This document shows positions 1 through 64,000 of a stretch of DNA of 64,000 nucleotides, one piece after another. The translations under genes and the position numbers were made by a program. The notes beneath the pieces are model-generated. The model ran no database searches. It saw only the letters and a list, made by a program, of their open reading frames with translations, and was not told the origin of the DNA. The stretch's first letter is position 1. Every line of letters starts with the position of its first letter. The stretch covers positions 1-64,000 of IMG/VR virus record IMGVR_UViG_3300015050_001523, one strand, 5' to 3'. The stretch is from a virus (Duplodnaviria; Caudoviricetes).

Positions 1-6
1 ATTAAA

Positions 7-942
7 ATGAAAAATGGACTAATTGTTGATTGTTATGGGACCAAACAATATTATTTTTATGGAAGACTGCATCGAGAAGATGGTCCTGCTGTTGAAAGCC
101 TAGACGGTTCAAAACAATGGTGGATTCATGGAAAACTTCATCGAGAAGGAAATCCAGCAGTTGAATGGGAAAATGGAGCATATTGGTGGTATAACCATGG
201 AAAACTTCATCGAGAAGATGGTCCTGCTATTATTTTCCCTTCTACTGATTTATATGGAGAAACAAAGTTTTGGTATAAAAATAATAAACCTCATAGAGAA
301 GACGGCCCAGCTATTGAATATTCGGATGGGCATAAAAGTTATTACTTAAATGGCGAAATATATTCTGAAGAAGATTATTGGAAAGAAATTGAAAGAAGGA
401 AAATGTTTCCAATTATTAAAAAAGAATTTAATGATCGAATTGAATATAGGCTTCCGAATGGACTTCTTCATCGAGAAGACGGACCAGCCATAGAATGGCC
501 AGGGCATAAAGAATGGTATTTAAATGGGATGCTTCATCGAGAAGGAAATCTTCCTGCTTGCGAATATTCGGACGGAACCAAGCTATGGTTTATTAATGGA
601 AAATGTCATAGAGAAGGAACTCTTCCTGCTTGTGAATATGCAGGCGGATATAAAGAATGGTGGATTGATGGAAAATTTGTAGCACGATCGCGTCGACCGT
701 TAGAAAAAACAATACATTTAAAAGATATATTTTCAAATATAAAAAAAGATTTAAATCATAAAGAGCTTTCAAAAAATCTGTTAAAAAAGAAGCGTTTTAA
801 AAAACAAATGCTTTTTTGTTCTTTGATTTATCTGGCCCAAAGAACAAATAATAAATCAGAAAATGATAAAAAGGTCGCAATAAATCAATTAGAAGAAGAG
901 AAAGAAAGTTCTAAATTACCCGATCGTATTATTAATAACTAA
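7..942 (+). CDS. HREDGPA-repeat protein (two repeat blocks plus basic C-terminal tail)
   Basis: Repeated LHRE(D/G)GPA(I/V)E(W/Y) units; starts MKNGLIVD; has the family YSEEDYWKEIERRK helix mid-protein. Confidence 0.85.
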   Translation: MKNGLIVDCYGTKQYYFYGRLHREDGPAVESLDGSKQWWIHGKLHREGNPAVEWENGAYWWYNHGKLHREDGPAIIFPSTDLYGETKFWYKNNKPHREDGPAIEYSDGHKSYYLNGEIYSEEDYWKEIERRKMFPIIKKEFNDRIEYRLPNGLLHREDGPAIEWPGHKEWYLNGMLHREGNLPACEYSDGTKLWFINGKCHREGTLPACEYAGGYKEWWIDGKFVARSRRPLEKTIHLKDIFSNIKKDLNHKELSKNLLKKKRFKKQMLFCSLIYLAQRTNNKSENDKKVAINQLEEEKESSKLPDRIINN

Positions 943-965
943 TTTTATTAGATATTTATGAGCAT

Positions 966-2342
966 ATGCTTCTTTTAAAAGAATATATTAGAAAATTTCT
1001 AAATGAAATAGATTTAGGAACAATTCAAAATGCTCTTGTTGCAAATAAAAAATTGCCCTTTGAAAACATCTTTAAAGGGAAGTTGAGAATTGTTATTCCT
1101 CTTGAAGATGAAAGCTTTTCTTTGTTAAAACAAATTATGGAAGAAGAAGGATATGAGGTTGATATTGCAAATAAAAAAGCTTATATCACAAAGACTTCAA
1201 GAGACGGAAAACAAAACAAGGTTGAATTAAGGCTTGGAAAGGCTGTTTCAAATCTTATAAAGATGAAAGAAAAAAATGGGGAAGATAACAATTTAGAAAA
1301 TTTAAAAAAGCTATATGCAAAATATAGCAGTGTTGGTTCTAGTTACTCAATCGTTCTAACAAGAGCGCCAATTGATGTTCTAAGAATGAGCGATTTTAGA
1401 GGGTTAGAATCATGTCATTCCAAAGGTAGTTCATATTGGCAGTGCGCCATTCAAGAAGCCCAATCAGGCGGAGCCATAGCTTATTTAGTAAGCTCCAAGG
1501 ACATTGAAGGGATTGACTTGCAACAAGATGAAGTCTTTACTGACAAAGACAGAGGGCTAAATGGAATAGCTCCAATTGGAAGGCTTCGTATAAGAAATTT
1601 TGAATATCCAAATGGAAATTTGGCAATCCCAGAATCCACAATATATGGTCAAGATATTGGAAATTTTGAATCATCTGTTGTTGATTTTTTAAGAGATTCT
1701 CAATCAGAGGCTATAGAAAACGACCTTCCAGAACCTTATGATATGGTTTTAAAAGGTGGTGGATATTCCGATACTGCAAGTTCCACTCTTTTGAATAGTT
1801 TTTTTGATACAGATTTTTATAAAGGAGAAGACATCGAAAATGAAAATAATGAAGGTTCATTATTTGAACAATTTGAAGAAGAAGCAAATGAAATGTGGCA
1901 TAATGCCTCTTCAAAAATACGAAATCTTAGTGTTACTTGGGAAGTTGTGGATAATGATGATGATGCCTTTGTTCAATGGAAAGCCGAAATAGAACTTCAA
2001 TATCCAGAATTGAAAATTACCAATGCTTATGGCCATAATGTCGTTTATGATTACAATATCTCAAAAAAGAATTTATTTATTATATCCAATAAAATGAACA
2101 ATGTTCTAAATGTAAGAGGTTGGCGATTTGATGCATATGAAGCAAATCAATTAAATAATGGTTATTGGGTGTTTAGATTAGATCCAATGGAAGATAGCAC
2201 TGGCCATCCTGATGAATTTAATGCCTTTCTTCAAGACTGTATAAAATTTGAAAGAGAATTTATTAGAATAAAAGAAGTTTGGGATAGATTTTATATAGAG
2301 ACGGCCGAAAAAAGATATAATGAAATTATGGAAGAAAAATAA
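966..2342 (+). CDS. Hypothetical protein, probably virion-associated (LLKEYIRKFLNE leader; RMSDF...SCH...YWQCA motif)
   Basis: 458-aa ORF; ATATTTAT 6 nt upstream; N-terminal leader shared with other genes in the window. Confidence 0.8.
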   Translation: MLLLKEYIRKFLNEIDLGTIQNALVANKKLPFENIFKGKLRIVIPLEDESFSLLKQIMEEEGYEVDIANKKAYITKTSRDGKQNKVELRLGKAVSNLIKMKEKNGEDNNLENLKKLYAKYSSVGSSYSIVLTRAPIDVLRMSDFRGLESCHSKGSSYWQCAIQEAQSGGAIAYLVSSKDIEGIDLQQDEVFTDKDRGLNGIAPIGRLRIRNFEYPNGNLAIPESTIYGQDIGNFESSVVDFLRDSQSEAIENDLPEPYDMVLKGGGYSDTASSTLLNSFFDTDFYKGEDIENENNEGSLFEQFEEEANEMWHNASSKIRNLSVTWEVVDNDDDAFVQWKAEIELQYPELKITNAYGHNVVYDYNISKKNLFIISNKMNNVLNVRGWRFDAYEANQLNNGYWVFRLDPMEDSTGHPDEFNAFLQDCIKFEREFIRIKEVWDRFYIETAEKRYNEIMEEK

Positions 2343-2343
2343 T

Positions 2344-2670
2344 TTATACTTCTGGATATTGTGATATTGAACCTGCTTTTATTTTTTGATAATGTAGATC
2401 AAAAAATAAAATACCTAAATTTGCAGCGGCTGTTCCATGGTCTTTAGAGCTAGAATATGTATCTTCTATTGAGGTTGGTCTAGAAACTTTAACAACAAGA
2501 ATTGCGCTATCTCCTGCTCCATCAGGAGGGTCAACTTCTCCAAATGTAATAACTCTTTGCATATATTGATCACTTGGCGTGTATGAACTTGAGACAGAGC
2601 CAGTAATCCATCCTGAGCCAGCTGGCAACGTTCCGTTGTGTATTATTGACCAAGCATAAGAATATTCCAT
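2344..2670 (-). CDS. Small beta-rich protein resembling the C-terminal module of phage fibre/structural proteins
   Basis: 108-aa ORF filling the gap between convergent genes; EDTY...LGILFFDLHYQ...GS pattern. Confidence 0.6.
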   Translation of the reverse strand: MEYSYAWSIIHNGTLPAGSGWITGSVSSSYTPSDQYMQRVITFGEVDPPDGAGDSAILVVKVSRPTSIEDTYSSSKDHGTAAANLGILFFDLHYQKIKAGSISQYPEV

Positions 2671-2703
2671 AAAAATTCTTTAATATAAAAATCTGTTTGA
2701 AGA

Positions 2704-2712
2704 TGTTATACT
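2704..2712 (+). promoter_or_regulatory. Extended -10 promoter (TGnTATACT) 7 nt before dnaE ATG; predicted leaderless transcript
   Basis: TG-T-TATACT at 2704-2712, ATG at 2720, no Shine-Dalgarno. Confidence 0.55.
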
Positions 2713-2719
2713 TGGCCAG

Positions 2720-5700
2720 ATGGCAAAAGTTCCAAACAGATTTTTTGGTTTACATGCGCATTCAGGCGCTAGCTCATATGATGGACTTGGGAAACCATCA
2801 GATCATTTTGATTTTGTTTTGAAAAATGGCGGAGATGGAATGGCCATTACAGAACATGGACATATGAATTCTTATGCTTCTGCATTTAAAGCTTATGAAG
2901 CTTTATTAAAATCGGGAACAAAGTTCAAATACATTCCTGGAATTGAAGCTTATTTTCATCCGTCATTAAGTGATTGGGAAAATATCAAAAAAAACAAACC
3001 AGAATCTGGCGCTGCTGTGCTTCGTCCGTTGACTAGCACCCAAGATCTAACTAGCAATTATCCAGTAAATCCAGAAGAGCTAAGTTTGGTAGATAATGAA
3101 GAAATGGGTACTTCAACAATAGAAGATGAAAATGCATCAAAAAGAATATTAAGTCCTTTGAATCGTCGCCATCATCTTGTTTTGCTTCCAAAAAATAGCC
3201 AAGGACTTCAGGATTTATTCAAGCTAACATCTTTTGGATATTCTAAAGGATTTTATAGATTTCCAAGAATTGACCATTCTATCATAAGAGAAGTAAATAA
3301 AGAAAAAAACATAATAGCATCTTCTGCTTGCTTGGCTGGTCAACCAAGTTATGAAATGTTTCAGGAATGTTTAGATGTTGATTGGGATAATGTAACTTAT
3401 GATTTGGTAAAACAAAGAAAAAATAAAATCATGCCTAAGCTTCGCGCTATGGCTGAGCAAAATATAGAGACATTTGGAATAGATAATTATTTTTTGGAGC
3501 TCCAATTTAATAAATTGGAACCTCAACACGCCATTAATTATTTACTAATGGAGCTTTCAAAAGAAACTGGAATTCAACTGATTGCAACAGCAGATAGTCA
3601 CTATCCTGGAAGAGACAAATGGAAGGCTAGAGAAATGTATAAACGCATTCGGCCTGGAAATTGGAAAGATGATGATAATTTTCCAAAAAGTGTTGATGAT
3701 TTAAAGTGTGAGTTATTCCCTAAAAATGCAGAACAAATGTGGGAAGAATATTTATCGCATAAAAATCGATATGATTTTTATGATGATGAAATAGTATGTT
3801 CTGCGATTGAAAGATCATATGACGTTGCTCATGAAATGATCGGAGAAATAAATCCTGATAGAAAAATAAAGCTTCCAAATTATACGGTTCCTGTTGGAGA
3901 AAAACCAATGCAGGCATTGACAAAAATGTCAATTGAGGGGTTGAAAAAAATGGGCCTTTCAAATGACATTCAATATGTAAGCCGTCTAAAAGAAGAGCTG
4001 CAAATGATCAAAGATAAAAAATTTGCAAAATATTTCTTAACGATGAAAGCAATAACAGACATTGCGCACAAAAACATGTTGGCTGGATATGGTCGTGGCA
4101 GCGCGGTTTCGAGCCTTGTTTGTTATGTTCTTGGAATAACAGGAATAGATCCAATCAAATACAATCTTTTGTTTGCTAGATTCTTGTCGAAAGACAGAAA
4201 AGAACTCCCAGATATTGATTCAGATTTTTCAGATAGAGATCTTTTAAGAAAGCTACTGGCAGAAGAATTTGGAGAAGACAATGTTGTTGCAATCTCGAAT
4301 ATAAATTCATTAAGTTTAAAAACTTTAGCAAAAGATATCTCAAAATTTTACGGTATTGAATTTACTGAGGTAAATGATGCTGTTAGATTTGTTGACAAAG
4401 ATATTGTTGATGGAGGGAAAAAGGAAGAACCTCCAATAGATAAAACAGAGCTTAAGTTCAATTTTGAAGAAGCAATGAAGTATTCTTCAAAATTTATAGA
4501 ATTTATTGACAGGCATCCATATGTTGGAGAACATATTCAAGAATTGATGGGAGAACAACGCTCTTTATCTCGTCATGCTGGAGGTATTATCCTTTCTGAA
4601 GACATTCAAAATAGAATGCCTGTTATTGTTTCAAAAAATGTAAAACAGACTCCATGGACAAAAGACTATCTTGAAAATTTTGGATGGGTAAAGTATGATC
4701 TTCTTGGGCTTGAAACATTAAAAATAATTGAAAGATGCATCTCTTTAATTCTTCAAAGGCATGAAAATAATAATAATCCATCTTTTAATGATATAAAAAA
4801 ATGGTATGATGAGCATCTTCATCCAAACGTTATTGATTTAGATGACCAACATGTTTATGAACACATTTATCATGAAGGAAGATATGCGGGAATTTTTCAG
4901 GTTTCGCAAAGAGATACCCAAAAATTTTTTACAGAAGCAAAGCCAACAAACATTGTTGATATTGCCGCCCTAACCTCAATTTATCGACCTGGCCCAATGG
5001 GTGCGAATGTGCATAAAAAGTACATCAAGGCAAAAGCACACCCAGAGAAGATTGTATATAAACATCAATTAATTAAAGATGTTCTTCAAGAAACTTATGG
5101 ATTCCTTGTATTTCAAGAGCAGGCGATGCGACTTGGAAATATTGTTGGTGGAATGACTTTGGATGAGACGGACACTTTAAGAAAAGTTGTCTCTAAAAAA
5201 TATAAGCCAGAAGATCCAATGTATGTAAAAGCAATGGAGATGGAAAAGGTTTTTATTGAAGGAGGGATTAAGAATGGTATAGAAAGGCACGTTCTTGAAG
5301 AGCTTTATCATAATATTAAAGAATTTGCAAAATATTCGTTCAACGCTTCCCATGCTCTCAGTTATGGCATCAATTCATATCTTTGCGCTTGGCTATTAAC
5401 GTATTATGAACCTGAATGGCTTTGTGCATATATTGAAACACAACTTTCAAAGCCAGATGAAAAAGCAAAGGCAATCTCAGAATTAAAAAGCTTTGGATAT
5501 GACTTTGCAAAGATTGACATTAATAAGGCAACTGATCATTGGACGGTTGTTGATGGAGATAAAAAATTGATGCCAAGCTTTTTGTCCTGCAAAGATGTTG
5601 GACCTTCTGCTGTTTTGGAGATTATTGAAAAAAGACCTTATTATGACATTTATAGTTTTTTATGGAATGAATCTGGTGCTTGGAATCATAGCAAATTCAA

Positions 5701-6283
5701 CAAAAAGAACTTTAATGTTCTAACAAAAATTCAAGCATTTGATAGTTTGGATTGTGTTGGGGAAGGAAAGCTGTTCAAAAATTATGCTCACATGCATAGA
5801 ACCATTATAGACAACTGGAATGTATTAAAGAAATGCCTCAAAAAAGATAATTTTGATTCTCAATGTCAAAAACTTGATAATTTTGCTGCGGAAGCAAATG
5901 ATCAAGATTGGAGCACAGAAGAAAAGCTTGAGATTTACAAATCATTAATGGGAGAAACAAATCTTGATTTAATTATTCCAAAAAAGATTCAAGAAAGACT
6001 ATATGCGAAAGGATATTCTTCAATTGATTCCTTAACTGAAGAACAATCAGGAGCTTTGTGCTGGTTTGTTGTTGAGGGTATTGAAAAGAGAAAAACAAAG
6101 CATGGAAAGTCTTACTTGATTCTTCAGGCTTCTGGATTAAGTGGAAAACTTGAAGGAATCAAGATTTGGGATTGGGATGAAAGTGTTCAATTTTCAAAAA
6201 ATACTGGATATAGAGCCTATGTTGAGCGCGACAATTTTGGATTTAAGTTAAAAATAAATCAGATTTTTGAAATCTCAAAATAG
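2720..6283 (+). CDS. dnaE: DNA polymerase III alpha subunit (family C)
   Basis: PHP HAHSGASSYDG, RGSAVSSLVCYVLGITGIDP, catalytic PDIDSDF, SRHAGG, KYDLLGL, GIFQ, YRPGP, FNASHA motifs; C-terminal OB-like region. Confidence 0.97.
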   Translation: MAKVPNRFFGLHAHSGASSYDGLGKPSDHFDFVLKNGGDGMAITEHGHMNSYASAFKAYEALLKSGTKFKYIPGIEAYFHPSLSDWENIKKNKPESGAAVLRPLTSTQDLTSNYPVNPEELSLVDNEEMGTSTIEDENASKRILSPLNRRHHLVLLPKNSQGLQDLFKLTSFGYSKGFYRFPRIDHSIIREVNKEKNIIASSACLAGQPSYEMFQECLDVDWDNVTYDLVKQRKNKIMPKLRAMAEQNIETFGIDNYFLELQFNKLEPQHAINYLLMELSKETGIQLIATADSHYPGRDKWKAREMYKRIRPGNWKDDDNFPKSVDDLKCELFPKNAEQMWEEYLSHKNRYDFYDDEIVCSAIERSYDVAHEMIGEINPDRKIKLPNYTVPVGEKPMQALTKMSIEGLKKMGLSNDIQYVSRLKEELQMIKDKKFAKYFLTMKAITDIAHKNMLAGYGRGSAVSSLVCYVLGITGIDPIKYNLLFARFLSKDRKELPDIDSDFSDRDLLRKLLAEEFGEDNVVAISNINSLSLKTLAKDISKFYGIEFTEVNDAVRFVDKDIVDGGKKEEPPIDKTELKFNFEEAMKYSSKFIEFIDRHPYVGEHIQELMGEQRSLSRHAGGIILSEDIQNRMPVIVSKNVKQTPWTKDYLENFGWVKYDLLGLETLKIIERCISLILQRHENNNNPSFNDIKKWYDEHLHPNVIDLDDQHVYEHIYHEGRYAGIFQVSQRDTQKFFTEAKPTNIVDIAALTSIYRPGPMGANVHKKYIKAKAHPEKIVYKHQLIKDVLQETYGFLVFQEQAMRLGNIVGGMTLDETDTLRKVVSKKYKPEDPMYVKAMEMEKVFIEGGIKNGIERHVLEELYHNIKEFAKYSFNASHALSYGINSYLCAWLLTYYEPEWLCAYIETQLSKPDEKAKAISELKSFGYDFAKIDINKATDHWTVVDGDKKLMPSFLSCKDVGPSAVLEIIEKRPYYDIYSFLWNESGAWNHSKFNKKNFNVLTKIQAFDSLDCVGEGKLFKNYAHMHRTIIDNWNVLKKCLKKDNFDSQCQKLDNFAAEANDQDWSTEEKLEIYKSLMGETNLDLIIPKKIQERLYAKGYSSIDSLTEEQSGALCWFVVEGIEKRKTKHGKSYLILQASGLSGKLEGIKIWDWDESVQFSKNTGYRAYVERDNFGFKLKINQIFEISK

Positions 6284-6304
6284 AACATATTGTATACTTA
6301 GCTC

Positions 6305-7426
6305 ATGAAAGAAACTGTTTGCATAACTGGTGTTGCTGGACTTATTGGCTCTTGGATCGCAGAAGCCCTAATAAAAAAAGGGTATCGAGTTATTGGATTT
6401 GATAATCTAATTGGGGGATATGCAGACACCATTTCTTTTCTTGAAGATGTTGGAAAGTCAATAACGGAAAAAGAAGAACTTGAAAGGCCGTACTCGGCTC
6501 TAAGTCTTGAAGAAAAAGTTCAAAGAAATATCAAAAATTTTGAATATTTTTATCATGATATTTCATGGTATGAGGGGATTGAGCACATAGCTCATATCTT
6601 GAAAAAACACAAAGTCAAGGCAGTTTATCATTGCGCTGCAATAGCACCTGAAGGATATAGCGTATTCGCCCCCAGCATCATATCTAATAGCGTTTTCATG
6701 GGAACAACAGTTATGGCAACAGCAGCCATTCGAGCAGGTATAAAACGATTCATAAATCTTTCATCAATGAGTAGATATGGGAATCAAGAAAGTCCTTTTA
6801 TAGAGAGCATGAACAAAATGCCGATTGATCCTTATGCTTTGGCCAAATCTTCGGCCGAAGACATGGCTACAATGCTTGGGAAAATGCATGGAATGGAAGT
6901 TGTGCATGCGATTCCTCACAATGTCGTGGGGCCGCGGCAGTCGTATACAGATCCTTACAGAAATGTTGTATCTATTATGACAAATTTGATGTTGCAAGGA
7001 CGGCAGCCAATAATTTATGGAGATGGTTCGCAATCAAGATGTTTTTCAATGATTCAGGATGATGTAGAAATATTTGTAAATCTTCTTGATTGCGAAATTG
7101 AACATGGAGAATCCTTTAATATAGGTCCTGACAATAGAGAAATCTCTATATTAAATTTGGCAAAACTTATTGCATCAATTTTGAATTTTGATCTTGACCC
7201 AATATTTGAAACATCAAGGCCGCATGAAGTAATGCATCCAATTTGTTCATCAAATAAAATAAGAGAAAGATTTGGATTTATTCCAAAAATGAGTCTAGAA
7301 GATGGAATAAAGTCAATTGTAGATTATATTCAAAAACGTGGAGCACTTCAATTTAATTACCATTTGCCAATTGAAATAAATAACAAAGAAAACATTCCAA
7401 AAACATGGAAAGAAAGGAAGTTTTAA
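6305..7426 (+). CDS. NAD-dependent epimerase/dehydratase (extended SDR)
   Basis: ITGVAGLIG Rossmann motif, YALAK (YxxxK), NVVGPRQ, IIYGDGSQSRCF. Confidence 0.93.
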   Translation: MKETVCITGVAGLIGSWIAEALIKKGYRVIGFDNLIGGYADTISFLEDVGKSITEKEELERPYSALSLEEKVQRNIKNFEYFYHDISWYEGIEHIAHILKKHKVKAVYHCAAIAPEGYSVFAPSIISNSVFMGTTVMATAAIRAGIKRFINLSSMSRYGNQESPFIESMNKMPIDPYALAKSSAEDMATMLGKMHGMEVVHAIPHNVVGPRQSYTDPYRNVVSIMTNLMLQGRQPIIYGDGSQSRCFSMIQDDVEIFVNLLDCEIEHGESFNIGPDNREISILNLAKLIASILNFDLDPIFETSRPHEVMHPICSSNKIRERFGFIPKMSLEDGIKSIVDYIQKRGALQFNYHLPIEINNKENIPKTWKERKF

Positions 7427-7427
7427 A

Positions 7428-7793
7428 ATGAATTTAAAAAATATAATTAATGAATTTAAAATTAAATATTTGATTATGAAAAAAATTAAATCTTCAAAAT
7501 GGCTAAATCCTTCGCCTTGGCCACCAGATCTTTATTGTTTATATGGTTCTAAGCCTAATAAAATTGAAATAATAATAACTGAAAAGGGAGATAAAAGAAT
7601 AGTCCAAATATTTCCAGTTATGACAGGTCCAAATAGACCATACACCAATATAACTTGGTCACAAGATCTTGCATTACTTAGAAAATTTAATAATATTGAT
7701 GCTGAAATGGAATTATGTAAACAAATTTCTACTGATATTGATTGTGGAATTTTGAATGAACTTCTTTTTGACGGAAAGAGAGTATTGGCATGA
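7428..7793 (+). CDS. Small protein containing a T4 gp23-like major capsid protein fragment
   Basis: TWSQDL...NIDAEMEL...ISTDIDCGILNEL resembles the gp23 WSxELAQDL...DAEAEL...EIxREI segment. Confidence 0.6.
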   Translation: MNLKNIINEFKIKYLIMKKIKSSKWLNPSPWPPDLYCLYGSKPNKIEIIITEKGDKRIVQIFPVMTGPNRPYTNITWSQDLALLRKFNNIDAEMELCKQISTDIDCGILNELLFDGKRVLA

Positions 7794-8104
7794 AATTAAA
7801 AGATATAATTGAAAATTATAAAAGAAATTTGCTTGAAAGTCACGGCATTTTTTCTGGGTATAATGGCAAAAGCTTTCTTGATGCTGGCTATGTTTATTTT
7901 CCATATATTCCACTTGTCATAACTCAATCTTGGCCAAAGATAGAGATATCCAATGATCTATGTGCATTTCATGATGATGCTAGCAATGAACTTGTAAAGG
8001 AAATGTCTAATAGAATCGCCATGGATATTGATGAGCAAATTTTAAATTCTATTGTTAAGGAAAATGCTTTTGTGATATCCCAAGTTGCTGATGACTTTTT
8101 ATAA
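7790..8104 (+). CDS. Small protein with two T4 gp23-like major capsid motifs in permuted order
   Basis: GYNGKSFLDAGYVYFPYIPL (gp23 C-terminal GYKG...DAG.Y.PY.PL) followed by DASNEL...IAMDIDEQILN (gp23 central helix). Confidence 0.7.
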   Translation: MKLKDIIENYKRNLLESHGIFSGYNGKSFLDAGYVYFPYIPLVITQSWPKIEISNDLCAFHDDASNELVKEMSNRIAMDIDEQILNSIVKENAFVISQVADDFL

Positions 8105-8117
8105 TGGAAAAAATATT

Positions 8118-8402
8118 ATGAAATTAAAAGATATAATTGAAAAAATAAATGAAAATTTAACAGGAGAAGTAGCCACAAATTTAGTGACTTATATTGGTCA
8201 TTTTTGGTATGAAGAAACAGGATTTTTTTATCAAGAATTCTCAATTAGGGCACTAATAAAAATCTTAAGTTCATTTTTAGAACAAAAATTTATTTCAAAA
8301 AATGAGGCTCAATTTTGGATGAAATCAATTAATTGCGAATTTGAAGAACTTCGAAATAGAATTGAAATTTTAGAAAAAGAATTAAAAAAGAAATCTGATT
8401 AA
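8118..8402 (+). CDS. Hypothetical protein sharing the MKLKDIIE leader with the upstream gene
   Basis: First 26 nt identical to the start of 7790; start refined from 8085. Confidence 0.7.
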   Translation: MKLKDIIEKINENLTGEVATNLVTYIGHFWYEETGFFYQEFSIRALIKILSSFLEQKFISKNEAQFWMKSINCEFEELRNRIEILEKELKKKSD

Positions 8403-8420
8403 AGAAAGTATGATCAGATC

Positions 8421-9050
8421 ATGAGAACTTGGACAGGACAATTATCACCATTACCGAGTGCCGGAGAAGCTGGCATAGTTTGCCCCATGGACCTCGTTGT
8501 TCTTTTGGGAAGATACAATAGATTCGGCAACAATGGAGACAATGAATTTACAGTGCTCCATCATAGCGTTCTTGTTTCCATTTTGTGGATGGTTGCAGAA
8601 TACCCTAAAGAATCTTTAATTTATGCCCTTGGCCATGATTTCCATGAGGCATATACTGGAGATATTCCGGCACCAATAAAAAACATAACACCCGAAGTAA
8701 GAGATGCGATGAGAAGCGTCGAAGACATGTTAGATAAAAGGATTTATAGTTTTATGGGGATAACTCCTCCTGATGATAAGACTAAAAAATTAGTAAAAAT
8801 TGTTGATAAGGCTTCTTTGATAATTGAAAGTATGATTACAGGTCCTTCTGGCTCTGACGACATTGATCAGCTAAAGAAAGACTATCCAGATCCAGAAATT
8901 TGGAGAATTGTAAATAAGGCGATGCCAAACCTAAAATATGTTAGTGCAAGCATAAAAAAGAAAGTTGTTGATAGAGAGCATTTTGCATATGGAAAATTGG
9001 TTGACGATCTTCCAATATCTCTTCAATATGATATAAACAAGGATATATAA
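8421..9050 (+). CDS. HD-domain phosphohydrolase (YfbR/5'-deoxynucleotidase-like)
   Basis: TVLHHSVLV...ALGHDFHEAYTGDIPAPIK...VKIVDK. Confidence 0.88.
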   Translation: MRTWTGQLSPLPSAGEAGIVCPMDLVVLLGRYNRFGNNGDNEFTVLHHSVLVSILWMVAEYPKESLIYALGHDFHEAYTGDIPAPIKNITPEVRDAMRSVEDMLDKRIYSFMGITPPDDKTKKLVKIVDKASLIIESMITGPSGSDDIDQLKKDYPDPEIWRIVNKAMPNLKYVSASIKKKVVDREHFAYGKLVDDLPISLQYDINKDI

Positions 9051-9328
9051 TGGAATTAAGTAAAATATTAAACGAAGTTAAAACAGAGGTAATCAGAAGG
9101 AATTGTTATGTTCCTATTTCGATGTCATATATTGATGAGCTTGCCAAAGTTTGCAATGCCCTTCATGAAGAAATGCTAAAAGTTTGCGACGCTTCATCTG
9201 TACTTTCTGATTCTTTGAATAAGTTCTCTAAATCAAATCCATGGCTGAAAACTTCTGTTGAAATTGACAAATACAGCTATGGATTAAATGATTATGCATT
9301 AAGAAAACACATTTATGGAAACATATAA
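9050..9328 (+). CDS. Hypothetical protein
   Basis: 92-aa ORF with TAATG coupling to the upstream gene. Confidence 0.7.
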   Translation: MELSKILNEVKTEVIRRNCYVPISMSYIDELAKVCNALHEEMLKVCDASSVLSDSLNKFSKSNPWLKTSVEIDKYSYGLNDYALRKHIYGNI

Positions 9329-10274
9329 ATTAAATAAAAAATGTCTTATAACCGGCGCTGCCGGCTTTATTGGAAGCAATCTTGCAAAAAGGTTGATAAA
9401 TGATGGATGGGATGTGGATGGCGTTGATGATTTGTCAAATGGCCATATGTGCTTCTTAGATGACATAATCGATAATCCAAAATTTACATTTTTCAAAAAA
9501 GACTTTGCTGATGCTCAAATTCTTATGAATGTAAATTTTGGATATTATGATGTAATTTTTCATGAGGCAGCAATTCCTCGTGTTAGTTTTTCTTGCGAAC
9601 ATCCTTATTTCACAACAGATATAAATATAGGAAAAACTGTAAAGCTTATGGAGGAAGCAATCCAATGTTCCGGCCAAAAGCCTAAATTTGTATTTGCCTC
9701 AAGTTCATCTGTGTACGGCGGTGCAAAAATTCTTCCAACAAAAGAAAGCGAACCGAAATCTCCTGTTTCTCCTTATGCCTTGCAAAAAAGCACAATAGAA
9801 GAATATTGTAAATTGTTTTATAATCTTTATGGACTTGAGTCTGTTTGTTTGCGCTATTTTAATGTATTCGGCCCAAATCAGCTTGGAGATTCTCCTTATA
9901 GTTGCGCAATATCTGCATGGTGTGATGCTGTAAAAAATAACAAGCCTTTACGTTCAGATGGAGATGGAGAACAATCAAGAGATCTTTGTTATATCGACAA
10001 TGTAGTTGACGCGAATATTATTGTTGCTTTGTCTGATAAAGTTTTTAAAGGAGATTGTTATAATGTTGCTTGCGGAGACCGGACCACAAACAATGAAATA
10101 TTAGATTTCTTTAAAAAAAGATTTCAAGGAATAGAAATCAAACAAGCCCCAGAAAGAGCTGGTGATGTTAAACATACTCAAGCTGATATTTCTGAAATCA
10201 TGAAGCTTGGATATACTCCAAAAGTAAAATTTTGGGACGGATTAGAAAAAACAATTAATTGGTGGAATTTATAA
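9315..10274 (+). CDS. NAD-dependent epimerase/dehydratase (UDP-hexose/HexNAc 4-epimerase-like)
   Basis: ITGAAGFIGS, FASSSSVYG, PYALQK, LRYFNVFGP, GDGEQSRD, ERAGDVKH. Confidence 0.95.
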   Translation: METYKLNKKCLITGAAGFIGSNLAKRLINDGWDVDGVDDLSNGHMCFLDDIIDNPKFTFFKKDFADAQILMNVNFGYYDVIFHEAAIPRVSFSCEHPYFTTDINIGKTVKLMEEAIQCSGQKPKFVFASSSSVYGGAKILPTKESEPKSPVSPYALQKSTIEEYCKLFYNLYGLESVCLRYFNVFGPNQLGDSPYSCAISAWCDAVKNNKPLRSDGDGEQSRDLCYIDNVVDANIIVALSDKVFKGDCYNVACGDRTTNNEILDFFKKRFQGIEIKQAPERAGDVKHTQADISEIMKLGYTPKVKFWDGLEKTINWWNL

Positions 10275-10277
10275 CAC

Positions 10278-11288
10278 ATGACTGAACAAGTTGCCTATAC
10301 ATTTGATGACATTATTCTCATTCCTCAATTCTCTACTTTGAAAAGTCGAAATGATGCAAGCCCAACAATAAAATTTTGGAAATATGAACGTTCTGCTCCA
10401 ATAATTTCTGCAAATATGGAAACAATAACTGGTCCTGATATGGCAATTTCTATGTGGAATCTTGGAGGAATTGGCGCTTTGCATAGATTTCAAAGCATTG
10501 ATCAAAATGTTGAAGACTACAAAAAGGTTGTTTCGGCTGGCGCTGATTGTTTGGTATCAATAGGAGTAAACGAAGACGCTCGTGAACGAGCTGAGGCTTT
10601 ATTTAGTGCTGGTGCTCGTATGTTTGTTATCGACATTGCTCACGGTCACAGCGTCATGATGAAAGAAATTGTGGAATGGCTTAGAGAAAAATTTAAGGAT
10701 GAAGTTTTTATTGTCGCAGGAAATATTGCAACAGGTTATGCAGCAAAAGAACTATGTGAATGGGGAGCTGATTGTGTAAAAGTTGGACTTGGTAATGGGA
10801 GTGTTTGCACTACAAGAGTTGTTACTGGGCACGGGATGCCATCATGGACAGCAATAAAAGATTGCGCATATTGGACAAAGTATTATGGAAAATTGCTAAT
10901 AGCAGATGGCGGAATGAGATCTTCTGGAGATATTGTAAAAGCCATTGTTGCTGGAGCTGATTGTGTAATGATTGGCGGGTTAGTTTCTGGAACAAAAGAA
11001 GCACCAGGAAACATTACCATTAATGAATACGGCAAAAAAAAGAAATTGTATAAAGGTTCTTCAACTTATGATAGAGGACCAGGAATAGCAAAAGAAGGAA
11101 TTGAAATTGAAATTGATTATAAAGGAGAAGTTTCATCAATCATAAATGATTTGGTTGGAGGAATTAAATCCGGCATGAGCTATTCAAATGCAAGATCAAT
11201 TAAAGAATTAAGAAAAAATGCAAGATTTAAAATCCAAACAATGGCAGGATATCTTGAAGGACTTCCACATATGAAAGGAAAACAATAA
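10278..11288 (+). CDS. IMP dehydrogenase / GMP reductase family protein, no CBS domains
   Basis: [27 protein letters not shown] (catalytic Cys), [14 protein letters not shown]; GuaB and GuaC cannot be separated by eye. Confidence 0.92.
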
Positions 11289-11291
11289 ATT

Positions 11292-12770
11292 ATGGACGAT
11301 AGAGATTTTATTTACTTTATGAACGGTGCTTTAAAATTTAAGCCCGAAGAGCAAGCTTTGTCTGGAGAGCAAGTAGATCTAATAATAGAAAATGTTTGTG
11401 ATGTTTATAAAAATATTCAAACTACTGGCTATATAAATGATTTTGATTCATCACGAATGATATCATTTATAGAAGGTGCTTTGATGTATTATGACGAACA
11501 ACCATATGAAGTAAAAAAGAAAATTACTTCTATCATTAAGAATGAAGTTGATGAAGTAATGTGGAGATTTGAAAGGGATTCCGAAGACAAAATTCCATTT
11601 TTTACAAAAGAATTTGAAACAGAAAAAATAAAAAAAGATCAAAAAGAAGAAAATTTATTATTTGATATTGAAAAACAATATAATGCAATAAAAGAAAGAG
11701 AAAGAGAAAAAAAAGAGGAAGAAGAAAAAAATCTTCAGCGTGCCAAAGATGGTTATGATTGGTTGAGATCAATATTGATTGATAAGTTTGAAGAAAAAAC
11801 GGGTCAAAAAATATTAGAGACAGAGAACTATGCTAGTGCTTCCTTCCAAGAATCCCAAGAATCAAGTCGAACTTATGACAAACTTATAGATTGGGCAACT
11901 TCAACCATACCTTCTAGAGAAAAGTTGCAAAAAGTTACTTTTGATATCATTTTAGAAAATGGTGGTGGATTTACAGTTAGACAGAGGGCAGAAAATGAAT
12001 CAATTGATGAGAAGCCTTTGGCTGTATTCACAAATCGAGATGTTATTTCAGCTGCAACCGAAGACACGAGCGAACCGCGATCACCCGCGTGGTTGCTGGC
12101 ACAGCAGCGGGTCGACATGGTCCGTTCTACTGTTGATAGCGTTGGTAGCATGGCCGCAGACATAAAAGAGATGCAAAAAATGGGGCTACTGCAAAAAGAT
12201 CCTTTATTCAAAAAATCCCCAAGTTCATTTTTAGATGAAATACAAGCTGAATTAAATAAACTTAAACCAATAGAAACCTCAATATCAAAAAAAGAATCTC
12301 AAAATAAAGACAGAATTAATTTAGATTTAGAGATATTTGAAGGTGACAATGGTTTATTTTTTATAAAGCAAAATAATTTAGGTAATAAATTAGACAATTT
12401 ATTACCATCACCGACTCCATTATCTGATTTCTATAATGAACCATTCTTTAAAAAGGAAGTTCATAAAAAAGAAGGATATGAAAAACTACAACAAGAAATT
12501 GTAAAGCAACTTTCGCAACCAATTACGAACTATGAACAAATTGAAACGCAAGAAGAAGTTTTTGAATGGTTTAAAAAATTAAATGAAAAATGTAAAGAAA
12601 AATTATTTGGGAAATTTGAAAATGAAAATAATGATGATAAAAATGAAAAATCAAATGACCATATTTTTGGCATGACAGAAGACGTATCAACAAATATTCA
12701 AGAAGATAATAGTAGTTCTTTAAATTCAATTACAGAAAACATTGTTGAAAAAATATCAGAGAGTGTCTAA
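11292..12770 (+). CDS. Hypothetical acidic coiled-coil-rich protein
   Basis: 492-aa ORF in operon context. Confidence 0.8.
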   Translation: MDDRDFIYFMNGALKFKPEEQALSGEQVDLIIENVCDVYKNIQTTGYINDFDSSRMISFIEGALMYYDEQPYEVKKKITSIIKNEVDEVMWRFERDSEDKIPFFTKEFETEKIKKDQKEENLLFDIEKQYNAIKEREREKKEEEEKNLQRAKDGYDWLRSILIDKFEEKTGQKILETENYASASFQESQESSRTYDKLIDWATSTIPSREKLQKVTFDIILENGGGFTVRQRAENESIDEKPLAVFTNRDVISAATEDTSEPRSPAWLLAQQRVDMVRSTVDSVGSMAADIKEMQKMGLLQKDPLFKKSPSSFLDEIQAELNKLKPIETSISKKESQNKDRINLDLEIFEGDNGLFFIKQNNLGNKLDNLLPSPTPLSDFYNEPFFKKEVHKKEGYEKLQQEIVKQLSQPITNYEQIETQEEVFEWFKKLNEKCKEKLFGKFENENNDDKNEKSNDHIFGMTEDVSTNIQEDNSSSLNSITENIVEKISESV

Positions 12771-12781
12771 AATGGAGAAAA

Positions 12782-13570
12782 ATGTCAAATTTAATACCAA
12801 AGGTATTTTATACTATATGTCATCACTTCTTTTTAGAAGATGGAACAAAAAAACAATTCAAACTTGAATCCAAATCAACAATAATGTCGGATCCTTTTGT
12901 TGAATATATAGGAGATAATATTCTTGCAGAGTTCAAAAATATAGAGTATATTCTCGCCCCATCTCACATATCTCCAGACTTAGCATTTTACAATTCAATT
13001 GATGACATTTTTGGGATTGAAGTAAAGACTTCAAAAACTAAATCAGGAGACATTAATTTCAATTCAACTCCTCCATGTGGTAAAATCATGATTGAATTCA
13101 ATGATGAAGAAAAAATTATTCCTGCATATTATATGTTTGTTCAGTTGAATTCGGTTGAAAACGAAACTAATATATTTGAAATTGGAACAATGATGCTTGT
13201 TGATGGGGATTTTATAAATTCTGATTTTGAACTATACCTTGAAGCCATTGGAGTTAGAGAAAAAAGAATTGATCTGGGTTCTTATGGAGACGGAATGGAC
13301 CGCCAAAGACCTATGTTTGTTTTTCCAAATCCTTTGGGGATCGCCGGGATTAGAAGCGAAAGGTCAACATTAATTTCAAAAGAAAAATTTGAATCATGTG
13401 ATTTTGGAAATGAGATTGGTCTTGTTGCCATTTTAAATCGAGAAGGACAAAATTTCTTTGCATATCAATCTGTTAGAAAATTAAATGGTCCATTTGTAAA
13501 TGTTACAAGATCTACAAACACAAAAATTAGAAACAAATTAAAGATAAAAACAAATGAAATCAAAAATTGA
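12782..13570 (+). CDS. Putative Type II restriction endonuclease (PD-(D/E)xK fold)
   Basis: SPDLAF...FGIEVKT catalytic-like motif; overlaps the downstream DNA methylase by 17 nt. Confidence 0.6.
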   Translation: MSNLIPKVFYTICHHFFLEDGTKKQFKLESKSTIMSDPFVEYIGDNILAEFKNIEYILAPSHISPDLAFYNSIDDIFGIEVKTSKTKSGDINFNSTPPCGKIMIEFNDEEKIIPAYYMFVQLNSVENETNIFEIGTMMLVDGDFINSDFELYLEAIGVREKRIDLGSYGDGMDRQRPMFVFPNPLGIAGIRSERSTLISKEKFESCDFGNEIGLVAILNREGQNFFAYQSVRKLNGPFVNVTRSTNTKIRNKLKIKTNEIKN

Positions 13571-14441
13571 TATTGAATGGCAGGAACCAGAAAAACCAGA
13601 ACAACTCATTGAGTTATTTGATAAGAAGCATTTAAGTAAATATAAAATGATTGATGTTAATTTAAAAAATTATCCATTAGCGATGCCTGGCTCGAAAAGA
13701 AACCTAATTAATCAGTTGGGACCATTAATGCCGGTTCCATCGTCTGGACGCGTCATCATTCCTTTTTTTGGAACAGGAGTTGATAGCTACTACTTTCGTC
13801 AGCAAGGCTATGAAATAATCGCAGGCGACTCTCAGAAAATGCTTGTCGATCTTCATAATAGCATTTTGCATCATTATGACCTGGCAAATAATTGGATTTC
13901 AACAAAATACAACAGAACATCAGATCAATATTTACAATTAAGAGAAGAACATAATTTGAATCCGCAACCACATACTTTTTATTTGTTATGTAGGCTAGGG
14001 TTTAATAAATTGGTTAGACATAATCAGAGCGGAAAGTTCAATGTTCCTCCGGGAGAGTTTCCAGAAACTCCGATTCCATCACGACGACGAATGGAAGAGC
14101 ATTCTAGATTTATTAAAGATATTGATTATGTATCTTGTAAAGATTTCCGTGATACTTTGGCACAGGCAAAGCCAGGAGATTTAGTATATCTTGATCCTCC
14201 ATATTTAGGAACTTTTGATGCTTATACTGGCCGAAAATTTGATCATTATGGATTATTTGATTCATTGAAATTATTAACGGATCGTGGTATTTCATGGGCA
14301 TGCTCAAATTCAATTAATGCAATTGAAAAAATGCCAAAAGATTCAACGATTTATAAAATAAATCGTAGAGAAGCAATGTCTACTCATTCAAAAACAGCGA
14401 ATCGTACAGCGATTGAAATTCTTGCAGTAAAACAAATATGA
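13554..14441 (+). CDS. Dam/D12-class DNA N6-adenine methyltransferase
   Basis: PGSKRNL, PFFGTG (SAM-binding), RHNQSGKFNVPPG, VYLDPPY. Confidence 0.93.
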   Translation: MKSKIDIEWQEPEKPEQLIELFDKKHLSKYKMIDVNLKNYPLAMPGSKRNLINQLGPLMPVPSSGRVIIPFFGTGVDSYYFRQQGYEIIAGDSQKMLVDLHNSILHHYDLANNWISTKYNRTSDQYLQLREEHNLNPQPHTFYLLCRLGFNKLVRHNQSGKFNVPPGEFPETPIPSRRRMEEHSRFIKDIDYVSCKDFRDTLAQAKPGDLVYLDPPYLGTFDAYTGRKFDHYGLFDSLKLLTDRGISWACSNSINAIEKMPKDSTIYKINRREAMSTHSKTANRTAIEILAVKQI

Positions 14442-15607
14442 CAACATTAATAAATACAATTTCTAAAGTTGCAGTTTCTAATTTAAAATCTGCTATAGAA
14501 AGCGGTTCTGAAGATCCAGGTTCCGATCTTATGGAAGAATCAATAATGATGGAAGAAGATGACAAAAGTGAAGGATGCCCTAATTTTCCTGAATCTGGCC
14601 GAGTTGACGAACCGGATCCTGGTCATCCAGTTCAAATGCCATTATTTCCTGAAAATGAGAGTAAGGTCGAACAGATTGCAGAACATATTAGTATAGGAGT
14701 TGCTACAACTTGTAAATTGGGAGTACTTTGGTCAAAAGAAGACATTTTACAAGACATTAGAGATGGGAAAATTGAATCTCCACTTAAAATTATCGAAGCC
14801 AACAAGGACCTACAAAAAGCTTCTTATTTTTTGAAAGCAGCTAAATTATATCCAGACGATGATGCTCTATATAGAGAAACTGTTATTGAAACCATGAAAG
14901 CACTTGAAGTGGAAGAATTTTATCTTCCTACTCCTGCCAATAGTAAACAAATTCTTTTTCTGAAATTTGAAGAAAGAAATATGATCGCCATGCTTTCAGG
15001 ATTAGAAAGAGAGCTTGCATACAATGAACTAATTGAAGCAGTTAATTCAAAAATGTCTAAAAATGATTTCAGTGATCTTTATGCCAAGGCAAAAGATAAA
15101 TACAAAAATGATGTTGTAGAACAAATAGAGAGGCAGCTTGATCCTCGGCGCGGGTGGGCTCAGGCTGAAGAAAAAGAAGAAGAGGTTGAGTTAGAAATTA
15201 GAAGTTATCCAACCCTAAAAGAAATTTCTGAAAATACAGAAAATTTTACTCTTTTTGAGAAAGAACCTGGTTATTTACATCGAATTATTAATCCAAATGA
15301 TGAAAATTCGGCAGTATTAAACTCAAAACTAATATGCAGAGTTAGATATTTGATAAGAGAAGCCAAAGAAGATTTTTTGTATAAAACAAAAATGGAATTT
15401 CATAAAATGATGAATGTTATTCTTAGAAAGGCATATGAAGAGTGTTATCCAGACGAATATTACGATAAAAATGCCTCATTGTATGAAATAAGGAGTATAG
15501 GCTCTTTAAATGATTCAGAATATGAAATTTGCTTAAGTACTGGCCCAAATTTAGTTTATGTTCTTATGAGAATTTTTATCAATTCTGGTAATGTTAATTT
15601 TGATTAA
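14438..15607 (+). CDS. Hypothetical acidic protein
   Basis: 389-aa ORF, ATGA overlap, followed by a terminator. Confidence 0.8.
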   Translation: MTTLINTISKVAVSNLKSAIESGSEDPGSDLMEESIMMEEDDKSEGCPNFPESGRVDEPDPGHPVQMPLFPENESKVEQIAEHISIGVATTCKLGVLWSKEDILQDIRDGKIESPLKIIEANKDLQKASYFLKAAKLYPDDDALYRETVIETMKALEVEEFYLPTPANSKQILFLKFEERNMIAMLSGLERELAYNELIEAVNSKMSKNDFSDLYAKAKDKYKNDVVEQIERQLDPRRGWAQAEEKEEEVELEIRSYPTLKEISENTENFTLFEKEPGYLHRIINPNDENSAVLNSKLICRVRYLIREAKEDFLYKTKMEFHKMMNVILRKAYEECYPDEYYDKNASLYEIRSIGSLNDSEYEICLSTGPNLVYVLMRIFINSGNVNFD

Positions 15608-15613
15608 ATAAAA

Positions 15614-15633
15614 AAGAGGCGAATTCGCCTCTT
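15614..15633. terminator. Bidirectional intrinsic terminator (perfect 20-bp palindrome)
   Basis: AAGAGGCGAATTCGCCTCTT between convergent genes. Confidence 0.75.
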
Positions 15634-15653
15634 CCTTAATTAAGTTTTATTCT

Positions 15654-16082
15654 TTATTTCAAAGTGTTTTTAACAATCTTTGAAATAAAGGAACGAAATT
15701 GAGATTCTTTTATTTCGCCATATTCAATAGGATCACTAGGTGATTTTCTTCGAATTGGTTTTTTTGATCCGCGAGCGATATCAGCTGTTCTCATTTGGGT
15801 TTGAGTGTCTTCTGCTCTTTTTTTTACTTGTGGCGGCGCGATTTTAAGACCTGGGGCTGTTTGGGCAGCAGCATCGTCATCAAACCATTTGTCGTCAAGT
15901 TCCATATCTCCCTCTGGCTCAGCAGGGGGCGTTTGTTTTTTTGAAGCAAATTTATCTCTCATTTTCTGAAGAAATTTCAATTCTTGAATTTGTTCTTCGG
16001 AAAGATTTCGAGATTCGCTAACCATTTTCATATATTCGCTAGCAATAACTCTTTTAAGGCCACTTTTTGATGTATGAATCAT
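15654..16082 (-). CDS. Hypothetical protein, probably virion-associated
   Basis: Start refined to MIHTSKSGLKRVIASE; C-terminal ESQFRSFISKIVK motif. Confidence 0.75.
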   Translation of the reverse strand: MIHTSKSGLKRVIASEYMKMVSESRNLSEEQIQELKFLQKMRDKFASKKQTPPAEPEGDMELDDKWFDDDAAAQTAPGLKIAPPQVKKRAEDTQTQMRTADIARGSKKPIRRKSPSDPIEYGEIKESQFRSFISKIVKNTLK

Positions 16083-16099
16083 AATAATAAATACTTCTC

Positions 16100-16128
16100 T
16101 TGACAAGAAAAATCTTTTCATGTAGCAT
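16100..16128 (+). promoter_or_regulatory. Sigma70-type promoter TTGACA-17-TAGCAT
   Basis: -10 ends 7 nt before ATG 16136; predicted leaderless transcript. Confidence 0.7.
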
Positions 16129-16135
16129 GTTAGTG

Positions 16136-17002
16136 ATGCTACATCCTGAAGAAGTAAACTTGGTTATTGCGCATGGAAATTGTCCTGATGGTTTTGGGGC
16201 TGCATGGTCTGCATGGAAAATGCATAAATCAAATATTGAATATTATTTTGCAATTCATGGCTCGAAAGAGATGCCAAATGTTGAAGGTAAAAATGTTTTA
16301 ATGGTAGATTTTGCCTATAATTCGTTTTTGGTGATGAATGATTTAAATAGAAAAGCAAATAAAATGCTTTTATTAGACCATCACAAATCTGCAAAAGAAA
16401 GACTTGAAGGCAAAATTGATTGTGATTATGTTTTTGATATGGAAAGATCGGGTGCTCGTATGGCTTGGGATTTCTTTTATCCAGAATCTACTGCGCCTGA
16501 TTTAATTCTTCACATTGAAGATAGAGATCTTTGGAAATGGGAATTGGAAAATTCTAGAGAGTTTTTAGCATCTCTAAACAGTTATCCCCAAAATTTCGAT
16601 ACATTTGATCAGGTATCAAACCTTTCTAAAAAAGAAATAAAAGATTTTATTTCTGAAGGACGTGCCATTATGCGAATGCAAAAAATTATGATAAATCAGG
16701 CCGTTAAACATGCAGCTTTTGGACAATTAATAATGCCTGATGGACTATTTTGTAATTGTATGATTTCTAATAATTCATCAAGAGAATTAATTTCTGATAT
16801 AGGCCATGATTTAGCAATAAATGCAGGTGTTGGACTTGTATGGCACTATAACCATGAAAGAGATACTAATATTTGTTCTTTGCGTTCTGATGGAACAGTT
16901 GATGTCTCAAGTATTGCTACAAAATTTGGAGGAGGAGGCCATCACAATGCTGCCGGATTTGAATATTATGGAAAAATTACAGATATCTTTTCCTATAACT
17001 AA
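16136..17002 (+). CDS. DHH/DHHA1 family phosphoesterase
   Basis: AHGNCPDGFGAAW, MVDF, LLDHHKS, IEDRDLWKW, SLRS, FGGGGHHNAAGF; start refined from 16100. Confidence 0.92.
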   Translation: MLHPEEVNLVIAHGNCPDGFGAAWSAWKMHKSNIEYYFAIHGSKEMPNVEGKNVLMVDFAYNSFLVMNDLNRKANKMLLLDHHKSAKERLEGKIDCDYVFDMERSGARMAWDFFYPESTAPDLILHIEDRDLWKWELENSREFLASLNSYPQNFDTFDQVSNLSKKEIKDFISEGRAIMRMQKIMINQAVKHAAFGQLIMPDGLFCNCMISNNSSRELISDIGHDLAINAGVGLVWHYNHERDTNICSLRSDGTVDVSSIATKFGGGGHHNAAGFEYYGKITDIFSYN

Positions 17003-17059
17003 AAATATAAAATATCTTTATTGTTCTTGAAGAAATAGTTATAGTTATAGGAAATCCCC

Positions 17060-17434
17060 ATGCCAGAACCTGTAATGACAGATAAAGATGTAGTTGCTCT
17101 CGTTCGAAAAGAATTCGAACGAAAAGTTGCAAATTATTGCAAAGAGCGCGGAATTGAACAAGAAAAAACAGCTGATGAAGCGGGCTCAGATGATTTTAAA
17201 GAGAAAGAAGCTCCTGGTGAAAGAAGCCCGCCATCAGGAAAAAAACCGGAAGATTTAGATATAAATGCATTAAAAAAATCAATAGGATTGCGTGTAATTC
17301 ACAAAGATTCAGGTTTGGAATATTATATAAGAGGAGTAAATACAGGCACCAGCATAGTTGATCTTGAAGCTCCAGAAGGAAACCTTTTTCAAGTTGATTT
17401 CGGGGAAATAGAAAATGACTATAGGCTAGGATAA
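17060..17434 (+). CDS. Hypothetical protein
   Basis: 124-aa ORF with AGGA SD; first gene of a + strand operon. Confidence 0.8.
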   Translation: MPEPVMTDKDVVALVRKEFERKVANYCKERGIEQEKTADEAGSDDFKEKEAPGERSPPSGKKPEDLDINALKKSIGLRVIHKDSGLEYYIRGVNTGTSIVDLEAPEGNLFQVDFGEIENDYRLG

Positions 17435-17437
17435 ATT

Positions 17438-18139
17438 ATGAATAATACTGATTTACGAAAAATACTTAGAAAAGGGTTAGAATTGGATAGTTCTGAAAAT
17501 TTAAATGAAGCTTATGCTGCGCAAGAAAAAACGTATGATTTAAATACAGATTTAATTCTTGCAAAAACAAAAGATTCTCACAAACAACTTTATAAAGGAT
17601 ATGTCCAAAATCTAAATTTGGCAAGTTCAAAGCTCGATACTACTGATAAAAAATCAGCTTCTGATACTTCTGATTTCCGTTCAATTAAGCTTGATGAGCA
17701 ATACAGCATGAATGCTGTATATTTGCATGAATTGTATTTTGCAAATATATCAGACCCATATTCTGAAATTAATGTTGACAGCCTATCTCATATGAGATTG
17801 AATCGAGATTTTGGAACCTTTGATAATTGGCAAATGGACTTTAGAGCTTGTGCAATGGCCACAAGAAACGGCTGGGCTGTTTGCGCATATAGTACATATT
17901 TGAAAAAATATGTGAATATGATTATTGACGGACATAATTCTCATTGTTTGATTGGAACTTATCCAATTATTGTTCTTGATATGTGGGAACATGCAAGAAG
18001 AGATTATCTTGAAAAAAAGAATGAATATATTCGTGCAATGATGAAAGAATTAAATTGGAATGTAATTGAAGAAAGAGTTCGCAGATGTGAACTTATTTCA
18101 CAAGCTTTGAGTTCTGGAGGTAAGCAATCATGGGTTTAA
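17438..18139 (+). CDS. Fe/Mn superoxide dismutase family protein with N-terminal extension
   Basis: SHKQLYKGYV, LHELYFANI, DFGTFDNW, GWA, LDMWEHA metal-ligand motifs. Confidence 0.88.
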   Translation: MNNTDLRKILRKGLELDSSENLNEAYAAQEKTYDLNTDLILAKTKDSHKQLYKGYVQNLNLASSKLDTTDKKSASDTSDFRSIKLDEQYSMNAVYLHELYFANISDPYSEINVDSLSHMRLNRDFGTFDNWQMDFRACAMATRNGWAVCAYSTYLKKYVNMIIDGHNSHCLIGTYPIIVLDMWEHARRDYLEKKNEYIRAMMKELNWNVIEERVRRCELISQALSSGGKQSWV

Positions 18140-18696
18140 CATTAAAAGATCTTTTCATTTTAAAGAGAATATTGAAAGAAGAAACAATAAGGCTTTCAGA
18201 AGATAGTTTAGATTCTCAAATTGATAGTGTTTTATTAAGGTATCAACAAGAGGCTTCTCTTGAAGATAATGAGCTTGAAGATGCTGGTCTAAATGAAGGA
18301 TATACTATGCCAGAAAACTGGAAGCTGCTTCTTAAAGAGGCTAAAGACGACGAAGAAGAAGAAACTCCTATGTCTGGTGATGATATAATGAGTGTAGGAG
18401 ACGACATGCCACGGGCTTCGAAACCTTCTGACCCGAAACAACAAAAGCTAAATATTGATGATTTCGCACAAAAAGTTTCTAATTTATATGAGCATTATGA
18501 TAGCTTACTTAATGTGAAGCCAGTAATTGTACATAGGGCAATGCATCTCCTTGAAAAAGGGTATCCAGCAGACCTTATTCAAGAATTTCTAAAAATTCTT
18601 GAGCGAGAATTTGGTATTACCTTAGAAGGCGACAAAGAAGAAGAAAGTGGAGCAGCCCCATTCGGTGGTTCTCCTGGGCCTATTGGTGTTGGCTAA
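18130..18696 (+). CDS. Hypothetical acidic protein, probably virion-associated
   Basis: LKRILKEE leader; coupled ORF. Confidence 0.8.
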   Translation: MGLTLKDLFILKRILKEETIRLSEDSLDSQIDSVLLRYQQEASLEDNELEDAGLNEGYTMPENWKLLLKEAKDDEEEETPMSGDDIMSVGDDMPRASKPSDPKQQKLNIDDFAQKVSNLYEHYDSLLNVKPVIVHRAMHLLEKGYPADLIQEFLKILEREFGITLEGDKEEESGAAPFGGSPGPIGVG

Positions 18697-18702
18697 TTAA
18701 AA

Positions 18703-19029
18703 ATGGCGATTAGAAGAAAGAAATACCTTGCAGATCCTGATTTATCAAGCCGATATGATTTTGATTTAAGAAAATGTATACATGTTCGGCTTTATACAAA
18801 AACAAAAAATGAGCTTGATGTCATGAAATCTAGACTCAACCTTACAGTGCAAGACATATTTGAATGTTTTGCAAACGCTGTAGTTGATGGAGACACTTAC
18901 TTGATATCAATGTTAAATGAATACAAGCTTAAAAAAGATAATTCTGAAGCAGAAAGATTATTTAGTGATTCTGACGCAGAAACTCTTTTTAGTGAATTAG
19001 CAAAAAGAAATCCATTTGGTGGAAAATAA
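18703..19029 (+). CDS. Hypothetical protein (possible ribbon-helix-helix DNA binder)
   Basis: IHVRL...ELDVMKSRLNLTVQDIFECF pattern. Confidence 0.7.
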   Translation: MAIRRKKYLADPDLSSRYDFDLRKCIHVRLYTKTKNELDVMKSRLNLTVQDIFECFANAVVDGDTYLISMLNEYKLKKDNSEAERLFSDSDAETLFSELAKRNPFGGK

Positions 19030-19425
19030 ATGATAACTTTAAAAAAGATTTGGTTATGGATTAAGGCTTACTGGTACATCCCAGCAATATTATTGGCAAT
19101 TGGAGTTTCAATAATTTGTTTAGGAAAGTCTCCAAAATCTCTTATTGATATTTTATCAAAAAGGAAAGAGACTTATCAAAAAGAAATTAATGCTATAAAT
19201 AAAATTCATAAAGAAGAGATTGAAGATAGAGACAAGGCAATAAAGACATACCATAAAACCATTAAGGCGATTGAAGAGAAACATAATAAAGATACAAAGG
19301 CTTTAGACGAAAAGAAAAAGAAAGAAATCTTGAAAATTGTTAAAGAAACACATAATAATCCTGATTTATTGTCTGAAAAATTAGCAAATCAGATGGGATT
19401 TGAAGTAGTATATCCAAAGGAATAA
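19030..19425 (+). CDS. Membrane-anchored coiled-coil protein (i-spanin-like topology)
   Basis: N-terminal hydrophobic segment YWYIPAILLAIGVSIICL followed by charged heptads. Confidence 0.7.
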   Translation: MITLKKIWLWIKAYWYIPAILLAIGVSIICLGKSPKSLIDILSKRKETYQKEINAINKIHKEEIEDRDKAIKTYHKTIKAIEEKHNKDTKALDEKKKKEILKIVKETHNNPDLLSEKLANQMGFEVVYPKE

Positions 19426-19946
19426 TGATAAAGAACAAGAAAAACAACAAAGAAGCAGAATTTCGAGTCGGACGAGGAATAAGGGCAAAAAAAGTTAGAG
19501 TAATAGGTCCTGATGGTTCAAATATAGGTGTCCTTTTCCTAACCGAAGCCTTAGCTAAAGCAGAAGAATTTGGATTAGATTTGGTTGAAGTTTCTAGTGG
19601 AGAAACACCAACTTGTAAAATTTTGGATTATGGAAAAATGAAATATGATAATTCAAAAAAGGAAAAGAAAAAAGAAAAAAGAAATCATGAAATTCAATTA
19701 ACTCCAAAAATTGGAGTAAGTGATCTTGATGTAAAGATTGAAAGAGCAAGAAAGTTTTTAGAAGATGGTTCCATTGTTAATTTTGTTGTTCAATTTAAAG
19801 GAAGAGAAACATTGCACCCAGAAACAGGGTCTGTTATCTTAGATAAGATTTCTTCAACTCTTTCAAATATTTCAAATATAATAAAATCTCCAATAATGAA
19901 TGAACGACGAATGTTCATGATCCTTGGACCAAAAGCAACAAGTTGA
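19425..19946 (+). CDS. infC: Translation initiation factor IF-3
   Basis: VRVIGPDGSNIGV...ALAKAEEFGLDLVEVS...CKILDYGK, HEIQLTPKIG.SDLDVK..RARKFLEDG, FKGRE. Confidence 0.95.
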   Translation: MIKNKKNNKEAEFRVGRGIRAKKVRVIGPDGSNIGVLFLTEALAKAEEFGLDLVEVSSGETPTCKILDYGKMKYDNSKKEKKKEKRNHEIQLTPKIGVSDLDVKIERARKFLEDGSIVNFVVQFKGRETLHPETGSVILDKISSTLSNISNIIKSPIMNERRMFMILGPKATS

Positions 19947-19949
19947 TTT

Positions 19950-20489
19950 ATGAAAAAAATATATTCATTTATTTTAATAATTATTCTATTCTTTTTTTCA
20001 TTTCCAGCGAATGCTTCTCCATTTAGCATTTACAATATTCAGCCACCTGTTTCTGATGATATTTCTTTAGGAACTATTGGTGCTGGAAAGATTAGTCCCT
20101 TACAAAAAGATCAGAAAGCACCATTTGATGGAGTTTTGCTGGATCCAACTGCGGCAGCAAAAATAATTGTAAGTCAACAGCAAGCCGAAGAAAAATGCAA
20201 AATAGAAATAGAAAAAGAAGTAGCTGTTTCCAAAGCGTCTTATGAGCTTGATTTGGCAAATCTAAAAGCTTCAAGAGAAGCGCTGCAAAAGGAATTAGAT
20301 GCTAGAATTTTATTAAAAGATGAGCATATTGAATTTCTTGAAAATGAGGCTGTAAAAAATGCCAAAAAAGCAGACAATGGCAAATGGTGGCTTGTTGGAG
20401 GAATCGCTACAGGAATTTTATTAACTATTGGTGGCGCTTTTATAGTTAGAGAAATAAATTCAGGCCAGCCTATTATTGTAAATTATTAA
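19950..20489 (+). CDS. Exported coiled-coil protein with signal peptide and C-terminal TM helix
   Basis: Signal peptide ending ANA; APFDGVLL motif; C-terminal WWLVGGIATGILLTIGGAFIV. Confidence 0.75.
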   Translation: MKKIYSFILIIILFFFSFPANASPFSIYNIQPPVSDDISLGTIGAGKISPLQKDQKAPFDGVLLDPTAAAKIIVSQQQAEEKCKIEIEKEVAVSKASYELDLANLKASREALQKELDARILLKDEHIEFLENEAVKNAKKADNGKWWLVGGIATGILLTIGGAFIVREINSGQPIIVNY

Positions 20490-20519
20490 AAATATCTTTT
20501 CTGGCTCCTAATTAATAAT

Positions 20520-20918
20520 ATGGGAAATTCAGAAGAACAAAAAACAGAGAAAGCAATTGAAATAGTTAAAAAAGAGAAAAGATTGGAACCATTGACAAAG
20601 GTGATAGTAAAAGAATCTTCTAAACATCCTTGGTGGGCACTAAAAAATAGTGCTGGAAAGAAAGATGTTTCAATGACTCTTATGATTATTTCATTTGTTT
20701 TTTGTTTAGGAATGGCCATTCTTGGCTCTTTTGAAAGCATTAATCTTGGAGAAAGAAGCTTTAGTTTTAGAGCATTTGATGTTGGGTTTGCGTCCACTGT
20801 ATTAATTCCAATGTTAGCTTTATATTTTGGAAGAAGGTACACAACTGCCCACGAACGAGTCTCAAAAGTAAATCTTCAAAAAACAGAAGAAGATAAAGAA
20901 GAAGGACTTACAGAATAG
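20520..20918 (+). CDS. Two-TM membrane protein (holin-like topology)
   Basis: Two hydrophobic helices followed by YFGRRYT and a charged tail. Confidence 0.7.
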   Translation: MGNSEEQKTEKAIEIVKKEKRLEPLTKVIVKESSKHPWWALKNSAGKKDVSMTLMIISFVFCLGMAILGSFESINLGERSFSFRAFDVGFASTVLIPMLALYFGRRYTTAHERVSKVNLQKTEEDKEEGLTE

Positions 20919-21283
20919 TGATTAAAATAAAAAAAGAAGAACTTGACATTATTATTGAAGGAATTTCAGATTCATTGTTTGAGCAATGGAAAATAAAGAA
21001 TAGCGAAGATGAGAATCCTGCAATAGAAGTCGAGCCTCCATTAGATAAAGAACTTACTATTATTGATCCAAAGAGCGATATTCAGTTTTCTGGTCAAAAT
21101 CTTCCAATCAAAGATCCTAATTGGGTTCCGGGGAATCTTCAAGATCTTGGAATGGCTATGAGACAAATGTCTGAAATGGTGCCAGAAAGTCAAATAGATT
21201 GGTTTTATTCCAAAATGAGAAAATTGATAGATCATGCACTTGATCAAGAGGATGAAGGAAGAATGGAGCCTCGTCTTGATTGA
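20918..21283 (+). CDS. Hypothetical protein
   Basis: GTG start overlapping the upstream TAG; IKKEELDIIIE leader. Confidence 0.75.
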   Translation: MIKIKKEELDIIIEGISDSLFEQWKIKNSEDENPAIEVEPPLDKELTIIDPKSDIQFSGQNLPIKDPNWVPGNLQDLGMAMRQMSEMVPESQIDWFYSKMRKLIDHALDQEDEGRMEPRLD

Positions 21284-21302
21284 TGTGTTATAATGTTATC
21301 TT

Positions 21303-21689
21303 ATGAAAGATAGAAACTTTATGATTAGTAGCGAGATTGCTGATTTAGTCGACCAATCTCAATTTGGAAATGATAGCGATGAAGATCTAGAGGCAGATGA
21401 TCATATTATTATAAGCATAGAATCTAAAAATTTTACTGTTCCTGGCATTTTAATAAAGCATGAACATAAAAAAGATTCTCTTGGCACCGACGAAGAGTTT
21501 TTATTTAGTTTTCTAACCGATCAAAAAAATATACATTCTTTTTTGAAAAATATATTTTTCAAAGTATCTTTATCATTAGGAACAGATACTTTGGTAGAAT
21601 ATAATATAGAAGGAATGGATATAAAAAGATTTGTAATTGAACAAACTCCAATGCAGTCGGGTTGTGTAATAACTGTTGTCTACAGATAG
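21303..21689 (+). CDS. Hypothetical protein
   Basis: TGnTATAAT at 21286-21294, 8 nt before ATG. Confidence 0.75.
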   Translation: MKDRNFMISSEIADLVDQSQFGNDSDEDLEADDHIIISIESKNFTVPGILIKHEHKKDSLGTDEEFLFSFLTDQKNIHSFLKNIFFKVSLSLGTDTLVEYNIEGMDIKRFVIEQTPMQSGCVITVVYR

Positions 21690-21714
21690 TTATTAGATAT
21701 GGAGATTTTATATT

Positions 21715-21906
21715 ATGTCTAATTTTGTAATTGAAGGACCTGAAGACTTTAAAAAAGAGCTTGAATTTGGCAAATTCATGGATGAAATTTTGGTTCAAGA
21801 AACCAAACAAAAATCCATAAAACAAGACGACAAAGAACAATTCGCTAGAAAACTCTTTATGAGAACATACGAAAAGCCACACAACAATATTCGCTGGGGT
21901 CGGTAA
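21715..21906 (+). CDS. Small hypothetical protein
   Basis: 63 aa, GGAG SD, TAATG coupling to the next gene. Confidence 0.7.
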   Translation: MSNFVIEGPEDFKKELEFGKFMDEILVQETKQKSIKQDDKEQFARKLFMRTYEKPHNNIRWGR

Positions 21907-22700
21907 TGCCTGCTAAAATAATGAATTCGTCCCAATTAAATCTTTTTTTAAAGGTTTTAGCAGAAGAGAGTGTAAAACGGGCTTATATGTCTGAATTATC
22001 TTCTTCTAGCCCTTTATTTGAAGAAGATCCTCTTTTTGGAGGAGGTTCTGAAGGTGGAGATGAAGACAAAAAAGAAGATGGAGATGAAAAAGCTGATGAT
22101 GAATCAGGTGATAGCGGAGGAGAAGATGATCCTTTAGCCGGAATGGGGGATGAAGAGCCTGCTGCCGAAGAACCGGCAGCTGAACCGGCACCTGCTGAGC
22201 CCGCTGCTGAGCCTAAAAAGGTTGAGTCACGTCCAACTCCATTGACTTTGGAATTGGGAGAAATAACCACTGACGGACTTGTATCCACATTGAATATGAT
22301 AAGAGCAGGAAGGTCATTTAAAGAACCAGAAATTTCTGCTGAAATTGGAAAATATTTTGAAAATCAATTAAATGATAGCGAAAGATTAGCTTTGGCAACA
22401 TTTCTAAGTGCATTAAGAGATATTACTTCAGGAAAACCGGCAGAAGATGCACCGGATCCAGGTGATGAGAATATAGAAATTGATGCAAATGATCAAGAAA
22501 GAGAAGAGGTTCGACCTAGAAAATCTTCAAAGCCTGCTTTGCAACAAAAACAACAACGCGAAAGGCCACAACCGCCAGGACAAATGTCAAGAATGTCAAA
22601 AGGAACAGAAGATACAAGTCCTCCAATTCAAGTCGGCCCAAGAAATAGTCAATTAGCTGAAGAATATAGAACACATATTCGATCTCTTTTGATAAAATAA
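21906..22700 (+). CDS. Acidic low-complexity protein, probably virion/prohead-associated
   Basis: LNLFLKVLAEES leader, D/E/G- and PAAE-rich linker, C-terminal EEYRTHIRSLL. Confidence 0.8.
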   Translation: MPAKIMNSSQLNLFLKVLAEESVKRAYMSELSSSSPLFEEDPLFGGGSEGGDEDKKEDGDEKADDESGDSGGEDDPLAGMGDEEPAAEEPAAEPAPAEPAAEPKKVESRPTPLTLELGEITTDGLVSTLNMIRAGRSFKEPEISAEIGKYFENQLNDSERLALATFLSALRDITSGKPAEDAPDPGDENIEIDANDQEREEVRPRKSSKPALQQKQQRERPQPPGQMSRMSKGTEDTSPPIQVGPRNSQLAEEYRTHIRSLLIK

Positions 22701-22705
22701 TATAA

Positions 22706-22900
22706 ATGCAACATAAAATTGTTTTATATAATGGAATGGAAGTTGAATGTGGTGACGAATTTTTAAAAATAGTTCGTCACCATTTTAATAAAGAGCCGAA
22801 AGAAGATGTTTCGGAATTAGAAATCTCTGAATTTATAAAAGAAGCATTTTCCCAGGCAATAAATAAGGGATATGCAGAGATTGAGGAATCTAAAAAATGA
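22706..22900 (+). CDS. Small hypothetical protein
   Basis: 64 aa, coupled on both sides. Confidence 0.7.
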   Translation: MQHKIVLYNGMEVECGDEFLKIVRHHFNKEPKEDVSELEISEFIKEAFSQAINKGYAEIEESKK

Positions 22901-24141
22901 CTGCCCTTGGAGGGCATATAAGTCATTTGTATGAAGATTTAGATCTTAGATTTCGAGACTTAAAAACAATTTTTAAAATTCTTGGACATGCAGATATTGA
23001 TACATATGAAAAAGTCGATGGGCAAAGCTTATTTGTTGGATGGAACTTCGTTGAAGACAAACTAATCGTTGCAAGAAACAAAGGGAATATAAAAGATGGC
23101 GGACTTGATCATTATGGACTTTCTTTAAAGTTTGGAGATCGGCCAAAAGTTGAAGCTTTATTCCTTGGTGCCTATGAAGCTTTATCAAAAGGAATAAAGC
23201 TTTTAGATTATAATTCTAAAGTCCAAATATTTGGGAGCATGGGAAACATTTGGTTTCCGATAGAGATTATAAACCCAGATCTTCCAAATACGATTCATTA
23301 TGATTCTAAATTTATTATATTTCATGAATATAGTCCAATGCTATTTGGTATAGATGGAGAACAAATTTCAAATGCCCTTCCAAGAAATTTAGAATGTTTA
23401 GAAAAATTAATTTCAAAAATAAACAATGTTGAAGGATGGACAATTGTAAAATCAAAGAAGTTTCCACTTGTTTCAATTGATGATTCCATTCCAAGTAATG
23501 CATGTTCTAAAATAGATGAACTTATAAAACAATACAATATTGCAGACAATTCTACAATTCGAACATATTTGTCTACTGTTCTATTGATTGATATGAAAAG
23601 ATTCATCTCTGTACCTGAGCATATTCGAATAAGCGCTTCAAAGTCGCTTGTAAAAATGCCTGGGGCACTCTCTGCAAAAGCCTTGATCGAGCTTGGAGAT
23701 GTAAGCACAAAAAAAGCTATAAAAGAAATGATAGAGCAAGAAAAAAATATCATTTCAAAACTAATGGGTCCAATTGAAAATATTGTAAATAAATTTTCTT
23801 GTTCTTTTTTGTCTAAAATAAAATCTGAATATATTCAAAATATCGAAGATGAATCAAATAGAATAATTAAAGAATATGAACGATGTTCTTCCATTATTAA
23901 AAAAGAAGAAAATAGCAAACATTTAGATTTATTAAATTTGATGGATTCAAAAATTGGAAATGGAGATAAGAAAATTACACTAGAGGGACTTGTATTCAAA
24001 TATACAAATAATAAAATATATAAAATAACAGGTGCTTTTGCTCAAATGAATCAAGTCATAGCCGCAATTCGTTATAGTGACGAATCTCGCATAAGAAATA
24101 AAACAAATGTTCCATTGTCATTATTTATGATTGCAGGCTAA
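22897..24141 (+). CDS. Ligase-fold nucleotidyltransferase-like protein (DUF6267-like)
   Basis: GGHISHLYED, EKVDG (motif I), RNKG, EGLVF (motif IV), YKITG (motif V). Confidence 0.7.
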   Translation: MTALGGHISHLYEDLDLRFRDLKTIFKILGHADIDTYEKVDGQSLFVGWNFVEDKLIVARNKGNIKDGGLDHYGLSLKFGDRPKVEALFLGAYEALSKGIKLLDYNSKVQIFGSMGNIWFPIEIINPDLPNTIHYDSKFIIFHEYSPMLFGIDGEQISNALPRNLECLEKLISKINNVEGWTIVKSKKFPLVSIDDSIPSNACSKIDELIKQYNIADNSTIRTYLSTVLLIDMKRFISVPEHIRISASKSLVKMPGALSAKALIELGDVSTKKAIKEMIEQEKNIISKLMGPIENIVNKFSCSFLSKIKSEYIQNIEDESNRIIKEYERCSSIIKKEENSKHLDLLNLMDSKIGNGDKKITLEGLVFKYTNNKIYKITGAFAQMNQVIAAIRYSDESRIRNKTNVPLSLFMIAG

Positions 24142-24669
24142 TATATTAAAAACTTCTTTTGAATTTATTTCTTTTGGCATATATTTTTCAAAAGAATTGA
24201 AGTCATTATTTTTAATATATTCTCTCATTTTTGTTCCACTTATTTGAGTTGTTTCATCTCTTGATATAGAGATTATTTTTAATGAATTTGTTCCCAAGAT
24301 ATTTGGACATATTTTTGACAACACTTGATCGCTAAATTTAGAAGAATCATCTTTGTCAGAATAAATTGAAAATGAAAAAGGAGATGATTTATTTTGATCT
24401 CTTAATTTTAATATTTCAAAAACTCTTTTGATGGGAGAACTTTCTAAGAATATTGGGTCAACATTATTTGGAAGAATTTTTAATATATGATTCTTCCAAA
24501 TAATTGCCATATCAGAACCTTTTATTATGTCTCTATCAAGCAATGAGACTATCAAAATCAATCTGTCGCATTCTTTAGACGCTCTTTCAATCATGTTGAA
24601 ATGTCCTATATGAAAAGGCTTGAAGGAGCCACAAAAAATTCCATATTTATAATTTTCTACCATTGGCAT
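24121..24669 (-). CDS. Cytidylyltransferase-like (HIGH) nucleotidyltransferase
   Basis: GIFCGSFKPFHIGH...ISGTKMRE; start refined from 24942 to MPMVEN. Confidence 0.88.
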   Translation of the reverse strand: MPMVENYKYGIFCGSFKPFHIGHFNMIERASKECDRLILIVSLLDRDIIKGSDMAIIWKNHILKILPNNVDPIFLESSPIKRVFEILKLRDQNKSSPFSFSIYSDKDDSSKFSDQVLSKICPNILGTNSLKIISISRDETTQISGTKMREYIKNNDFNSFEKYMPKEINSKEVFNILACNHK

Positions 24670-24700
24670 TAGTTTATATGTTATACTTATATAGAGTGCT

Positions 24701-25132
24701 ATGGGAAACAATAAGAAAAATGCAATATGTGCAGGTTGTGTTGTTTTCAGAATGAATGAGAATGGCGGAATCGATTTTCTTTTAGTTAAGCACGAAAAAG
24801 ATAAGAATAATAGATATGGATTTCCAAAGGGACATTTAGAAGAAAATGAATCTATTGAAGAATGTGCTGTTCGAGAGACATGGGAAGAAACTGGGGTCGT
24901 TGCCCGCGTTTTATATGAACTATCCCCCGTATTTACGTCCAATGATAAAGAAAATAAAATTGTTCATGTTTTCTTGGCAAAACAATTAAATCCACAACAT
25001 GGAATATCTAAAAAGATTGGAGAAATATCTGAAGTAAAATGGTTTTCAATCGAAAACCTGCCAGAAATTTATCAATATCAAAAGCCTTTAGCCAATTATG
25101 CAAAAAACATAATAATAAGAAATATGGGTTAG
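24701..25132 (+). CDS. Nudix hydrolase
   Basis: GFPKGHLEENESIEECAVRETWEETGV Nudix box. Confidence 0.93.
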   Translation: MGNNKKNAICAGCVVFRMNENGGIDFLLVKHEKDKNNRYGFPKGHLEENESIEECAVRETWEETGVVARVLYELSPVFTSNDKENKIVHVFLAKQLNPQHGISKKIGEISEVKWFSIENLPEIYQYQKPLANYAKNIIIRNMG

Positions 25133-25143
25133 TGGCAATATTT

Positions 25144-26286
25144 ATGATTATGTTAGACCAGAAAGAACAACTTCTTAGAGATTTTTTAAATGAAACATTA
25201 AAGGAGTATGATGGTGGAGATGATTATGGAGGAAGTGGCGGTCAAGGAGTTTCTGATGATTTTATAAAAGGTATATTTGATGCCTTTATTGATCCATTAA
25301 GGCATACAGCAGCATTTGTTGAAAGATTTTCATCAGAAGTACAAAAGTTTGCCGGAAAATTGTCTGAAGATGTATTGGCATTTAGTATTCCTGGATATAA
25401 GGCGAATTATTCAAAATTTGAAAGACAACATAATGAAAGATTAAATTCTATTCAAGACAAATATAAAGAAGTCTTTGCAAGAACTGAAGCAAATTTATTT
25501 ACTGGAGATGCTGCTCTTATGGCATTTTTGTTTTCTCCTTACAAATATACAACTGGCCGCATATTGAAAACTGTTCCTCAAACTGCTCTAAGTCTCATTG
25601 ATATGTTTGCAGGAGGAAATCCAAGTGTAAAGCAAATGACCGATCGGGCACGAGAAGTGACCGGAAGATTTGGACATATTGGAAGAATGCGTGGTGGTCC
25701 ATCTTCTCCAAAACCTATAGCAATTGATGTTGGGGCAAAAAAACCTATTGCCGAACCTGCTATGAAACATTTTAAATGGAGAGAGCAAAAAAAACAACCA
25801 AAAGGTCAAGATTATAGTCGGAGATTTTATGGAAAAACTCATGATGAAGCCTTTATTGGAAGAAGAGATGAAGAAATAATTCAAGAAGGAATAAAAGAAC
25901 TTCTTGGAAAGCTTGTTGGCGCATTTAAAAACGCTCCCGAATTAGAAAGGGCATTTGAAGAAAGTCCACTTGCTCAAAAAATGCAAAAAGATGCAATCGA
26001 CATGACAGAAGAATACGTTTCTGGTGTTGTAGAGATGACGAAAGAGCATATAGATTCTTTGAAGAGTACAGAATCTCTTGACAAAGCAACAGGTGGCAAG
26101 TTTTCTACCTTAATCCAAAAAAAAGGGAAAGATGAAACTAAAAAAGTTGCACAATTGGTTGTTGGGAGCAGCAAGAAGGGGATTAAAGATATTGCCATTC
26201 AAAACATGACAGAAAAAATGAATGGTATGCCTGAAGGTCTAAAGAAAATTTATCAATCTGGTATTAAGCAAATAGAATCTTTGTGA
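25144..26286 (+). CDS. Hypothetical protein, probably virion-associated
   Basis: Start refined (25144 or 25150); QLLRDFLNETLKE leader. Confidence 0.8.
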   Translation: MIMLDQKEQLLRDFLNETLKEYDGGDDYGGSGGQGVSDDFIKGIFDAFIDPLRHTAAFVERFSSEVQKFAGKLSEDVLAFSIPGYKANYSKFERQHNERLNSIQDKYKEVFARTEANLFTGDAALMAFLFSPYKYTTGRILKTVPQTALSLIDMFAGGNPSVKQMTDRAREVTGRFGHIGRMRGGPSSPKPIAIDVGAKKPIAEPAMKHFKWREQKKQPKGQDYSRRFYGKTHDEAFIGRRDEEIIQEGIKELLGKLVGAFKNAPELERAFEESPLAQKMQKDAIDMTEEYVSGVVEMTKEHIDSLKSTESLDKATGGKFSTLIQKKGKDETKKVAQLVVGSSKKGIKDIAIQNMTEKMNGMPEGLKKIYQSGIKQIESL

Positions 26287-26298
26287 TATACTTTCTAT

Positions 26299-27111
26299 AT
26301 GAAATCAGGACTCTATATATTTACCAATAATGTAAATAGTAAAAAATATGTTGGACAAAGTAAGGATATAAAAAAAAGAATAAAGCAACATTTTATGCTT
26401 GCTGAAACCCCTTCAAAAAATCGTTTTGATCAATTGATTCATAGGTCTATTAGAAAGTATGGAAAAGAAAATTTTTCATATGAAACTATTGAATGTGACT
26501 TTAATAATCTTGATCAAAGTGAAATTAATTTAATTAAGGAACTTAATTGCGTTTCTCCAAATGGGTATAATATTGAACATGGTGGATATGGCCAAAAAAG
26601 ACTAAATGAAGAAACAAAAGAAAAAATTTCCAATTCTAGAAAAGGAAATAAAAATCCAAATTTTGGAAAACCAAGATCAAAAGATGTTTGTTTGAAGATT
26701 TCAGAAGCTCAAAAAGGAAATAAAAATCATAGATTTGGAAAAACAAATACAAAAGAGCATAACGAAAAAATTTCCAAGGCTCTCATTGGAACCATAAAAA
26801 CTGAAGAGCATAAAAAGAAGTTGGCTACTTCTCAATTGGGTAAAAAAGTTTCTAAAGAAACAAAAGAAAAAATTTCTAAAAAGCTTTTGGGAAGAGAATT
26901 AACAAATGAACACAAAAAAAATATTTCTAAAAACCAGGGTGTAAAACTTGGAGAATCTAATCATTTTTGTAAAATTACAGAAAAAGATGCAATAAAAATA
27001 AAAAAACTATTGAGTGAAAATTTTAAAATATCTGAGATTGCTGATATTCTTATTATTAGCAAAGATATAGTTTATAATATTAAGACTGGAAGGTCTTGGA
27101 AACATATATGA
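26299..27111 (+). mobile_element. Free-standing GIY-YIG homing endonuclease with NUMOD3 repeats and C-terminal HTH
   Basis: GLYIFTN...KKYVGQS...RIKQH, NGYN, repeated H(T)EEHKKKIS-like units. Confidence 0.9.
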
Positions 27112-27473
27112 TAAATAAAAAAGAAAAGAAATGGAATGGGAATTCAGAAATTTGCTATCAGAATGATTCTGAAATTCCTTTTATTGAGATCCCTGTCGGA
27201 GAAACGATCCCTGATAAATTATTTATTTGGGAATATAAAAATACAGGAGAGTTTGAACCCGGCCCATCTGGTGAAGATGTTCCTATCTGCGATACAAATA
27301 TTCACATTTATTTCAATTATGGTGTAGCTAAAAAAGTATTAAGTCCAGAACTTCTTGATCAAGTTCGTGTAGCTTTTGGGCTTGATCCGCTTGATAAAGC
27401 TACAAAAAAAGGAAAAGAAATTACAGATAGAGTTATAGCAAATGCCGAAAAGAAACCAATAGAGAGCAATTAA
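27108..27473 (+). CDS. Hypothetical protein
   Basis: ATGA overlap with the endonuclease stop; start refined from 27096. Confidence 0.75.
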   Translation: MINKKEKKWNGNSEICYQNDSEIPFIEIPVGETIPDKLFIWEYKNTGEFEPGPSGEDVPICDTNIHIYFNYGVAKKVLSPELLDQVRVAFGLDPLDKATKKGKEITDRVIANAEKKPIESN

Positions 27474-27498
27474 TTAAATAATCTATTTTGTATACCTC

Positions 27499-27528
27499 AA
27501 AACCTCCAATTTGGAGGTTTTCTTTTTT
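27499..27528 (+). terminator. Intrinsic terminator
   Basis: AAAACCTCCAA-T-TTGGAGGTTTT followed by CTTTTTT. Confidence 0.75.
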
Positions 27529-27548
27529 AGGGTAGGAATAAATGGTCA

Positions 27549-27577
27549 TTGACATAAAACAAATTATGTGATATGAA
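27549..27577 (+). promoter_or_regulatory. Sigma70-type promoter TTGACA-17-(TG)TATGAA
   Basis: Immediately after the terminator, 9 nt before ATG 27587. Confidence 0.5.
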
Positions 27578-27586
27578 CGACCTGAA

Positions 27587-28315
27587 ATGACTTCCAGCAA
27601 AAAGAAAACTGTTAAAAAAGAATCTAAACCAAAAAAGCCTGTTGAAATTAATAATAACCCTTATAAGCTTACTGTTACCAATAAAACAGACTTAAGAAAT
27701 CTATTTTATGGAGGAGAAGAAGTTGTCTTAAAGCTTAAAAAATCAAAAAAGATTGAGATTCAAAATAGAGCAAGATATGAGGCAGATTATGACAATTTTG
27801 ATGGATATGATTTCTATAACATTGAGAGAAATGTTGCCATGTATTTTGGAGAGATAAAGGGAATTATAAAAATCCCAAATCCAAATTTTGATTTTTCTAA
27901 AGAAAATGGAATTTTTGTAGAAACCAAATCTGACTCTCATTATGAAGATGGATATTCAATTTTTATTAGAGCTGAAAATTTAGAAATTATAGATGTTAAA
28001 AAACCTATTGAGATTTTAGAGGTTCCAGGCATTAATATTCGTTTTGATGGAAAAAAATTAATAGCAAAACAGAATGACAATACATGTGAAGATGACGCAC
28101 AAGAAATATCGCCAGAACTTATAAGTACAATTGCTTCCGTTAGAAATTATTATTATGAAGGCTCTCCAAGCCCAGATAAAGGGAAAATGGAATTTATGAA
28201 TTTGGAGATTTTCTTTTCGTCAGATTCTATTGAGTTAGGTTGTTGGGGAACTATTTCGTTTATCGATTTAGATAAGATTCTTGATTGGTGTGCGGATAGA
28301 TTATGGGGAAAATAA
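27587..28315 (+). CDS. Hypothetical protein with Lys-rich N-terminus
   Basis: 242-aa monocistronic ORF between two related terminators. Confidence 0.8.
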   Translation: MTSSKKKTVKKESKPKKPVEINNNPYKLTVTNKTDLRNLFYGGEEVVLKLKKSKKIEIQNRARYEADYDNFDGYDFYNIERNVAMYFGEIKGIIKIPNPNFDFSKENGIFVETKSDSHYEDGYSIFIRAENLEIIDVKKPIEILEVPGINIRFDGKKLIAKQNDNTCEDDAQEISPELISTIASVRNYYYEGSPSPDKGKMEFMNLEIFFSSDSIELGCWGTISFIDLDKILDWCADRLWGK

Positions 28316-28331
28316 TAAAATATTAAATCTC

Positions 28332-28358
28332 AAAAGCCTCCAAATTGGAGGTTTTTTT
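28332..28358 (+). terminator. Intrinsic terminator (near copy of 27499-27528)
   Basis: AAAAGCCTCCA-AAT-TGGAGGTTTTTTT. Confidence 0.75.
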
Positions 28359-28412
28359 ATTTAAGGTAGAAAGACATTGCTTAGCCCATACTTATCATTA
28401 TAGAGGTTTATT

Positions 28413-29729
28413 ATGGCAGATAGAACATTATTACTTGCAGGATTGATTGATGACGATGATTTAGAATTTGCTCGTCATAAGGTTGTTGAAAGCTATGAAG
28501 AACAATTTGAAGAAGATCGAAAGCATATTTCTGAAAATGTTTCATTTATAGAAGAAGATGAATATAGATTCCTCAAATTGCTTGGCGAAGAAAAAGAGGA
28601 AAACAACGATCATTTAAAGTCGATTAATGAAAGCATAATGCCTTCTGGAATTGGTGGCTACGGCCCAGGATTTGTAAATCAATCAAACGTATCCAGCTAT
28701 TCTCCATCTCAATCTGAAGCATTTGGACAGATTATTGGCGGAGGATATTATCGAGAAAAATATAAAGATTTATCTGATGCAAAATATCTTCTTTTTAAAA
28801 AAATTGCAGAATCAAATCCTGGGGCTTTTAGGCCAGGCTCTAAAACAATAAATGAAGAAGATCTTCCTGAATTTGATGAGAATTTTAATCCAATTTTATC
28901 TGAATCTGACATTGACAACAGATATTCACTATTTGAATCAGAATCGGGTGGTAAATTGCATAATGGAGAAATGGCGGTTCAAGGTGGAATAGGCCCAGGA
29001 TTTAAGGCATATGATGGAACATGGAACGAAGTGAAAAATCCATATGCTGGAGCTGATTCTGGTATGTCTCGTTGGTATTTGGAGGAAATGAAAGAACAGC
29101 CCGATCTTCCAGGAGAAATAGAGGATAGGGAAGATATTAATTATTTTGAAGAAGAAGGTGAGCTTCCAAAAGTTTTCAATTTTCCTGATATGCAACTTTC
29201 TTATGTTGGAATTGAAAAAGTAACCGGAGCTAGTGTTTATGAAATTAGCAATGATGAATCTGTAAGAATTGGAATAAGCAAGGATGGCGAAGAATGGTAT
29301 GCCACTGCACAATCTGATGATTTCGGATTAGATGCTGAAGAATGGGGAGAAACCCCAGAAGAAGCAATAAGAAATGTTATTGCCTCTATATATAAAGAAG
29401 AGCCATTGCTTGAAACTGTTGAAGGAACTGACGGAAATTCATGGCATTATAGAAGAACGGGAACTTCTGGTAATTCAAATATAAATTATCGTGAAAATGG
29501 CAAACCAACAATGCACCCAGAAGCCACTGAAGACGAAGAAGAAAAATATCCTAATCTTTATCCTGGATTGCCTGGATGGATGCCATACAAAGCCGACCCA
29601 ACCAATCAAAAAATAAAAGCTAAAATGGAAGATGTTTTAGATTTTGGTGAAGAAAATGCAGAAGATGATTTTCTTGTTAAGTTTATAAATAAAAATTCAA
29701 CTCACAAAAAACCTAAAAAGGTAAAATAA
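28413..29729 (+). CDS. Highly acidic hypothetical protein, probably virion-associated
   Basis: 438 aa, GAGG SD, ATACTTAT upstream. Confidence 0.8.
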   Translation: MADRTLLLAGLIDDDDLEFARHKVVESYEEQFEEDRKHISENVSFIEEDEYRFLKLLGEEKEENNDHLKSINESIMPSGIGGYGPGFVNQSNVSSYSPSQSEAFGQIIGGGYYREKYKDLSDAKYLLFKKIAESNPGAFRPGSKTINEEDLPEFDENFNPILSESDIDNRYSLFESESGGKLHNGEMAVQGGIGPGFKAYDGTWNEVKNPYAGADSGMSRWYLEEMKEQPDLPGEIEDREDINYFEEEGELPKVFNFPDMQLSYVGIEKVTGASVYEISNDESVRIGISKDGEEWYATAQSDDFGLDAEEWGETPEEAIRNVIASIYKEEPLLETVEGTDGNSWHYRRTGTSGNSNINYRENGKPTMHPEATEDEEEKYPNLYPGLPGWMPYKADPTNQKIKAKMEDVLDFGEENAEDDFLVKFINKNSTHKKPKKVK

Positions 29730-29731
29730 AA

Positions 29732-30565
29732 ATGAGTAGATATAAAGATAGACTTTCAGGCGGTCTTGCTGACAATTCTATTCCAAGCGATTTCAATAAA
29801 GCTGATTTAAAGGATGGAATAAGTCATGAAATGGAGCATACAGACGATCCAAAATTGGCAAGAGAAATTGCAATGGATCATTTATCAGAAGATCCACTTT
29901 ATTACAAGAAATTAAAAAAGATTGAAGAATCTGTTAGAAAATTTACAAGATCATTTGTAAACGAAATGTTTTATGTAACAAAAAGGATTCCTCAGCAATT
30001 AATAGACGATTTAAAAGAGAGAGGATTAGATATTGCTCATTTTGGCCCATCTTATGGGTGGAATCCAAAAACTGATGGATTGACAGCAAATCAAATTGAG
30101 GCTATTGTAAGTGTCTTAGAAAGAAGGATAGAAGATGAAAAAGAACTTTCGCCGGAAGAATCTGCGTCAAACTATAAAATTGAAGATTTGGCTATTGCGA
30201 ATGTACTTGGAAATAAAAAGGATCCAGCGACAATTCAAAAAGCCAAAATATTGAATATGTCTTATTTGATTGATGATGTAAAAGATTTGGTAATTGCTGG
30301 CCAGAGTTTTAATGAACATTGGGACCAGCATCTTGATAAGGTTCTCGACCCTGGACAAGATTTTCCTTGGAATAATGAAGAAACTCCAAAAAAAGATGAT
30401 AATCCATTGGATCCTTATGGAGATGCAAATTCTACTTTAAATAAAACTCAAATAAGTAGCCCTCCTTCAATTTCAAAAAATCAACGAGCTGGGGTCTCTC
30501 GCGGAAGCGGCCGAACAAGTGGCGGAAGAGTCCCAGGAGGGACAAGGCAAGGATTTCACGGATGA
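29732..30565 (+). CDS. DUF5661-like domain protein
   Basis: GISHEMEHTDD...AREIAMDHLSEDPLYYKKL. Confidence 0.8.
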   Translation: MSRYKDRLSGGLADNSIPSDFNKADLKDGISHEMEHTDDPKLAREIAMDHLSEDPLYYKKLKKIEESVRKFTRSFVNEMFYVTKRIPQQLIDDLKERGLDIAHFGPSYGWNPKTDGLTANQIEAIVSVLERRIEDEKELSPEESASNYKIEDLAIANVLGNKKDPATIQKAKILNMSYLIDDVKDLVIAGQSFNEHWDQHLDKVLDPGQDFPWNNEETPKKDDNPLDPYGDANSTLNKTQISSPPSISKNQRAGVSRGSGRTSGGRVPGGTRQGFHG

Positions 30566-31890
30566 TACTAAAAGAATATATTTTTCAATTTTTAATTGAA
30601 GGAAGAATTCAAGATGTTCAAAAAAAATATCCGAATGTAAATATTGATCTTTTGGCGAAAGGCGATCCGTCTTCGTCAAACAAGTATATTGAATGGATGG
30701 CCAAACAATTAAATTCTGATAATAATTTAGATCTTGAAGAAGTCATTACTGCTATTCAGTTATTCGATAAAATCTCAAATAGAATTCAATCAAATAAAAA
30801 AGATATTAATAATTATAAATCATTTGAAGAATTGATTAAATTGATTGATTCGGTTCCTCTTCAATCAAAAACAGCCGAAAAAAAGACTAGCAAAATTAAA
30901 GGCTCAACAAAGATTGGAGAAACTGAAGAATATTTTGTTTATAGAATTGATACACATGAAGCATGCACCTTAATGGGAAAAGGAACAAAATGGTGCATTA
31001 CAGAAAAAAATCCCTCAATGTGGAACAATTATACCAAAGGGCAAATTAAATTTTATTTTGCAATTAAGAAAAGTCCTAAAAATGACAATTTTGATAAAAT
31101 TGCAATGTCTATACCATTAGATAAAGAATTCGATAATAAAATTAGACTATTTGATGCACAAGATATTCAAATAGAAAATAATGTTGATTGGAAGGAAATT
31201 GTTGATGTTGCATTAAATAACCTTCCAGAAGTTCCTGTTTCAATTTCTCAGAAAATTGAAACAGGAAATGATGTATCAGATGAAGAAATTGCAAAATTTT
31301 TAGAGGATGATTTTTTTGATCAATATGTTTTTGCAATAGAACATCTTGGAGAAAAAAGAGTTATAAATTCATTTCAGTATGCTTGGCCAAATTCTAAATA
31401 TGGAATGCTAATGATTGGAATTTATGAAAGTCATTATGGAGATAATAATAAAAATCCAATAGATATATCTAAAAATAGAAGTGGAGAACTTTTTATAAAA
31501 GACAAATTAACTGATGACTTATTTAAATTAAGATATAAGGACCGAATTGAATATTTGAATAATTCTGGTCAAATTAGCAAAAAGACATGGCCAGCCATTG
31601 AATGGGCGAATGGAACACAAGTATGGATGATAGATGGAAAATACCATAGAAAAGACGGTCCTGCTGTTAGAAGAAATGATGGCGAAAAAAAATGGTATAT
31701 TAATGGAAAACTCCATCGAGAAGATGGACCAGCTGTTGAGAAAAAAAATGGTATAAATATATGGTATATCAATGGAGAACAACATCGTGAAGATGGTCCT
31801 GCTGTAGAATATCCAACCGGAGATAACGAATATTGGCTCCATGGAATCATTTATAGCGAAAAAGATTATTGGAAAAAGATAAATGGTTAA
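30562..31890 (+). CDS. Multidomain protein: leader, GTKWCI-motif domain, C-terminal HREDGPA repeats
   Basis: MILKEYIFQFLIE; DPS...KYIEW; HEAC..MGKGTKWCIT; three H(R)EDGPA-type repeats plus YSEKDYW. Confidence 0.85.
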   Translation: MILKEYIFQFLIEGRIQDVQKKYPNVNIDLLAKGDPSSSNKYIEWMAKQLNSDNNLDLEEVITAIQLFDKISNRIQSNKKDINNYKSFEELIKLIDSVPLQSKTAEKKTSKIKGSTKIGETEEYFVYRIDTHEACTLMGKGTKWCITEKNPSMWNNYTKGQIKFYFAIKKSPKNDNFDKIAMSIPLDKEFDNKIRLFDAQDIQIENNVDWKEIVDVALNNLPEVPVSISQKIETGNDVSDEEIAKFLEDDFFDQYVFAIEHLGEKRVINSFQYAWPNSKYGMLMIGIYESHYGDNNKNPIDISKNRSGELFIKDKLTDDLFKLRYKDRIEYLNNSGQISKKTWPAIEWANGTQVWMIDGKYHRKDGPAVRRNDGEKKWYINGKLHREDGPAVEKKNGINIWYINGEQHREDGPAVEYPTGDNEYWLHGIIYSEKDYWKKING

Positions 31891-31940
31891 ATTAAAGTCA
31901 AAATAATAAACATTTTTCATAAATAGACTAAACTATAATT

Positions 31941-32138
31941 ATGAAATTACATCAGACAGTAATCGATAAATTAGTTAGAACATACGACCTTCACGGTGGA
32001 CGCAAAGACAACAATAAGCTTATTCAAGAACTTTTAAGATTGGACCTTACTCCATATCAACAAAAAGAGAATCCAAAAGCACAAAGTTTTCTTGTCCTAA
32101 CCGAGACTTTGGTCGCTGCGCAACAAGCAAAAAAATAA
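31941..32138 (+). CDS. Small hypothetical protein
   Basis: 65-aa ORF in operon. Confidence 0.7.
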   Translation: MKLHQTVIDKLVRTYDLHGGRKDNNKLIQELLRLDLTPYQQKENPKAQSFLVLTETLVAAQQAKK

Positions 32139-32146
32139 AGAGATAA

Positions 32147-32626
32147 ATGTCCAAATTATATACAATTGGACAGATTTTATATATTATCTCTCCAAAAACC
32201 CAAACAGTAATTCCTGTACAAGTGCAGGAAATAAATCAAAAGACGACTATTGAAGGAGAGAAAATTTCCTTTTTGGTAAGGGAGCCTGAAGGGAAATCTC
32301 TTTATAATTTAGATGAAATTGATGGGCAAGTTTTTACTAGTCCTTCTGACGTTGCAAAAACATTAAAGGAAAATGTCAATAAGTCAATAGATCAAATGAT
32401 TTCAAATGCTTGTGAATTGGCAAAGAAAAAATTTGACGCTCCTTCTGAATCAGAAAACCATATAATGGTAAAAACAAAACCTTCGCCACCGCCATTGCCA
32501 ATTCCTCAAATTCAAGAACTTAAATCAAATGAAAAAATTGCGGAAGTAGAAGTCATTGGGCACGATGGGAAAACTCATCTTCAAAAACAAAAAATTAGAA
32601 TTCATCCAAATAGCTTGACAATGTAA
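32147..32626 (+). CDS. Hypothetical protein
   Basis: 159 aa, followed by a terminator. Confidence 0.8.
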   Translation: MSKLYTIGQILYIISPKTQTVIPVQVQEINQKTTIEGEKISFLVREPEGKSLYNLDEIDGQVFTSPSDVAKTLKENVNKSIDQMISNACELAKKKFDAPSESENHIMVKTKPSPPPLPIPQIQELKSNEKIAEVEVIGHDGKTHLQKQKIRIHPNSLTM

Positions 32627-32646
32627 AATCTTATTTTATTAATTAA

Positions 32647-32670
32647 AATAACCGGCAAATGCCGGTTATT
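32647..32670. terminator. Bidirectional terminator
   Basis: AATAACCGGCA-AA-TGCCGGTTATT between convergent genes. Confidence 0.75.
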
Positions 32671-32691
32671 TGTTTTTAATCAATTCTAAAT

Positions 32692-33513
32692 TTAGAATCC
32701 TTTAACTTTCCAACTATATTCTATACCTTTTCCATTTATTTCATCCCAAATTTGAGGAATTGGGGTTCCATCACCGACTCTCCATCCTACAGGACCACAA
32801 GAAAGGCCATACTTCTTCATAAGATATATTGCAACACCTTTCCATATTCTTTCTCCAGGATCTGAAACGCGAGAATCGTCTCCTTGTCTATGTGCATGAA
32901 TGAATTCAATCTTTCCTCCATGCTCTGCAACAAGATTTATATAGTATTCGCAAAGATGAATGGCTGCCAGTATCTGTCGATCAGAAACCGGTCTAAATAA
33001 GTCCTCATAGGTTTTGCCAGCAGCCCTTTCTTCTTTAGAAAGGCCAAAAGATTTTGGCTCGCCTATAACTCCTGGCTCCCTCCCAGAGATTTCAACTCCA
33101 ATATCCCATTTATTTAATGCATGTCCATGACTCATTATTAATGTTGGATCATTCAGAAGAACAATATCTGCATTTTTGATAATGGCTCCATGAGAAGGAA
33201 TATTGATGCAGGTTTCTGGTTTAATAATATGAACGGCCATTTGATGTAATGTTATTCCCTTAACATTTTTCCATTCTCTTTTGCCGTCAGGAAGCCCTCT
33301 CTCTTTTGTTCTTTTGGCCTTTCTTAAATCATGAAAAACAAATTCTTCTTTTTCATCTTTGGCACCAACTTCTTCATCGTCGTCATCGGCTTCAATTGAA
33401 TTTATTGGTCTTGGTTTAAAATTCAATTCTTCTTTTGGTTCAACAATCTTGTTATCGATTTTTTGTTGTGGAAAATATCCTTTTATTTTGTCTAAAAGAC
33501 TTTGATTTGTCAT
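32692..33513 (-). CDS. N-acetylmuramoyl-L-alanine amidase (Amidase_2-type), probable endolysin
   Basis: GITLHQ, HG...NKWDIGVEISG, QILAAIHL, IHAHRQ...SDPG Zn-amidase pattern; charged N-terminal extension. Confidence 0.82.
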   Translation of the reverse strand: MTNQSLLDKIKGYFPQQKIDNKIVEPKEELNFKPRPINSIEADDDDEEVGAKDEKEEFVFHDLRKAKRTKERGLPDGKREWKNVKGITLHQMAVHIIKPETCINIPSHGAIIKNADIVLLNDPTLIMSHGHALNKWDIGVEISGREPGVIGEPKSFGLSKEERAAGKTYEDLFRPVSDRQILAAIHLCEYYINLVAEHGGKIEFIHAHRQGDDSRVSDPGERIWKGVAIYLMKKYGLSCGPVGWRVGDGTPIPQIWDEINGKGIEYSWKVKGF

Positions 33514-33561
33514 ACTTTTATAAATATGCCGAATATGGTAATATTTAAAGTACAGGACATC

Positions 33562-33744
33562 ATGAAAACACCATTAAATGAAATAGAACAAGATAGTTTA
33601 AGAAATCGTGGAATTTTAGGACAAAATGAAATTGCATATCGTGAAAACAATTTTACATATGCAGAAGATGTTCTTTCCTCTAAAAGAAGAATGATCAACA
33701 CTTCAAATATCGTAAACGAAGGCAAAAATCTTCTTTTGGGCTAG
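33562..33744 (+). CDS. Small hypothetical protein
   Basis: Start refined to MKTPLNE (AGGA SD). Confidence 0.65.
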   Translation: MKTPLNEIEQDSLRNRGILGQNEIAYRENNFTYAEDVLSSKRRMINTSNIVNEGKNLLLG

Positions 33745-33776
33745 AGAACCATGTTTAGATGTGGTACAATCATCGC

Positions 33777-35021
33777 ATGTCGTTTAAAGAACGAATAAAA
33801 AATTTCGATTGGAAACAAAATTTTCTACATTTATTAGAGATTGCTTCAGATGCAAGTGAGGTTTTAATTCATTTAAGAGATGATCCAAAACCTTCTGATT
33901 ATGTTTCAATCTCATTAAAAGTTGCGAATTCATGGTTTCATCATTCTGAAAAAATTAAAGGTCACCCTTTTAAGGGATGGCATTTAGTTGAAATTTGGGA
34001 ATATAAAGATTTCTTATATGATATTTCTAAAAGAAATTATCCAAATAAAATTGTTAGAGATAGTAATGACATTAAATCATTAATTATAGAAATTGATGGA
34101 ATTAAATTTGGATGGGAGGATTTTGGAAGTGGAGAAGGGATAAATGGTCCTTATGTCCAAAATCATATTGAACGAGAAACATATATGAAAGTTCTCGGAA
34201 AAATGGTTTGGGAAAATATTGGAACATCATCTTGCGAATTGGGAAAAAAGAAAGGAATTGTTGAAGATGTTTGGGAAGCAGGTGTTTCTGTATTCCGCCC
34301 AGATCGTCAAGAGAATGTTCACAAAAGCCAAGTTGCCGAAGGAATTCTTGAGCGATCAAAAAAATTCTTAGAAAAAGGATATAACAGAAGCATCATGCTT
34401 TATGGAGATCCTGGAACCGGGAAAAGTAGTGCAATGAGATATATTGCAAGAGAATTTGGAAAAAATTCTCTTAGAATAAATGTTGGAGATTTAGATCATT
34501 TGAACCCAGAAGATATTCTTTTGGCGATTGAATTATTAAATCCTTCAACGCTAATGATTGATGATTTTGATCGAACTCAAAACTCAACAAAATTGCTAAG
34601 TGCTCTTGAAGGGTTTAATAATACCCTTCAATTATTAATGGTTTCTGTAAATGATGTTCAAAGCTTAGAGCCTGCTGTTATTAGGCCAGGAAGATTTGAT
34701 GATATTATTGAAGTAAAAACTCTTGATGAAAACATTATTAATGAATTAATTGGTGATGGACTTCCTGAAAAAATCAGAGATCGATTAAAAAGGCTTCCAA
34801 TAGCTTTCATTGTTGATTTCCACAAAAGAAGAGAGGTTTTGGGATTGGAAGAATCACTAAAAGAAGTTGTTGAACTTGAAAAAAGACTTAGGAAAATAGA
34901 TTCTTCAATTAATGGAGAACTCGCTCCGGCTCAGATTGAAAAGAAGAAAAAGAAGAAAAATAAATTTAAATTGTTATTAAATGAAAATGGAAATATAAAG
35001 GAAGTTTTTGATGAAGAATGA
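33777..35021 (+). CDS. AAA+ ATPase (BCS1-like)
   Basis: GDPGTGKS, LMIDDFD, IRPGRFD; TGnTACAAT 6 nt before ATG 33777. Confidence 0.9.
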   Translation: MSFKERIKNFDWKQNFLHLLEIASDASEVLIHLRDDPKPSDYVSISLKVANSWFHHSEKIKGHPFKGWHLVEIWEYKDFLYDISKRNYPNKIVRDSNDIKSLIIEIDGIKFGWEDFGSGEGINGPYVQNHIERETYMKVLGKMVWENIGTSSCELGKKKGIVEDVWEAGVSVFRPDRQENVHKSQVAEGILERSKKFLEKGYNRSIMLYGDPGTGKSSAMRYIAREFGKNSLRINVGDLDHLNPEDILLAIELLNPSTLMIDDFDRTQNSTKLLSALEGFNNTLQLLMVSVNDVQSLEPAVIRPGRFDDIIEVKTLDENIINELIGDGLPEKIRDRLKRLPIAFIVDFHKRREVLGLEESLKEVVELEKRLRKIDSSINGELAPAQIEKKKKKKNKFKLLLNENGNIKEVFDEE

Positions 35022-35340
35022 AGTCAAAATTCCAATGAAAATGAAGCTTATTATAGCAATGAGAATAGAGGGAGTTATTCTTTATACCTTTTTTTCAAGT
35101 TTGGGCATTTCCTTAGCTTCTTTTAGCTTGGCAGGACATTCTATATTTTCCTTATTGGCTTTATGTTCTGCGACTTCTATTTCGGCATTTTTATCTGTTT
35201 CTTTATTCTTATTGTCCTATTGGCAAAAGGTAAAAATAAAAAATAAAAAAGAAATTGAATTTCCTTTCTTGCCAGTCATTCTGCCAGATATTGATATAGA
35301 AATTGTCCCTTTGAGTAAAAATGAAGACAAGAAACAATAA
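35008..35340 (+). CDS. Membrane protein (two TM helices)
   Basis: Long hydrophobic stretches. Confidence 0.7.
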   Translation: MMKNEVKIPMKMKLIIAMRIEGVILYTFFSSLGISLASFSLAGHSIFSLLALCSATSISAFLSVSLFLLSYWQKVKIKNKKEIEFPFLPVILPDIDIEIVPLSKNEDKKQ

Positions 35341-35638
35341 TGTTGAGCTAATAAATAAATGGTTGGCTTGGCTTACTTCGCCAGATCACGGGTTTACATC
35401 TCATCAGATAGGTCGGGCTCAAGAGCTATGGGATAGCGTGCCAGTCTTTTTTCAGGGCCCACCTTCAGCAATGGCGGGCGAGGATAAATGCCTCTGCCTT
35501 ACTTGGCGCACAGATCCTTGGACATTATCGATTGAAATTGATCAAGAAGGACTTCCTTCTTGGTTTGCTTACAATACTACAGATCAACAGTATTTTGAGA
35601 CAGAAGCTGAAATCCGTAATTTGTTTGTTAGTCAATGA
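35321..35638 (+). CDS. Hypothetical protein
   Basis: 105 aa, GC-richer than its neighbours. Confidence 0.7.
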   Translation: MKTRNNNVELINKWLAWLTSPDHGFTSHQIGRAQELWDSVPVFFQGPPSAMAGEDKCLCLTWRTDPWTLSIEIDQEGLPSWFAYNTTDQQYFETEAEIRNLFVSQ

Positions 35639-35674
35639 CCTTGAGTTTCAATTGGTTTTATGATATGGTGAACT

Positions 35675-36445
35675 ATGGACATGCAAAAATATCCAAGGAC
35701 TCCTCATTTACCATGGTCCGAAGGAGCCACGTCGGATGATAAAATATTAAAATCAATTAATCATTTTATTGGGCAAGAAGTTGTTGTAACAGAAAAACTT
35801 GATGGGGAGAATACATCAATTTATTCTGATGGAAAAACCCATGCAAGATCGTTGTCTTCAGCCTCTCATCCTTCAAGAAACTGGGTTCGGCAACTTGCCG
35901 CAGAAATTGCATATAAAATTCCTTCAAATATTCAAATTGTTGGAGAAAATCTATATGCAAAACATAGCATATATTATTCTCAGCTTCCAAGCTATTTCAT
36001 ATGCTATGGTGCATTTATTGAAAATGAGGGCCATCCATGCGAGGAATGCAACGGCGATCGTGGAAAAATAATTGTCAGATACCAGACAGGTGCAGGTGGA
36101 GAGTCAGAATATTGGGAAGGTTGCCGTCTTTGCAATGAAACAGGAAAGCAGAATAATCAAATTTCTGCTTTAGATTGGGATTCTATTGATAGCTTATGCA
36201 AAACCTTAAATATTGAAATCGCTCCAATATTGTATCGAGGAATATGGAATGAAAAAATAATAAAAAAACTATATCCAAGAACATCAAGTTTTGGAGATAT
36301 TTCTGAAGGTTATGTTGTCAGAACAGTTTCTAGTTTTAGAAAAACAAATTTTGATAATCATGTAGCAAAATTTGTCAGAAAAGGCCATGTAACAACAGAC
36401 GAGCATTGGATGCATGGCCAAATTGTTCCAAATAAGCTTAAATGA
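35675..36445 (+). CDS. RNA ligase family protein with inserted CxxC...CxxC module
   Basis: KYPRTPHLPWS, VTEKLDGEN, GENLY, EGYVVR, VAKFVR; TTGAGT-17-TATGGT promoter upstream. Confidence 0.88.
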   Translation: MDMQKYPRTPHLPWSEGATSDDKILKSINHFIGQEVVVTEKLDGENTSIYSDGKTHARSLSSASHPSRNWVRQLAAEIAYKIPSNIQIVGENLYAKHSIYYSQLPSYFICYGAFIENEGHPCEECNGDRGKIIVRYQTGAGGESEYWEGCRLCNETGKQNNQISALDWDSIDSLCKTLNIEIAPILYRGIWNEKIIKKLYPRTSSFGDISEGYVVRTVSSFRKTNFDNHVAKFVRKGHVTTDEHWMHGQIVPNKLK

Positions 36446-36472
36446 AAATGGCCTCAATTGAGGCCATTTTCA
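36443..36472. terminator. Bidirectional terminator (perfect 30-bp palindrome)
   Basis: TGAAAATGGCCTCAATTGAGGCCATTTTCA overlapping both convergent stop codons. Confidence 0.78.
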
Positions 36473-36766
36473 AAAATCTAATGTAATGCGTTCGATTCTA
36501 TAGTTTACTCGTTGTGGTCCCCATTTGGCCTTTCGAGTAGCGGCGAAATCCCATAGCAGTCCGCCGCGATACCATTTCCATGCTGGCTCGGCCCAACCAT
36601 AATACAATCCTGGCCGCGCAATACGTGCTGAATTTTTAAATCCTTGTTCGATCCTTGTTAGTGCTTTTTCTGCCGTTGAATAAATTCCAAGAAGTTGTGA
36701 TTTATCAAAATTCCATGCATCTGGCCAAGTATGAACTTGATATACATAGGAGGAATTATTCGACAT
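36470..36766 (-). CDS. Hypothetical protein
   Basis: 98 aa in a - strand operon. Confidence 0.7.
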   Translation of the reverse strand: MSNNSSYVYQVHTWPDAWNFDKSQLLGIYSTAEKALTRIEQGFKNSARIARPGLYYGWAEPAWKWYRGGLLWDFAATRKAKWGPQRVNYRIERITLDF

Positions 36767-37265
36767 TTATTCTATAATCCTCTAAAAGAGATTCAAGAGA
36801 ACCCATAATGAAAATATGATTATTCCGTTTTTTATATTCTTTGACAGAATTTTTATATTCTTCTGAAAAGTTATGATATTTATGGTCCGAGTTATCAAGT
36901 TCATTTCCTGTAAGGGCTAATAAAATGACTCGCTCAGCATAAACTGTTATTTCAATTATTTCATTTGGAGGGATTCGGAATAAATCTCGAACATATAAGA
37001 ATTCGTCCCACGGACCAAATTCTTCAAGATTTTCTCCATAAGAATCCATGTTTTGTAGAGCTTTATCAATAATAAAGCCTTCTAAATCTTCAATATTTGG
37101 GCTGTGCCCTTCTTCAAGAAATTTGAATAAATAATTTTCAGCTAAACTTTGTACAGCTTCAATTGCAGAATTAAAAGAATCATCTGGTGGGACGCCTATA
37201 GCAACATAAGACGAATAGCTGGTCTCGGCATATCCCATATGCATTATAATTGTATTTGTTTTCAT
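36756..37265 (-). CDS. Hypothetical protein
   Basis: 169 aa, overlapping coupling. Confidence 0.75.
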   Translation of the reverse strand: MKTNTIIMHMGYAETSYSSYVAIGVPPDDSFNSAIEAVQSLAENYLFKFLEEGHSPNIEDLEGFIIDKALQNMDSYGENLEEFGPWDEFLYVRDLFRIPPNEIIEITVYAERVILLALTGNELDNSDHKYHNFSEEYKNSVKEYKKRNNHIFIMGSLESLLEDYRINVE

Positions 37266-37480
37266 GGAACCTCGATTTGCTCGACCAACTTAGCATAGCC
37301 TTGCTGTTCCACCATAAACTTGACAAAGCCTGGAGTGTTTGTCTCACCGATGATTCGGCCTTTGTCGTCTAGGTCTTCTGACATGTTTTCAACAGGTGAC
37401 ATTGGCAGCATCGCCAATGTGGCTTTTGTAGCCTTGACGCAGTCAGGTTCAATATTGTGTGGTGTAATTGCGATCTTCAT
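37262..37480 (-). CDS. Small hypothetical protein
   Basis: 72 aa, ATGA-coupled on both sides. Confidence 0.7.
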   Translation of the reverse strand: MKIAITPHNIEPDCVKATKATLAMLPMSPVENMSEDLDDKGRIIGETNTPGFVKFMVEQQGYAKLVEQIEVP

Positions 37481-37929
37481 TCTTCTCCTTTTGAATTTTT
37501 TATTTCTTGGCGTACTTGCATAAGAATTTTTCCAAGACGATTATCTCCAACGCCTTTGCAGATTCCCCAATAAACATCTCCCCAATTATTTCCTTCTTCA
37601 ATTTCTAAATCTTTTGTTCCAAGTAATAAAACTTGATACATTGAATCATTTTGATATTTTTGGCGAGTTAAATCAAGCATTACCGACTCTTTAATCTCCT
37701 CCCAATCAGGACGCATTGTTATTTTGCGCCCTTCGCGCTTCGCCTGGCCAGGAGACGCGAGTTGTTGAATTTTCTCTCTTTCAGATAGATTTAATGTTTT
37801 TGCAGCCTGATAAGCATGTTCAGTAGATGGATATTCAACACCATCTAAAGTTACTTTGACAGGTGCAAAATTAGAAAGCCATCTATAATTTCCGCTAAAA
37901 GATTCAATTTTAGTAATTTCAGTTTTCAT
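37477..37929 (-). CDS. NADAR (YbiA-like) N-glycosidase
   Basis: WLSNF, YPSTEHAYQAAK, AKREGR, WEEIKESVM, EGN.WGD.YWG, NRLGKILMQVR. Confidence 0.93.
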   Translation of the reverse strand: MKTEITKIESFSGNYRWLSNFAPVKVTLDGVEYPSTEHAYQAAKTLNLSEREKIQQLASPGQAKREGRKITMRPDWEEIKESVMLDLTRQKYQNDSMYQVLLLGTKDLEIEEGNNWGDVYWGICKGVGDNRLGKILMQVRQEIKNSKGEE

Positions 37930-38049
37930 TTTTCTCTCTTTTTAGTCTTCAAATTCAAGAACTGTTAATTCTTTTGGATCAACAAGAATCTTGATAGTTT
38001 TCAGTTAGATTGGCGCATGTTTGATATTGTTCTAAAAAACATTGATCAT

Positions 38050-38331
38050 TCATGTTTTGAAGAGCCCACTTTCAGAACACCATTTGTCAAACGCCTTTTT
38101 ACGCTCAATCTCGCTGGTGGCGTACCCTACATTCTCATGTGGATATATGGTTTGTGTTTTGATGATTTCAAGGAGCCCATCCAGATTTGACCATTTATAA
38201 TGTCCGTAATACCTAATGATGTATGAGTGTATACTGCGATTCGCATCCGCTGCGCAGCGGGATGGATAGGTTCGATGGGCTGACCCACAGATGGGACATT
38301 TTAGTCGTTTTGTGGTCTCATTCATGCTCAT
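38050..38331 (-). CDS. Hypothetical protein with CxxC
   Basis: 93 aa, CPICG. Confidence 0.65.
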   Translation of the reverse strand: MSMNETTKRLKCPICGSAHRTYPSRCAADANRSIHSYIIRYYGHYKWSNLDGLLEIIKTQTIYPHENVGYATSEIERKKAFDKWCSESGLFKT

Positions 38332-38635
38332 GTTTTAAATCTCGTGCAACAGATGAAAAAATATCAAATTCACTCATTGCATGCTTAAATGGATGTTCTT
38401 CTTCATGAGTATAAGAATAGCACTTAAGAGAAAAGACAACGATTGGCTGCCCTTTTTTATCTGCTACTGCTGCAATTGCTGATGGGGCAGCAACCCCAAA
38501 TTTAGACTTCCATTTAATTGAAAGAATGTCTTTGATATCATCAGGAACTTTTGGCAGCTCCATTTCCTGAAGAGTTTCAACAGGAAGGTTTTGAGTGGTA
38601 TGATCAAAGTGGCCTTGGTTTAGTAGGGCGAGCAT
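38318..38635 (-). CDS. Hypothetical protein
   Basis: 105 aa directly downstream of a sigma70-like promoter. Confidence 0.75.
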   Translation of the reverse strand: MLALLNQGHFDHTTQNLPVETLQEMELPKVPDDIKDILSIKWKSKFGVAAPSAIAAVADKKGQPIVVFSLKCYSYTHEEEHPFKHAMSEFDIFSSVARDLKHEHE

Positions 38636-38641
38636 GATTAA

Positions 38642-38669
38642 AGGATAGCCCAGTTTAGCCCGATGTCAA
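38642..38669 (-). promoter_or_regulatory. Sigma70-type promoter TTGACA-16-TATCCT
   Basis: -10 ends 6 nt before ATG 38635. Confidence 0.55.
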
Positions 38670-38676
38670 GCCCCAT

Positions 38677-39126
38677 CTACGGGTTTAAAAATCCAAAATC
38701 CTTCATCATAGAGTCTATAAGCGGCCTAGCTTCAAATATAAATGTTTCAAATCCATTATGAAGAGGAAGTCTTCCTCCATATAGCTGGGAGATGGTAAAC
38801 CATTCTGCTTCAATATTTTCATCATCAAGGATTGGTTCAAATTCCTGCGGGCAAATACCAATAAAGTTCGTGTAAGAAAAATTCTTCATAGGATTTTCAT
38901 GAGTATACCCTTTTAAAAGGATAAGCGGCCCATCATACCCTGTTTCTTCTTCAAATTCTCGAATTGCTCCTTCTGCGCGGTTTTCTCCCCAACAAAGAAA
39001 CCCTCCAATTGTAGAATATACTCCTTCCTTTCTTAAGGCAAGAAGAAATCGGCCAGAATCCATAGCAAAAGTCAGAATACCTGCTGCTTTATTTTTATTA
39101 TCAACATTTGGTTCTATATATCTCAT
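38677..39126 (-). CDS. Nudix hydrolase
   Basis: GG....GE....GAIREFEEETGY. Confidence 0.88.
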   Translation of the reverse strand: MRYIEPNVDNKNKAAGILTFAMDSGRFLLALRKEGVYSTIGGFLCWGENRAEGAIREFEEETGYDGPLILLKGYTHENPMKNFSYTNFIGICPQEFEPILDDENIEAEWFTISQLYGGRLPLHNGFETFIFEARPLIDSMMKDFGFLNP

Positions 39127-39141
39127 TATTTATAGATATTG

Positions 39142-39399
39142 TCAAAAATTGTTTATTTTTATAACCATTTCAATTCTCATAACCCCATTAAAAATAAGAT
39201 AATTCTCAATTATAGATTTAAGAGATTTCCTCTTTTTGATTTCTTCCCAATATCCTTGCTCTGTAAAAGGATGACTATCTAAATAATAAACATTCATATT
39301 ACCAGGCCATTCAACAGCAGGACCGTCTTCTCGGTGAAGTTTATTATTTAAATAATGACGCTTTGTTCCAATGGCATCAATAATTAATCCATTTTTCAT
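39142..39399 (-). CDS. HREDGPA-repeat protein (single repeat)
   Basis: MKNGLIID...LHREDGPAVEW...YWEEIKKRKSL. Confidence 0.85.
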   Translation of the reverse strand: MKNGLIIDAIGTKRHYLNNKLHREDGPAVEWPGNMNVYYLDSHPFTEQGYWEEIKKRKSLKSIIENYLIFNGVMRIEMVIKINNF

Positions 39400-39418
39400 T
39401 AGATAATTCCTTTGTTAG

Positions 39419-39447
39419 TTTATAGCATTTTAAAATTTGGAAGTCAA
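39419..39447 (-). promoter_or_regulatory. Sigma70-type promoter TTGACT-17-TATAAA
   Basis: Upstream of an AAGGA SD and ATG 39399. Confidence 0.55.
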
Positions 39448-39455
39448 CAAATTTT

Positions 39456-39710
39456 TCAGATCTTTACAAGACAAGATTGGTCAATTTCAATAATTTCTTT
39501 ACCAACCACAACTTCATACCTATAAAGAACTCCAATTGAATTAAAGTCTTTTATTTCTTCTTTTTCAATAACATTCAAAATAATAGCTAATCGATTGTTT
39601 CTTCCGGCTTGCCGTTCATTTAGTTCTTTTTTTCTTTTTAATTCTGAACTATAATCTATTTTTACAAGTTCTCCAACACAAAACTTAAGATCTTCTTTCC
39701 TTGATGACAT
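39456..39710 (-). CDS. Small hypothetical protein (SH3-like pattern)
   Basis: FCVGELVKI...AIIL...YEVVVG. Confidence 0.7.
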   Translation of the reverse strand: MSSRKEDLKFCVGELVKIDYSSELKRKKELNERQAGRNNRLAIILNVIEKEEIKDFNSIGVLYRYEVVVGKEIIEIDQSCLVKI

Positions 39711-39728
39711 ATGGTATAATAGGCTATT

Positions 39729-40163
39729 GTGTTTGAAATAAAAAGAGTTAGAAAAACATTTAAAAACTTAATGATTCTTAGAGAAATGGATGATACCTGT
39801 TTTCCAGAAGATTCTTATGCGCCTTTAGGGCTTCGCAAATATTCTTGGTGGTTTGTTTATGATGAAAACAATAAAGCAGTTGCCTATGCTGTAGGTTGTT
39901 CTAAAAAAGACAAAAGTTATTTTTTAGCAAGAGCTGGCGTTTTGCCTGAACAAAGAGGGCAAAATATTCAACAAATCCTAATAAATGAAAGAGTTAATAT
40001 GGCAAAATCCCTAGGTCTAAAGAATGTTATCACCTACACAAGCATCAACAACCCTCCTTCAATTAAGAACTTGAAAAAATGTGGATTTGTGGAATGGGTT
40101 GATGCCCCAAATTACTGGAAGACAGAAAATTTTATATCATGGATTCTCAATATTGGCAATTGA
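39729..40163 (+). CDS. GNAT family acetyltransferase
   Basis: LARAGVLPEQRGQNIQ...N.PSIKNLKKCGF; TGnTATAAT 8 nt upstream. Confidence 0.88.
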   Translation: MFEIKRVRKTFKNLMILREMDDTCFPEDSYAPLGLRKYSWWFVYDENNKAVAYAVGCSKKDKSYFLARAGVLPEQRGQNIQQILINERVNMAKSLGLKNVITYTSINNPPSIKNLKKCGFVEWVDAPNYWKTENFISWILNIGN

Positions 40164-40315
40164 AATATTTCTAATTTTTATTAATAATTCTTTATTTTCT
40201 TTTAATTCTTCATTTTTTCTTTTTTGAATAATTAAAAGAGCTCGCAAAACAATTAATTTTTTATGAATTTTATTATAATTGTTTCCCAATTTCCATAAAG
40301 ATTTACCTTCCTATT

Positions 40316-41590
40316 TTAAGTATCTTCCATCTTTATTGTTATTTCGTTTGTTTCAAAGTTCAATGCGCCGGAAGGACAAAGAACCCAACATCTAGGAATT
40401 TTACAATCAGAGGGTTTATAGCAAAATCCATCTGTCATAAAGATTGCAGCATCAAATTTTGAATAATTTTCATTAATCCATAAAGTTGGAACATTGAAGT
40501 TTGTTCCTCCACGAGCAACCCGATCTGGGTTTATTTTTTCTCCTTTTCCCCAAGTAAAAATTTTGTCTTCAATAACTTTTGAATCAAAAGGAACAACAAT
40601 AAACTCTGTATATTCAGACAATTTTCCTAATTCAGAAAAAAACATTGCCAAAGATTCATTATCTACAGAGCCACTTTGATCAATGCAAATGACAATTCTT
40701 GCCATTCGCTTTCTTTTTCTTCCTGGATGAATATATGGATATCTTTTATTTATTCTCTTTAATGATGATGTGTATTCAATTGTGCAACTATTTCCAATGA
40801 AATTTCTTAATAAGTCTTTCCAGTCAACTGTTTCCTTAATTGACTCAAGAATCTTTAATTGCATTTCATTCGATACACTTCCCCAATGATTGCTTCGACT
40901 GCACATATCGGCAGAATCTTGAATAATTCTTTTTATGTTATTTTCAATAAATTCCTTTTCTTCAGACGAAATACCATCAGAAGGAGCCCAGCCTTCATGA
41001 TCATCAGCTGTTCCAATAATATTTGCATTTAATAATGATTCAAAAATATCACGATTATTATTGATTTGTTCATAATACCAATCAGCCGATTCTCCTTTTG
41101 GCCAACTAATCACAAGATCTTTAAATTGTTCTATTTGGCTTAAAGTTTCTTGGCTGTAAAAATGCTTATATTCTTCTGGTATTTCTATCCACTTTCCAGG
41201 AATTAGCCCGCCAGGAGGAAGTCTTTTTTCGTCAATTAAAGAATTGATTGCAAAATCAGTTGCAAAATTCCAAGCACGATCTAATTTTCCATTTAATATT
41301 TTTGCTCTTGAAGTAGTATGATTAAAAATAATATGCAAAAATTCATGGATTAGAAGTCCTTGTCTCTCTTGCCATGATAAATTATTAAAAAAATCTTCAT
41401 TATAATATAATATCATTTTTCCATTTTGAATACAAACACCAGCAGTTTCAAGTTCTTTTGTTTTGAATTTGTTTATATTCGCTGATATGTGACCATAAAA
41501 TGGTTCATCTATACTAAATTTTGAAAGAGTTTTTTCAAAATCATACTTATTCCATCTTTCACCCTTTATTTCTTCATCTTTTTTTTTCAT
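40316..41590 (-). CDS. DUF2201-type metallopeptidase-like plus VWA domain protein
   Basis: HEFLH (HExxH), WNFATDFAIN, IDQSGS (MIDAS), GGTNF, MTDG. Confidence 0.88.
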   Translation of the reverse strand: MKKKDEEIKGERWNKYDFEKTLSKFSIDEPFYGHISANINKFKTKELETAGVCIQNGKMILYYNEDFFNNLSWQERQGLLIHEFLHIIFNHTTSRAKILNGKLDRAWNFATDFAINSLIDEKRLPPGGLIPGKWIEIPEEYKHFYSQETLSQIEQFKDLVISWPKGESADWYYEQINNNRDIFESLLNANIIGTADDHEGWAPSDGISSEEKEFIENNIKRIIQDSADMCSRSNHWGSVSNEMQLKILESIKETVDWKDLLRNFIGNSCTIEYTSSLKRINKRYPYIHPGRKRKRMARIVICIDQSGSVDNESLAMFFSELGKLSEYTEFIVVPFDSKVIEDKIFTWGKGEKINPDRVARGGTNFNVPTLWINENYSKFDAAIFMTDGFCYKPSDCKIPRCWVLCPSGALNFETNEITIKMEDT

Positions 41591-42642
41591 TGAGTTGTCG
41601 CGGCAATCATCATGTCTGAAACATAATTTGAAAGAAGTTGGATATTTTCCATTTTTGTCTCAACAACTGTTAGCTTATCCCAAAATGAAATTTGTAACTC
41701 TGGCTTTAATATTCTAAAGAATTTAGATATATTTTTTGCTTGAGGCTTGGTCCACGGTTTTATTTTTTTATCTATACAATTATCAACAACTTTACTTATC
41801 GCAAGATTTAAGTGCTCTACTTGAAATTGAGTTAATCTATCTTCATTTTCTTCAAATCTATCAATAATATCTTCTGCTGTAATATGTTCAAATGGCCTTA
41901 GCAAGTATTGTTTAAACAACCCAGCAGAATGAATTCCGACAAAGCCAGAACAAACTGCAATAAATAATGATGAACTTTTATTTATATTTTTTGCTAGATC
42001 TGGATTGTTTTGGAAAACTGATGAAAGTCTCGTCCATGATCTTCTAGATGGGATTACATCATAGCTATTCTTTGTTGGTTCTTTTTCTAGCTCTGAAGGA
42101 TTTATTCTTATAAAGTCAAGAATTGGTCGATAAATATCACCTTCATTTTTTCCCCATTCAATCCATTCTTCTACTGAAGGATCAATATCTGCTATCCAAA
42201 AACGATCATATATAGCCGGATCAATATTGTTTACGCTATAATTTGAACCATGCTTTCCTCCATTTATTGCAGAGTAAATTCTACAATCTTCATGAATCAT
42301 CCTTCCTTGAATGGAACGGTCTAAAATAAGCTCCATCGCAGCCTGTTGGACTTCTTTAGAGCTTCTATCAAACTCATCTAAGAAAAGAACACATGGAGTT
42401 TTAGTTGCGCGTACAAACCAATCAAGTGGCAAGAAGTAAGTGCTTTCTCCATCAATTTTTGGAAGTCCAAGAAGATCTCCTTCAGTTAATTGAGATAATC
42501 TCCTATCAATTACTGGAAGGCTAAAATCTTCAGCAATTTGCTTTATAACGCTACTTTTTCCTATTCCATGCTTTCCTCGAATAAGGACTGAAATATTATT
42601 AGGAAGCATTTTTGCTACCTTTTTGAATGTTATAAAGTCCAT
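41587..42642 (-). CDS. MoxR-like AAA+ ATPase
   Basis: GKHGIGKS, LFLDEFDR, DPAIYDRF, PSRRSW; ATGA-coupled to the VWA gene. Confidence 0.9.
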   Translation of the reverse strand: MDFITFKKVAKMLPNNISVLIRGKHGIGKSSVIKQIAEDFSLPVIDRRLSQLTEGDLLGLPKIDGESTYFLPLDWFVRATKTPCVLFLDEFDRSSKEVQQAAMELILDRSIQGRMIHEDCRIYSAINGGKHGSNYSVNNIDPAIYDRFWIADIDPSVEEWIEWGKNEGDIYRPILDFIRINPSELEKEPTKNSYDVIPSRRSWTRLSSVFQNNPDLAKNINKSSSLFIAVCSGFVGIHSAGLFKQYLLRPFEHITAEDIIDRFEENEDRLTQFQVEHLNLAISKVVDNCIDKKIKPWTKPQAKNISKFFRILKPELQISFWDKLTVVETKMENIQLLSNYVSDMMIAATTQ

Positions 42643-42686
42643 ATCCTATATTATTTTGTTGAAACCTAATTTTGCAAAAATACTGT

Positions 42687-42896
42687 TTAAAAGTTCTCTA
42701 TTAGTATTTCACGAATATATTTGCGCAAATTGGCTTCTTCCATTCCTCCAACCTCTCCAGATGAGCAGCTTTCATTTCCATTTAAAGAATAAGAAGGATA
42801 ACCCCATCCCAACCCAACAAATCCCATTTTTGCAGCTTTCTTTTTCTTCTTCTTTTTTTTCTTTTTATAATATCGATTTTCAAAAATATCTTCCAT
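42687..42896 (-). CDS. Small protein with poly-Lys tract and C-terminal LRKYIREIL motif
   Basis: Start refined to MEDIFENR; ten consecutive Lys. Confidence 0.6.
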   Translation of the reverse strand: MEDIFENRYYKKKKKKKKKKAAKMGFVGLGWGYPSYSLNGNESCSSGEVGGMEEANLRKYIREILIENF

Positions 42897-42900
42897 ATTA

Positions 42901-43182
42901 CTAATTACCAACCGAATCATCAAATTTAGCTTTTTTTAATTCTTTTGATTTGATATCTTCCATTGAAATAATTGTATTTTTTATGTTTTTTATATTGTCT
43001 TCTGCATCATCAAGAAGCTTAAGATAATGTTTTTTATAAATATTAAATTTATTGGATGCAGACTTTTCAATTTCAATATCAAATAAATTTCCTTTAGATC
43101 TTAAAAGTCTAATATTTGATAATAAAATTTCTTCTAATCCTTTTCTTAGTATTGATTGTTTTTTATATGATTTTAATTTCAT
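42901..43182 (-). CDS. Hypothetical protein
   Basis: 93 aa. Confidence 0.65.
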   Translation of the reverse strand: MKLKSYKKQSILRKGLEEILLSNIRLLRSKGNLFDIEIEKSASNKFNIYKKHYLKLLDDAEDNIKNIKNTIISMEDIKSKELKKAKFDDSVGN

Positions 43183-43256
43183 GTTAATAAATCTATTTTA
43201 CTAACTTTATTGAAAATAATATACTAGATTTATGAGCCATTGACAGTCAGCCCAAT

Positions 43257-43574
43257 TTGGGTCAAAAATCTTATAAATGTTCATGTAATAACGATCTTAT
43301 TTATGGAATTGTAAAATCTAATAAAGTTAGAAGACTTACATTTTCAAAAGATCTTGCTTATTTTATTAAGGGAAAAAATCAAAATCATGAAATTTGGCTT
43401 CTTGACTTGGTACAGGTAGGTCTATCAGAAGGTCCTTGTATTTATGGAATAGTTGGCCATAAAAATAGTCTTTTAAGAGCTACAGTTTCATACGAAGAAG
43501 CTTTGTTCTTGACAGAAGGATCTAATAGATATATTGAAGGATACAAGATAAGAGGGAAAAAATTAATAGAATAA
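43257..43574 (+). CDS. Hypothetical protein
   Basis: 105 aa, TTG start uncertain; stop abuts the tRNA. Confidence 0.65.
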   Translation: MGQKSYKCSCNNDLIYGIVKSNKVRRLTFSKDLAYFIKGKNQNHEIWLLDLVQVGLSEGPCIYGIVGHKNSLLRATVSYEEALFLTEGSNRYIEGYKIRGKKLIE

Positions 43575-43654
43575 GTGCTTATAGTTCAAAGGTAGAACAT
43601 CGAACCTAATGAATTCGAAAATCCTGGTTCAAGTCCAGGTGAGCACTTTTACCA
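43575..43654 (+). tRNA. Atypical tRNA, anticodon most simply read as AAU (Ile); distorted anticodon arm
   Basis: Acceptor GTGCTTA/TGAGCAC, D-arm GTTC/GAAC with GG, T-arm CCTGG-TTCAAGT-CCAGG, anticodon arm TCGAA-CCTAATGAA-TTCGA; ACCA lies 4 nt past the stem. Confidence 0.78.
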
Positions 43655-43680
43655 TTCCAAAGATTATGATATCATAAATT

Positions 43681-43854
43681 ATGAAATACATGGCTAGAGA
43701 ACTTTTAAGTGGACAAGAAGTCTTAGATAATTGTCGTGATATTGAGTTGCGAGAATGTAATAACCCAACAGATGCAACTAATTTTACTAAAGAAATAGAA
43801 AAACAAGGGTTTGAATTAAAATTAAAAAGACAAAAAAAGATTATAGTAAAATAG
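43681..43854 (+). CDS. Small hypothetical protein (57 aa, below the track cutoff)
   Basis: Hand-translated MKYMARELLSGQEVLDNC...; fills the gap after the tRNA. Confidence 0.55.
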   Translation: MKYMARELLSGQEVLDNCRDIELRECNNPTDATNFTKEIEKQGFELKLKRQKKIIVK

Positions 43855-43888
43855 TTCTTGTAGAGCTTTTTTTTGAAAGGAAAAAGAA

Positions 43889-44080
43889 ATGAATAGGTTG
43901 GCTTTGGCAATCTCTATTCTCGAAATGAATCTTGATGAATGGGAACCAATTCGCCAAAAAGAACTATTTATTATAGTAAATAGAAAAACAAAACAGCAAA
44001 TTGGATATGCAAAATCTCTTGTGTCTGCAATTTTAAAAGCAAGAGATTTTGAAATGGAAAAATTAAATAGAAAGAAATAA
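43889..44080 (+). CDS. Small hypothetical protein
   Basis: 63 aa, AAGGA SD, terminator downstream. Confidence 0.7.
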   Translation: MNRLALAISILEMNLDEWEPIRQKELFIIVNRKTKQQIGYAKSLVSAILKARDFEMEKLNRKK

Positions 44081-44084
44081 TAAA

Positions 44085-44113
44085 AAAGCCAAGATAAATT
44101 TTATCTTGGCTTT
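44085..44113. terminator. Bidirectional terminator
   Basis: AAAGCCAAGATAA-ATT-TTATCTTGGCTTT. Confidence 0.72.
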
Positions 44114-44131
44114 AAAATTTTAATTATTGAA

Positions 44132-44305
44132 TTATATTATTTTAAACCAATTTTCAATTTGTTGTTTTTGGTCCATCGAAAGATCACGCCAAATATCATC
44201 AAGCTTTTCAATAATCTCGCCTTCATTATCTTCTGAAAGTAACCCAAGATCACGCATAACAATCATTTGTTTGATTGTATTTTGATATAATTGTATATCA
44301 TCCAT
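44132..44305 (-). CDS. Small hypothetical protein (57 aa, below the track cutoff)
   Basis: Hand-translated MDDIQLYQNTIKQMIVMRDLGLLSED... Confidence 0.55.
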   Translation of the reverse strand: MDDIQLYQNTIKQMIVMRDLGLLSEDNEGEIIEKLDDIWRDLSMDQKQQIENWFKII

Positions 44306-44312
44306 TTAGAAT

Positions 44313-44588
44313 TTATTCTTCTTGTCTTTTTGCTTTGAAGTGTTTTAATTGCTTAACCTGGCTTAAAACTGCTTGATATAATTCTTCAGGATCTAATTGA
44401 TGCGCAGCAGCTTTTGCTTCAACTTTATTTTGAAGATCAGCTGCTAATCTCGCTGCTAATTGCATAACTGCTGCAAGGCCACTTGTTTGTGGCATTTCTT
44501 CCTCATCATTTGAACTAAATTCATGCAATGCGCGCATTTCTTCTAAAACGATTCTTTTTAATTTTTCTTTTGAAATTTTGATTGACAT
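44313..44588 (-). CDS. Hypothetical protein, probably virion-associated
   Basis: MSIKISKEKLKRIVLEE leader; GGGAG SD. Confidence 0.75.
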   Translation of the reverse strand: MSIKISKEKLKRIVLEEMRALHEFSSNDEEEMPQTSGLAAVMQLAARLAADLQNKVEAKAAAHQLDPEELYQAVLSQVKQLKHFKAKRQEE

Positions 44589-44636
44589 AAAAACTCCCTA
44601 TATTAGTATATATGATCTGCTCATATATATTGTTAT

Positions 44637-46424
44637 ATGGGCATCAAGAATAAAGACCTTCCTTTTATTGAATTTTATTCAGAAAAAGAAAAATTTTCTA
44701 AAAAAATAAATAAAGTTGTTTTTCCAAATAATGTTCAGTTTGGAACCGATAATAATGAAAATTCTGCATATATTGTCGTTCGCGGGGTTTTTTCTGCAAG
44801 TGAATATTTGGGATTGCCAGAATTTACTGGAAGTGGCGGAGGAGGAACACTTGATCAGGCTTATGATTTCGGCGGAGCCGGTGCTGGCCGAGCTATAACA
44901 GTTAATGCTGGCGCTGTTCAATTTCAAGGTTCTGGACTAAATAATGTCTTTGAGGCAACAGGCTCTATTGATGTTTTGGGAACAATAACGGCATCAAATA
45001 GAATTGTTGCAAATCTTGGATTTTCAGGTTCTTTGACACGGCTTGCAAATGGAACCTCTTATTTAGTTGCGGGTTCAAATATCACAATAACATCTTCGTC
45101 AAATGGTCAAGTTGTTTTAAATGCGTTAACAGGAAGTGGGGGAACACTTGATCAAGCTTATGATTCTGGCGGAGCCGGAGCTGGAAGGACAGTCACAGTT
45201 GATGCCGGAGCTGTTCAATTTCAAGGTTCTGGACTAAATAATGTTTTTGAAGCTACCGGTTCTATTGGTGTTCTTGGTGCGATAACAGCATCAAATAAAA
45301 TTGTAGCGAATTTAGGGTTTTCAGGTTCTTTGACAAGGTTGTCAAATGGAGATTCTTATTTAGTTGCTGGTCAAAATATTACAGTTGTATCTTCGTCAAA
45401 TGGTCAAGTTGTTTTAAGTGGCGCACCAACAAAATTAATCGAGACTCAAACTTTCGATGTCGCTGGCACCTATACTAATGGATGGACTAAACCTCCTTCT
45501 GGCTCTATGGCAATGATTATATGCACAGGAGGAGGTGGAGGTGGTGCTGGCGGAGGAAATGCAACCACAACTAATCCTCGTTCTGGCGGATGTGGTGGCG
45601 GTGGTGGAGCAAAAAAAGTCGTAATAATTCCTCTTGCTTTGCTTGGTTCTACAGAAGATGTTGTTGTTGGTGCTTCTGGTTCTTTCAGTGCTGGCTCAAC
45701 AACATCTGCGGCTGATGCCGGGGATGGTACTGCCTCATCGTTTGGCTCTTCTCCATTTTTTTGTTATGCTGGTGGTGGTGGAGGTGGAAGGGGAGGAAGT
45801 AGCGGTGGAGCAGCTGGACAAGGAGGAGGGGGTGGTGGTACTGGTGCAAATGGAACAGTTGGTGGTGGAGCATCCCAATCAACAAATGAAGGAGGCCCTG
45901 GATTATCTGTTTTATTAAGTACTAGAGTTGCATCATCAGGTGGCACAGGTACTAGAGGCGGACATAACACAATTCAAGCTTCTCATGCTGAATGGGGAGG
46001 AGCCGGCGGAGGTGCAAGATCCGCATCGTCAGTTAGTTTGCCTGCCGGAACTTCTTTGCATGGTGGTGGCGGCGGCGGTACAGGTGGAGGATATAATAGC
46101 TCAACAAGCCGCCCACCAACAGCTGGAGGGAGTAGCGGAACAATCCAAGATGGTGGTGGTGGTGGAGCAGCTGGAGTAAATTCAACAACAGCTCCAACTC
46201 TCGGAACCGATGGAATTGATGCAGATCATATTTTTACATCTGGCGCTGGTGGTGGTGGTGGTGGCGGAGCATCCAATGGTACTGTCAGTGTGGTAAACGG
46301 AACAGTTGGTGGAAATGGAGGGTTTCCTGGCGGAGCAGGCGGCGGAGGCGGGTGTGGCGCTAATGGAACAGGTGGAGATGGTGGAAGCGGAGCTTCTGGA
46401 CTTGTTATTATTTATGTTTGGTAA
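44637..46424 (+). CDS. Glycine-rich tail fibre/structural protein with internal duplication
   Basis: Two 99-aa repeats then a GGGGG-rich domain ending GSGASGLVIIYVW. Confidence 0.85.
   Translation: MGIKNKDLPFIEFYSEKEKFSKKINKVVFPNNVQFGTDNNENSAYIVVRGVFSASEYLGLPEFTGSGGGGTLDQAYDFGGAGAGRAITVNAGAVQFQGSGLNNVFEATGSIDVLGTITASNRIVANLGFSGSLTRLANGTSYLVAGSNITITSSSNGQVVLNALTGSGGTLDQAYDSGGAGAGRTVTVDAGAVQFQGSGLNNVFEATGSIGVLGAITASNKIVANLGFSGSLTRLSNGDSYLVAGQNITVVSSSNGQVVLSGAPTKLIETQTFDVAGTYTNGWTKPPSGSMAMIICTGGGGGGAGGGNATTTNPRSGGCGGGGGAKKVVIIPLALLGSTEDVVVGASGSFSAGSTTSAADAGDGTASSFGSSPFFCYAGGGGGGRGGSSGGAAGQGGGGGGTGANGTVGGGASQSTNEGGPGLSVLLSTRVASSGGTGTRGGHNTIQASHAEWGGAGGGARSASSVSLPAGTSLHGGGGGGTGGGYNSSTSRPPTAGGSSGTIQDGGGGGAAGVNSTTAPTLGTDGIDADHIFTSGAGGGGGGGASNGTVSVVNGTVGGNGGFPGGAGGGGGCGANGTGGDGGSGASGLVIIYVW
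44844..45420 (+). repeat. Tandem duplication, 297-nt period, within the fibre gene
   Basis: GGAACACTTGATCA(G/A)GCTTATGAT at 44844 and 45141; near-identical translations. Confidence 0.9.
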
Positions 46425-46469
46425 AAAGGATATACTTTTACATTTATCAATGATAAAATGACTGTATAT

Positions 46470-48086
46470 ATGACAGTTAAACAGTTATTATTTGAAGATG
46501 AAGCAAGAAAGAAAATTTTGCAAGGGGTTGATATTCTTGCAAATGCAGTTCGTGTAACTATTGGTCCGCGAGGTAGAAATGTTGTTATTGAAAGAATCGG
46601 ATTAGCGCCTCATGTTACGAAAGATGGTGTTACCGTTGCAAAATCAATTAATCTAAAAGATCAATTCCAAAATATTGGTGCGCAAATGATTAAAGAAGTT
46701 GCATCACAAACCGTTGATATTTCGGGCGATGGTACATCAACTGCTACTATTCTTGCGCATTCAATTTATAAAGAAGGACTAAAATTAATTGGAGCAGGCT
46801 TTAATCCAACAGATATAAAAAAAGGAATAGACAAAGCTGTTTTGATCGTTTCCCAAAATTTGATTGAGAATAGTCGAAAAATTAAATCAAATGAAGAAAT
46901 TGTAAATATTGGAAAAATTTCTTCAAATGGAGATGAAAAAATTGGAAGAATGCTTGCAGAAGCAATGGAAAAGGTTGGAAGAGATGGAGTTATTACAATT
47001 GAAGAAGCAAAAAGTCATGAAACAACATTAGAAATTGTTAATGGAATGCAATTTAATAGAGGTTATGTCTCTCCATTTTTTGTAACAAATTCAGAGAAAA
47101 TGACAGCAGATCTTTTAAAGGAACCATTTGTAATAATAACAAACAAAAAGTTTGAACATATGAAAGACTTGCTTCCTATTCTTGAATCAATTCTTCTAAC
47201 AAAAAGAAGTGTTCTTTTGATATGTGAAGATATTGATGGAGAAGCATTAAACAGTTTAACTGTAAATAAAATGAAGGGAACACTTGACATTTGTGCAATA
47301 AGAGCCCCAGAATTCGGAAGTGCTCGCCATGACATGCTTGAGGACATTGCAATATTAACAAATGGAAAAGTTATTTCAGATGAAAGCGGAATAAAAATTT
47401 CTGATGTAAATGCAAAAGATCCAAATCAACATATTCTTGGAGAAGCAGTTAAAATTATTGTTGGAAAGAATGCAACAACAATTGTTGCTAAAAAAGACAA
47501 CAAAGAAAATGTTGATAAGAGAATTGAAGAAATAAAAATTCAATTAGAAGATCCAACTTTATCAGAAGGTGAAATTGAATTCTTAAAAAGAAGACTTACA
47601 AGATTGGCTGGTGGAGTTGCAATTATTCGAGTCGGCGGCGCAACTGAAGTCGAGATGAAAGAAAGAAAGGATAGGGTTGACGATGCGCTTTGTGCAACGC
47701 AAGCAGCGGTTGAGGCAGGAATAGCCCCAGGTGGAGGATGCGCCTTGGTGCATGCTTCAAAATTTGATCCAGAAATGGAACCATATCGTGAGATGTTTAA
47801 AAATGATGCAGAAAAAGCTGGGGCTCGAATCATCAAAGAGGCTTGCAAGGCTCCATTGTCACAAATCGCAAAGAACGCAGGAATTGCAAGCGAAGTAATT
47901 GTTCATAAAATTTTGGACTCAACAAATCAAATTGGTTGGGATGCTCTCAATGAAAAATTTGGAGATATGGTTGAATTTGGAATTATTGACCCTGTAAAAG
48001 TTCCAAAAACTGCATTGGAAAATGCAGCATCAATTGCAGGACTTATGCTAACAATTGAATGTGCTATTGTCGAGGAATCACAATAA
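46470..48086 (+). CDS. groEL: Chaperonin GroEL (Cpn60)
   Basis: TIGPRGRNV, TKDGVTVAK, GDGTSTAT, RVGGATEVEMKERKDRVDDA, GIAPGGG, GIIDP; no GGM tail. Confidence 0.97.
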   Translation: MTVKQLLFEDEARKKILQGVDILANAVRVTIGPRGRNVVIERIGLAPHVTKDGVTVAKSINLKDQFQNIGAQMIKEVASQTVDISGDGTSTATILAHSIYKEGLKLIGAGFNPTDIKKGIDKAVLIVSQNLIENSRKIKSNEEIVNIGKISSNGDEKIGRMLAEAMEKVGRDGVITIEEAKSHETTLEIVNGMQFNRGYVSPFFVTNSEKMTADLLKEPFVIITNKKFEHMKDLLPILESILLTKRSVLLICEDIDGEALNSLTVNKMKGTLDICAIRAPEFGSARHDMLEDIAILTNGKVISDESGIKISDVNAKDPNQHILGEAVKIIVGKNATTIVAKKDNKENVDKRIEEIKIQLEDPTLSEGEIEFLKRRLTRLAGGVAIIRVGGATEVEMKERKDRVDDALCATQAAVEAGIAPGGGCALVHASKFDPEMEPYREMFKNDAEKAGARIIKEACKAPLSQIAKNAGIASEVIVHKILDSTNQIGWDALNEKFGDMVEFGIIDPVKVPKTALENAASIAGLMLTIECAIVEESQ

Positions 48087-48103
48087 AACAAAAGGAATAA
48101 TTT

Positions 48104-48388
48104 ATGAGAAACGGATCAATTATTAATCAATACGGAACCAAAAAATATTTTTTAAATGACCTCCTTCATAGAGAAGATGGTCCTGCATTTGAAAATAAAA
48201 ATGGGGACAAAGAATGGAGAATCCATGGATATCTTCACCGAGAAGATGGTCCTGCTGTTGAATATTCAGATGGGGACAACTATTATTATTTAGATAACCA
48301 TGCTTTTGGAAAGCAAGAATATTGGGAAGAAATCAAAAGGAGAAAATCTCTTAATTATATAATTGAAAATTTAAAAGGAAGTTATTAA
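48104..48388 (+). CDS. HREDGPA-repeat protein
   Basis: MRNGSII...two LHREDGPA...YWEEIKRRKSL. Confidence 0.85.
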   Translation: MRNGSIINQYGTKKYFLNDLLHREDGPAFENKNGDKEWRIHGYLHREDGPAVEYSDGDNYYYLDNHAFGKQEYWEEIKRRKSLNYIIENLKGSY

Positions 48389-48389
48389 A

Positions 48390-48740
48390 ATGAAAAACGG
48401 ATTACATATTGACCAATTTGGTGCTAAGTTTTATTATTTAAACGACAAGTTTCATCGAGAAGAAAATCTTCCTGCAATTGAATGGGAAAATGGAGATAAA
48501 TGGTATTTTGTTAATGGAAAGTGCCATCGAGAAAACGGTCCTGCGAAGATAGGACAAAGTAAGGACGGAACACAATTGCAAGATCTTTATTATATAAATG
48601 ATGTAAGATTTTCTGAAGAAGATTATTGGAAAGAAATTAAAAAGAGAAAATCTCTTGATTATATTCTTTTTAATTATGTTATTCGAACCTACCCTTTACC
48701 AAAAATCATTACAAAAAGGATCGGTTTAAATGAAAAATAA
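48390..48740 (+). CDS. HREDGPA-repeat protein
   Basis: MKNGLHID...FHREENLPA, CHRENGPA...YWKEIKKRKSL. Confidence 0.85.
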   Translation: MKNGLHIDQFGAKFYYLNDKFHREENLPAIEWENGDKWYFVNGKCHRENGPAKIGQSKDGTQLQDLYYINDVRFSEEDYWKEIKKRKSLDYILFNYVIRTYPLPKIITKRIGLNEK

Positions 48741-49104
48741 AATAATTTCAATACTTCTATTGTCAGGCGTTATTATGTCGGGTTGTTCTTGTGCCTCTTC
48801 TCCAAACCATCAAGAAGAGATGCAAAAAAATATAGACAAATTAGAGCTAACAGTTTCTTCTTTGGAAGAAGAAATTAAACTAAATGAAGAAGAAAGAAAA
48901 AAAGAAATAAATCTATTATGTGGATTGGTTGGAGAGGCATCAAGTAATGGCCAAATTTCTTATTTAGGAGACGATACATTCCAAATGGCAGATGGCTCGT
49001 TTCAAGAGATGGATCAAATGGAAGAAATGTGCAATCAGATTATTGACGAATATGAATCAGTCATTGAGGCTCGAATATCAGGTTTGATTTTATCTTCGGA
49101 ATAA
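48730..49104 (+). CDS. Predicted lipoprotein with coiled coil
   Basis: MKNKIISILLLSGVIMSGC lipobox-like signal. Confidence 0.75.
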   Translation: MKNKIISILLLSGVIMSGCSCASSPNHQEEMQKNIDKLELTVSSLEEEIKLNEEERKKEINLLCGLVGEASSNGQISYLGDDTFQMADGSFQEMDQMEEMCNQIIDEYESVIEARISGLILSSE

Positions 49105-49105
49105 T

Positions 49106-49131
49106 AAAAAGGGAGCATATACTCCCTTTTT
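49106..49131. terminator. Bidirectional terminator
   Basis: AAAAAGGGAG-CATATA-CTCCCTTTTT between convergent stops. Confidence 0.78.
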
Positions 49132-49535
49132 TATTTAAGTTCTTCAATCAAGTTATCTTCATTAAGATAATAAATTTTACTATAATCATCTGCAAGAATG
49201 ATATTAGAATTGTCATTTATATTTGCGAATACATCTACAGCAAAAACTTTTGATAGATATTTCAATGAACCTATATCTAACCATTCTTTTGAAATTGTTT
49301 CAAATACAATTATTTTTCTAGGCATCCCTCCAATCTCTTTTGATAGAAGTTTTATATTTTCTTTAGAGATTAGTGAAGAATATTTTAATAATATTTCTGA
49401 TTTAATTTCTTTTAAATCTTGAAAGTCTGATTTTAGATTAAAATAAAAACCTGAAAATTTTATTTCTTCATTTTCATCCTTGATTCCATTTATTTTAGAA
49501 ATATGAGAGGTTATAGTTTTGATTGCTATTAGCAT
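49131..49535 (-). CDS. Hypothetical protein
   Basis: 134 aa. Confidence 0.7.
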   Translation of the reverse strand: MLIAIKTITSHISKINGIKDENEEIKFSGFYFNLKSDFQDLKEIKSEILLKYSSLISKENIKLLSKEIGGMPRKIIVFETISKEWLDIGSLKYLSKVFAVDVFANINDNSNIILADDYSKIYYLNEDNLIEELK

Positions 49536-49560
49536 AGAATTTTAAAGTTTGAAGTTAATA

Positions 49561-49588
49561 ATGGGAGCATGTTTTGACATGCTCCCAT
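49561..49588 (-). terminator. Intrinsic terminator hairpin
   Basis: ATGGGAGCATGT-TTTG-ACATGCTCCCAT downstream of the 49624 gene. Confidence 0.7.
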
Positions 49589-49623
49589 ATTTTTCACCAT
49601 TTGGTGATGTATTTTGCTTTTAA

Positions 49624-50337
49624 TTATACAGCTAAAGAAGTATCTTCTTCAATGTCTGCAAAATCTTTTTCATTATATTCTATAACAATGGTGTCTTCTA
49701 CAGAGTCATCATTTGAAGAATCGGTGGAATCTGAAGAATTGAAAAACTGATCAAAATCAAAATTATCTGGGCTTGGTGCAGCATCTTCAAGAAGTTCCAT
49801 TCCGCGCCAATATTTGCGGGAGCGGCCTTCCCCCTCAAACTGTAAATGTCCTTCTTTGGCCATATTCGTAAATACCTGACCAAAGCTCTGACGAGTAAGA
49901 TTGCTATCAGGATACATTTTCTGAGCAATTTGATTTACTTCGGCAGGAGCGACACGACGAGCCGGCTCAAGGCCGTTGAAAACAGCCCTAACTATCTGTT
50001 TAACAGTTGGACCACCAGTTTTTCGATAGTTGTCACCAGAAGCATCAACAACATGCAAATCATCAATAGTTGATGTTACATTATAGTGAGTTCCTCGACC
50101 ACGATTTACGGTTTCAATTTTATTGGCGCTACTGAGCCATTTAATTGATTTCTGAACTTCAGATTTATCAATCCCGCTAACTGTTGAGATCCAGTCCATT
50201 TGAAGTTTAGGGGTTTCTGGTGACGCAGTAAAGGTTAGCATCGCCTCAAAGACTTTGATATCAGTCTCGTTAGGATGAACGATGCTTTTACGGGCGCCAG
50301 CAGGGCTAATGTTGAAAGTTTTGTTTAAGTTTGACAT
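49624..50337 (-). CDS. Tandem winged-helix-like protein with acidic tail
   Basis: Two helix-plus-wing units (RGRGTHY; GEGRSRKY), D/E/S-rich C-terminus; start refined to MSNLNK with AAGGA SD. Confidence 0.7.
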   Translation of the reverse strand: MSNLNKTFNISPAGARKSIVHPNETDIKVFEAMLTFTASPETPKLQMDWISTVSGIDKSEVQKSIKWLSSANKIETVNRGRGTHYNVTSTIDDLHVVDASGDNYRKTGGPTVKQIVRAVFNGLEPARRVAPAEVNQIAQKMYPDSNLTRQSFGQVFTNMAKEGHLQFEGEGRSRKYWRGMELLEDAAPSPDNFDFDQFFNSSDSTDSSNDDSVEDTIVIEYNEKDFADIEEDTSLAV

Positions 50338-50374
50338 TTTGTATTCCTTTTCGCCAATTCGGCTTTGCTGCGAT

Positions 50375-50403
50375 AACATACACTTCATTCTTTCGGATGT
50401 CAA
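50375..50403 (-). promoter_or_regulatory. Sigma70-type promoter TTGACA-17-TATGTT
   Basis: Upstream of the SD and ATG 50337. Confidence 0.7.
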
Positions 50404-50409
50404 CCTCTT

Positions 50410-52242
50410 TTAACAAAGTTTTTTAGGGGTCTCATAAAGAGATAAAATTGCATCAAAACATTTTTTTTCTGGCTGTTCAATAAGCCCAGCGAATTTAATT
50501 AATCTAATAATTTGTGCATCGTTTTTTATTGGATTAAATGTATTAGAAATTTCTTCAAGTTGTTTAAGTCTTTCATCTGAAACTTCCTTATCTGATGTCG
50601 GCCAAAACTTTAATCTGCTAATAATCGCTTCTCTACTTAATATTTTTTCTTTCTTTTTCTTGTTTCCAAGTCTTTCAATAAAATCCGATTCTTTGTCATT
50701 CTCATTCGGAGCAAAATCTTCTTTAACAACATTTAAGGCATTTTTTGCTAATGACATTTTTTTAAAAATTAATTTTCTAATATGTCTTTCAAGAGGATGA
50801 TCAGCAACAATATGATAAATAATAACTTTTTCAGCCTTTTGTCCAATTCTATGATTTCTGTGCTCTGCTTGGACATTGTTTGCCGGAACCCAATCCAGAT
50901 CATTAAATACTGAAACGCGGGAATGGGTTAGGGTTAGGCCAGAACCAGCTGATTTAATTGTTACAGCCAAACCTTTTAATTTTCCATCTTGAAATTCGTC
51001 TTTTATTTTATGTTTTTGAGAAGATGTTGAGCCAACGCCTTTAATTGTTTTCCATCCTTTTCTTTTTCCAACTTCGTCAATTGGTTTTTGATGGGCGCTA
51101 AAAACCAAAGGAACAATGTCTTTTGATTCTAAATCATCCAATAATTGATTTAGGCATGAGACTTTTGACATTGCAAGAGCTTCTTTTTCTTTTGATAGAA
51201 ACTCAAAAGAAGGCAATTCTTCTTTTTCATAATAGCTGCTTTTTTTATATACATCCCAAGCATTATCAAAAACCTTTTTTACTTTATCTGGAAGCTCTGC
51301 TTGTATTTCAATATAGATTTTATCAGGTAATTCAATTTCCACATCTTCTATTTCTCGACGAAGCATGGCCCTTTGAAGAATTTTTGGAGTTTCTTTTCTT
51401 GGTTGACTAAACGTATATCCATATGTTCCTTGCCTTCCACCAAACAAATACAAGAAGTTTGAAAAGTTTTCAAAAATAATTGTATCTATTCCTATAACTC
51501 TGCACATATTCCACAATTCAAGTTCTCTATTCAATATTGGAGTTCCAGTAATTCCAATAGTTTTATAAGCAAGCTTCATCATTTCTCTTGCTATTTTAAA
51601 TTTGATTGTTTTATTATTTTTTAATGCCTGAACTTCATCAAAAATAAGAACAGTTTTTGCCATTGAAGAATAATCCTCATCTGTCAGGTTTGGATTTTTT
51701 CTTTTATTTGGTGGAAGCTTAAATTTTTCAGGAAGAAGTCCATAAGTTGTTATTACAATTTCTCCTTTCTCTGGATATTTAAATGTTTTTCCGTCCTTGA
51801 CGATATATACCTTTAATTCTGGTCTCCATTTGGCTGCCTCATCCCTCCAGTTTAGTTTTAGATGGGAAGGAACAACTACCAAAGTTCCAAAGCTTAAGTC
51901 TAACGAAATAAGAATCTGAGGGGTTTTCCCTAGTCCACATGAATCCGCTAAAAGACAATTTTTTTGTCGAGTCAGCCATTTTACTCCTTCAATTTGATAT
52001 TTGAATAATCCGGCCTTTTCAGCACGAAGAACTGCTTCTCTATCAAAAGAATTCTTTTCTTTATTTTCATCATCTATAAATTTTTGATATTTTGGCAATT
52101 CTTCAGGAATTGTTTGCTTGATGCATTGAAGTCCTCGACAAATACCAATAAAATCATTATTTTTTTTAAAAACAAAACCGCTCATAGGAAGCAAATCGAT
52201 CCCACAAGCGGTACAGCTAGTAAAATATTTATTGACAAGCAT
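50410..52242 (-). CDS. SNF2-family helicase/translocase (SMARCAL1-like) with N-terminal Cys cluster
   Basis: LADSCGLGKT, IFDEVQ, TGTP, GSGLTLT, DWVP...QAEHRNHRIGQ. Confidence 0.93.
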   Translation of the reverse strand: MLVNKYFTSCTACGIDLLPMSGFVFKKNNDFIGICRGLQCIKQTIPEELPKYQKFIDDENKEKNSFDREAVLRAEKAGLFKYQIEGVKWLTRQKNCLLADSCGLGKTPQILISLDLSFGTLVVVPSHLKLNWRDEAAKWRPELKVYIVKDGKTFKYPEKGEIVITTYGLLPEKFKLPPNKRKNPNLTDEDYSSMAKTVLIFDEVQALKNNKTIKFKIAREMMKLAYKTIGITGTPILNRELELWNMCRVIGIDTIIFENFSNFLYLFGGRQGTYGYTFSQPRKETPKILQRAMLRREIEDVEIELPDKIYIEIQAELPDKVKKVFDNAWDVYKKSSYYEKEELPSFEFLSKEKEALAMSKVSCLNQLLDDLESKDIVPLVFSAHQKPIDEVGKRKGWKTIKGVGSTSSQKHKIKDEFQDGKLKGLAVTIKSAGSGLTLTHSRVSVFNDLDWVPANNVQAEHRNHRIGQKAEKVIIYHIVADHPLERHIRKLIFKKMSLAKNALNVVKEDFAPNENDKESDFIERLGNKKKKEKILSREAIISRLKFWPTSDKEVSDERLKQLEEISNTFNPIKNDAQIIRLIKFAGLIEQPEKKCFDAILSLYETPKKLC

Positions 52243-52284
52243 TTGTCAATATTATATATCATTTTACTATTTTATTTTATTTAT

Positions 52285-52677
52285 TTATCTATACAAATAA
52301 ATGTCATGTTCAGGACCACGTTCTATTGGCCAAAACATTTCATTATATTTTTCAACTGAAAAAACTTTATTTTTGGCATCTTTTTTTACAATAAAAAGAT
52401 GCCCTCTTTCAATAGCATCTCTAAAATAAATATTTCCATTTTTCATGGCATCAATAATTGATTGAGTTGTTGTGCAAACCCAATAAAGACATGAATTGTT
52501 TTCCAATTCATCATTTGCACAATATGCAATAACTAAAGAATCATCAAATATTTTGGATATATAAATATATGGAAATCCATCATGTTCTGTAAGGATTTCG
52601 ATTGGATCTAAATTCCCAAAATATGTTAATAAGGATTCCATATTGAATCTTTTGAATAGTCTGGAAAAGAAATGCAT
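52285..52677 (-). CDS. Hypothetical protein
   Basis: 130 aa; start uncertain. Confidence 0.7.
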   Translation of the reverse strand: MHFFSRLFKRFNMESLLTYFGNLDPIEILTEHDGFPYIYISKIFDDSLVIAYCANDELENNSCLYWVCTTTQSIIDAMKNGNIYFRDAIERGHLFIVKKDAKNKVFSVEKYNEMFWPIERGPEHDIYLYR

Positions 52678-53093
52678 TCTCCTTTATAATTCCAGGTTCT
52701 GTATGATTCTGTTACCATTTCAATATTATTATTGTTGGTTGAGACATTATAGTGTATATCGTCTGGGACGTCAACTAAAAAAAATTGGTATGATCCATCG
52801 CTAAGGTCTCCTCCCATTTCTTCAAATAGTTTGAGCAAATAAATGTCATTCCTCGGAATATTGTACGGAGCACAATAAAGTTCTTTTTCTCCATCATCAA
52901 AATTAAAAAAAACATGCTGTTTTTCATTGTCCTTGTTGAAATCTTCTGAATAAAAAATATATTCTTCTCGATCCAATTCTTTTACCATTGGCATGTATTT
53001 TTTATTCGCCCATGGAGCACCAAGCTCTCTTGCTTTTAAAAGAGCATTCTCCGAAAGCATTAAATCATAATAGTTTGTTAATAATAGTTTCAT
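52626..53093 (-). CDS. Hypothetical phage protein (RND..L....EE...VPDD..Y pattern)
   Basis: 155 aa. Confidence 0.75.
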   Translation of the reverse strand: MKLLLTNYYDLMLSENALLKARELGAPWANKKYMPMVKELDREEYIFYSEDFNKDNEKQHVFFNFDDGEKELYCAPYNIPRNDIYLLKLFEEMGGDLSDGSYQFFLVDVPDDIHYNVSTNNNNIEMVTESYRTWNYKGECISFPDYSKDSIWNPY

Positions 53094-53109
53094 ATTACTT
53101 TATTTGCAA

Positions 53110-53370
53110 TCAAAGAATATCTCTTTTGTCTTTTATAATAAGATAATCGGCCTTATCATCTTCTTTTGGCTCGGCACACCAGCCAGAATTGATAAGTTTT
53201 TCAATTACAATATTGATAGTTTCATCTGAATATGATCCAATATTAACAGAGATTAAGCACTTTTTTTGTTTATACATGACAAAATATTTTCTTATTGCGA
53301 GAAAACATTGCCAAGTAAGATCAGATACATCATCATAATTTGAGATTTCTTCAGGTGTTGGAAATTCCAT
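53110..53370 (-). CDS. Hypothetical protein, paralog of 53382-53675
   Basis: Shared PTPEEI, YKQKK, IGSYSDET, SGW, IIKDKRDIL. Confidence 0.8.
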   Translation of the reverse strand: MEFPTPEEISNYDDVSDLTWQCFLAIRKYFVMYKQKKCLISVNIGSYSDETINIVIEKLINSGWCAEPKEDDKADYLIIKDKRDIL

Positions 53371-53381
53371 AATGCTTACAA

Positions 53382-53675
53382 TCAAAGAATGTCTCTTTTA
53401 TCTTTTATAATAAGAACAGGAATTTTGTCAGTAGTGAATGGATTGAGTGGATTGATTAATGACGTTGTTTCTCTCTTGGCTAGCCAACCAGAATCACCAA
53501 GTTTCGCAATCACAATGTCGACAGTCTCATCTGAATATGAACCAATATCAACACTTATTATTATCTTTTTTTGTTTATAATAAACAAACCATTCTTCTAT
53601 TGTTCGAACACATTCCCAAATAAGCTTGAATGCATGAATATTTGTTATTTCTTCAGGTGTTGGAATTTTTATCAT
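53382..53675 (-). CDS. Hypothetical protein, paralog of 53110-53370
   Basis: Same shared motifs. Confidence 0.8.
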   Translation of the reverse strand: MIKIPTPEEITNIHAFKLIWECVRTIEEWFVYYKQKKIIISVDIGSYSDETVDIVIAKLGDSGWLAKRETTSLINPLNPFTTDKIPVLIIKDKRDIL

Positions 53676-53688
53676 AAAATTTTATTCT

Positions 53689-53949
53689 TTATTTATTTAG
53701 ATCTTTGATTTCTTTAATCAAATTATTCCATTCACAATCAGAATCATAGCGCTTAAAATTTTCCCATGCAGCATCAATTGCTTCAGATTCTGAATTTTTT
53801 GGATCTATGCCATCATGATGATCTCCGCGAACATAAATAATCCAACCGTTATATTCTGGGTCGTTTGTATCTTCATATGAAACATTATATCCTGGTGGCA
53901 ATTTTGGAAGTTTTAATTTTTTGTTTTTCGGTGATTTGATTTTATCCAT
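53689..53949 (-). CDS. Hypothetical protein
   Basis: 86 aa. Confidence 0.72.
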   Translation of the reverse strand: MDKIKSPKNKKLKLPKLPPGYNVSYEDTNDPEYNGWIIYVRGDHHDGIDPKNSESEAIDAAWENFKRYDSDCEWNNLIKEIKDLNK

Positions 53950-54283
53950 AAAGATTATACTCTTTTGCTATTTGTTTTAGTCTTTTTGGCCAATCTTTTG
54001 GTTCCCTGCAATCATGAAGAGATTCTAATACAATTATCATATCAAATATCTTTTCATCAATTTGATATCCAGACTCATTTATTATCTGAATTAAAATTTC
54101 GGTTGAAGGACAAATATTTTTTAAATTATATTTATCATATAATTTATCATTAATAAGGCATCCAATTGCAGACTTATTTCCATATATGTCTTTATAAACG
54201 CTTGATAAATCAAGATTTAAGCTTTGTTTGTTTTGAGCTAATAGATGCCTTGAAATTTTATCAAATATATTTTGATTTGACAT
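53942..54283 (-). CDS. Hypothetical phage protein (AIGCLI.D..Y pattern)
   Basis: 113 aa. Confidence 0.75.
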   Translation of the reverse strand: MSNQNIFDKISRHLLAQNKQSLNLDLSSVYKDIYGNKSAIGCLINDKLYDKYNLKNICPSTEILIQIINESGYQIDEKIFDMIIVLESLHDCREPKDWPKRLKQIAKEYNLYG

Positions 54284-54680
54284 TTAGCAAAATTATATTA
54301 AGAGACTTTCTTCTTTCAATTTCTTTCCAATATTCTTCTTTAGAATAATTTTTTCCATTTAAGTAATAAGGACTATCTTTGCTTTTATGGGCTTCTTCTA
54401 AATTCTGACAAAGATCACCTATATAATATCTATCAGATGATTTAGAAATATAATCAAGAGCAGGACCATCTTCTCTGTGAAGTTTGCCATGAAGACAATA
54501 AGCCTTGTCACCGCATATCCATTCAATTGCAGGAAGATTTCCGTCTCGATGAGTTTTACCGTTTATAAACCATTCTTTACATTCGTCTGGCCATTCGCAA
54601 GCAGGACCATCTTCTCTATGAAGCTTGTCATTTAAATAATAACGCTTAGCACCATACTCAATTCTTAATCCATTTTTCAT
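54261..54680 (-). CDS. HREDGPA-repeat protein
   Basis: Three repeats plus YSKEEYWKEIERRKSL. Confidence 0.85.
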   Translation of the reverse strand: MKNGLRIEYGAKRYYLNDKLHREDGPACEWPDECKEWFINGKTHRDGNLPAIEWICGDKAYCLHGKLHREDGPALDYISKSSDRYYIGDLCQNLEEAHKSKDSPYYLNGKNYSKEEYWKEIERRKSLNIILLNVKSKYI

Positions 54681-55042
54681 TTTATTAACTCACTTTTAAT
54701 GTTAAAAAGAATTACATTAAGAGACTTTCTTCTTATAATTTCTGTCCAATAATCTTTTTCAGAATAACTTTTATTATTTAAATAATATTCTTTACTTCCT
54801 TCTGGATATTCAATTGCAGGACCATCTTCTCGATGAAGAAGATTGTTCATCCACCATTCTTTATGTCCATTTCCATTTAGCCCTTCAAATGCAGGGCCGT
54901 CTTCTCGGTGCCTGTCTCCATTTAAAAACCATATTTTTGTTCCATTTGAATATTCAACGGCAGGACCATCTTCTCGATGAAGAAGATTGTTTAAATAATA
55001 TCGTTTGGCTCCATGTTCATTAATAATTAATCCATTTAACAT
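54677..55042 (-). CDS. HREDGPA-repeat protein
   Basis: Three repeats plus YSEKDYWTEIIRRKSL. Confidence 0.85.
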   Translation of the reverse strand: MLNGLIINEHGAKRYYLNNLLHREDGPAVEYSNGTKIWFLNGDRHREDGPAFEGLNGNGHKEWWMNNLLHREDGPAIEYPEGSKEYYLNNKSYSEKDYWTEIIRRKSLNVILFNIKSELIK

Positions 55043-55054
55043 TTTTTAGTCCTT

Positions 55055-55270
55055 TTATTTATATTGTTTTATATATTTAAAATTATTTTTAATATGATTT
55101 TGAAAATACTTGCCAAGACTATCTGAATTCACAAAATCATTTAGCACAGACAAAGGAACATCCAAATATCGATATTTATCACCGGATTTAAATGTAATAT
55201 CTAAATGGTATTTATTGTTGGCTAAATCATAGATTTGATAATTTATTTTTTCAATTGCAGATGACTTCAT
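55055..55270 (-). CDS. KTSC domain protein
   Basis: SSAI..I.Y...LDITFKSGDKYRYLDVP...SLGKYF...IK; TATAAT 6 nt before ATG. Confidence 0.9.
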   Translation of the reverse strand: MKSSAIEKINYQIYDLANNKYHLDITFKSGDKYRYLDVPLSVLNDFVNSDSLGKYFQNHIKNNFKYIKQYK

Positions 55271-55308
55271 TCTATCATTATACTATATTTGGATGCAAAT
55301 TTGCTATT

Positions 55309-56061
55309 TTAATCAAATTTATTATCTCTTAGAGCGTCCATTAAGCAATTTATCGCCTCATGAAAATCATGATTTGTAAGAATTTTTTCTCCATCAATTT
55401 GGAACCAAGATCGGCTTATTGACCAAGTTTCAGGAATTGATTCTGGATAGTCTTCATCATTACTTGTGCCGGCAAGCATTGCATTTAGTGTGTCAATTGC
55501 TTGTGATGCGGAATACCAAGACCAAATAACTTCATTGCTCTTAAATAAAGACAATTCTTCTGTATCCAAATTTAGACAAAATTGATATTTATCATTTCCA
55601 AATTTTATATTAGCATTTTTTCTAAATAGAAAGAAATTTTTAATTGAATCTCTCTTAAATAAGAGCAATGAATCATTTACCAAAAAAACAATCCCATCGT
55701 ATGTAACTCCAACAACTTGTCCAAAAATGTATGGTTTTTTATTTTCAATAATATCCCATTTGTCAATTTGGAAAAACAGTACGGCCCATTGTCCTTTTTT
55801 TGGAAGCCCTGTTCTTAGCTTTTTTTCATCAATATATAAATCATATTCATGACTTCCCATATCTTTGATTTTGCATGATTGATAAAGCGAACGATAAGCA
55901 TCGCCATCAATCTGACCATACTCGTCTGGGCTTGAAGAATAAAGCTCGTAACAGTCCGGCATGCAGTGTATAGAAGCCTTTAGTCCTTCTTCTTGTTTGG
56001 TTTCTTGGATTGGTCCGAGGTCCCATCGCGGCGGTAATAAATTTTTAGTTTTTTTTGCCAT
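55309..56061 (-). CDS. Hypothetical protein
   Basis: Start refined to MAKKTK. Confidence 0.78.
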   Translation of the reverse strand: MAKKTKNLLPPRWDLGPIQETKQEEGLKASIHCMPDCYELYSSSPDEYGQIDGDAYRSLYQSCKIKDMGSHEYDLYIDEKKLRTGLPKKGQWAVLFFQIDKWDIIENKKPYIFGQVVGVTYDGIVFLVNDSLLLFKRDSIKNFFLFRKNANIKFGNDKYQFCLNLDTEELSLFKSNEVIWSWYSASQAIDTLNAMLAGTSNDEDYPESIPETWSISRSWFQIDGEKILTNHDFHEAINCLMDALRDNKFD

Positions 56062-56065
56062 AAAA

Positions 56066-56302
56066 TTAATCTTTCTTAATTTGACCTTCAAAATTATTAA
56101 TTAATTCAGATACAAACATTATACTTCCATTAGATAAACCATAAACAGACATAAGCCATTTTGATCTATCTATCAATAGAGTAAGTAGGGCATGTTGTTG
56201 TTGGGATGGGCCAAGTGGCGATTGTTGTTGTAAGATAGTGCGACAATTTGCAAGTTTATTAGAAGATTCAAATTGACTAGATGATGATTTTAAATTATTC
56301 AT
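56066..56302 (-). CDS. Small hypothetical protein
   Basis: 78 aa filling an operon gap. Confidence 0.55.
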   Translation of the reverse strand: MNNLKSSSSQFESSNKLANCRTILQQQSPLGPSQQQHALLTLLIDRSKWLMSVYGLSNGSIMFVSELINNFEGQIKKD

Positions 56303-56307
56303 AAAAA

Positions 56308-56916
56308 TTAAAGCATTTCTTGAAATTTTTTATCGTCTTTATACAAATCCCTTAATTTTAATATCCATGCTTCATTTTTTACTTTAAACATCAAAGGAAG
56401 TCCTGGGCTTCTGTATTTTCCTTTACAAACAACTCCTTCAAAAGTCATGCCTTGAAGTGTTCCATTTTTTACAGAGTCAACAAAATCAGAATTTGGATTT
56501 CCATAATATAAAAGCTCTGCATGAGAGATGTTCTGAAACAGTTTTAGAAATAGAGATGGCTCAAGGAGTCCTTTTTTCTCTACTCCAACATCAAACAAAA
56601 CAACATCTTGTATTTCATTTTCATCATGAACCCCAGCAAAGCTGCTTGGCCCAAAAAATTCAAAAAAAGAAATCGTATTTTTCCATTTATTTTCTATGAA
56701 AATTCTTGATAAATCTTCAGAATATTTATTTAAAAATAAATCAACAGACCTTCCAAATGTTGGCTCATTTTTATCAAGTAATCTTTTTCTGGTTCCAAAT
56801 TTATGAAATCCATTTTTCTTATTCCATTCTACTCGAATGTTTGAGCCATCCAATTTATCAAAAGCATAAATTTTTTCTTTTATAATATCTTTGGTTATCG
56901 ATGGATAAGTTTTCAT
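56308..56916 (-). CDS. RNA ligase-fold nucleotidyltransferase
   Basis: FDKLDGSN (motif I), FEFFG, LFDV, EGVVCK, MFKVK. Confidence 0.82.
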   Translation of the reverse strand: MKTYPSITKDIIKEKIYAFDKLDGSNIRVEWNKKNGFHKFGTRKRLLDKNEPTFGRSVDLFLNKYSEDLSRIFIENKWKNTISFFEFFGPSSFAGVHDENEIQDVVLFDVGVEKKGLLEPSLFLKLFQNISHAELLYYGNPNSDFVDSVKNGTLQGMTFEGVVCKGKYRSPGLPLMFKVKNEAWILKLRDLYKDDKKFQEML

Positions 56917-56933
56917 TTTATTTCTTTCAATTA

Positions 56934-56959
56934 ATAAAGCCCTGATGTCAGGGCTTTAT
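56934..56959 (-). terminator. Intrinsic terminator hairpin
   Basis: ATAAAGCCCTGA-TG-TCAGGGCTTTAT. Confidence 0.72.
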
Positions 56960-56961
56960 AT

Positions 56962-58212
56962 TTAAACAATTCCTTCTTTAATTCTTTCAGAAACTGCTTC
57001 TAGACTCATATCGTTGTCCTCATCCTCATCCTCATCCTCATCATCATCATCATCTTCGTCGTCAGGATCTTTCTCTATTTCGTCTTCAGTTTCGTCTTCA
57101 GTTTCATCTTTATTTAGGAAATTTTCTAGTGACTGATTTTTTACCCAAGAAGAAAATAGGTCAGCAATTTTTACCGCATGTTCTCTTGAAATGTGCAAAT
57201 GATGATCATAGTCTTCATTTGTTATCTCAATATAATTTTCATAAAATGTTATTTGAGAATTAGAAAAATTTTCAGGATTAGAACCATCTGGATCATCTAT
57301 TTCTTCGATATCGATTATTACTGGCCCTACTGTTTTTTCTATTGATTTCAAAAGAGAAATTGGAAAAAAGTGCTCTTCTGTACCTGATTCATCTGAAACT
57401 TCAATTATTTCATTTTCATCTATTATAGCAAATTTTAATTTTTTATGCTGAAATAAACTAAGATCAATTTCTTCATCAGCAATTATCTTCATTTCTTTTA
57501 CCCCAAATTTTTTCCATTTTGGAATAAAATAGTCATAACAAGTTATGTTTGCATCTGTAAACAAATTTGATTTAATTGTTTTTTTTGATTTTTTTGTTTT
57601 TTTGATTGCCATAATTTCTTCTTTTTCTTTTGATTTGAGTGACTTTATGTAACCAGCATACAATGGAGATATGCGTTGCCACTCAAAAAGTCGATCTCTC
57701 CATTCGGAAGCAGCTTGATTCCAGTCTAAATCTTTATCCCAGTTTCCACTATCAGCATTGGTAATAATGGCCCATGCGAGATCAAGCATTTTTATAATTT
57801 CATCTTGTTCTATTTTTGATAAAATTATTTCATTATCCCTTTTGGGTATATTTTTAATTATTGTACCTAATTTCTCTACAAGTTCTTGTTTTATAATTTT
57901 TCTTTTCTTGATTTCTTCCCAATAATCTTTTTCTGAAAACTTTATATTATTTAAATAAAAATACTTAACTCCATTAGCAAACTTTCTAGCTGGACCGTTT
58001 TCTCGATGAAGTTCTCCATGGACATAATAAAATTTGTCTCCATCTGAATATTCAATAGCAGGAAGATCTCCTTCTCGATGAAGGTTTCCATTTTTCCACC
58101 AAGACTTATCACCATTTGGACACTCAATAGCAGGACCATCCTCTCTATGAAGGAGATCATTTAAAAAATATCGCTTGTCTCCAAAGCTATCAACAATTAA
58201 TCCATTTTTCAT
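56962..58212 (-). CDS. HREDGPA-repeat N-terminus fused to a large domain with acidic tail
   Basis: MKNGLIVD plus three repeats plus YWEEIKKRK, then about 300 aa unrelated sequence. Confidence 0.85.
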   Translation of the reverse strand: MKNGLIVDSFGDKRYFLNDLLHREDGPAIECPNGDKSWWKNGNLHREGDLPAIEYSDGDKFYYVHGELHRENGPARKFANGVKYFYLNNIKFSEKDYWEEIKKRKIIKQELVEKLGTIIKNIPKRDNEIILSKIEQDEIIKMLDLAWAIITNADSGNWDKDLDWNQAASEWRDRLFEWQRISPLYAGYIKSLKSKEKEEIMAIKKTKKSKKTIKSNLFTDANITCYDYFIPKWKKFGVKEMKIIADEEIDLSLFQHKKLKFAIIDENEIIEVSDESGTEEHFFPISLLKSIEKTVGPVIIDIEEIDDPDGSNPENFSNSQITFYENYIEITNEDYDHHLHISREHAVKIADLFSSWVKNQSLENFLNKDETEDETEDEIEKDPDDEDDDDDEDEDEDEDNDMSLEAVSERIKEGIV

Positions 58213-59678
58213 TATCCAATATCATCTTCTTCTAAAGAATCTCCATAATATTTATCATAATCTTTTTCAATTGACATTATGGCATTATAGCTCTTATACC
58301 CAATAAAGACAAGTAAAATAACAATTAGACCCCCGATAAGGATAATTTTCCAAGTGTGCCAACCACCAACGCCATTTTCTTTTTTCGCTTCAATAACGGC
58401 CATGTTGGCATTTAGAAGGCCGGAGCCCATATCCTTATTTTCAATATCTGTTGCAGTTTCTACTAAAATCCTTTCAACTTCAGCAGGGTCAAGGACTCCT
58501 TCTCCAATTATTAGAGCGGCAACTCCAGCAACATGGGGAGCTGCCATTGAAGTCCCTTGATAGGCATAATAAGCGCCAGCTTCAGATGGTTTTCGTGGAT
58601 TTATTGTGTTCTGAAGAATTCCATCAAATGGATCAATTCTTGTATCTCCTCCAGGAGCCGAAAGGGTTACTCCGTCTCCATAATTTGAATAAAAAGAACG
58701 ATCATCATTTTTGTCAGTCGCTCCAACAGAAATACAATTATCATAACCAGCAGGATATCCAACATGCCTTGAGTTATCGTTTCCTGCTGCGCAAACAACA
58801 GTTACTCCATGCTCATAAGCATAGTTTACAGCATCTTCCATAATTTTAGAAGGTGATGGTCCACCGAGACTCATATTGATAACTTTGGCTCCGTTGTCAG
58901 TTGCATATCTAATGGCAGATGCGATATCTTCGACAGAACCATAGCCTTGAGCGCTCAGCACTTTTAGGGGCATTATGGTGGCCTTTGGAGCGATGCCAGC
59001 GACCCCGCGTCCATTGTTGGTTGACTGGGCGATTGTGCCTGCAACATGACTCCCATGAGAATGATCGTCTAAGCCATCAGGCAACCCTGAACTAAAAGTT
59101 ACTCCTTTAGTAAATTTTGTATTATTTAAATCTTCTAAAGCAGCATGCCCTTCATAGTCTTTATATGCAACACCAGTATCAATAACTGCAACTATTACTC
59201 CTTCTCCTTGTTTTGAATTTTTCCAAGCTTTTTCCATATCAAGCTTTTCAAAATTCCATTGATGCTTATAAAGTGGATCATTTGGAAAATTTGACGTTGA
59301 ATAATCTCCATGTCCAAGGTCTTCTAAAACAATTGGAGCTGGGACACTATAAAATGTAGAAGGTTCAATATTTTCAATATTGAAATCTAATACGAATGGA
59401 CAATCTCCATTCATAATATAGAGATGGTTACTCTCTGAATAAAATGAATCTACCGGTCGAAAATTTCTGTCAGCCCAAGTTTTTTCATAATCAGTAATTA
59501 TTCCTCGAAGCTCAAATTCATCAACAAATCCTTCTTTGTCTTGAGGGTCAATGAAATCAATAAGACATGTTTCTCCGTTTCTTTGAAGAAATTCATTGCT
59601 TGGCTCTTGATTTGAGCAAGCAGAAATGCAGGTTGAAATGCCAATTGCCAATATAAATGTTTTTATTGTTTTTTTCAT
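58212..59678 (-). CDS. Subtilisin-like S8 serine protease with lipoprotein signal and C-terminal TM
   Basis: VAVIDTG, HGSHVAGTIA, INMSLGG, AAGND, GTSMAAPHVAG triad; LAIGISTCISAC signal; IILIGGLIVILLVFIGY anchor. Confidence 0.93.
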   Translation of the reverse strand: MKKTIKTFILAIGISTCISACSNQEPSNEFLQRNGETCLIDFIDPQDKEGFVDEFELRGIITDYEKTWADRNFRPVDSFYSESNHLYIMNGDCPFVLDFNIENIEPSTFYSVPAPIVLEDLGHGDYSTSNFPNDPLYKHQWNFEKLDMEKAWKNSKQGEGVIVAVIDTGVAYKDYEGHAALEDLNNTKFTKGVTFSSGLPDGLDDHSHGSHVAGTIAQSTNNGRGVAGIAPKATIMPLKVLSAQGYGSVEDIASAIRYATDNGAKVINMSLGGPSPSKIMEDAVNYAYEHGVTVVCAAGNDNSRHVGYPAGYDNCISVGATDKNDDRSFYSNYGDGVTLSAPGGDTRIDPFDGILQNTINPRKPSEAGAYYAYQGTSMAAPHVAGVAALIIGEGVLDPAEVERILVETATDIENKDMGSGLLNANMAVIEAKKENGVGGWHTWKIILIGGLIVILLVFIGYKSYNAIMSIEKDYDKYYGDSLEEDDIG

Positions 59679-60046
59679 TTTGAGGATCCTTTGAGTTTGT
59701 CTGCAATTTTTGCAAGAATATAATTAAGAGATTTTCTTCTTTTGATTTCTTCCCAATAATTTTTTTCGGAATATTCTATGCCATCAAGAGCCCAGTCTTT
59801 TTTCCCATTCCAATTTTCTTCTCTTGCTGGGCCGTCTTCTCTATGAAGATTCCCATGAATAAAATAAGTATAAAACATATGTCCTTCAACTGCTGGCCCA
59901 TCGCTTCTATGAAGCTCATCATTTACATAATAATGCTTAGTGCCATCTTTCCATTCAACAGCAGGAAGATTTCCCTCCCGATGAAGCATATCATTTAAAT
60001 AATGGCGTTTAGTGCCGTATTTGTCAATAATTATTCCATTTTTCAT
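59675..60046 (-). CDS. HREDGPA-repeat protein
   Basis: Start refined to MKNGII; three repeats plus YWEEIKRRKSL. Confidence 0.85.
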   Translation of the reverse strand: MKNGIIIDKYGTKRHYLNDMLHREGNLPAVEWKDGTKHYYVNDELHRSDGPAVEGHMFYTYFIHGNLHREDGPAREENWNGKKDWALDGIEYSEKNYWEEIKRRKSLNYILAKIADKLKGSSK

Positions 60047-60104
60047 TTTTTTGGTCCTTTTAACCTTGGAAGCTGGTTGAAGATTCAACCAGCTTCCAAG
60101 GAAA

Positions 60105-61040
60105 TTATTTGGCGGCGACTTTTGTCTTTTTGTTTAGAAGCTCTTGAACTTTGTCAGTTGCTGGGCTTGAGGTTGCAGCCGGCGTTCCTATACCTTTTGC
60201 GACATTGCCTACAGTAGCGGCCCCAGCAGAAGCAATTTCTTTAAGAAGTGGAACCAAGAACTCTAGAAGAGGTTCCATAACATCTTGGAGCGCGGCCTGA
60301 GTCGCAAATTTGCAACCCTCTTTAATGTTTTCTGAGGCGTTGTCACCAATCAGATTATCAATATATTCGGCCTGGGTGTCAGCCGCATAATGAATAGCGA
60401 GCGGTCCAAGAAGGGCCAAAACTCGTTTGCCATTTTCGGATTCTAGAAATTCGCTTGGCAGGCCAAGTGATTCTGCTCCTTTGATAATCGCAGAAGTTAC
60501 CATTCCGTTAACTTGTGCTGCTCCTACGGTTTTAGCCGCATCGATTCCGGCGACTTTGATCATGTCTAGGGTTGAATTAGTATTGCTCATATATTTTTTC
60601 TCTTCTTTCAGTTTCTCGCTAATCTCATCAAATGAATTGGTCTTTGAACTATTATCTTTAGTTGTTTTTATGATTTTGAAAATATCACCACTTTTTGAAA
60701 CATATGCATTTTGTGCATAATCAAAAACTTCAATTTCATTGGCTTCCTTTATTGGTCCAATTTCCCATGGATCAATATGAAGTACAATGGATTTACTTCC
60801 TTCTTTATGGAGAGCTTGCCACTGTTTATCTCCTAATTGGTGAGTCCAATGCAGAGTTGGAGTAAGGACATAAGTCTCTCTATCTTTTGGCTTAAGGGCT
60901 ACATCCTTCTCGACAGTATAAATTTTTAGATATTGATCATTTCCATCATCATCTTCAAACTTATATCTTCCAGCAAGTTTTGCAACTGTTCCATTATCAA
61001 ATTTTATTTGTGTTGGATTGTCTTTTTCGTTTTCGTTCAT
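60105..61040 (-). CDS. Hypothetical bipartite protein
   Basis: 311 aa; AT-rich N-terminal half, GC-richer Ala-rich C-terminal half. Confidence 0.8.
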   Translation of the reverse strand: MNENEKDNPTQIKFDNGTVAKLAGRYKFEDDDGNDQYLKIYTVEKDVALKPKDRETYVLTPTLHWTHQLGDKQWQALHKEGSKSIVLHIDPWEIGPIKEANEIEVFDYAQNAYVSKSGDIFKIIKTTKDNSSKTNSFDEISEKLKEEKKYMSNTNSTLDMIKVAGIDAAKTVGAAQVNGMVTSAIIKGAESLGLPSEFLESENGKRVLALLGPLAIHYAADTQAEYIDNLIGDNASENIKEGCKFATQAALQDVMEPLLEFLVPLLKEIASAGAATVGNVAKGIGTPAATSSPATDKVQELLNKKTKVAAK

Positions 61041-61069
61041 AATCTTTTATTTTTCTAATAAACATAAGT

Positions 61070-61249
61070 TTATATTTCGATTGTTACTTTGATTTCTTGC
61101 GGGGCATTATCATTTCCAAGCTCAGACCTTAGTACATCTTTTTTTAGATATAAGGTACCTATAGCAATTTGGCCCCCGCTGTCTACCTCCTCATAACAAT
61201 GAGTTCCTTTTGTGCTTTTTTTGAATTTGAAGTGAATGAGTCTTTTCAT
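61070..61249 (-). CDS. Small hypothetical protein (59 aa, below the track cutoff)
   Basis: Hand-translated MKRLIHFKFKKSTKGTHCYEE...IGTLYLKKDVL...; behind a good promoter. Confidence 0.7.
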   Translation of the reverse strand: MKRLIHFKFKKSTKGTHCYEEVDSGGQIAIGTLYLKKDVLRSELGNDNAPQEIKVTIEI

Positions 61250-61279
61250 TTTGACAGGTGCCTTTGTTCTGACCTTCTG

Positions 61280-61308
61280 ATAGTAACCTCATTCTCTTTT
61301 GATGTCAA
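61280..61308 (-). promoter_or_regulatory. Sigma70-type promoter TTGACA-17-TACTAT
   Basis: Intergenic, upstream of ATG 61249. Confidence 0.7.
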
Positions 61309-61338
61309 GCTTTAAAGACAGGACCAAGAAAAGCAAAG

Positions 61339-61758
61339 TTATTTTTTAGGGCAAATTTTTGCTTTTGCCTTTGTTTTTTTAGTTGTTGTTGGTTTTTTTG
61401 GAATCATCTCAACATCAAAAGATTCTGTTATTTGTTCACTGCCTCCCTCTTGTAAACCGGCAGCGATATAATCAATAGTTGACGAATAATATCCGTCAGA
61501 AAGAGCAGATTCAAAATACTCTTGAATATCTTTTTCTGAAATACAATTCATCTTTTCCTCTAAAAGAGCTTGTATTTCATTATCATTCATAAGGTTTTTT
61601 ACATCTTTAAATTCACCTTCATAATTGTCAATCCTTTGTTCTAAATATTGATAATAATCTTCTGTAATCTTTATTTTTATTTTTGTTGTATAAGTAACAA
61701 CAACATAAGTGTCATCTTTTTGATTTTTTTTATTTTTTTTATTTAAATCTATTTTCAT
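61339..61758 (-). CDS. Hypothetical protein with Lys-rich termini
   Basis: 139 aa, AAGGA SD. Confidence 0.75.
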   Translation of the reverse strand: MKIDLNKKNKKNQKDDTYVVVTYTTKIKIKITEDYYQYLEQRIDNYEGEFKDVKNLMNDNEIQALLEEKMNCISEKDIQEYFESALSDGYYSSTIDYIAAGLQEGGSEQITESFDVEMIPKKPTTTKKTKAKAKICPKK

Positions 61759-61860
61759 AATTTTTCCTTTGATCCCTTAATTTATATTAATTTTCCATCT
61801 TCAAGAGCGATTTTTTTTGGTCCGAATGGACCATGAAAACCATCATCAAGAGCAAATGGA

Positions 61861-62004
61861 TCATAGTCGCTTCTTTTCTTGTTCGCTTTCTAAGATTGCA
61901 TTTTTTAGAATTCTTTCATTGTATTTTTTTGATATAAAATAAAACAAAAAAGAGAAAACAATAAATGATAAAAATATGGATAAAATAACTGCTGATGTAG
62001 TCAT
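61861..62004 (-). CDS. Small membrane protein (47 aa, below the track cutoff)
   Basis: Hand-translated MTTSAVILSIFLSFIVFSFLFYFISKKYNER... Confidence 0.55.
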   Translation of the reverse strand: MTTSAVILSIFLSFIVFSFLFYFISKKYNERILKNAILESEQEKKRL

Positions 62005-62025
62005 GATTTGAGTATACCAAAATGA

Positions 62026-62059
62026 AAAAGAGGTCTGAGAATATTCTCAGACCTCTTTT
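62026..62059 (-). terminator. Terminator (perfect 34-bp palindrome)
   Basis: AAAAGAGGTCTGAGAATATTCTCAGACCTCTTTT. Confidence 0.72.
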
Positions 62060-62086
62060 ATGTCAGATGATTGTGGGGAAATTAAT

Positions 62087-62368
62087 TTATGAAATTCTTT
62101 TAACGTTTGAAATTAGAATAGGCGCAGTAACTTTGATTTCGCCCATTTCGTCAGTTTCTGGTGAAAAATTATTATTATCAAGATCCATTGTGGGATCATA
62201 TATTACACGTAACATAATATCTCCATACATTGCAGCCTCGTCTTTAGATTTGGTCAAGTAAGTATGTCGTTTTCCTTCTGGGGTAATGCTCCAAAGATGT
62301 CCATCTTTTTGGATCTGAGACCAGGCAAGTTCGGTGGTTGAGTGATACCAAGTATTATTTTTGTTCAT
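62087..62368 (-). CDS. Small ADP-ribosyltransferase-fold-like protein
   Basis: WYHST...I...G...YLT...A..YG..MLRV resembles the ART H-x-T/Y pattern. Confidence 0.55.
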   Translation of the reverse strand: MNKNNTWYHSTTELAWSQIQKDGHLWSITPEGKRHTYLTKSKDEAAMYGDIMLRVIYDPTMDLDNNNFSPETDEMGEIKVTAPILISNVKRIS

Positions 62369-62418
62369 TTTTATTTCTTGTCAATTTTTAGCAGAATTTA
62401 TATTTTACACTTATTATA

Positions 62419-63096
62419 TTAGGCTTTTACAAAGACATTCCAAGATGCATTATTGTTTTTTGTATTTCCTTCTTCAAGGACAGAATCTAACCTTTTCAAG
62501 ATCATTCCTTCAATTTGATTTGATTTTGAAAGACGAGAAAATTCATTGGCTAGGCCATAAATAAAAGTTCTTGCCTGCCACAAGTGATCTCTCACATAAA
62601 TAGAACAAGAAAGACCAGTTTCAATTTCTAGTTCTCCCTGCTCTCCCATGATTGAATCAAGTACATTGTACCTTTCTAGAGTCGGCATGTCAACAAGATA
62701 GTTGTCCTCGCAAACTAAGACATCATTTGCGATAAATCGATCTTTGTATTTTCCTTCATCCAAGAAGAATTCTCCATCCAAAACAAGATGAGTTAATGAC
62801 TTTAGACTTCCATGAAGTTCAAGAAGATCGGATTTTAGTCCTTCGGACAATTCAATATAAAGACGATTTCGAAAAGCATCCCATAGTTTGATTTCTCCAT
62901 TTGGGGAGATTTCAAGAAGAGAACGAAGTCCCTTGAATTTGATTTGTCCAATATATCCTTTTTTTTCATACTCTAAAATATCACCAACAGATGCCACTTT
63001 GTCAATCGTTGGTGCATACATAATGTCTCCATTGTATTGGAAATATTCCATATTTTCACCAAAATTTACATCTTCAGGAATTTTTGAGTCTTTCAT
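62419..63096 (-). CDS. ATP-dependent DNA ligase-like adenylation domain only (no OB domain)
   Basis: QIKFKGLRS (motif I variant), LDGEF, ANDVL, ERYNVL, EGMILKR. Confidence 0.72.
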   Translation of the reverse strand: MKDSKIPEDVNFGENMEYFQYNGDIMYAPTIDKVASVGDILEYEKKGYIGQIKFKGLRSLLEISPNGEIKLWDAFRNRLYIELSEGLKSDLLELHGSLKSLTHLVLDGEFFLDEGKYKDRFIANDVLVCEDNYLVDMPTLERYNVLDSIMGEQGELEIETGLSCSIYVRDHLWQARTFIYGLANEFSRLSKSNQIEGMILKRLDSVLEEGNTKNNNASWNVFVKA

Positions 63097-63114
63097 ATTT
63101 TATCCTTTTTTAGA

Positions 63115-63300
63115 TTAAAGGTTCCAAAGGTGATGAATTAAGTATGCATAAGCAGTTGCGCATGCAAAAATAAGAAGAATGATGATGCTAATATATGCAA
63201 AAATATATTTTAGAATTGAAAGACCACCATTTGCATCTCCTTGTGATGCGAGCGTTCCAATAACTGTAATCGCAATGAAAATAATGATTCCAATAGTCAT
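63115..63300 (-). CDS. Small two-TM membrane protein
   Basis: 61 aa, hydrophobic. Confidence 0.7.
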   Translation of the reverse strand: MTIGIIIFIAITVIGTLASQGDANGGLSILKYIFAYISIIILLIFACATAYAYLIHHLWNL

Positions 63301-63310
63301 TTTTTCTTTC

Positions 63311-63442
63311 TTATGAAGCCTTGATTACTTCAAGGATAAAACTGTAAACAAAATAGGCGAAAGCAAATGCAATGGCAGAACCCCAGAGCATATGAAGCCA
63401 GTAGATAAAAACAACCCTAACTGCATGTGAAATAAAGTTCAT
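63311..63442 (-). CDS. Small membrane protein (43 aa, below the track cutoff)
   Basis: Hand-translated MNFISHAVRVVFIYWLHMLWGSAIAFAFAYFVYSFILEVIKAS. Confidence 0.5.
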   Translation of the reverse strand: MNFISHAVRVVFIYWLHMLWGSAIAFAFAYFVYSFILEVIKAS

Positions 63443-63483
63443 TTTTCTTTCTAGTTTTGTTGTTGTAGGTTGAAGGCCATGCT

Positions 63484-63533
63484 AAAGCATAGCACCTTCT
63501 GAACGCATGTCAATGGAGAAGGTGCTATGCTTT
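63484..63533 (-). promoter_or_regulatory. 17-bp inverted repeat enclosing a TTGACA-16-TATGCT promoter (combined terminator/promoter)
   Basis: Arms AAAGCATAGCACCTTCT (63484-63500) and AGAAGGTGCTATGCTTT (63517-63533); -35 in the loop, -10 in the arm. Confidence 0.65.
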
Positions 63534-63546
63534 TTATCTCCAATTT

Positions 63547-63747
63547 TTAGATATCGATAATTTTTTTGGAAGAAGGCTTTGATTTTAGCGTTAAATTATT
63601 CATTTTTAAACATTTTTTTAATAGAATAACTTTTTCTTCAAGATCAAAAATTTTATTCTGTAGATGATTCATTAATAGAAATAATCTTAAAATTAAAAAT
63701 CCAAAAATAAAAGAAAAAACAAAAAAAACGAATTCAATGACTGACAT
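63547..63747 (-). CDS. Small membrane-anchored coiled-coil protein
   Basis: Start refined to MSVIEFV. Confidence 0.65.
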   Translation of the reverse strand: MSVIEFVFFVFSFIFGFLILRLFLLMNHLQNKIFDLEEKVILLKKCLKMNNLTLKSKPSSKKIIDI

Positions 63748-63772
63748 ATTATTTCTTTCTGAATAAAGATTT

Positions 63773-64000
63773 TTATGAAGCGAAGATAAGAAGTTTCGCA
63801 CTAAGTAGGCGCATATCTTCGATTTTGTCCAAATAATAACTTATCTCATCAAATTCTGAGATTTTGCAAATATACTCTTTATATTTATTTAGAACTTGTA
63901 AATTGGTAGGTGAGCCAATTTCTGTTTTATGATCTTTTAGAATATTTTTGGTGTCGATAGTCCCAACTTGAAGAATGGGAATGTTTATGGAAATGCCAGT
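63773..64000 (-). CDS. Partial CDS (3' end) running off the window
   Basis: Open frame TGISINIPILQVG...LLIFAS* from the window edge. Confidence 0.6.
   Translation of the reverse strand, partial: TGISINIPILQVGTIDTKNILKDHKTEIGSPTNLQVLNKYKEYICKISEFDEISYYLDKIEDMRLLSAKLLIFAS

Follow-up and report, generated by a model that had tools for sequence, protein, structure and literature searches.

Unrelated proteins of an uncultured T4-like phage share a short N-terminal peptide that probably represents a capsid targeting sequence

Results

Locus and tagged genes

The window analysed here is a stretch of 64,000 nucleotides from an uncultured T4-like phage (322 kb, 93% complete), called G000 below. Three of its genes (at 966, 25150 and 30562) encode unrelated proteins with a common short N-terminal peptide, hereafter the tag, and a small ORF carries a copy at its C-terminus. 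The features are as follows (G006 is a close relative of this phage):

952-958, + strand: ATATTTA box, 7 nt 5' of the g966 ATG, a candidate late promoter, near-leaderless
966-1007, + strand: tag of g966, MLLLKEYIRKFLNE (PSSM 31.9 bits), predicted cut after E14
966-2342, + strand: g966 cargo protein, 458 aa, from a widespread phage family
25150-25206, + strand: leader of g25150, MLDQKEQ plus the tag LLRDFLNETLKE (25171-25206; PSSM 28 bits)
25150-26286, + strand: g25150 cargo, 378 aa, predicted mature pI 9.1, 45% identical to its G006 ortholog
30562-30600, + strand: tag of g30562, MILKEYIFQFLIE (PSSM 31.8 bits)
30562-31890, + strand: g30562 cargo, an N-domain (paralog of head-cluster g290049 in all-vs-all BLAST) plus MORN-like repeats
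42690-42896, - strand: 69-aa basic ORF (K10 tract, pI 9.5) with a C-terminal tag copy, NLRKYIREILIE (42696-42731), sequence read directly

For g966, the protein database contains 100 homologs and IMG/VR 260 loci. E14 is invariant among 16 homologs that share 26-47% identity, and the G006 ortholog begins with MNVRLLREFLKGFLLE. In an AF2 model, the tag is helical at residues 2-11 with a pLDDT below 50 and is detached from the body of the protein. The protein has no match in Pfam or PHROGs, and a search of the PDB with the model found no ADP-ribosyltransferase or other fold. Furthermore, the family was not found among 50,697 phage records, cultured phages gave no tblastn match to g966, P0014 or g28413, and locus searches with g966 or g30562 as single protein found no close relatives.

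The gene that the earlier note placed at 25144 probably starts at 25150, since an ATATTTA box lies at 25138-25144. Its G006 ortholog begins with MSGDLNKRQHKMLREYVRLISE followed by DGDGG, and g25150 has no family match in Pfam or PHROGs. Only two of 30 MORN-like paralogs (g30562 and g144630) carry the tag, which is therefore an add-on module. The tag copy of the 42690-42896 ORF scores 17.4 bits and is the best six-frame match outside the training set; this ORF has no ortholog in G001, G006 or G007. The ATATTTA box also precedes the genes of the major capsid protein (MCP) and of a scaffold-like protein and other structural genes, with a spacing peak at 5-9 nt. It is found at four of seven tagged genes versus 5.6% of all genes and is a candidate promoter. 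It is missing at g30562, whose start overlaps the stop of the upstream gene. The T4 late promoter TATAAATA is not used by the structural genes of G000.

G000 encodes a gp21-type prohead protease (gene at 280623-281243; Peptidase_S77 PF03420 match at 280692-281129, 96 bits), which shares 35-46% identity with proteases annotated in T4-like phages of Microcystis, Flavobacterium and Synechococcus. The adjacent portal and MCP genes were confirmed. The majority of the tagged genes are distant from this head cluster; g283261, in the head-core cluster (279773-285965, with g281639, g282417 and g283980 among its other genes), contains an internal copy of the tag.

Definition and statistics of the motif

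The earlier note had listed 12 peptides in this window under the consensus L(R/K)xxI(R/K)xxLxE. All of them occur at the positions given there or adjacent to these, and about one third fall into a shared motif, [IL][IL][KR][ED][YF][IL]xxx[LV]xE. The earlier consensus was overly permissive; roughly two in three of the peptides in the list fall outside the motif. The tag is a 12-13-residue amphipathic helix, hydrophobic at positions 1, 2, 5, 6, 9 and 10, and closes in Leu-x-Glu; all core tags end in L-x-E or V-x-E. Genome-wide, the motif lies at the N-terminus of five unrelated proteins. Their 12-mers, including the peptides listed at 966, 30562 and 25144, score 28-32 bits, and every other site scores at most 14.8 bits with this PSSM. 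We take g966, g25150, g30562, g174470 and g291559 as the core tagged set; predicted cuts after the Glu would place I15, Y20, G14, A15 (counted from Met174470) and N14, in this order, at the new N-termini. With weaker copies, g179588 and g211834 are probably tagged; g144630, g318456, g18130 and the head-cluster proteins g290049, g281639, g279773 and g293214 are possibly so.

In agreement with the earlier note, the carriers are not paralogs of one another in all-vs-all BLAST. Its description of them as often highly acidic does not hold for the core set, whose predicted mature proteins (116-444 aa) have a pI of 4.7-9.1. Comparison with Pfam and PHROGs assigned no function to them.

Several tests bear on the frequency of the motif. 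Even in its original form, the peptide is more frequent than in shuffled sequences: within the N-terminal 25-mers of the whole genome there are two matches to L[RK]xx[ILV][RK]xxLxE versus 0.0 in 300 shuffles, and a loosened pattern has seven N-terminal occurrences versus 1.0 +/- 1.0 in shuffles and two in internal segments. A PSSM seeded by the 966 and 30562 peptides alone recovers g174440 with 20.3 bits, with a maximum of 18.8 bits in 40 shuffled proteomes, and three of its five top new matches are N-terminal. Trained solely on the G006 tags, a PSSM ranks g966, g283261, g179588, g211834, g174440 and g25150 highest in G000, five of these six matches being N-terminal. In the best ungapped 12-mer comparison of all protein pairs, the tag pairs score 37-38, inside the chance range (maximum 42-44), so that pairs alone prove nothing; the evidence lies in the multi-member family and the N-terminal position. 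[LI]xE by itself is not enriched at N-termini: it occurs there 102 times, versus 80 times after shuffling and 106 times in segments from inside the proteins.

An unbiased test for enriched N-terminal 5-mers stayed below significance in G000, since the longest-ORF rule had placed two of the starts wrongly. A home-made MEME-like LLR search of the N-termini initially recovered MORN-like paralogs alone and, with paralogs collapsed, did not separate real from shuffled sequences, because the method overfits and its filters excluded two of the five tags. Scanning IMG/VR with the back-translated tag gave five loci, all short ORFs that we judged to be chance matches. The statistics from G000 alone are modest.

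Tags in related phages

The MCP of G006 is 79% identical to that of G000. The G006 orthologs of tagged proteins retain the tag next to following sequence that has diverged. In the more distant jumbo relatives G001 and G003, 13-18 unrelated proteins begin with MK(T/S)F(N/K)EWLxE. The unbiased 5-mer test selects the tag class in G006 (6/8, Bonferroni 1e-3), G001 (10/13, 7e-7) and G003 (13/19, 9e-9); it detects no shared tag class in G004, G005 and G007, in which the protease is present. Five of the 18 tagged genes of G001 are neighbours of its genes for portal, protease and MCP. In two ortholog sets (g966/G001_28126/G003_248525 and g293214/G001_209123), each phage has its own version of the tag. 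To judge from these sequences, tag versions change between lineages while the orthologous protein bodies persist.

Other peptides of the initial list

The remaining peptides of the list have the following positions:

16035-16058, - strand: LKRVIASE of g15654 (listed as 16082); the gene occupies the slot of a tagged g291559-like gene in G006
17438-17509, + strand: propeptide-like extension of an SOD-like protein (Pfam Sod_Fe_C match), ending in NLNE followed by AY
18142-18183, + strand: candidate degenerate tag of g18130, LKDLFILKRILKEE; G006 ortholog with VDKFLESFMLEVLKEE followed by T at the same place
21936-21968, + strand: N-terminal helix LNLFLKVLAEE of g21906; LALYFKVLAEE in G006
29933-29965, + strand: internal VRKFTRSFVNE of g29732, directly after a DUF5661 domain
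44538-44561, - strand: LKRIVLEE of g44313 (listed as 44588), a gene with no available ortholog

The tag of g18130 is only plausible in view of its low PSSM score; its G006 ortholog retains VLKEE followed by T. The extension at 17438 is specific to the SOD-like family and is not the portable tag: among 759 homologs, MKKxDVxKVIRExL..LNE followed by (A/S)YVAQPK is kept in the 120 inspected. At both ends of g21906, conservation is confined to its own orthologs (its C-terminal YRTHIRSLL aligns with FRAYIKTIL in G006). VRKFTRSFVNE of g29732 is not a tag, being internal and scoring low in all scans. For the peptides listed at 44588, 16082, 15654 and 29732, the sole support is the enrichment of L[KR][KR][IV][ILV], with five of 10 occurrences N-terminal versus 1.2 expected, which is post hoc. 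We also considered g15654 as a diverged homolog of the tagged g291559, and the similarity was not significant (E 0.19 and 0.9). The LKRI-type peptides and most of the C-terminal and internal examples appear to be family-specific or compositional. The peptide listed at 42687 is a good copy of the motif, placed at the C-terminus of the 69-aa ORF. The idea of a portable N-terminal targeting tag is well supported for the core subset, with its unrelated carriers, its conservation in orthologs, its different versions between lineages, the almost exact T4 peptide on 13-18 proteins of the relatives and a gp21-type protease in the phage.

Discussion

Origin and possible function of the tag

We consider it fairly likely that the tight motif is a lineage-specific counterpart of the capsid targeting sequence (CTS) known from T4, with a predicted cut after its Glu. 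The tag helix would dock the protein onto the scaffolding core during prohead assembly, and the gp21-type prohead protease would then cleave after the terminal [LIV]-x-Glu. The mature cargo would remain in the head and enter the host with the DNA. That the tag defines the injected proteome, as the earlier note proposed, is an inference. Some observations point against the CTS reading: the good C-terminal copy is unpredicted by the T4 CTS model, the cargo is unlike the T4 internal proteins IPI-III in size and pI, the tag is longer than the T4 CTS, and no shared tag was detected in G004, G005 and G007, which have the protease.

Some of these observations would also fit a docking helix for another shared partner (phage GroEL, a membrane or assembly factor, or a tail or baseplate chaperone), perhaps left uncleaved. 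As an amphipathic helix the tag is generic, G000 encodes a GroEL (46458-48086), most of its tagged genes are distant from the head cluster, one copy stands at a C-terminus, and the cargo does not resemble the IP proteins. We regard this explanation as rather unlikely, since the invariant Glu in a terminal [LIV]-x-E fits the specificity of gp21, the tags of G001 and G003 are almost the T4 CTS (PMC8442874), some G001 tagged genes lie beside the portal, protease and MCP genes, and a protein of the G000 head-core cluster contains a copy. That the peptides have no common function, and arose by chance in N-terminal helices that are rich in K/E/I/L, as encoded by an AT-rich genome, or as parts of single families, seems unlikely to us as a general account. 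It agrees with the pairwise 12-mer scores, the distribution of [LI]xE, the SOD-like and g21906 termini that follow their own families, and the post hoc nature of the LKRI-type enrichment, and it likely explains the peptides at 44588, 16082, 15654 and 29732. It is rejected for the core set: five of the six top matches of the independent G006-trained model are N-terminal, the tag class is found de novo in G001, G003 and G006 with G004, G005 and G007 as negative controls, and orthologs keep the tag beside diverged sequence.

One N-terminal leader on unrelated proteins would also fit, in principle, recognition by a modifying enzyme of the radical-SAM/SPASM type. This reading is very improbable and was rejected, as no radical-SAM gene (PF04055) was found in the tag-bearing G000, G001 and G006, with a search that was positive in 14 of 14 control genomes and in the tagless G007. 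Finally, the ATATTTA box common to several tagged genes could suggest similarity at the DNA level, such as a copied cassette of promoter, ribosome-binding site and first codons or an element in the 5' part of the mRNA, instead of a signal in the peptide. This reading is extremely improbable: g30562 has no box, the genes have otherwise unrelated sequences upstream, and they encode the tag with different synonymous codons. The tag is conserved as a peptide and not as DNA.

Coming back to the CTS reading, a broader form of it can be put forward tentatively. Distant T4-like jumbo phages may use short N-terminal 'address codes' that are lineage-specific and co-evolve with the head core, LLKEYIxxxLxE in G000 and G006 versus MKTFxEWLxE in G001 and G003. 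The internal copy in the head-core protein g283261 suggests that the cargo might mimic a helix of a core protein, and the copy in the 42690-42896 ORF that docking might even work from the C-terminus.

The proteins that enter a host together with phage DNA encounter its defences before any other phage product; IPI of T4, for instance, inhibits a restriction enzyme. Such proteins evolve rapidly, and recognisable domains are almost never found in them. If the tag marks cargo, the injected set could be listed from sequence for uncultured phages: five to seven proteins in G000, including a family with hundreds of aquatic-phage relatives, and 13-18 in the related jumbo phages. If the 'address code' reading is true, the complete injected set (up to about 18 proteins) would be readable from the genome. 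The T4 CTS is already used to load foreign proteins into phage heads, and the tags would add new targeting peptides for this purpose, which possibly do not interfere with one another. Moreover, their lineage-specific versions can be viewed as a natural experiment on the co-evolution of tag and scaffold core.

Comparison with known systems

The internal proteins IPI-III of T4 are small (8-20 kDa), highly basic and DNA-associated, whereas the predicted mature cargo of G000 is larger and not basic. It has a likeness in Alt, the packaged ADP-ribosyltransferase of T4, and in gp24 and gp23, whose propeptides are cut by gp21 after Glu (PMC9026906 section 2.5): these head proteins are large and non-basic, and their N-terminal propeptides are short. 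However, their propeptides are not common to unrelated proteins. In giant phages of the SPN3US/phiKZ type, many inner-head proteins are also processed by a related protease, and the propeptides of their ejection proteins are thought to target proteins into the prohead (PMC5694885). They differ in their cleavage motif (for instance a site at ALE-111; PMC5694885) and are typically longer than 100 residues, whereas the tags of G000 are of the short T4 type. We found no paper describing such tags outside T-even phages. The precedent for a CTS-type tag is T4 itself (PMC9026906 section 2.6; PMC3012670), with the CTS MKTYQEFIAE (PMC8442874). The tag of G000 differs from it in being longer and loosely similar, in having more carriers (at least five to seven, and 13-18 in the relatives), and in one C-terminal copy and one internal copy in a head-core protein, known here from sequence alone. 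Resemblance to the T4 peptide is limited in G000 to the core (LKEYI versus YQEFI), and the versions are linked via the g966 orthologs. Like the T4 CTS, the tag is a short N-terminal peptide that recurs on unrelated proteins within a single phage; it is amphipathic, has aromatic and aliphatic residues at key positions and ends in [LI]-x-Glu; a gp21-type protease is encoded, and the peptides of G001 and G003 (for example MKTFNEWLIE in G001) are almost identical to that of T4.

A tight N-terminal motif on unrelated proteins

Several proteins of this phage (record G000) share a short N-terminal helix peptide ending in Glu, called the tag here. All 12 peptides quoted by the earlier note for its L(R/K)xxI(R/K)xxLxE signal are present in the sequence. 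Genome-wide, N-terminal 25-mers contain the strict pattern twice (shuffles, 0.0) and a loosened pattern seven times (shuffles, 1.0 +/- 1.0; internal segments, 2); [LI]xE by itself shows no N-terminal enrichment. Listing all pattern matches led to a much tighter motif, [IL][IL][KR][ED][YF][IL]xxx[LV]xE. When all positions of 485 ORFs were scanned with a PSSM, five sites, all of them N-terminal, scored 28-32 bits; no other site exceeded 14.8 bits.

N-terminal tags scoring 28-32 bits (genes named by G000 coordinate)
g966: MLLLKEYIRKFLNE
g30562: MILKEYIFQFLIE
g25150: MLDQKEQLLRDFLNETLKE
g174470: MNIIKEYIRALLKE
g291559: MILKDFIQELLKE

The five carriers show no paralogy, as the earlier note had held. 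The tag is an add-on module, since only two of 30 MORN-like paralogs (g30562 and g144630) carry it in front, the other 28 beginning directly with the repeat. This family shares repeats of the form MKNGL..YYLNDxLHREDGPA, and two members have acquired the tag.

MORN-like paralogs in the window (at least 20 more genes in G000)
7-942
39142-39399
48104-48740
54261-55042
56962-58212
59675-60088

Tests against chance

Tag pairs alone are not above chance (pairwise score 37-38; chance pairs up to 42-44), and a simple motif finder run on N-termini was uninformative. Three tests free of circularity were positive. A PSSM built from only the two best instances of the earlier note placed g174440 at 20.3 bits, the maximum of 40 shuffled proteomes being 18.8, and three of its five top new matches were N-terminal (about 6% expected). 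Furthermore, a PSSM trained only on the six tags of G006, a 76.7-kb contig whose major capsid protein (MCP) is 79% identical to that of G000, gave g966, g283261, g179588, g211834, g174440 and g25150 as top six sites in G000. Five lie directly after the start Met and the sixth is internal to a head-core-cluster protein (probability about 1e-5 to 1e-3, varying with the definition of 'N-terminal').

An unbiased test for reduced-alphabet 5-mers enriched within the first 15 residues returned the tag class as top match in three relatives.

Tag class in the unbiased test
G006: LLREY class, N-terminal in 6 of 8 occurrences, Bonferroni 1e-3
G001: NFKEW class, 10 of 13, Bonferroni 7e-7
G003: NFKEW class as in G001, 13 of 19, Bonferroni 9e-9

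No tag class emerged in G004, G005 or G007, hence the test does not yield one automatically. In G000 itself it failed to reach significance, as two of the five starts had been misplaced by the longest-ORF rule. Many small proteins of G005 (L173-L182) and G007 (L141-L156) begin MK(V/I/L)GDLVK, the top N-terminal motif of G005 (12 of 28 occurrences, Bonferroni 4e-6); this is probably a paralogous small-protein fold, not related to the tag.

Conservation and lineage-specific versions

G006 orthologs retain the tag, and the sequence directly after it diverges.

Tags in G000 and G006 orthologs (residues after the predicted cut in brackets)
g966: MLLLKEYIRKFLNE; ortholog MNVRLLREFLKGFLLE
g291559: MILKDFIQELLKE (NIVKMQ); ortholog MLLREYIRSVLLE (RREYDI)
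g211834: MSNLLRKFINYLVTE; ortholog MLLLREYMRILFE
g25150: ..QLLRDFLNETLKE (YDGG); ortholog ..KMLREYVRLISE (DGDGG)

Among 16 aligned g966 homologs (26-47% identity), M1 and the last tag Glu (E14) are invariant. In G001, a 323-kb relative, 17 of 34 proteome-wide matches to a 5-residue core begin within the first six residues (expected 0.9). Its 18 tagged proteins, for instance MKTFNEWLIE, MKSFNEWLNE, MNFKEWLLSE and MRDFLDFLNE, include a single paralogous pair, and the genes of five of them flank those for the portal, protease and MCP; in G003 at least 13 genes are tagged. Each phage puts its own version on orthologous bodies: g966 has MLLLKEYIRKFLNE in G000, MNFKNWLEQNINE in G001 and ..IEFKNLLSE in G003, and the same holds for g293214 and its ortholog G001_209123.

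The g966 family (window 966-2342; loci L012-L091) is a widespread phage protein that always starts with a helix ending in Glu. It has a conserved core (PIDVLRMSD..SCHS.GG.YF.CAIQEA..GG.IAYLV), is about 700 aa long in most of the phages and was seen at 260 IMG/VR loci; it was not found in 50,697 cultured-phage records. AlphaFold models the g966 tag as a short helix (residues 2-11, pLDDT <50) that stands apart from the confident body, for which a PDB fold search gave no match. No tagged carrier matched Pfam or PHROGs.

Loose instances

Of the earlier note's instances, 966, 30562 and 25144 (gene g25150) belong to the tight N-terminal motif; 17438, 21906, 44588, 16082, 15654 and 29732 are not supported as members. 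For 44588, 16082, 15654 and 29732, only post hoc enrichment and non-significant similarity speak in favour, and both termini of 21906 are conserved only among its own orthologs. The 24-residue extension at 17438 is conserved along with its own SOD-like family across hundreds of phage contigs; rather than the portable tag, it looks to be that family's propeptide. The 18130 instance is plausible because VLKEE, followed by T, is retained in the G006 ortholog. The copy at 42687 is real and good (17.4 bits, the best six-frame match outside the training set) but C-terminal, not N-terminal.

Features at 17438 and 42687 (window positions)
17438-18139, + strand: Fe/Mn-SOD-like protein; conserved N-terminal extension of 25-30 residues ending LNE|(A/S)YVAQPK
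42690-42896, - strand: 69-aa basic ORF; MEDIFENRYY, ten lysines (K10 tract), Gly/aromatic stretch, C-terminal tag copy

The SOD-like protein has 759 homologs, mostly on phage contigs of up to 375 kb, and its gene lies in a module (window ~14-23 kb) that is syntenic in G006 and includes acidic and membrane proteins. One possibility is a conserved enzyme of the head interior that has a propeptide of its own. The 69-aa ORF lies just upstream of genes for a MoxR-like AAA ATPase (41587-42642) and a DUF2201 metallopeptidase/VWA protein (40316-41590).

Alternative explanations

The five tagged genes have unrelated DNA upstream and differ in the codons they use; the tag is therefore conserved at the peptide level, which rules out a copied DNA cassette. 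Pure composition is ruled out for the core set and likely explains the loose instances. A radical-SAM-linked leader was also rejected: no such enzyme occurs in G000, G001 or G006, and all control genomes have one. That the tag is a docking helix for a partner other than the capsid seems improbable to us, and we favour loading into the head.

A probable T4-type route into the head

The window covers the first 64 kb of G000, a single virus record of 322,518 bp with 33.6% GC. G000 encodes a prohead protease of the T4 gp21 family at 280692-281129 (Peptidase_S77, 96 bits), adjoined by genes for a portal and a T4-type MCP. The protease shares 35-46% identity with those annotated in T4-like Microcystis, Flavobacterium and Synechococcus phages. 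Together these features mark G000 as a distant, uncultured T4-like jumbo phage and make the T4 analogy testable. The phage also encodes a GroEL-type chaperonin (window 46458-48086, +), called from its N-terminal sequence, with a 43%-identical homolog in G007.

Targeting by a capsid targeting sequence (CTS) is textbook knowledge for T4 and the T-evens. By analogy, we infer that the tag would dock on the scaffolding core, that the prohead protease would cut after the tag Glu and that the cargo would remain in the head. Three observations lend this indirect support. The head-core-cluster protein g283261 (283261-283908; L007:9261-9908), whose gene sits between those for the protease and the MCP, has an internal copy, LIREYIHLLFE, at residue 113. 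This copy may serve as a contact helix mimicked by the cargo tags or, alternatively, as a protease site within the protein. Tag-like N-termini also occur on the head-cluster proteins g281639, g290049, g279773 and g293214.

Moreover, an ATATTTA box precedes the MCP gene, a scaffold-like gene and other structural genes, and four of seven tagged genes as against 5.6% of all genes. ATATTTA(T) is enriched in the structural module, which makes it a candidate for the clade's late promoter; T4 TATAAATA is not in use in G000. The sense-oriented box stands upstream of about 27 G000 genes, and its distance from the ATG has a sharp maximum at 5-9 nt; the mRNAs would thus be near-leaderless.

ATATTTA boxes
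window 952-958
window 25138-25144
also upstream of, among others, 285998, 283980, 290049 and 292030

Comparison with known systems

In the literature we found no description of CTS-type tags, or of lineage-specific versions, in uncultured T4-like jumbo phages. SPN3US and phiKZ-type giants have long, dissimilar head propeptides (PMC5694885), in contrast with T4-type CTS targeting. The T4 CTS peptide is common to otherwise unrelated internal proteins; the first 10 residues of IPIII suffice for head incorporation, residues 4 and 7 mattering in targeting and 8 and 10 in gp21 processing (PMC9026906 section 2.6; PMC3012670). The G000 tag likewise places aromatic and aliphatic residues along one side of its helix, with [LIV]-x-Glu following. 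However, the predicted mature cargo (116-444 aa, pI 4.7-9.1) is unlike the small, basic IPI-III of T4. Three small neighbouring genes of G001 (L103-L119), at ~188266-189775 and each beginning MKTFNEWL, recall the variable internal-protein locus of T-even phages. With tags such as MKTFNEWLIE, the G001/G003 version is nearly identical to the T4 CTS itself, MKTYQEFIAE (PMC8442874).

What the first reader, a model, noticed from the sequence alone, without database searches (positions are those of the whole stretch)
7428..8402. Miniature, rearranged major-capsid-protein fragments under a shared duplicated leader
Seen: three tandem small genes begin M(K/N)LK(D/N)II, and 7790 and 8118 share an identical first 26 nt. 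ORF 7428 has VQIFPVMTGP and TWSQDL...IDAEMEL...DIDCGILNEL. ORF 7790 has GYNGKSFLDAGYVYFPYIPL followed by DASNEL...IAMDIDEQILN. Known: T4 gp23-type capsid proteins carry VQPM.SPTG (the end of the Gol peptide), WSxELAQDL...DAEAEL...EI.REI and, about 150 aa later, GYKG...DAG.YY.PY.PL. In 7790 the last two motifs are in reversed order within a 104-aa protein. Inference: these are deliberate capsid-derived mini-proteins rather than decay products, since the ORFs are intact, coupled and carry a common leader. They could be decoys for host capsid-sensing defences (Lit/Gol, CapRel-type) or modulators of head assembly. They sit inside a metabolic operon with no head genes nearby.
Basis: partly seen in the sequence, partly recalled or inferred. 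Interest (0 to 1): 0.85.

Follow-up and report, generated by a model that had tools for sequence, protein, structure and literature searches.

The report
Leader-tagged mini-genes built from capsid-protein pieces
A 322-kb freshwater T4-like phage carries, among its metabolic genes, a fast-changing row of tiny genes that share one start peptide. Two of them are old, intact, rearranged copies of the most conserved inner part of a capsid protein, so they look like kept genes with an untested function and not like debris.

Summary
Three coupled small ORFs (7428, 7790, 8118) share a start-codon leader, and 7790 and 8118 are identical over their first 26 nt. ORF 7790 passes Pfam's Gp23 threshold. It holds the C-terminal P-domain strand and hairpin of a gp23-type capsid protein, followed by the spine helix, which is the reverse of the native order. 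ORF 7428 carries only the spine helix; its proposed Gol-like motif is at chance level. ORF 8118 is not capsid-like.

The new context comes from relatives. The flanks of a close relative are 87% identical, but it holds different leader-tagged cassettes, one with a 36-nt exact capsid-gene match. A more distant relative has only the 8118 homologue. The locus is therefore a cassette array that recombines at the leader.

Several results argue that the ORFs are kept genes. The frames are intact although synonymous sites are saturated against the phage's own capsid gene. An orthologous cassette exists in the relative (ω 0.41). An unrelated phage lineage has a three-member family with the same hairpin-then-helix design under purifying selection (ω 0.16–0.30), beside nrdA.

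The function is unknown. My best guess is that they are free-standing mimics of a conserved capsid surface. No publication was found. Earlier notes of this scan describe similar mini-proteins on other DNA.

The parts
6305..7426 (+). Left flank: NAD-dependent epimerase/dehydratase gene, conserved in relatives
   Evidence: Pfam PF16363 and PF01370. 87% nt identity to L015 up to window position 7466. ω 0.11.
7428..7793 (+). o7428, a 121-aa mini-ORF: leader, then a unique beta-rich middle, then a spine-helix copy
   Evidence: AF2 model: helix 3-22, hairpin 45-64, helix 79-115, mean pLDDT 65. Singleton among 15 billion proteins.
7428..7468 (+). Leader copy 1 (diverged, MNLKNIINEFKIK)
   Evidence: Direct-repeat family D1, 73% to the reference copy. 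Positional ortholog of the leader of cassette A in L015.
7647..7775 (+). MCP spine-helix segment of o7428 (residues 74-116, matching MCP 383-430)
   Evidence: hhalign probability 93%, E 2.7e-7. BLASTP 51% identity to the phage's own MCP. dS saturated, dN 0.36.
7790..8104 (+). o7790, a 104-aa mini-ORF: leader, MCP strand and hairpin, then the spine helix, in permuted order
   Evidence: Pfam Gp23 29.9 bits, above the cut-off.. AF2 model: helix 3-17, unfolded 18-49, helix 50-103.
7790..7815 (+). 26 nt identical to the start of ORF 8118 (ATG plus seven codons and 2 nt). The MCP-like sequence begins directly after it.
   Evidence: The hhalign match to the MCP starts at residue 8.
7811..7933 (+). 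MCP C-terminal P-domain strand and hairpin (o7790 residues 8-48, matching MCP 546-586)
   Evidence: hhalign probability 97.7%, E 1.6e-12. All family-invariant Gly and Pro residues of the hairpin are kept.
7931..8065 (+). MCP spine-helix segment of o7790 (residues 48-92, matching MCP 391-435)
   Evidence: BLASTP 51% identity, E 2e-9. Pfam second stretch to HMM 156-198. AF2 pLDDT above 90.
8118..8402 (+). o8118 ('D'), the conserved anchor gene of the array: leader, hypervariable middle, conserved C-terminal helix. It is not MCP-like.
   Evidence: Homologs in L015, L010/L023 and P0004. hhalign to the MCP profile gives probability 0.3%. ω is 0.06 for the leader, 1.08 for the middle and 0.07 for the C-terminal part.
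7467..8111 (+). Variable block with no DNA homology to the close relative L015, apart from the leader of o7790
   Evidence: blastn of window against L015.
8421..9050 (+). Right flank: HD-domain 5'-deoxynucleotidase-like gene, conserved in relatives
   Evidence: Pfam PF12917 and phrog_318. 87% nt identity to L015. ω 0.04.

Best explanation
The locus is a fast-turnover array of small accessory genes between an epimerase gene and an HD-phosphatase gene. Each cassette reuses the translation start and first 8-14 codons of the conserved anchor gene (8118). Recombination at this repeated leader adds, removes and swaps cassettes.

Two cassettes of this phage, o7790 and o7428, are old copies of pieces of a gp23-type major capsid protein's P-domain, and they appear constrained at the protein level. 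o7790 carries the C-terminal strand and hairpin fused in front of the spine helix. o7428 carries the spine helix only.

I infer that they are made with the neighbouring early or metabolic genes. I also infer that they act as soluble stand-ins for the conserved, assembly-buried surface of the unassembled capsid protein, binding whatever binds that surface. The most likely target is a host sensor of capsid protein; otherwise it is an assembly partner.

Shown here: the homology, the permutation, the cassette turnover, the leader joints, the constraint on the frames, and an independent family of the same design. Inferred: expression, binding and the target.
For: Homology and permutation:
-.

Cassette turnover:
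- L015 has 87%-identical flanks but different cassettes A, B and C, each starting with the leader.
- L010/L023 has only the anchor gene.
- Cassette B of L015 carries a 36-nt exact match to the MCP gene, again in permuted order, so the capture of MCP pieces is ongoing.
- The 26-nt identity of o7790 and 8118 ends where the MCP-like sequence begins.

Constraint:
- Against the phage's own MCP, dS is saturated while dN is 0.36-0.44.
- o7790 and L15_C look orthologous, with dS 0.52 and ω 0.41.
- Only 1.7% (o7790) and 0.5% (o7428) of neutral simulations stay open at 0.25 substitutions per site.
- Leader codons vary synonymously between copies, and the leader of the anchor gene has ω 0.06.

Independent recurrence:
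- P0036, P0086 and P0087 (118-167 aa) have the order hairpin, spine helix, C-terminal strand. They share 55-65% identity with ω 0.16-0.30.
- They lie beside nrdA and among other mini-ORFs that hold MCP pieces.

Other MCP pieces:
- A Gol-region copy sits elsewhere in this genome at 235394-235525.
Against: - o7428, o7790 and P0036 are each singletons among 15 billion proteins. The cassettes differ between phages with 87%-identical flanks, so any one cassette is dispensable.
- ω 0.41 rests on only 40 codons.
- A recent capture from a foreign MCP would also give open frames and saturated dS against the phage's own MCP. The o7790 hairpin is nearer to the family consensus than to the phage's own MCP.
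- AF2 finds no compact fold for o7790 (pTM 0.38, hairpin region unfolded).
- No expression data were found; no RNA run holds the stretch.
- The target is unknown.
- From my own knowledge of the Lit system: free Gol peptide turns Lit on, so a mimic need not be protective.
- A later check of a similar finding in this scan priced the mimicry reading at 13%.
Confidence: 0.45

Rival explanations
1. Recombination debris. The array is a hot spot where illegitimate or short-homology recombination at the leader pastes in scraps of other DNA. Scraps from the capsid gene are simply the ones still recognisable, because that gene is so conserved. The ORFs are open because they are young or by luck, and their capsid likeness has no function.
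For: - Cassettes are replaced wholesale between close relatives.
- L15_A and the middle of o7428 have no recognisable source.
- The ORFs are singletons.
- The middle of the anchor gene evolves at ω 1.08.
- L15_B holds a fresh 36-nt MCP scrap that ends abruptly at the start of the spine helix.
- AF2 gives no compact fold.
Against: - No stops or frameshifts occur in seven of seven cassettes in two genomes. Each cassette has its own ATG and is tightly coupled to its neighbour.
- Neutral simulation keeps o7790 open in only 1.7% of runs over half the W-L015 distance.
- The family-invariant hairpin residues are kept although dS is saturated.
- The same hairpin-to-helix design is under purifying selection in another lineage.
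- In a self-comparison of the genome, the only other match to the MCP was a 286-aa paralogue-like ORF, apart from one multi-copy family.
Confidence: 0.28
2. Head-internal cargo. The shared leader (MKLKDIIE...) is a capsid-targeting sequence with an (L/I)-x-E cut site for the gp21-type prohead protease, as in the T4 internal proteins. The mini-proteins would be loaded into the prohead, with the capsid-like segments docking on the shell or core. They could be injected with the DNA.
For: - The genome encodes a Peptidase_S77 (gp21-type) protease at 280692-281129.
- The leader is a predicted amphipathic helix.
- I-I-E lies at residues 6-8 of o7790 and 8118, and L-L-E at residues 14-16 of o7790.
- The leader is conserved at the protein level, with synonymous changes.
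- Earlier notes of this scan raise [LIV]xE leaders in this genome and a leader-tagged capsid mini-copy in T4. These are leads only.
Against: - The cut-site motif is missing from the leaders of L15_C and L10_D.
- (L/I)xE is a low-information motif in a K/I/L/E-rich proteome.
- The genes sit in a replication and metabolism operon, far from the head module.
- My recollection of the T4 targeting sequence is from memory and was not tested.
Confidence: 0.12
3. Inter-phage weapon. The fragments are dominant-negative pieces aimed at the capsid assembly of co-infecting T4-like phages. The phage's own capsid protein has diverged at the matching positions.
For: - The o7790 hairpin is nearer to the family consensus, and to foreign MCPs such as P0018, than to the phage's own MCP. 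By eye it is about 17 of 20 residues against 12 of 20.
- Both helix copies have lost the near-invariant Arg-Glu of the 'IDREI' motif.
- Protein fragments can act as inhibitors of their parent complexes (PMC11831152, found).
Against: There is no direct evidence. Co-folding with the phage's own MCP gave no verdict. The consensus-like sequence is equally explained by foreign or ancestral origin.
Confidence: 0.07
4. Decaying second capsid gene. The ORFs are the frameshifted remains of a duplicated MCP or vertex-protein gene.
For: Two neighbouring ORFs both carry MCP-like sequence. A separate 286-aa gp23-like ORF exists at 153564-154424.
Against: - Six-frame tblastn of the MCP against 6000-9600 finds only the three in-frame pieces and nothing else.
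- The order is permuted and the helix is present twice.
- Each piece follows a leader copied from the neighbouring non-capsid gene.
- The relative L010 has no trace at this site.
Confidence: 0.03

Closest known systems
gp23-type major capsid protein and its vertex paralogue gp24 (Pfam PF07068)
   Same: There is significant sequence homology to two P-domain elements: the spine helix and the C-terminal strand with its hairpin, including the family-invariant Gly and Pro residues.
   Different: The ORFs are 104-121 aa against 623 aa. They have no N-arm, E-loop, insertion domain or A-domain. The element order is reversed. They carry a leader from an unrelated gene and lie 278 kb from the head module. 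They cannot form a shell subunit.
PeSL-mediated modular shuffling in hyperplastic regions of T4-type phages (PMC2839356, PMC4122927)
   Same: Short repeats flank small accessory ORFs. Close relatives differ by insertion, deletion and replacement of whole ORFs exactly at the repeats.
   Different: Here the repeat is the coding 5' end (ATG plus 8-14 codons) and not a promoter with a stem-loop. No promoter or terminator signal above chance lies at the joints.
Gol peptide of T4 gp23 and the Lit protease (established knowledge; recalled, not tested)
   Same: A short, highly conserved capsid-protein stretch acts on its own as a ligand in phage-host conflict.
   Different: A different part of the capsid protein is involved, since no Gol-like stretch is present in these ORFs. 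Gol switches a defence on. This genome's Gol-region copy is at another locus.
T4 internal proteins with an N-terminal capsid-targeting sequence (recalled; the lead came from earlier notes)
   Same: Unrelated small proteins share a short N-terminal peptide that ends in (L/I)xE. A gp21-type protease is present.
   Different: Packaging is untested, the motif is absent from some cassettes, and the genes are not near head genes.
Mini-MCP family P0036/P0086/P0087 from metagenomes (found here; unnamed)
   Same: These are small proteins with the hairpin placed before the spine helix. They lie beside nucleotide-metabolism genes, among other mini-ORFs that hold MCP pieces.
   Different: They lack the MKLKDII leader. 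They keep the strand after the hairpin and the C-terminal strand. The junction lies elsewhere. They are no closer to o7790 than ordinary MCPs are, so the origin may be independent.
Engineered inhibitory protein fragments (PMC11831152)
   Same: The concept is the same: a fragment of a protein competes for the parent's interface.
   Different: Those fragments are laboratory constructs. Natural, phage-encoded capsid fragments were not found in the literature searches.

Membership tests
Gp23 major capsid protein (PF07068) | Profile match above the curated cut-off | tested here: met
   o7790 scores 29.9 bits against a cut-off of 24.4, in two stretches. o7428 has no Pfam hit but gives hhalign E 2.7e-7 to an MCP profile. 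o8118 gives nothing.
Gp23 major capsid protein (PF07068) | A complete HK97-type subunit (N-arm, E-loop, spine helix, A-domain, P-domain strands) in native order | tested here: not met
   Only HMM positions 156-198 and 296-329 of 376 are present, in reversed order. AF2 gives no compact fold.
Gol peptide / Lit target | A copy of the conserved N-terminal 'VQPM...' stretch of the MCP (own MCP residues about 83-135) | tested here: not met
   o7428 18-76 against the Gol region scores 17, against a shuffle mean of 19.3 (p 0.77). o7790 has no match there.
PeSL modular-shuffling cassettes | Indels and replacements between close relatives bounded by a repeated short motif | tested here: met
   Homology with L015 breaks at 7466 and resumes at 8112. 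Leader copies sit at every cassette start.
PeSL modular-shuffling cassettes | The motif is an early promoter plus a stem-loop terminator in intergenic DNA | tested here: not met
   The repeat is coding. Promoter-like and terminator-like sites are at chance level (45 against 44.8, and 8 against 5.2) and none lies at the joints.
Capsid-targeting-sequence cargo (T4 internal-protein type) | An N-terminal leader ending in an (L/I)-x-E protease site, with a gp21-type protease in the genome | tested here: inconclusive
   The protease is present. The motif is present in o7790, o8118, o7428, L15_A and L15_B, and absent from the leaders of L15_C and L10_D. The motif carries little information.
Capsid-targeting-sequence cargo (T4 internal-protein type) | The protein is found inside proheads or virions and is cleaved | not testable with these tools
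   This needs virion proteomics.
Anti-defence decoy or sponge | Binds and neutralises a host sensor | not testable with these tools
   The host and the sensor are unknown. The single co-folding job (with the MCP) gave no verdict.

The most novel reading that the evidence does not exclude
T4-like and giant phages may carry an undescribed class of accessory locus: shuffling arrays of mini-proteins. Each would display one of the most conserved segments of a virion protein, such as the capsid spine helix, the P-domain hairpin, the Gol region, or portal and sheath pieces. The arrays would be made early and used as sponges or blockers for host sensors that recognise those hard-to-change segments. 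This window's leader-tagged array and the P0036 array beside nrdA would be two independently built examples.
Probability: 0.15. Interest if true: 0.9.

Novelty: new variant of a known kind. Interest (0 to 1): 0.62.

Why it matters
Many bacterial defences are triggered by capsid or other virion proteins, and phages are thought to escape mainly by point mutation. A heritable, shuffling set of small genes that copy the least changeable capsid surfaces would be a different kind of counter-move. If the target is not a defence, it would be a new layer of head-assembly control or of competition between phages.

The locus also shows how new phage genes can be built. The start of a resident gene is reused as a ready-made expression leader, and pieces of an essential gene are pasted behind it. 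One fresh capture (36 nt identical to the capsid gene) and old, diverged captures sit at the same site. The proteins are only about 100 aa long, so the hypothesis is cheap to test.

Tried and rejected
- **Co-folding of o7790 with the phage's own MCP**: no verdict (score 0.01). This is not evidence either way.
- **Anchor gene 8118 as a diverged capsid fragment.** By-eye matches ('ETG..Y', 'QDLNAY') were not borne out: hhalign probability 0.3%. Rejected.
- **o7428 'VQIFPVMTGP' as a Gol or hairpin remnant.** At chance level. Rejected.
- **Origin of the first 8 leader residues in the MCP.** Three candidate alignments were considered: the strand before the hairpin as in S-CRM01, 'RKLKA' before the spine helix, and the propeptide 'ENMARLLES'. 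None is significant on its own. Only residues 8 onward are supported.
- **Search for more relatives.**
  - Viral contigs searched with o7790, o7428, DnaE and the leader DNA gave only L010, ordinary MCP genes and chance leader hits.
  - The single metagenome scan returned the same phage as L010.
  - tblastn of o7790 against 50,697 phage records hit 462 records with one place each, all listed ones being the MCP gene, so no second copy was seen.
- **ESM Atlas for o7428**: nothing above noise.
- **Rfam on 6800-9200**: no RNA family.
- **Public runs**: only short low-depth contigs, no joints and no RNA holders. There is therefore no population-level or expression evidence.
- **Self-comparison of the genome**: no other leader copies. 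Apart from one large multi-copy family, the only other match to the MCP was the 286-aa ORF at 153564-154424.

Full report
**What is there.**

The window is the first 64 kb of a 322,518-bp IMG/VR phage record (33.6% G+C). Its gp23-type major capsid protein (MCP) is encoded far away, at 285983-287872. Between an epimerase gene (6305-7426) and an HD-phosphatase gene (8421-9050) lie three small co-oriented ORFs:
- o7428, 121 aa
- o7790, 104 aa
- o8118, 94 aa counted from the ATG at 8118

They are tightly coupled. The epimerase stop is followed by one base and then the ATG of o7428. o7428 and o7790 overlap by ATGA. A 13-nt spacer precedes 8118. Their first 41 nt form one direct-repeat family, and 7790 and 8118 are identical over 26 nt. 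No other copy with fewer than six mismatches exists anywhere in the genome.

**Capsid likeness.**

o7790:
- It passes Pfam's own threshold for Gp23 (29.9 bits against 24.4).
- The match has two stretches in reversed order: residues 13-46 to HMM 296-329, and residues 51-92 to HMM 156-198.
- Against the phage's own MCP, residues 20-45 match MCP 564-589 (50% identity) and residues 52-91 match MCP 395-435 (51%).
- A profile of 28 MCPs aligns residues 8-48 without gaps to the strand and hairpin at MCP 546-586 (probability 97.7%, E 1.6e-12).

o7428:
- Residues 74-116 match the spine helix (probability 93%, E 2.7e-7).

o8118 and its homologs show nothing (probability 0.3%).

A six-frame search of the MCP against 6000-9600 finds only these three in-frame pieces. 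This is therefore not a frameshifted capsid pseudogene.

**The locus is a cassette array.**

- **L010/L023.** This relative has 79% DnaE identity (with an intein) and carries only the o8118 homolog directly after the epimerase gene.
- **L015.** This closer relative aligns at 87% nt identity up to window position 7466 and again from 8112. Between those points only the o7790 leader region matches. It holds three other ORFs, each opening with the leader:
  - A has no recognisable source.
  - B has an SH3-like N-terminal part and a tail made of MCP residues 394-400 followed by 368-395. The tail includes 36 nt identical to this phage's MCP gene.
  - C holds the leader plus the hairpin, at 47% identity to o7790 1-45 (E 2e-11).
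- **Leader joints.** The 26-nt identity between o7790 and o8118 ends at codon 8-9, which is where the MCP-like sequence of o7790 begins. So o7790 reads as the 5' end of the anchor gene joined to capsid pieces.

The behaviour resembles the repeat-mediated modular shuffling described for T4-type hyperplastic regions (PMC2839356, PMC4122927). Here, however, the repeat is a coding leader and not a promoter-terminator motif, and promoter-like and terminator-like sites are at chance level.

**Kept genes or debris?**

Evidence for constraint:
- Between the window and L015, the flanks have dS 0.47-0.60 with ω 0.04-0.11. The o7790/L15_C pair has the same dS (0.52) with ω 0.41 over 40 codons, which is consistent with orthology and moderate constraint.
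- The anchor gene has ω 0.06 in the leader, 1.08 in the middle and 0.07 in the C-terminal helix.
- Against the phage's own MCP, the copied segments have saturated dS (1.2 to above 2.7) but dN of only 0.36-0.44. Third-position identity (38-46%) is close to chance (33%).
- The family-invariant glycines and prolines of the hairpin are all kept.
- In simulations of neutral substitution at 0.25 per site, only 1.7% (o7790) and 0.5% (o7428) of sequences stay open.

Caveats:
- The ortholog comparison is short.
- A recent capture from a foreign MCP would mimic some of these signals. The o7790 hairpin is indeed nearer to the family consensus than to the phage's own MCP.
- All three window ORFs are singletons among 15 billion proteins.

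**An independent example.**

An exhaustive phmmer search of 1.84 billion representatives with o7790 returned 81 hits. All but one were ordinary MCPs, or contig-end pieces of them, matched in two stretches. The exception was P0036 (118 aa), matched in one collinear stretch.

- P0036 and its two homologs P0086 and P0087 come from three to four samples, with G+C of 42-49%.
- All three have the order hairpin, following strand, spine helix ('IDREI' hallmark), C-terminal strand.
- They are 55-65% identical, with dN/dS 0.16-0.30.
- They lie after a ribonucleotide-reductase gene (L026).
- Their neighbours are other mini-ORFs:
  - one holds the MCP strand and the start of the helix (L024, L028);
  - one holds the Gol region (L027, Pfam E 4e-13);
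  - one carries a weak tail-sheath-like patch.
- The junctions differ from those of o7790. P0036 is also no closer to o7790 than MCPs are, so the design may have arisen twice.

**Structure.**

AF2 was run with segment-wise MCP rows in the alignment.
- o7790: an amphipathic leader helix (3-17), an unfolded hairpin region, and a confident 54-residue helix (pLDDT above 90; overall 77, pTM 0.38).
- o7428: leader helix, a β-hairpin (45-64), then the helix (pLDDT 65).

Neither model is a compact mini-domain. The β parts may need a partner in order to fold. Co-folding of o7790 with the MCP gave no verdict.

**Reading.**

The evolutionary and anatomical picture is well supported: a leader-tagged, shuffling array in which two members are old, permuted, constrained copies of MCP P-domain elements.

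Function is inferred. The copied elements are among the most conserved parts of the MCP. In the HK97-fold literature (established knowledge, not tested here), the spine helix and P-domain strands form the core that is buried by assembly. A free copy made with early genes could titrate something that binds unassembled capsid protein.

I rank the readings as follows:
- mimic of a conserved capsid surface, 0.45 (a host sensor is the likeliest target, then an assembly partner)
- neutral debris, 0.28
- head-targeted cargo, 0.12 (a gp21-type protease is present, and I-I-E and L-L-E motifs occur in the leader)
- inter-phage weapon, 0.07
- decaying paralogue, 0.03

The Lit/Gol version of the decoy idea is not supported for these ORFs.

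**Novelty.**

Literature searches found no description of natural phage mini-proteins made of capsid fragments. Earlier notes of this same scan describe comparable mini-proteins on other DNA and two other capsid-like pieces in this genome. I used them as leads only. Of their claims, I re-found the Gp23 hits at 235394-235525 and 153870-154160 myself. A later check of one such note priced the mimicry reading at 13%, which tempers my confidence.

Noticed in passing
G000 235394-235525 (+), outside the window; open frame 234908-235597: A 229-aa frame of a large dispersed multi-copy family ends in a stretch that matches Gp23 HMM positions 4-48, the Gol region (25.2 bits, above the cut-off). It is a third kind of capsid piece in this genome.
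   Followed up: partly
G000 153564-154424 (-), outside the window: A 286-aa ORF has 31% identity to MCP 366-444 (E 1e-5). It could be a shortened gp23 paralogue or vertex protein lying among accessory genes.
   Followed up: no
Whole genome; in the window for example 54261-55045, 56962-58221, 59675-60133 (-) and 1-942 (+): A very large paralogous family: 108 stop-to-stop frames have more than four partners. The units are about 100-150 aa and are sometimes repeated within one ORF.
   Followed up: no
L010 9947-14836, against window 2720-6283: The DnaE-type polymerase of the relative is 1629 aa against 1187 aa here. The extra block has intein/homing-endonuclease-like features and is absent from the window's gene.
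   Followed up: no
Contig of P0004 (JGI 3300059473, no DNA served), between the HD gene and the second epimerase gene: A 46-aa called gene carries a precomputed Pfam Portal_T4 hit, so a portal-protein scrap may sit in the same operon of a relative. In the window this position holds the unrelated 92-aa ORF 9050-9328.
   Followed up: no
window 8160-8267 (o8118 codons 15-50): The middle of the anchor protein evolves at ω about 1.08 (dN 0.62) between conserved ends with ω 0.06-0.07. It is either a hypervariable patch or an unconstrained linker.
   Followed up: partly
L024 567-1052, L026 1464-1772, L028 970-1140: A conserved ORF downstream of the P0036-type mini-MCP gives weak tail-sheath hits in two loci (E 0.019-0.058). 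It shares an 'MSEF' motif with its neighbours. It may be a sheath-derived mini-protein, or the motif may be a shared tag.
   Followed up: partly
window 44924-45058 and 45221-45355 (-): Two 44-aa frames 297 nt apart are 82% identical. This is a small local duplication.
   Followed up: no
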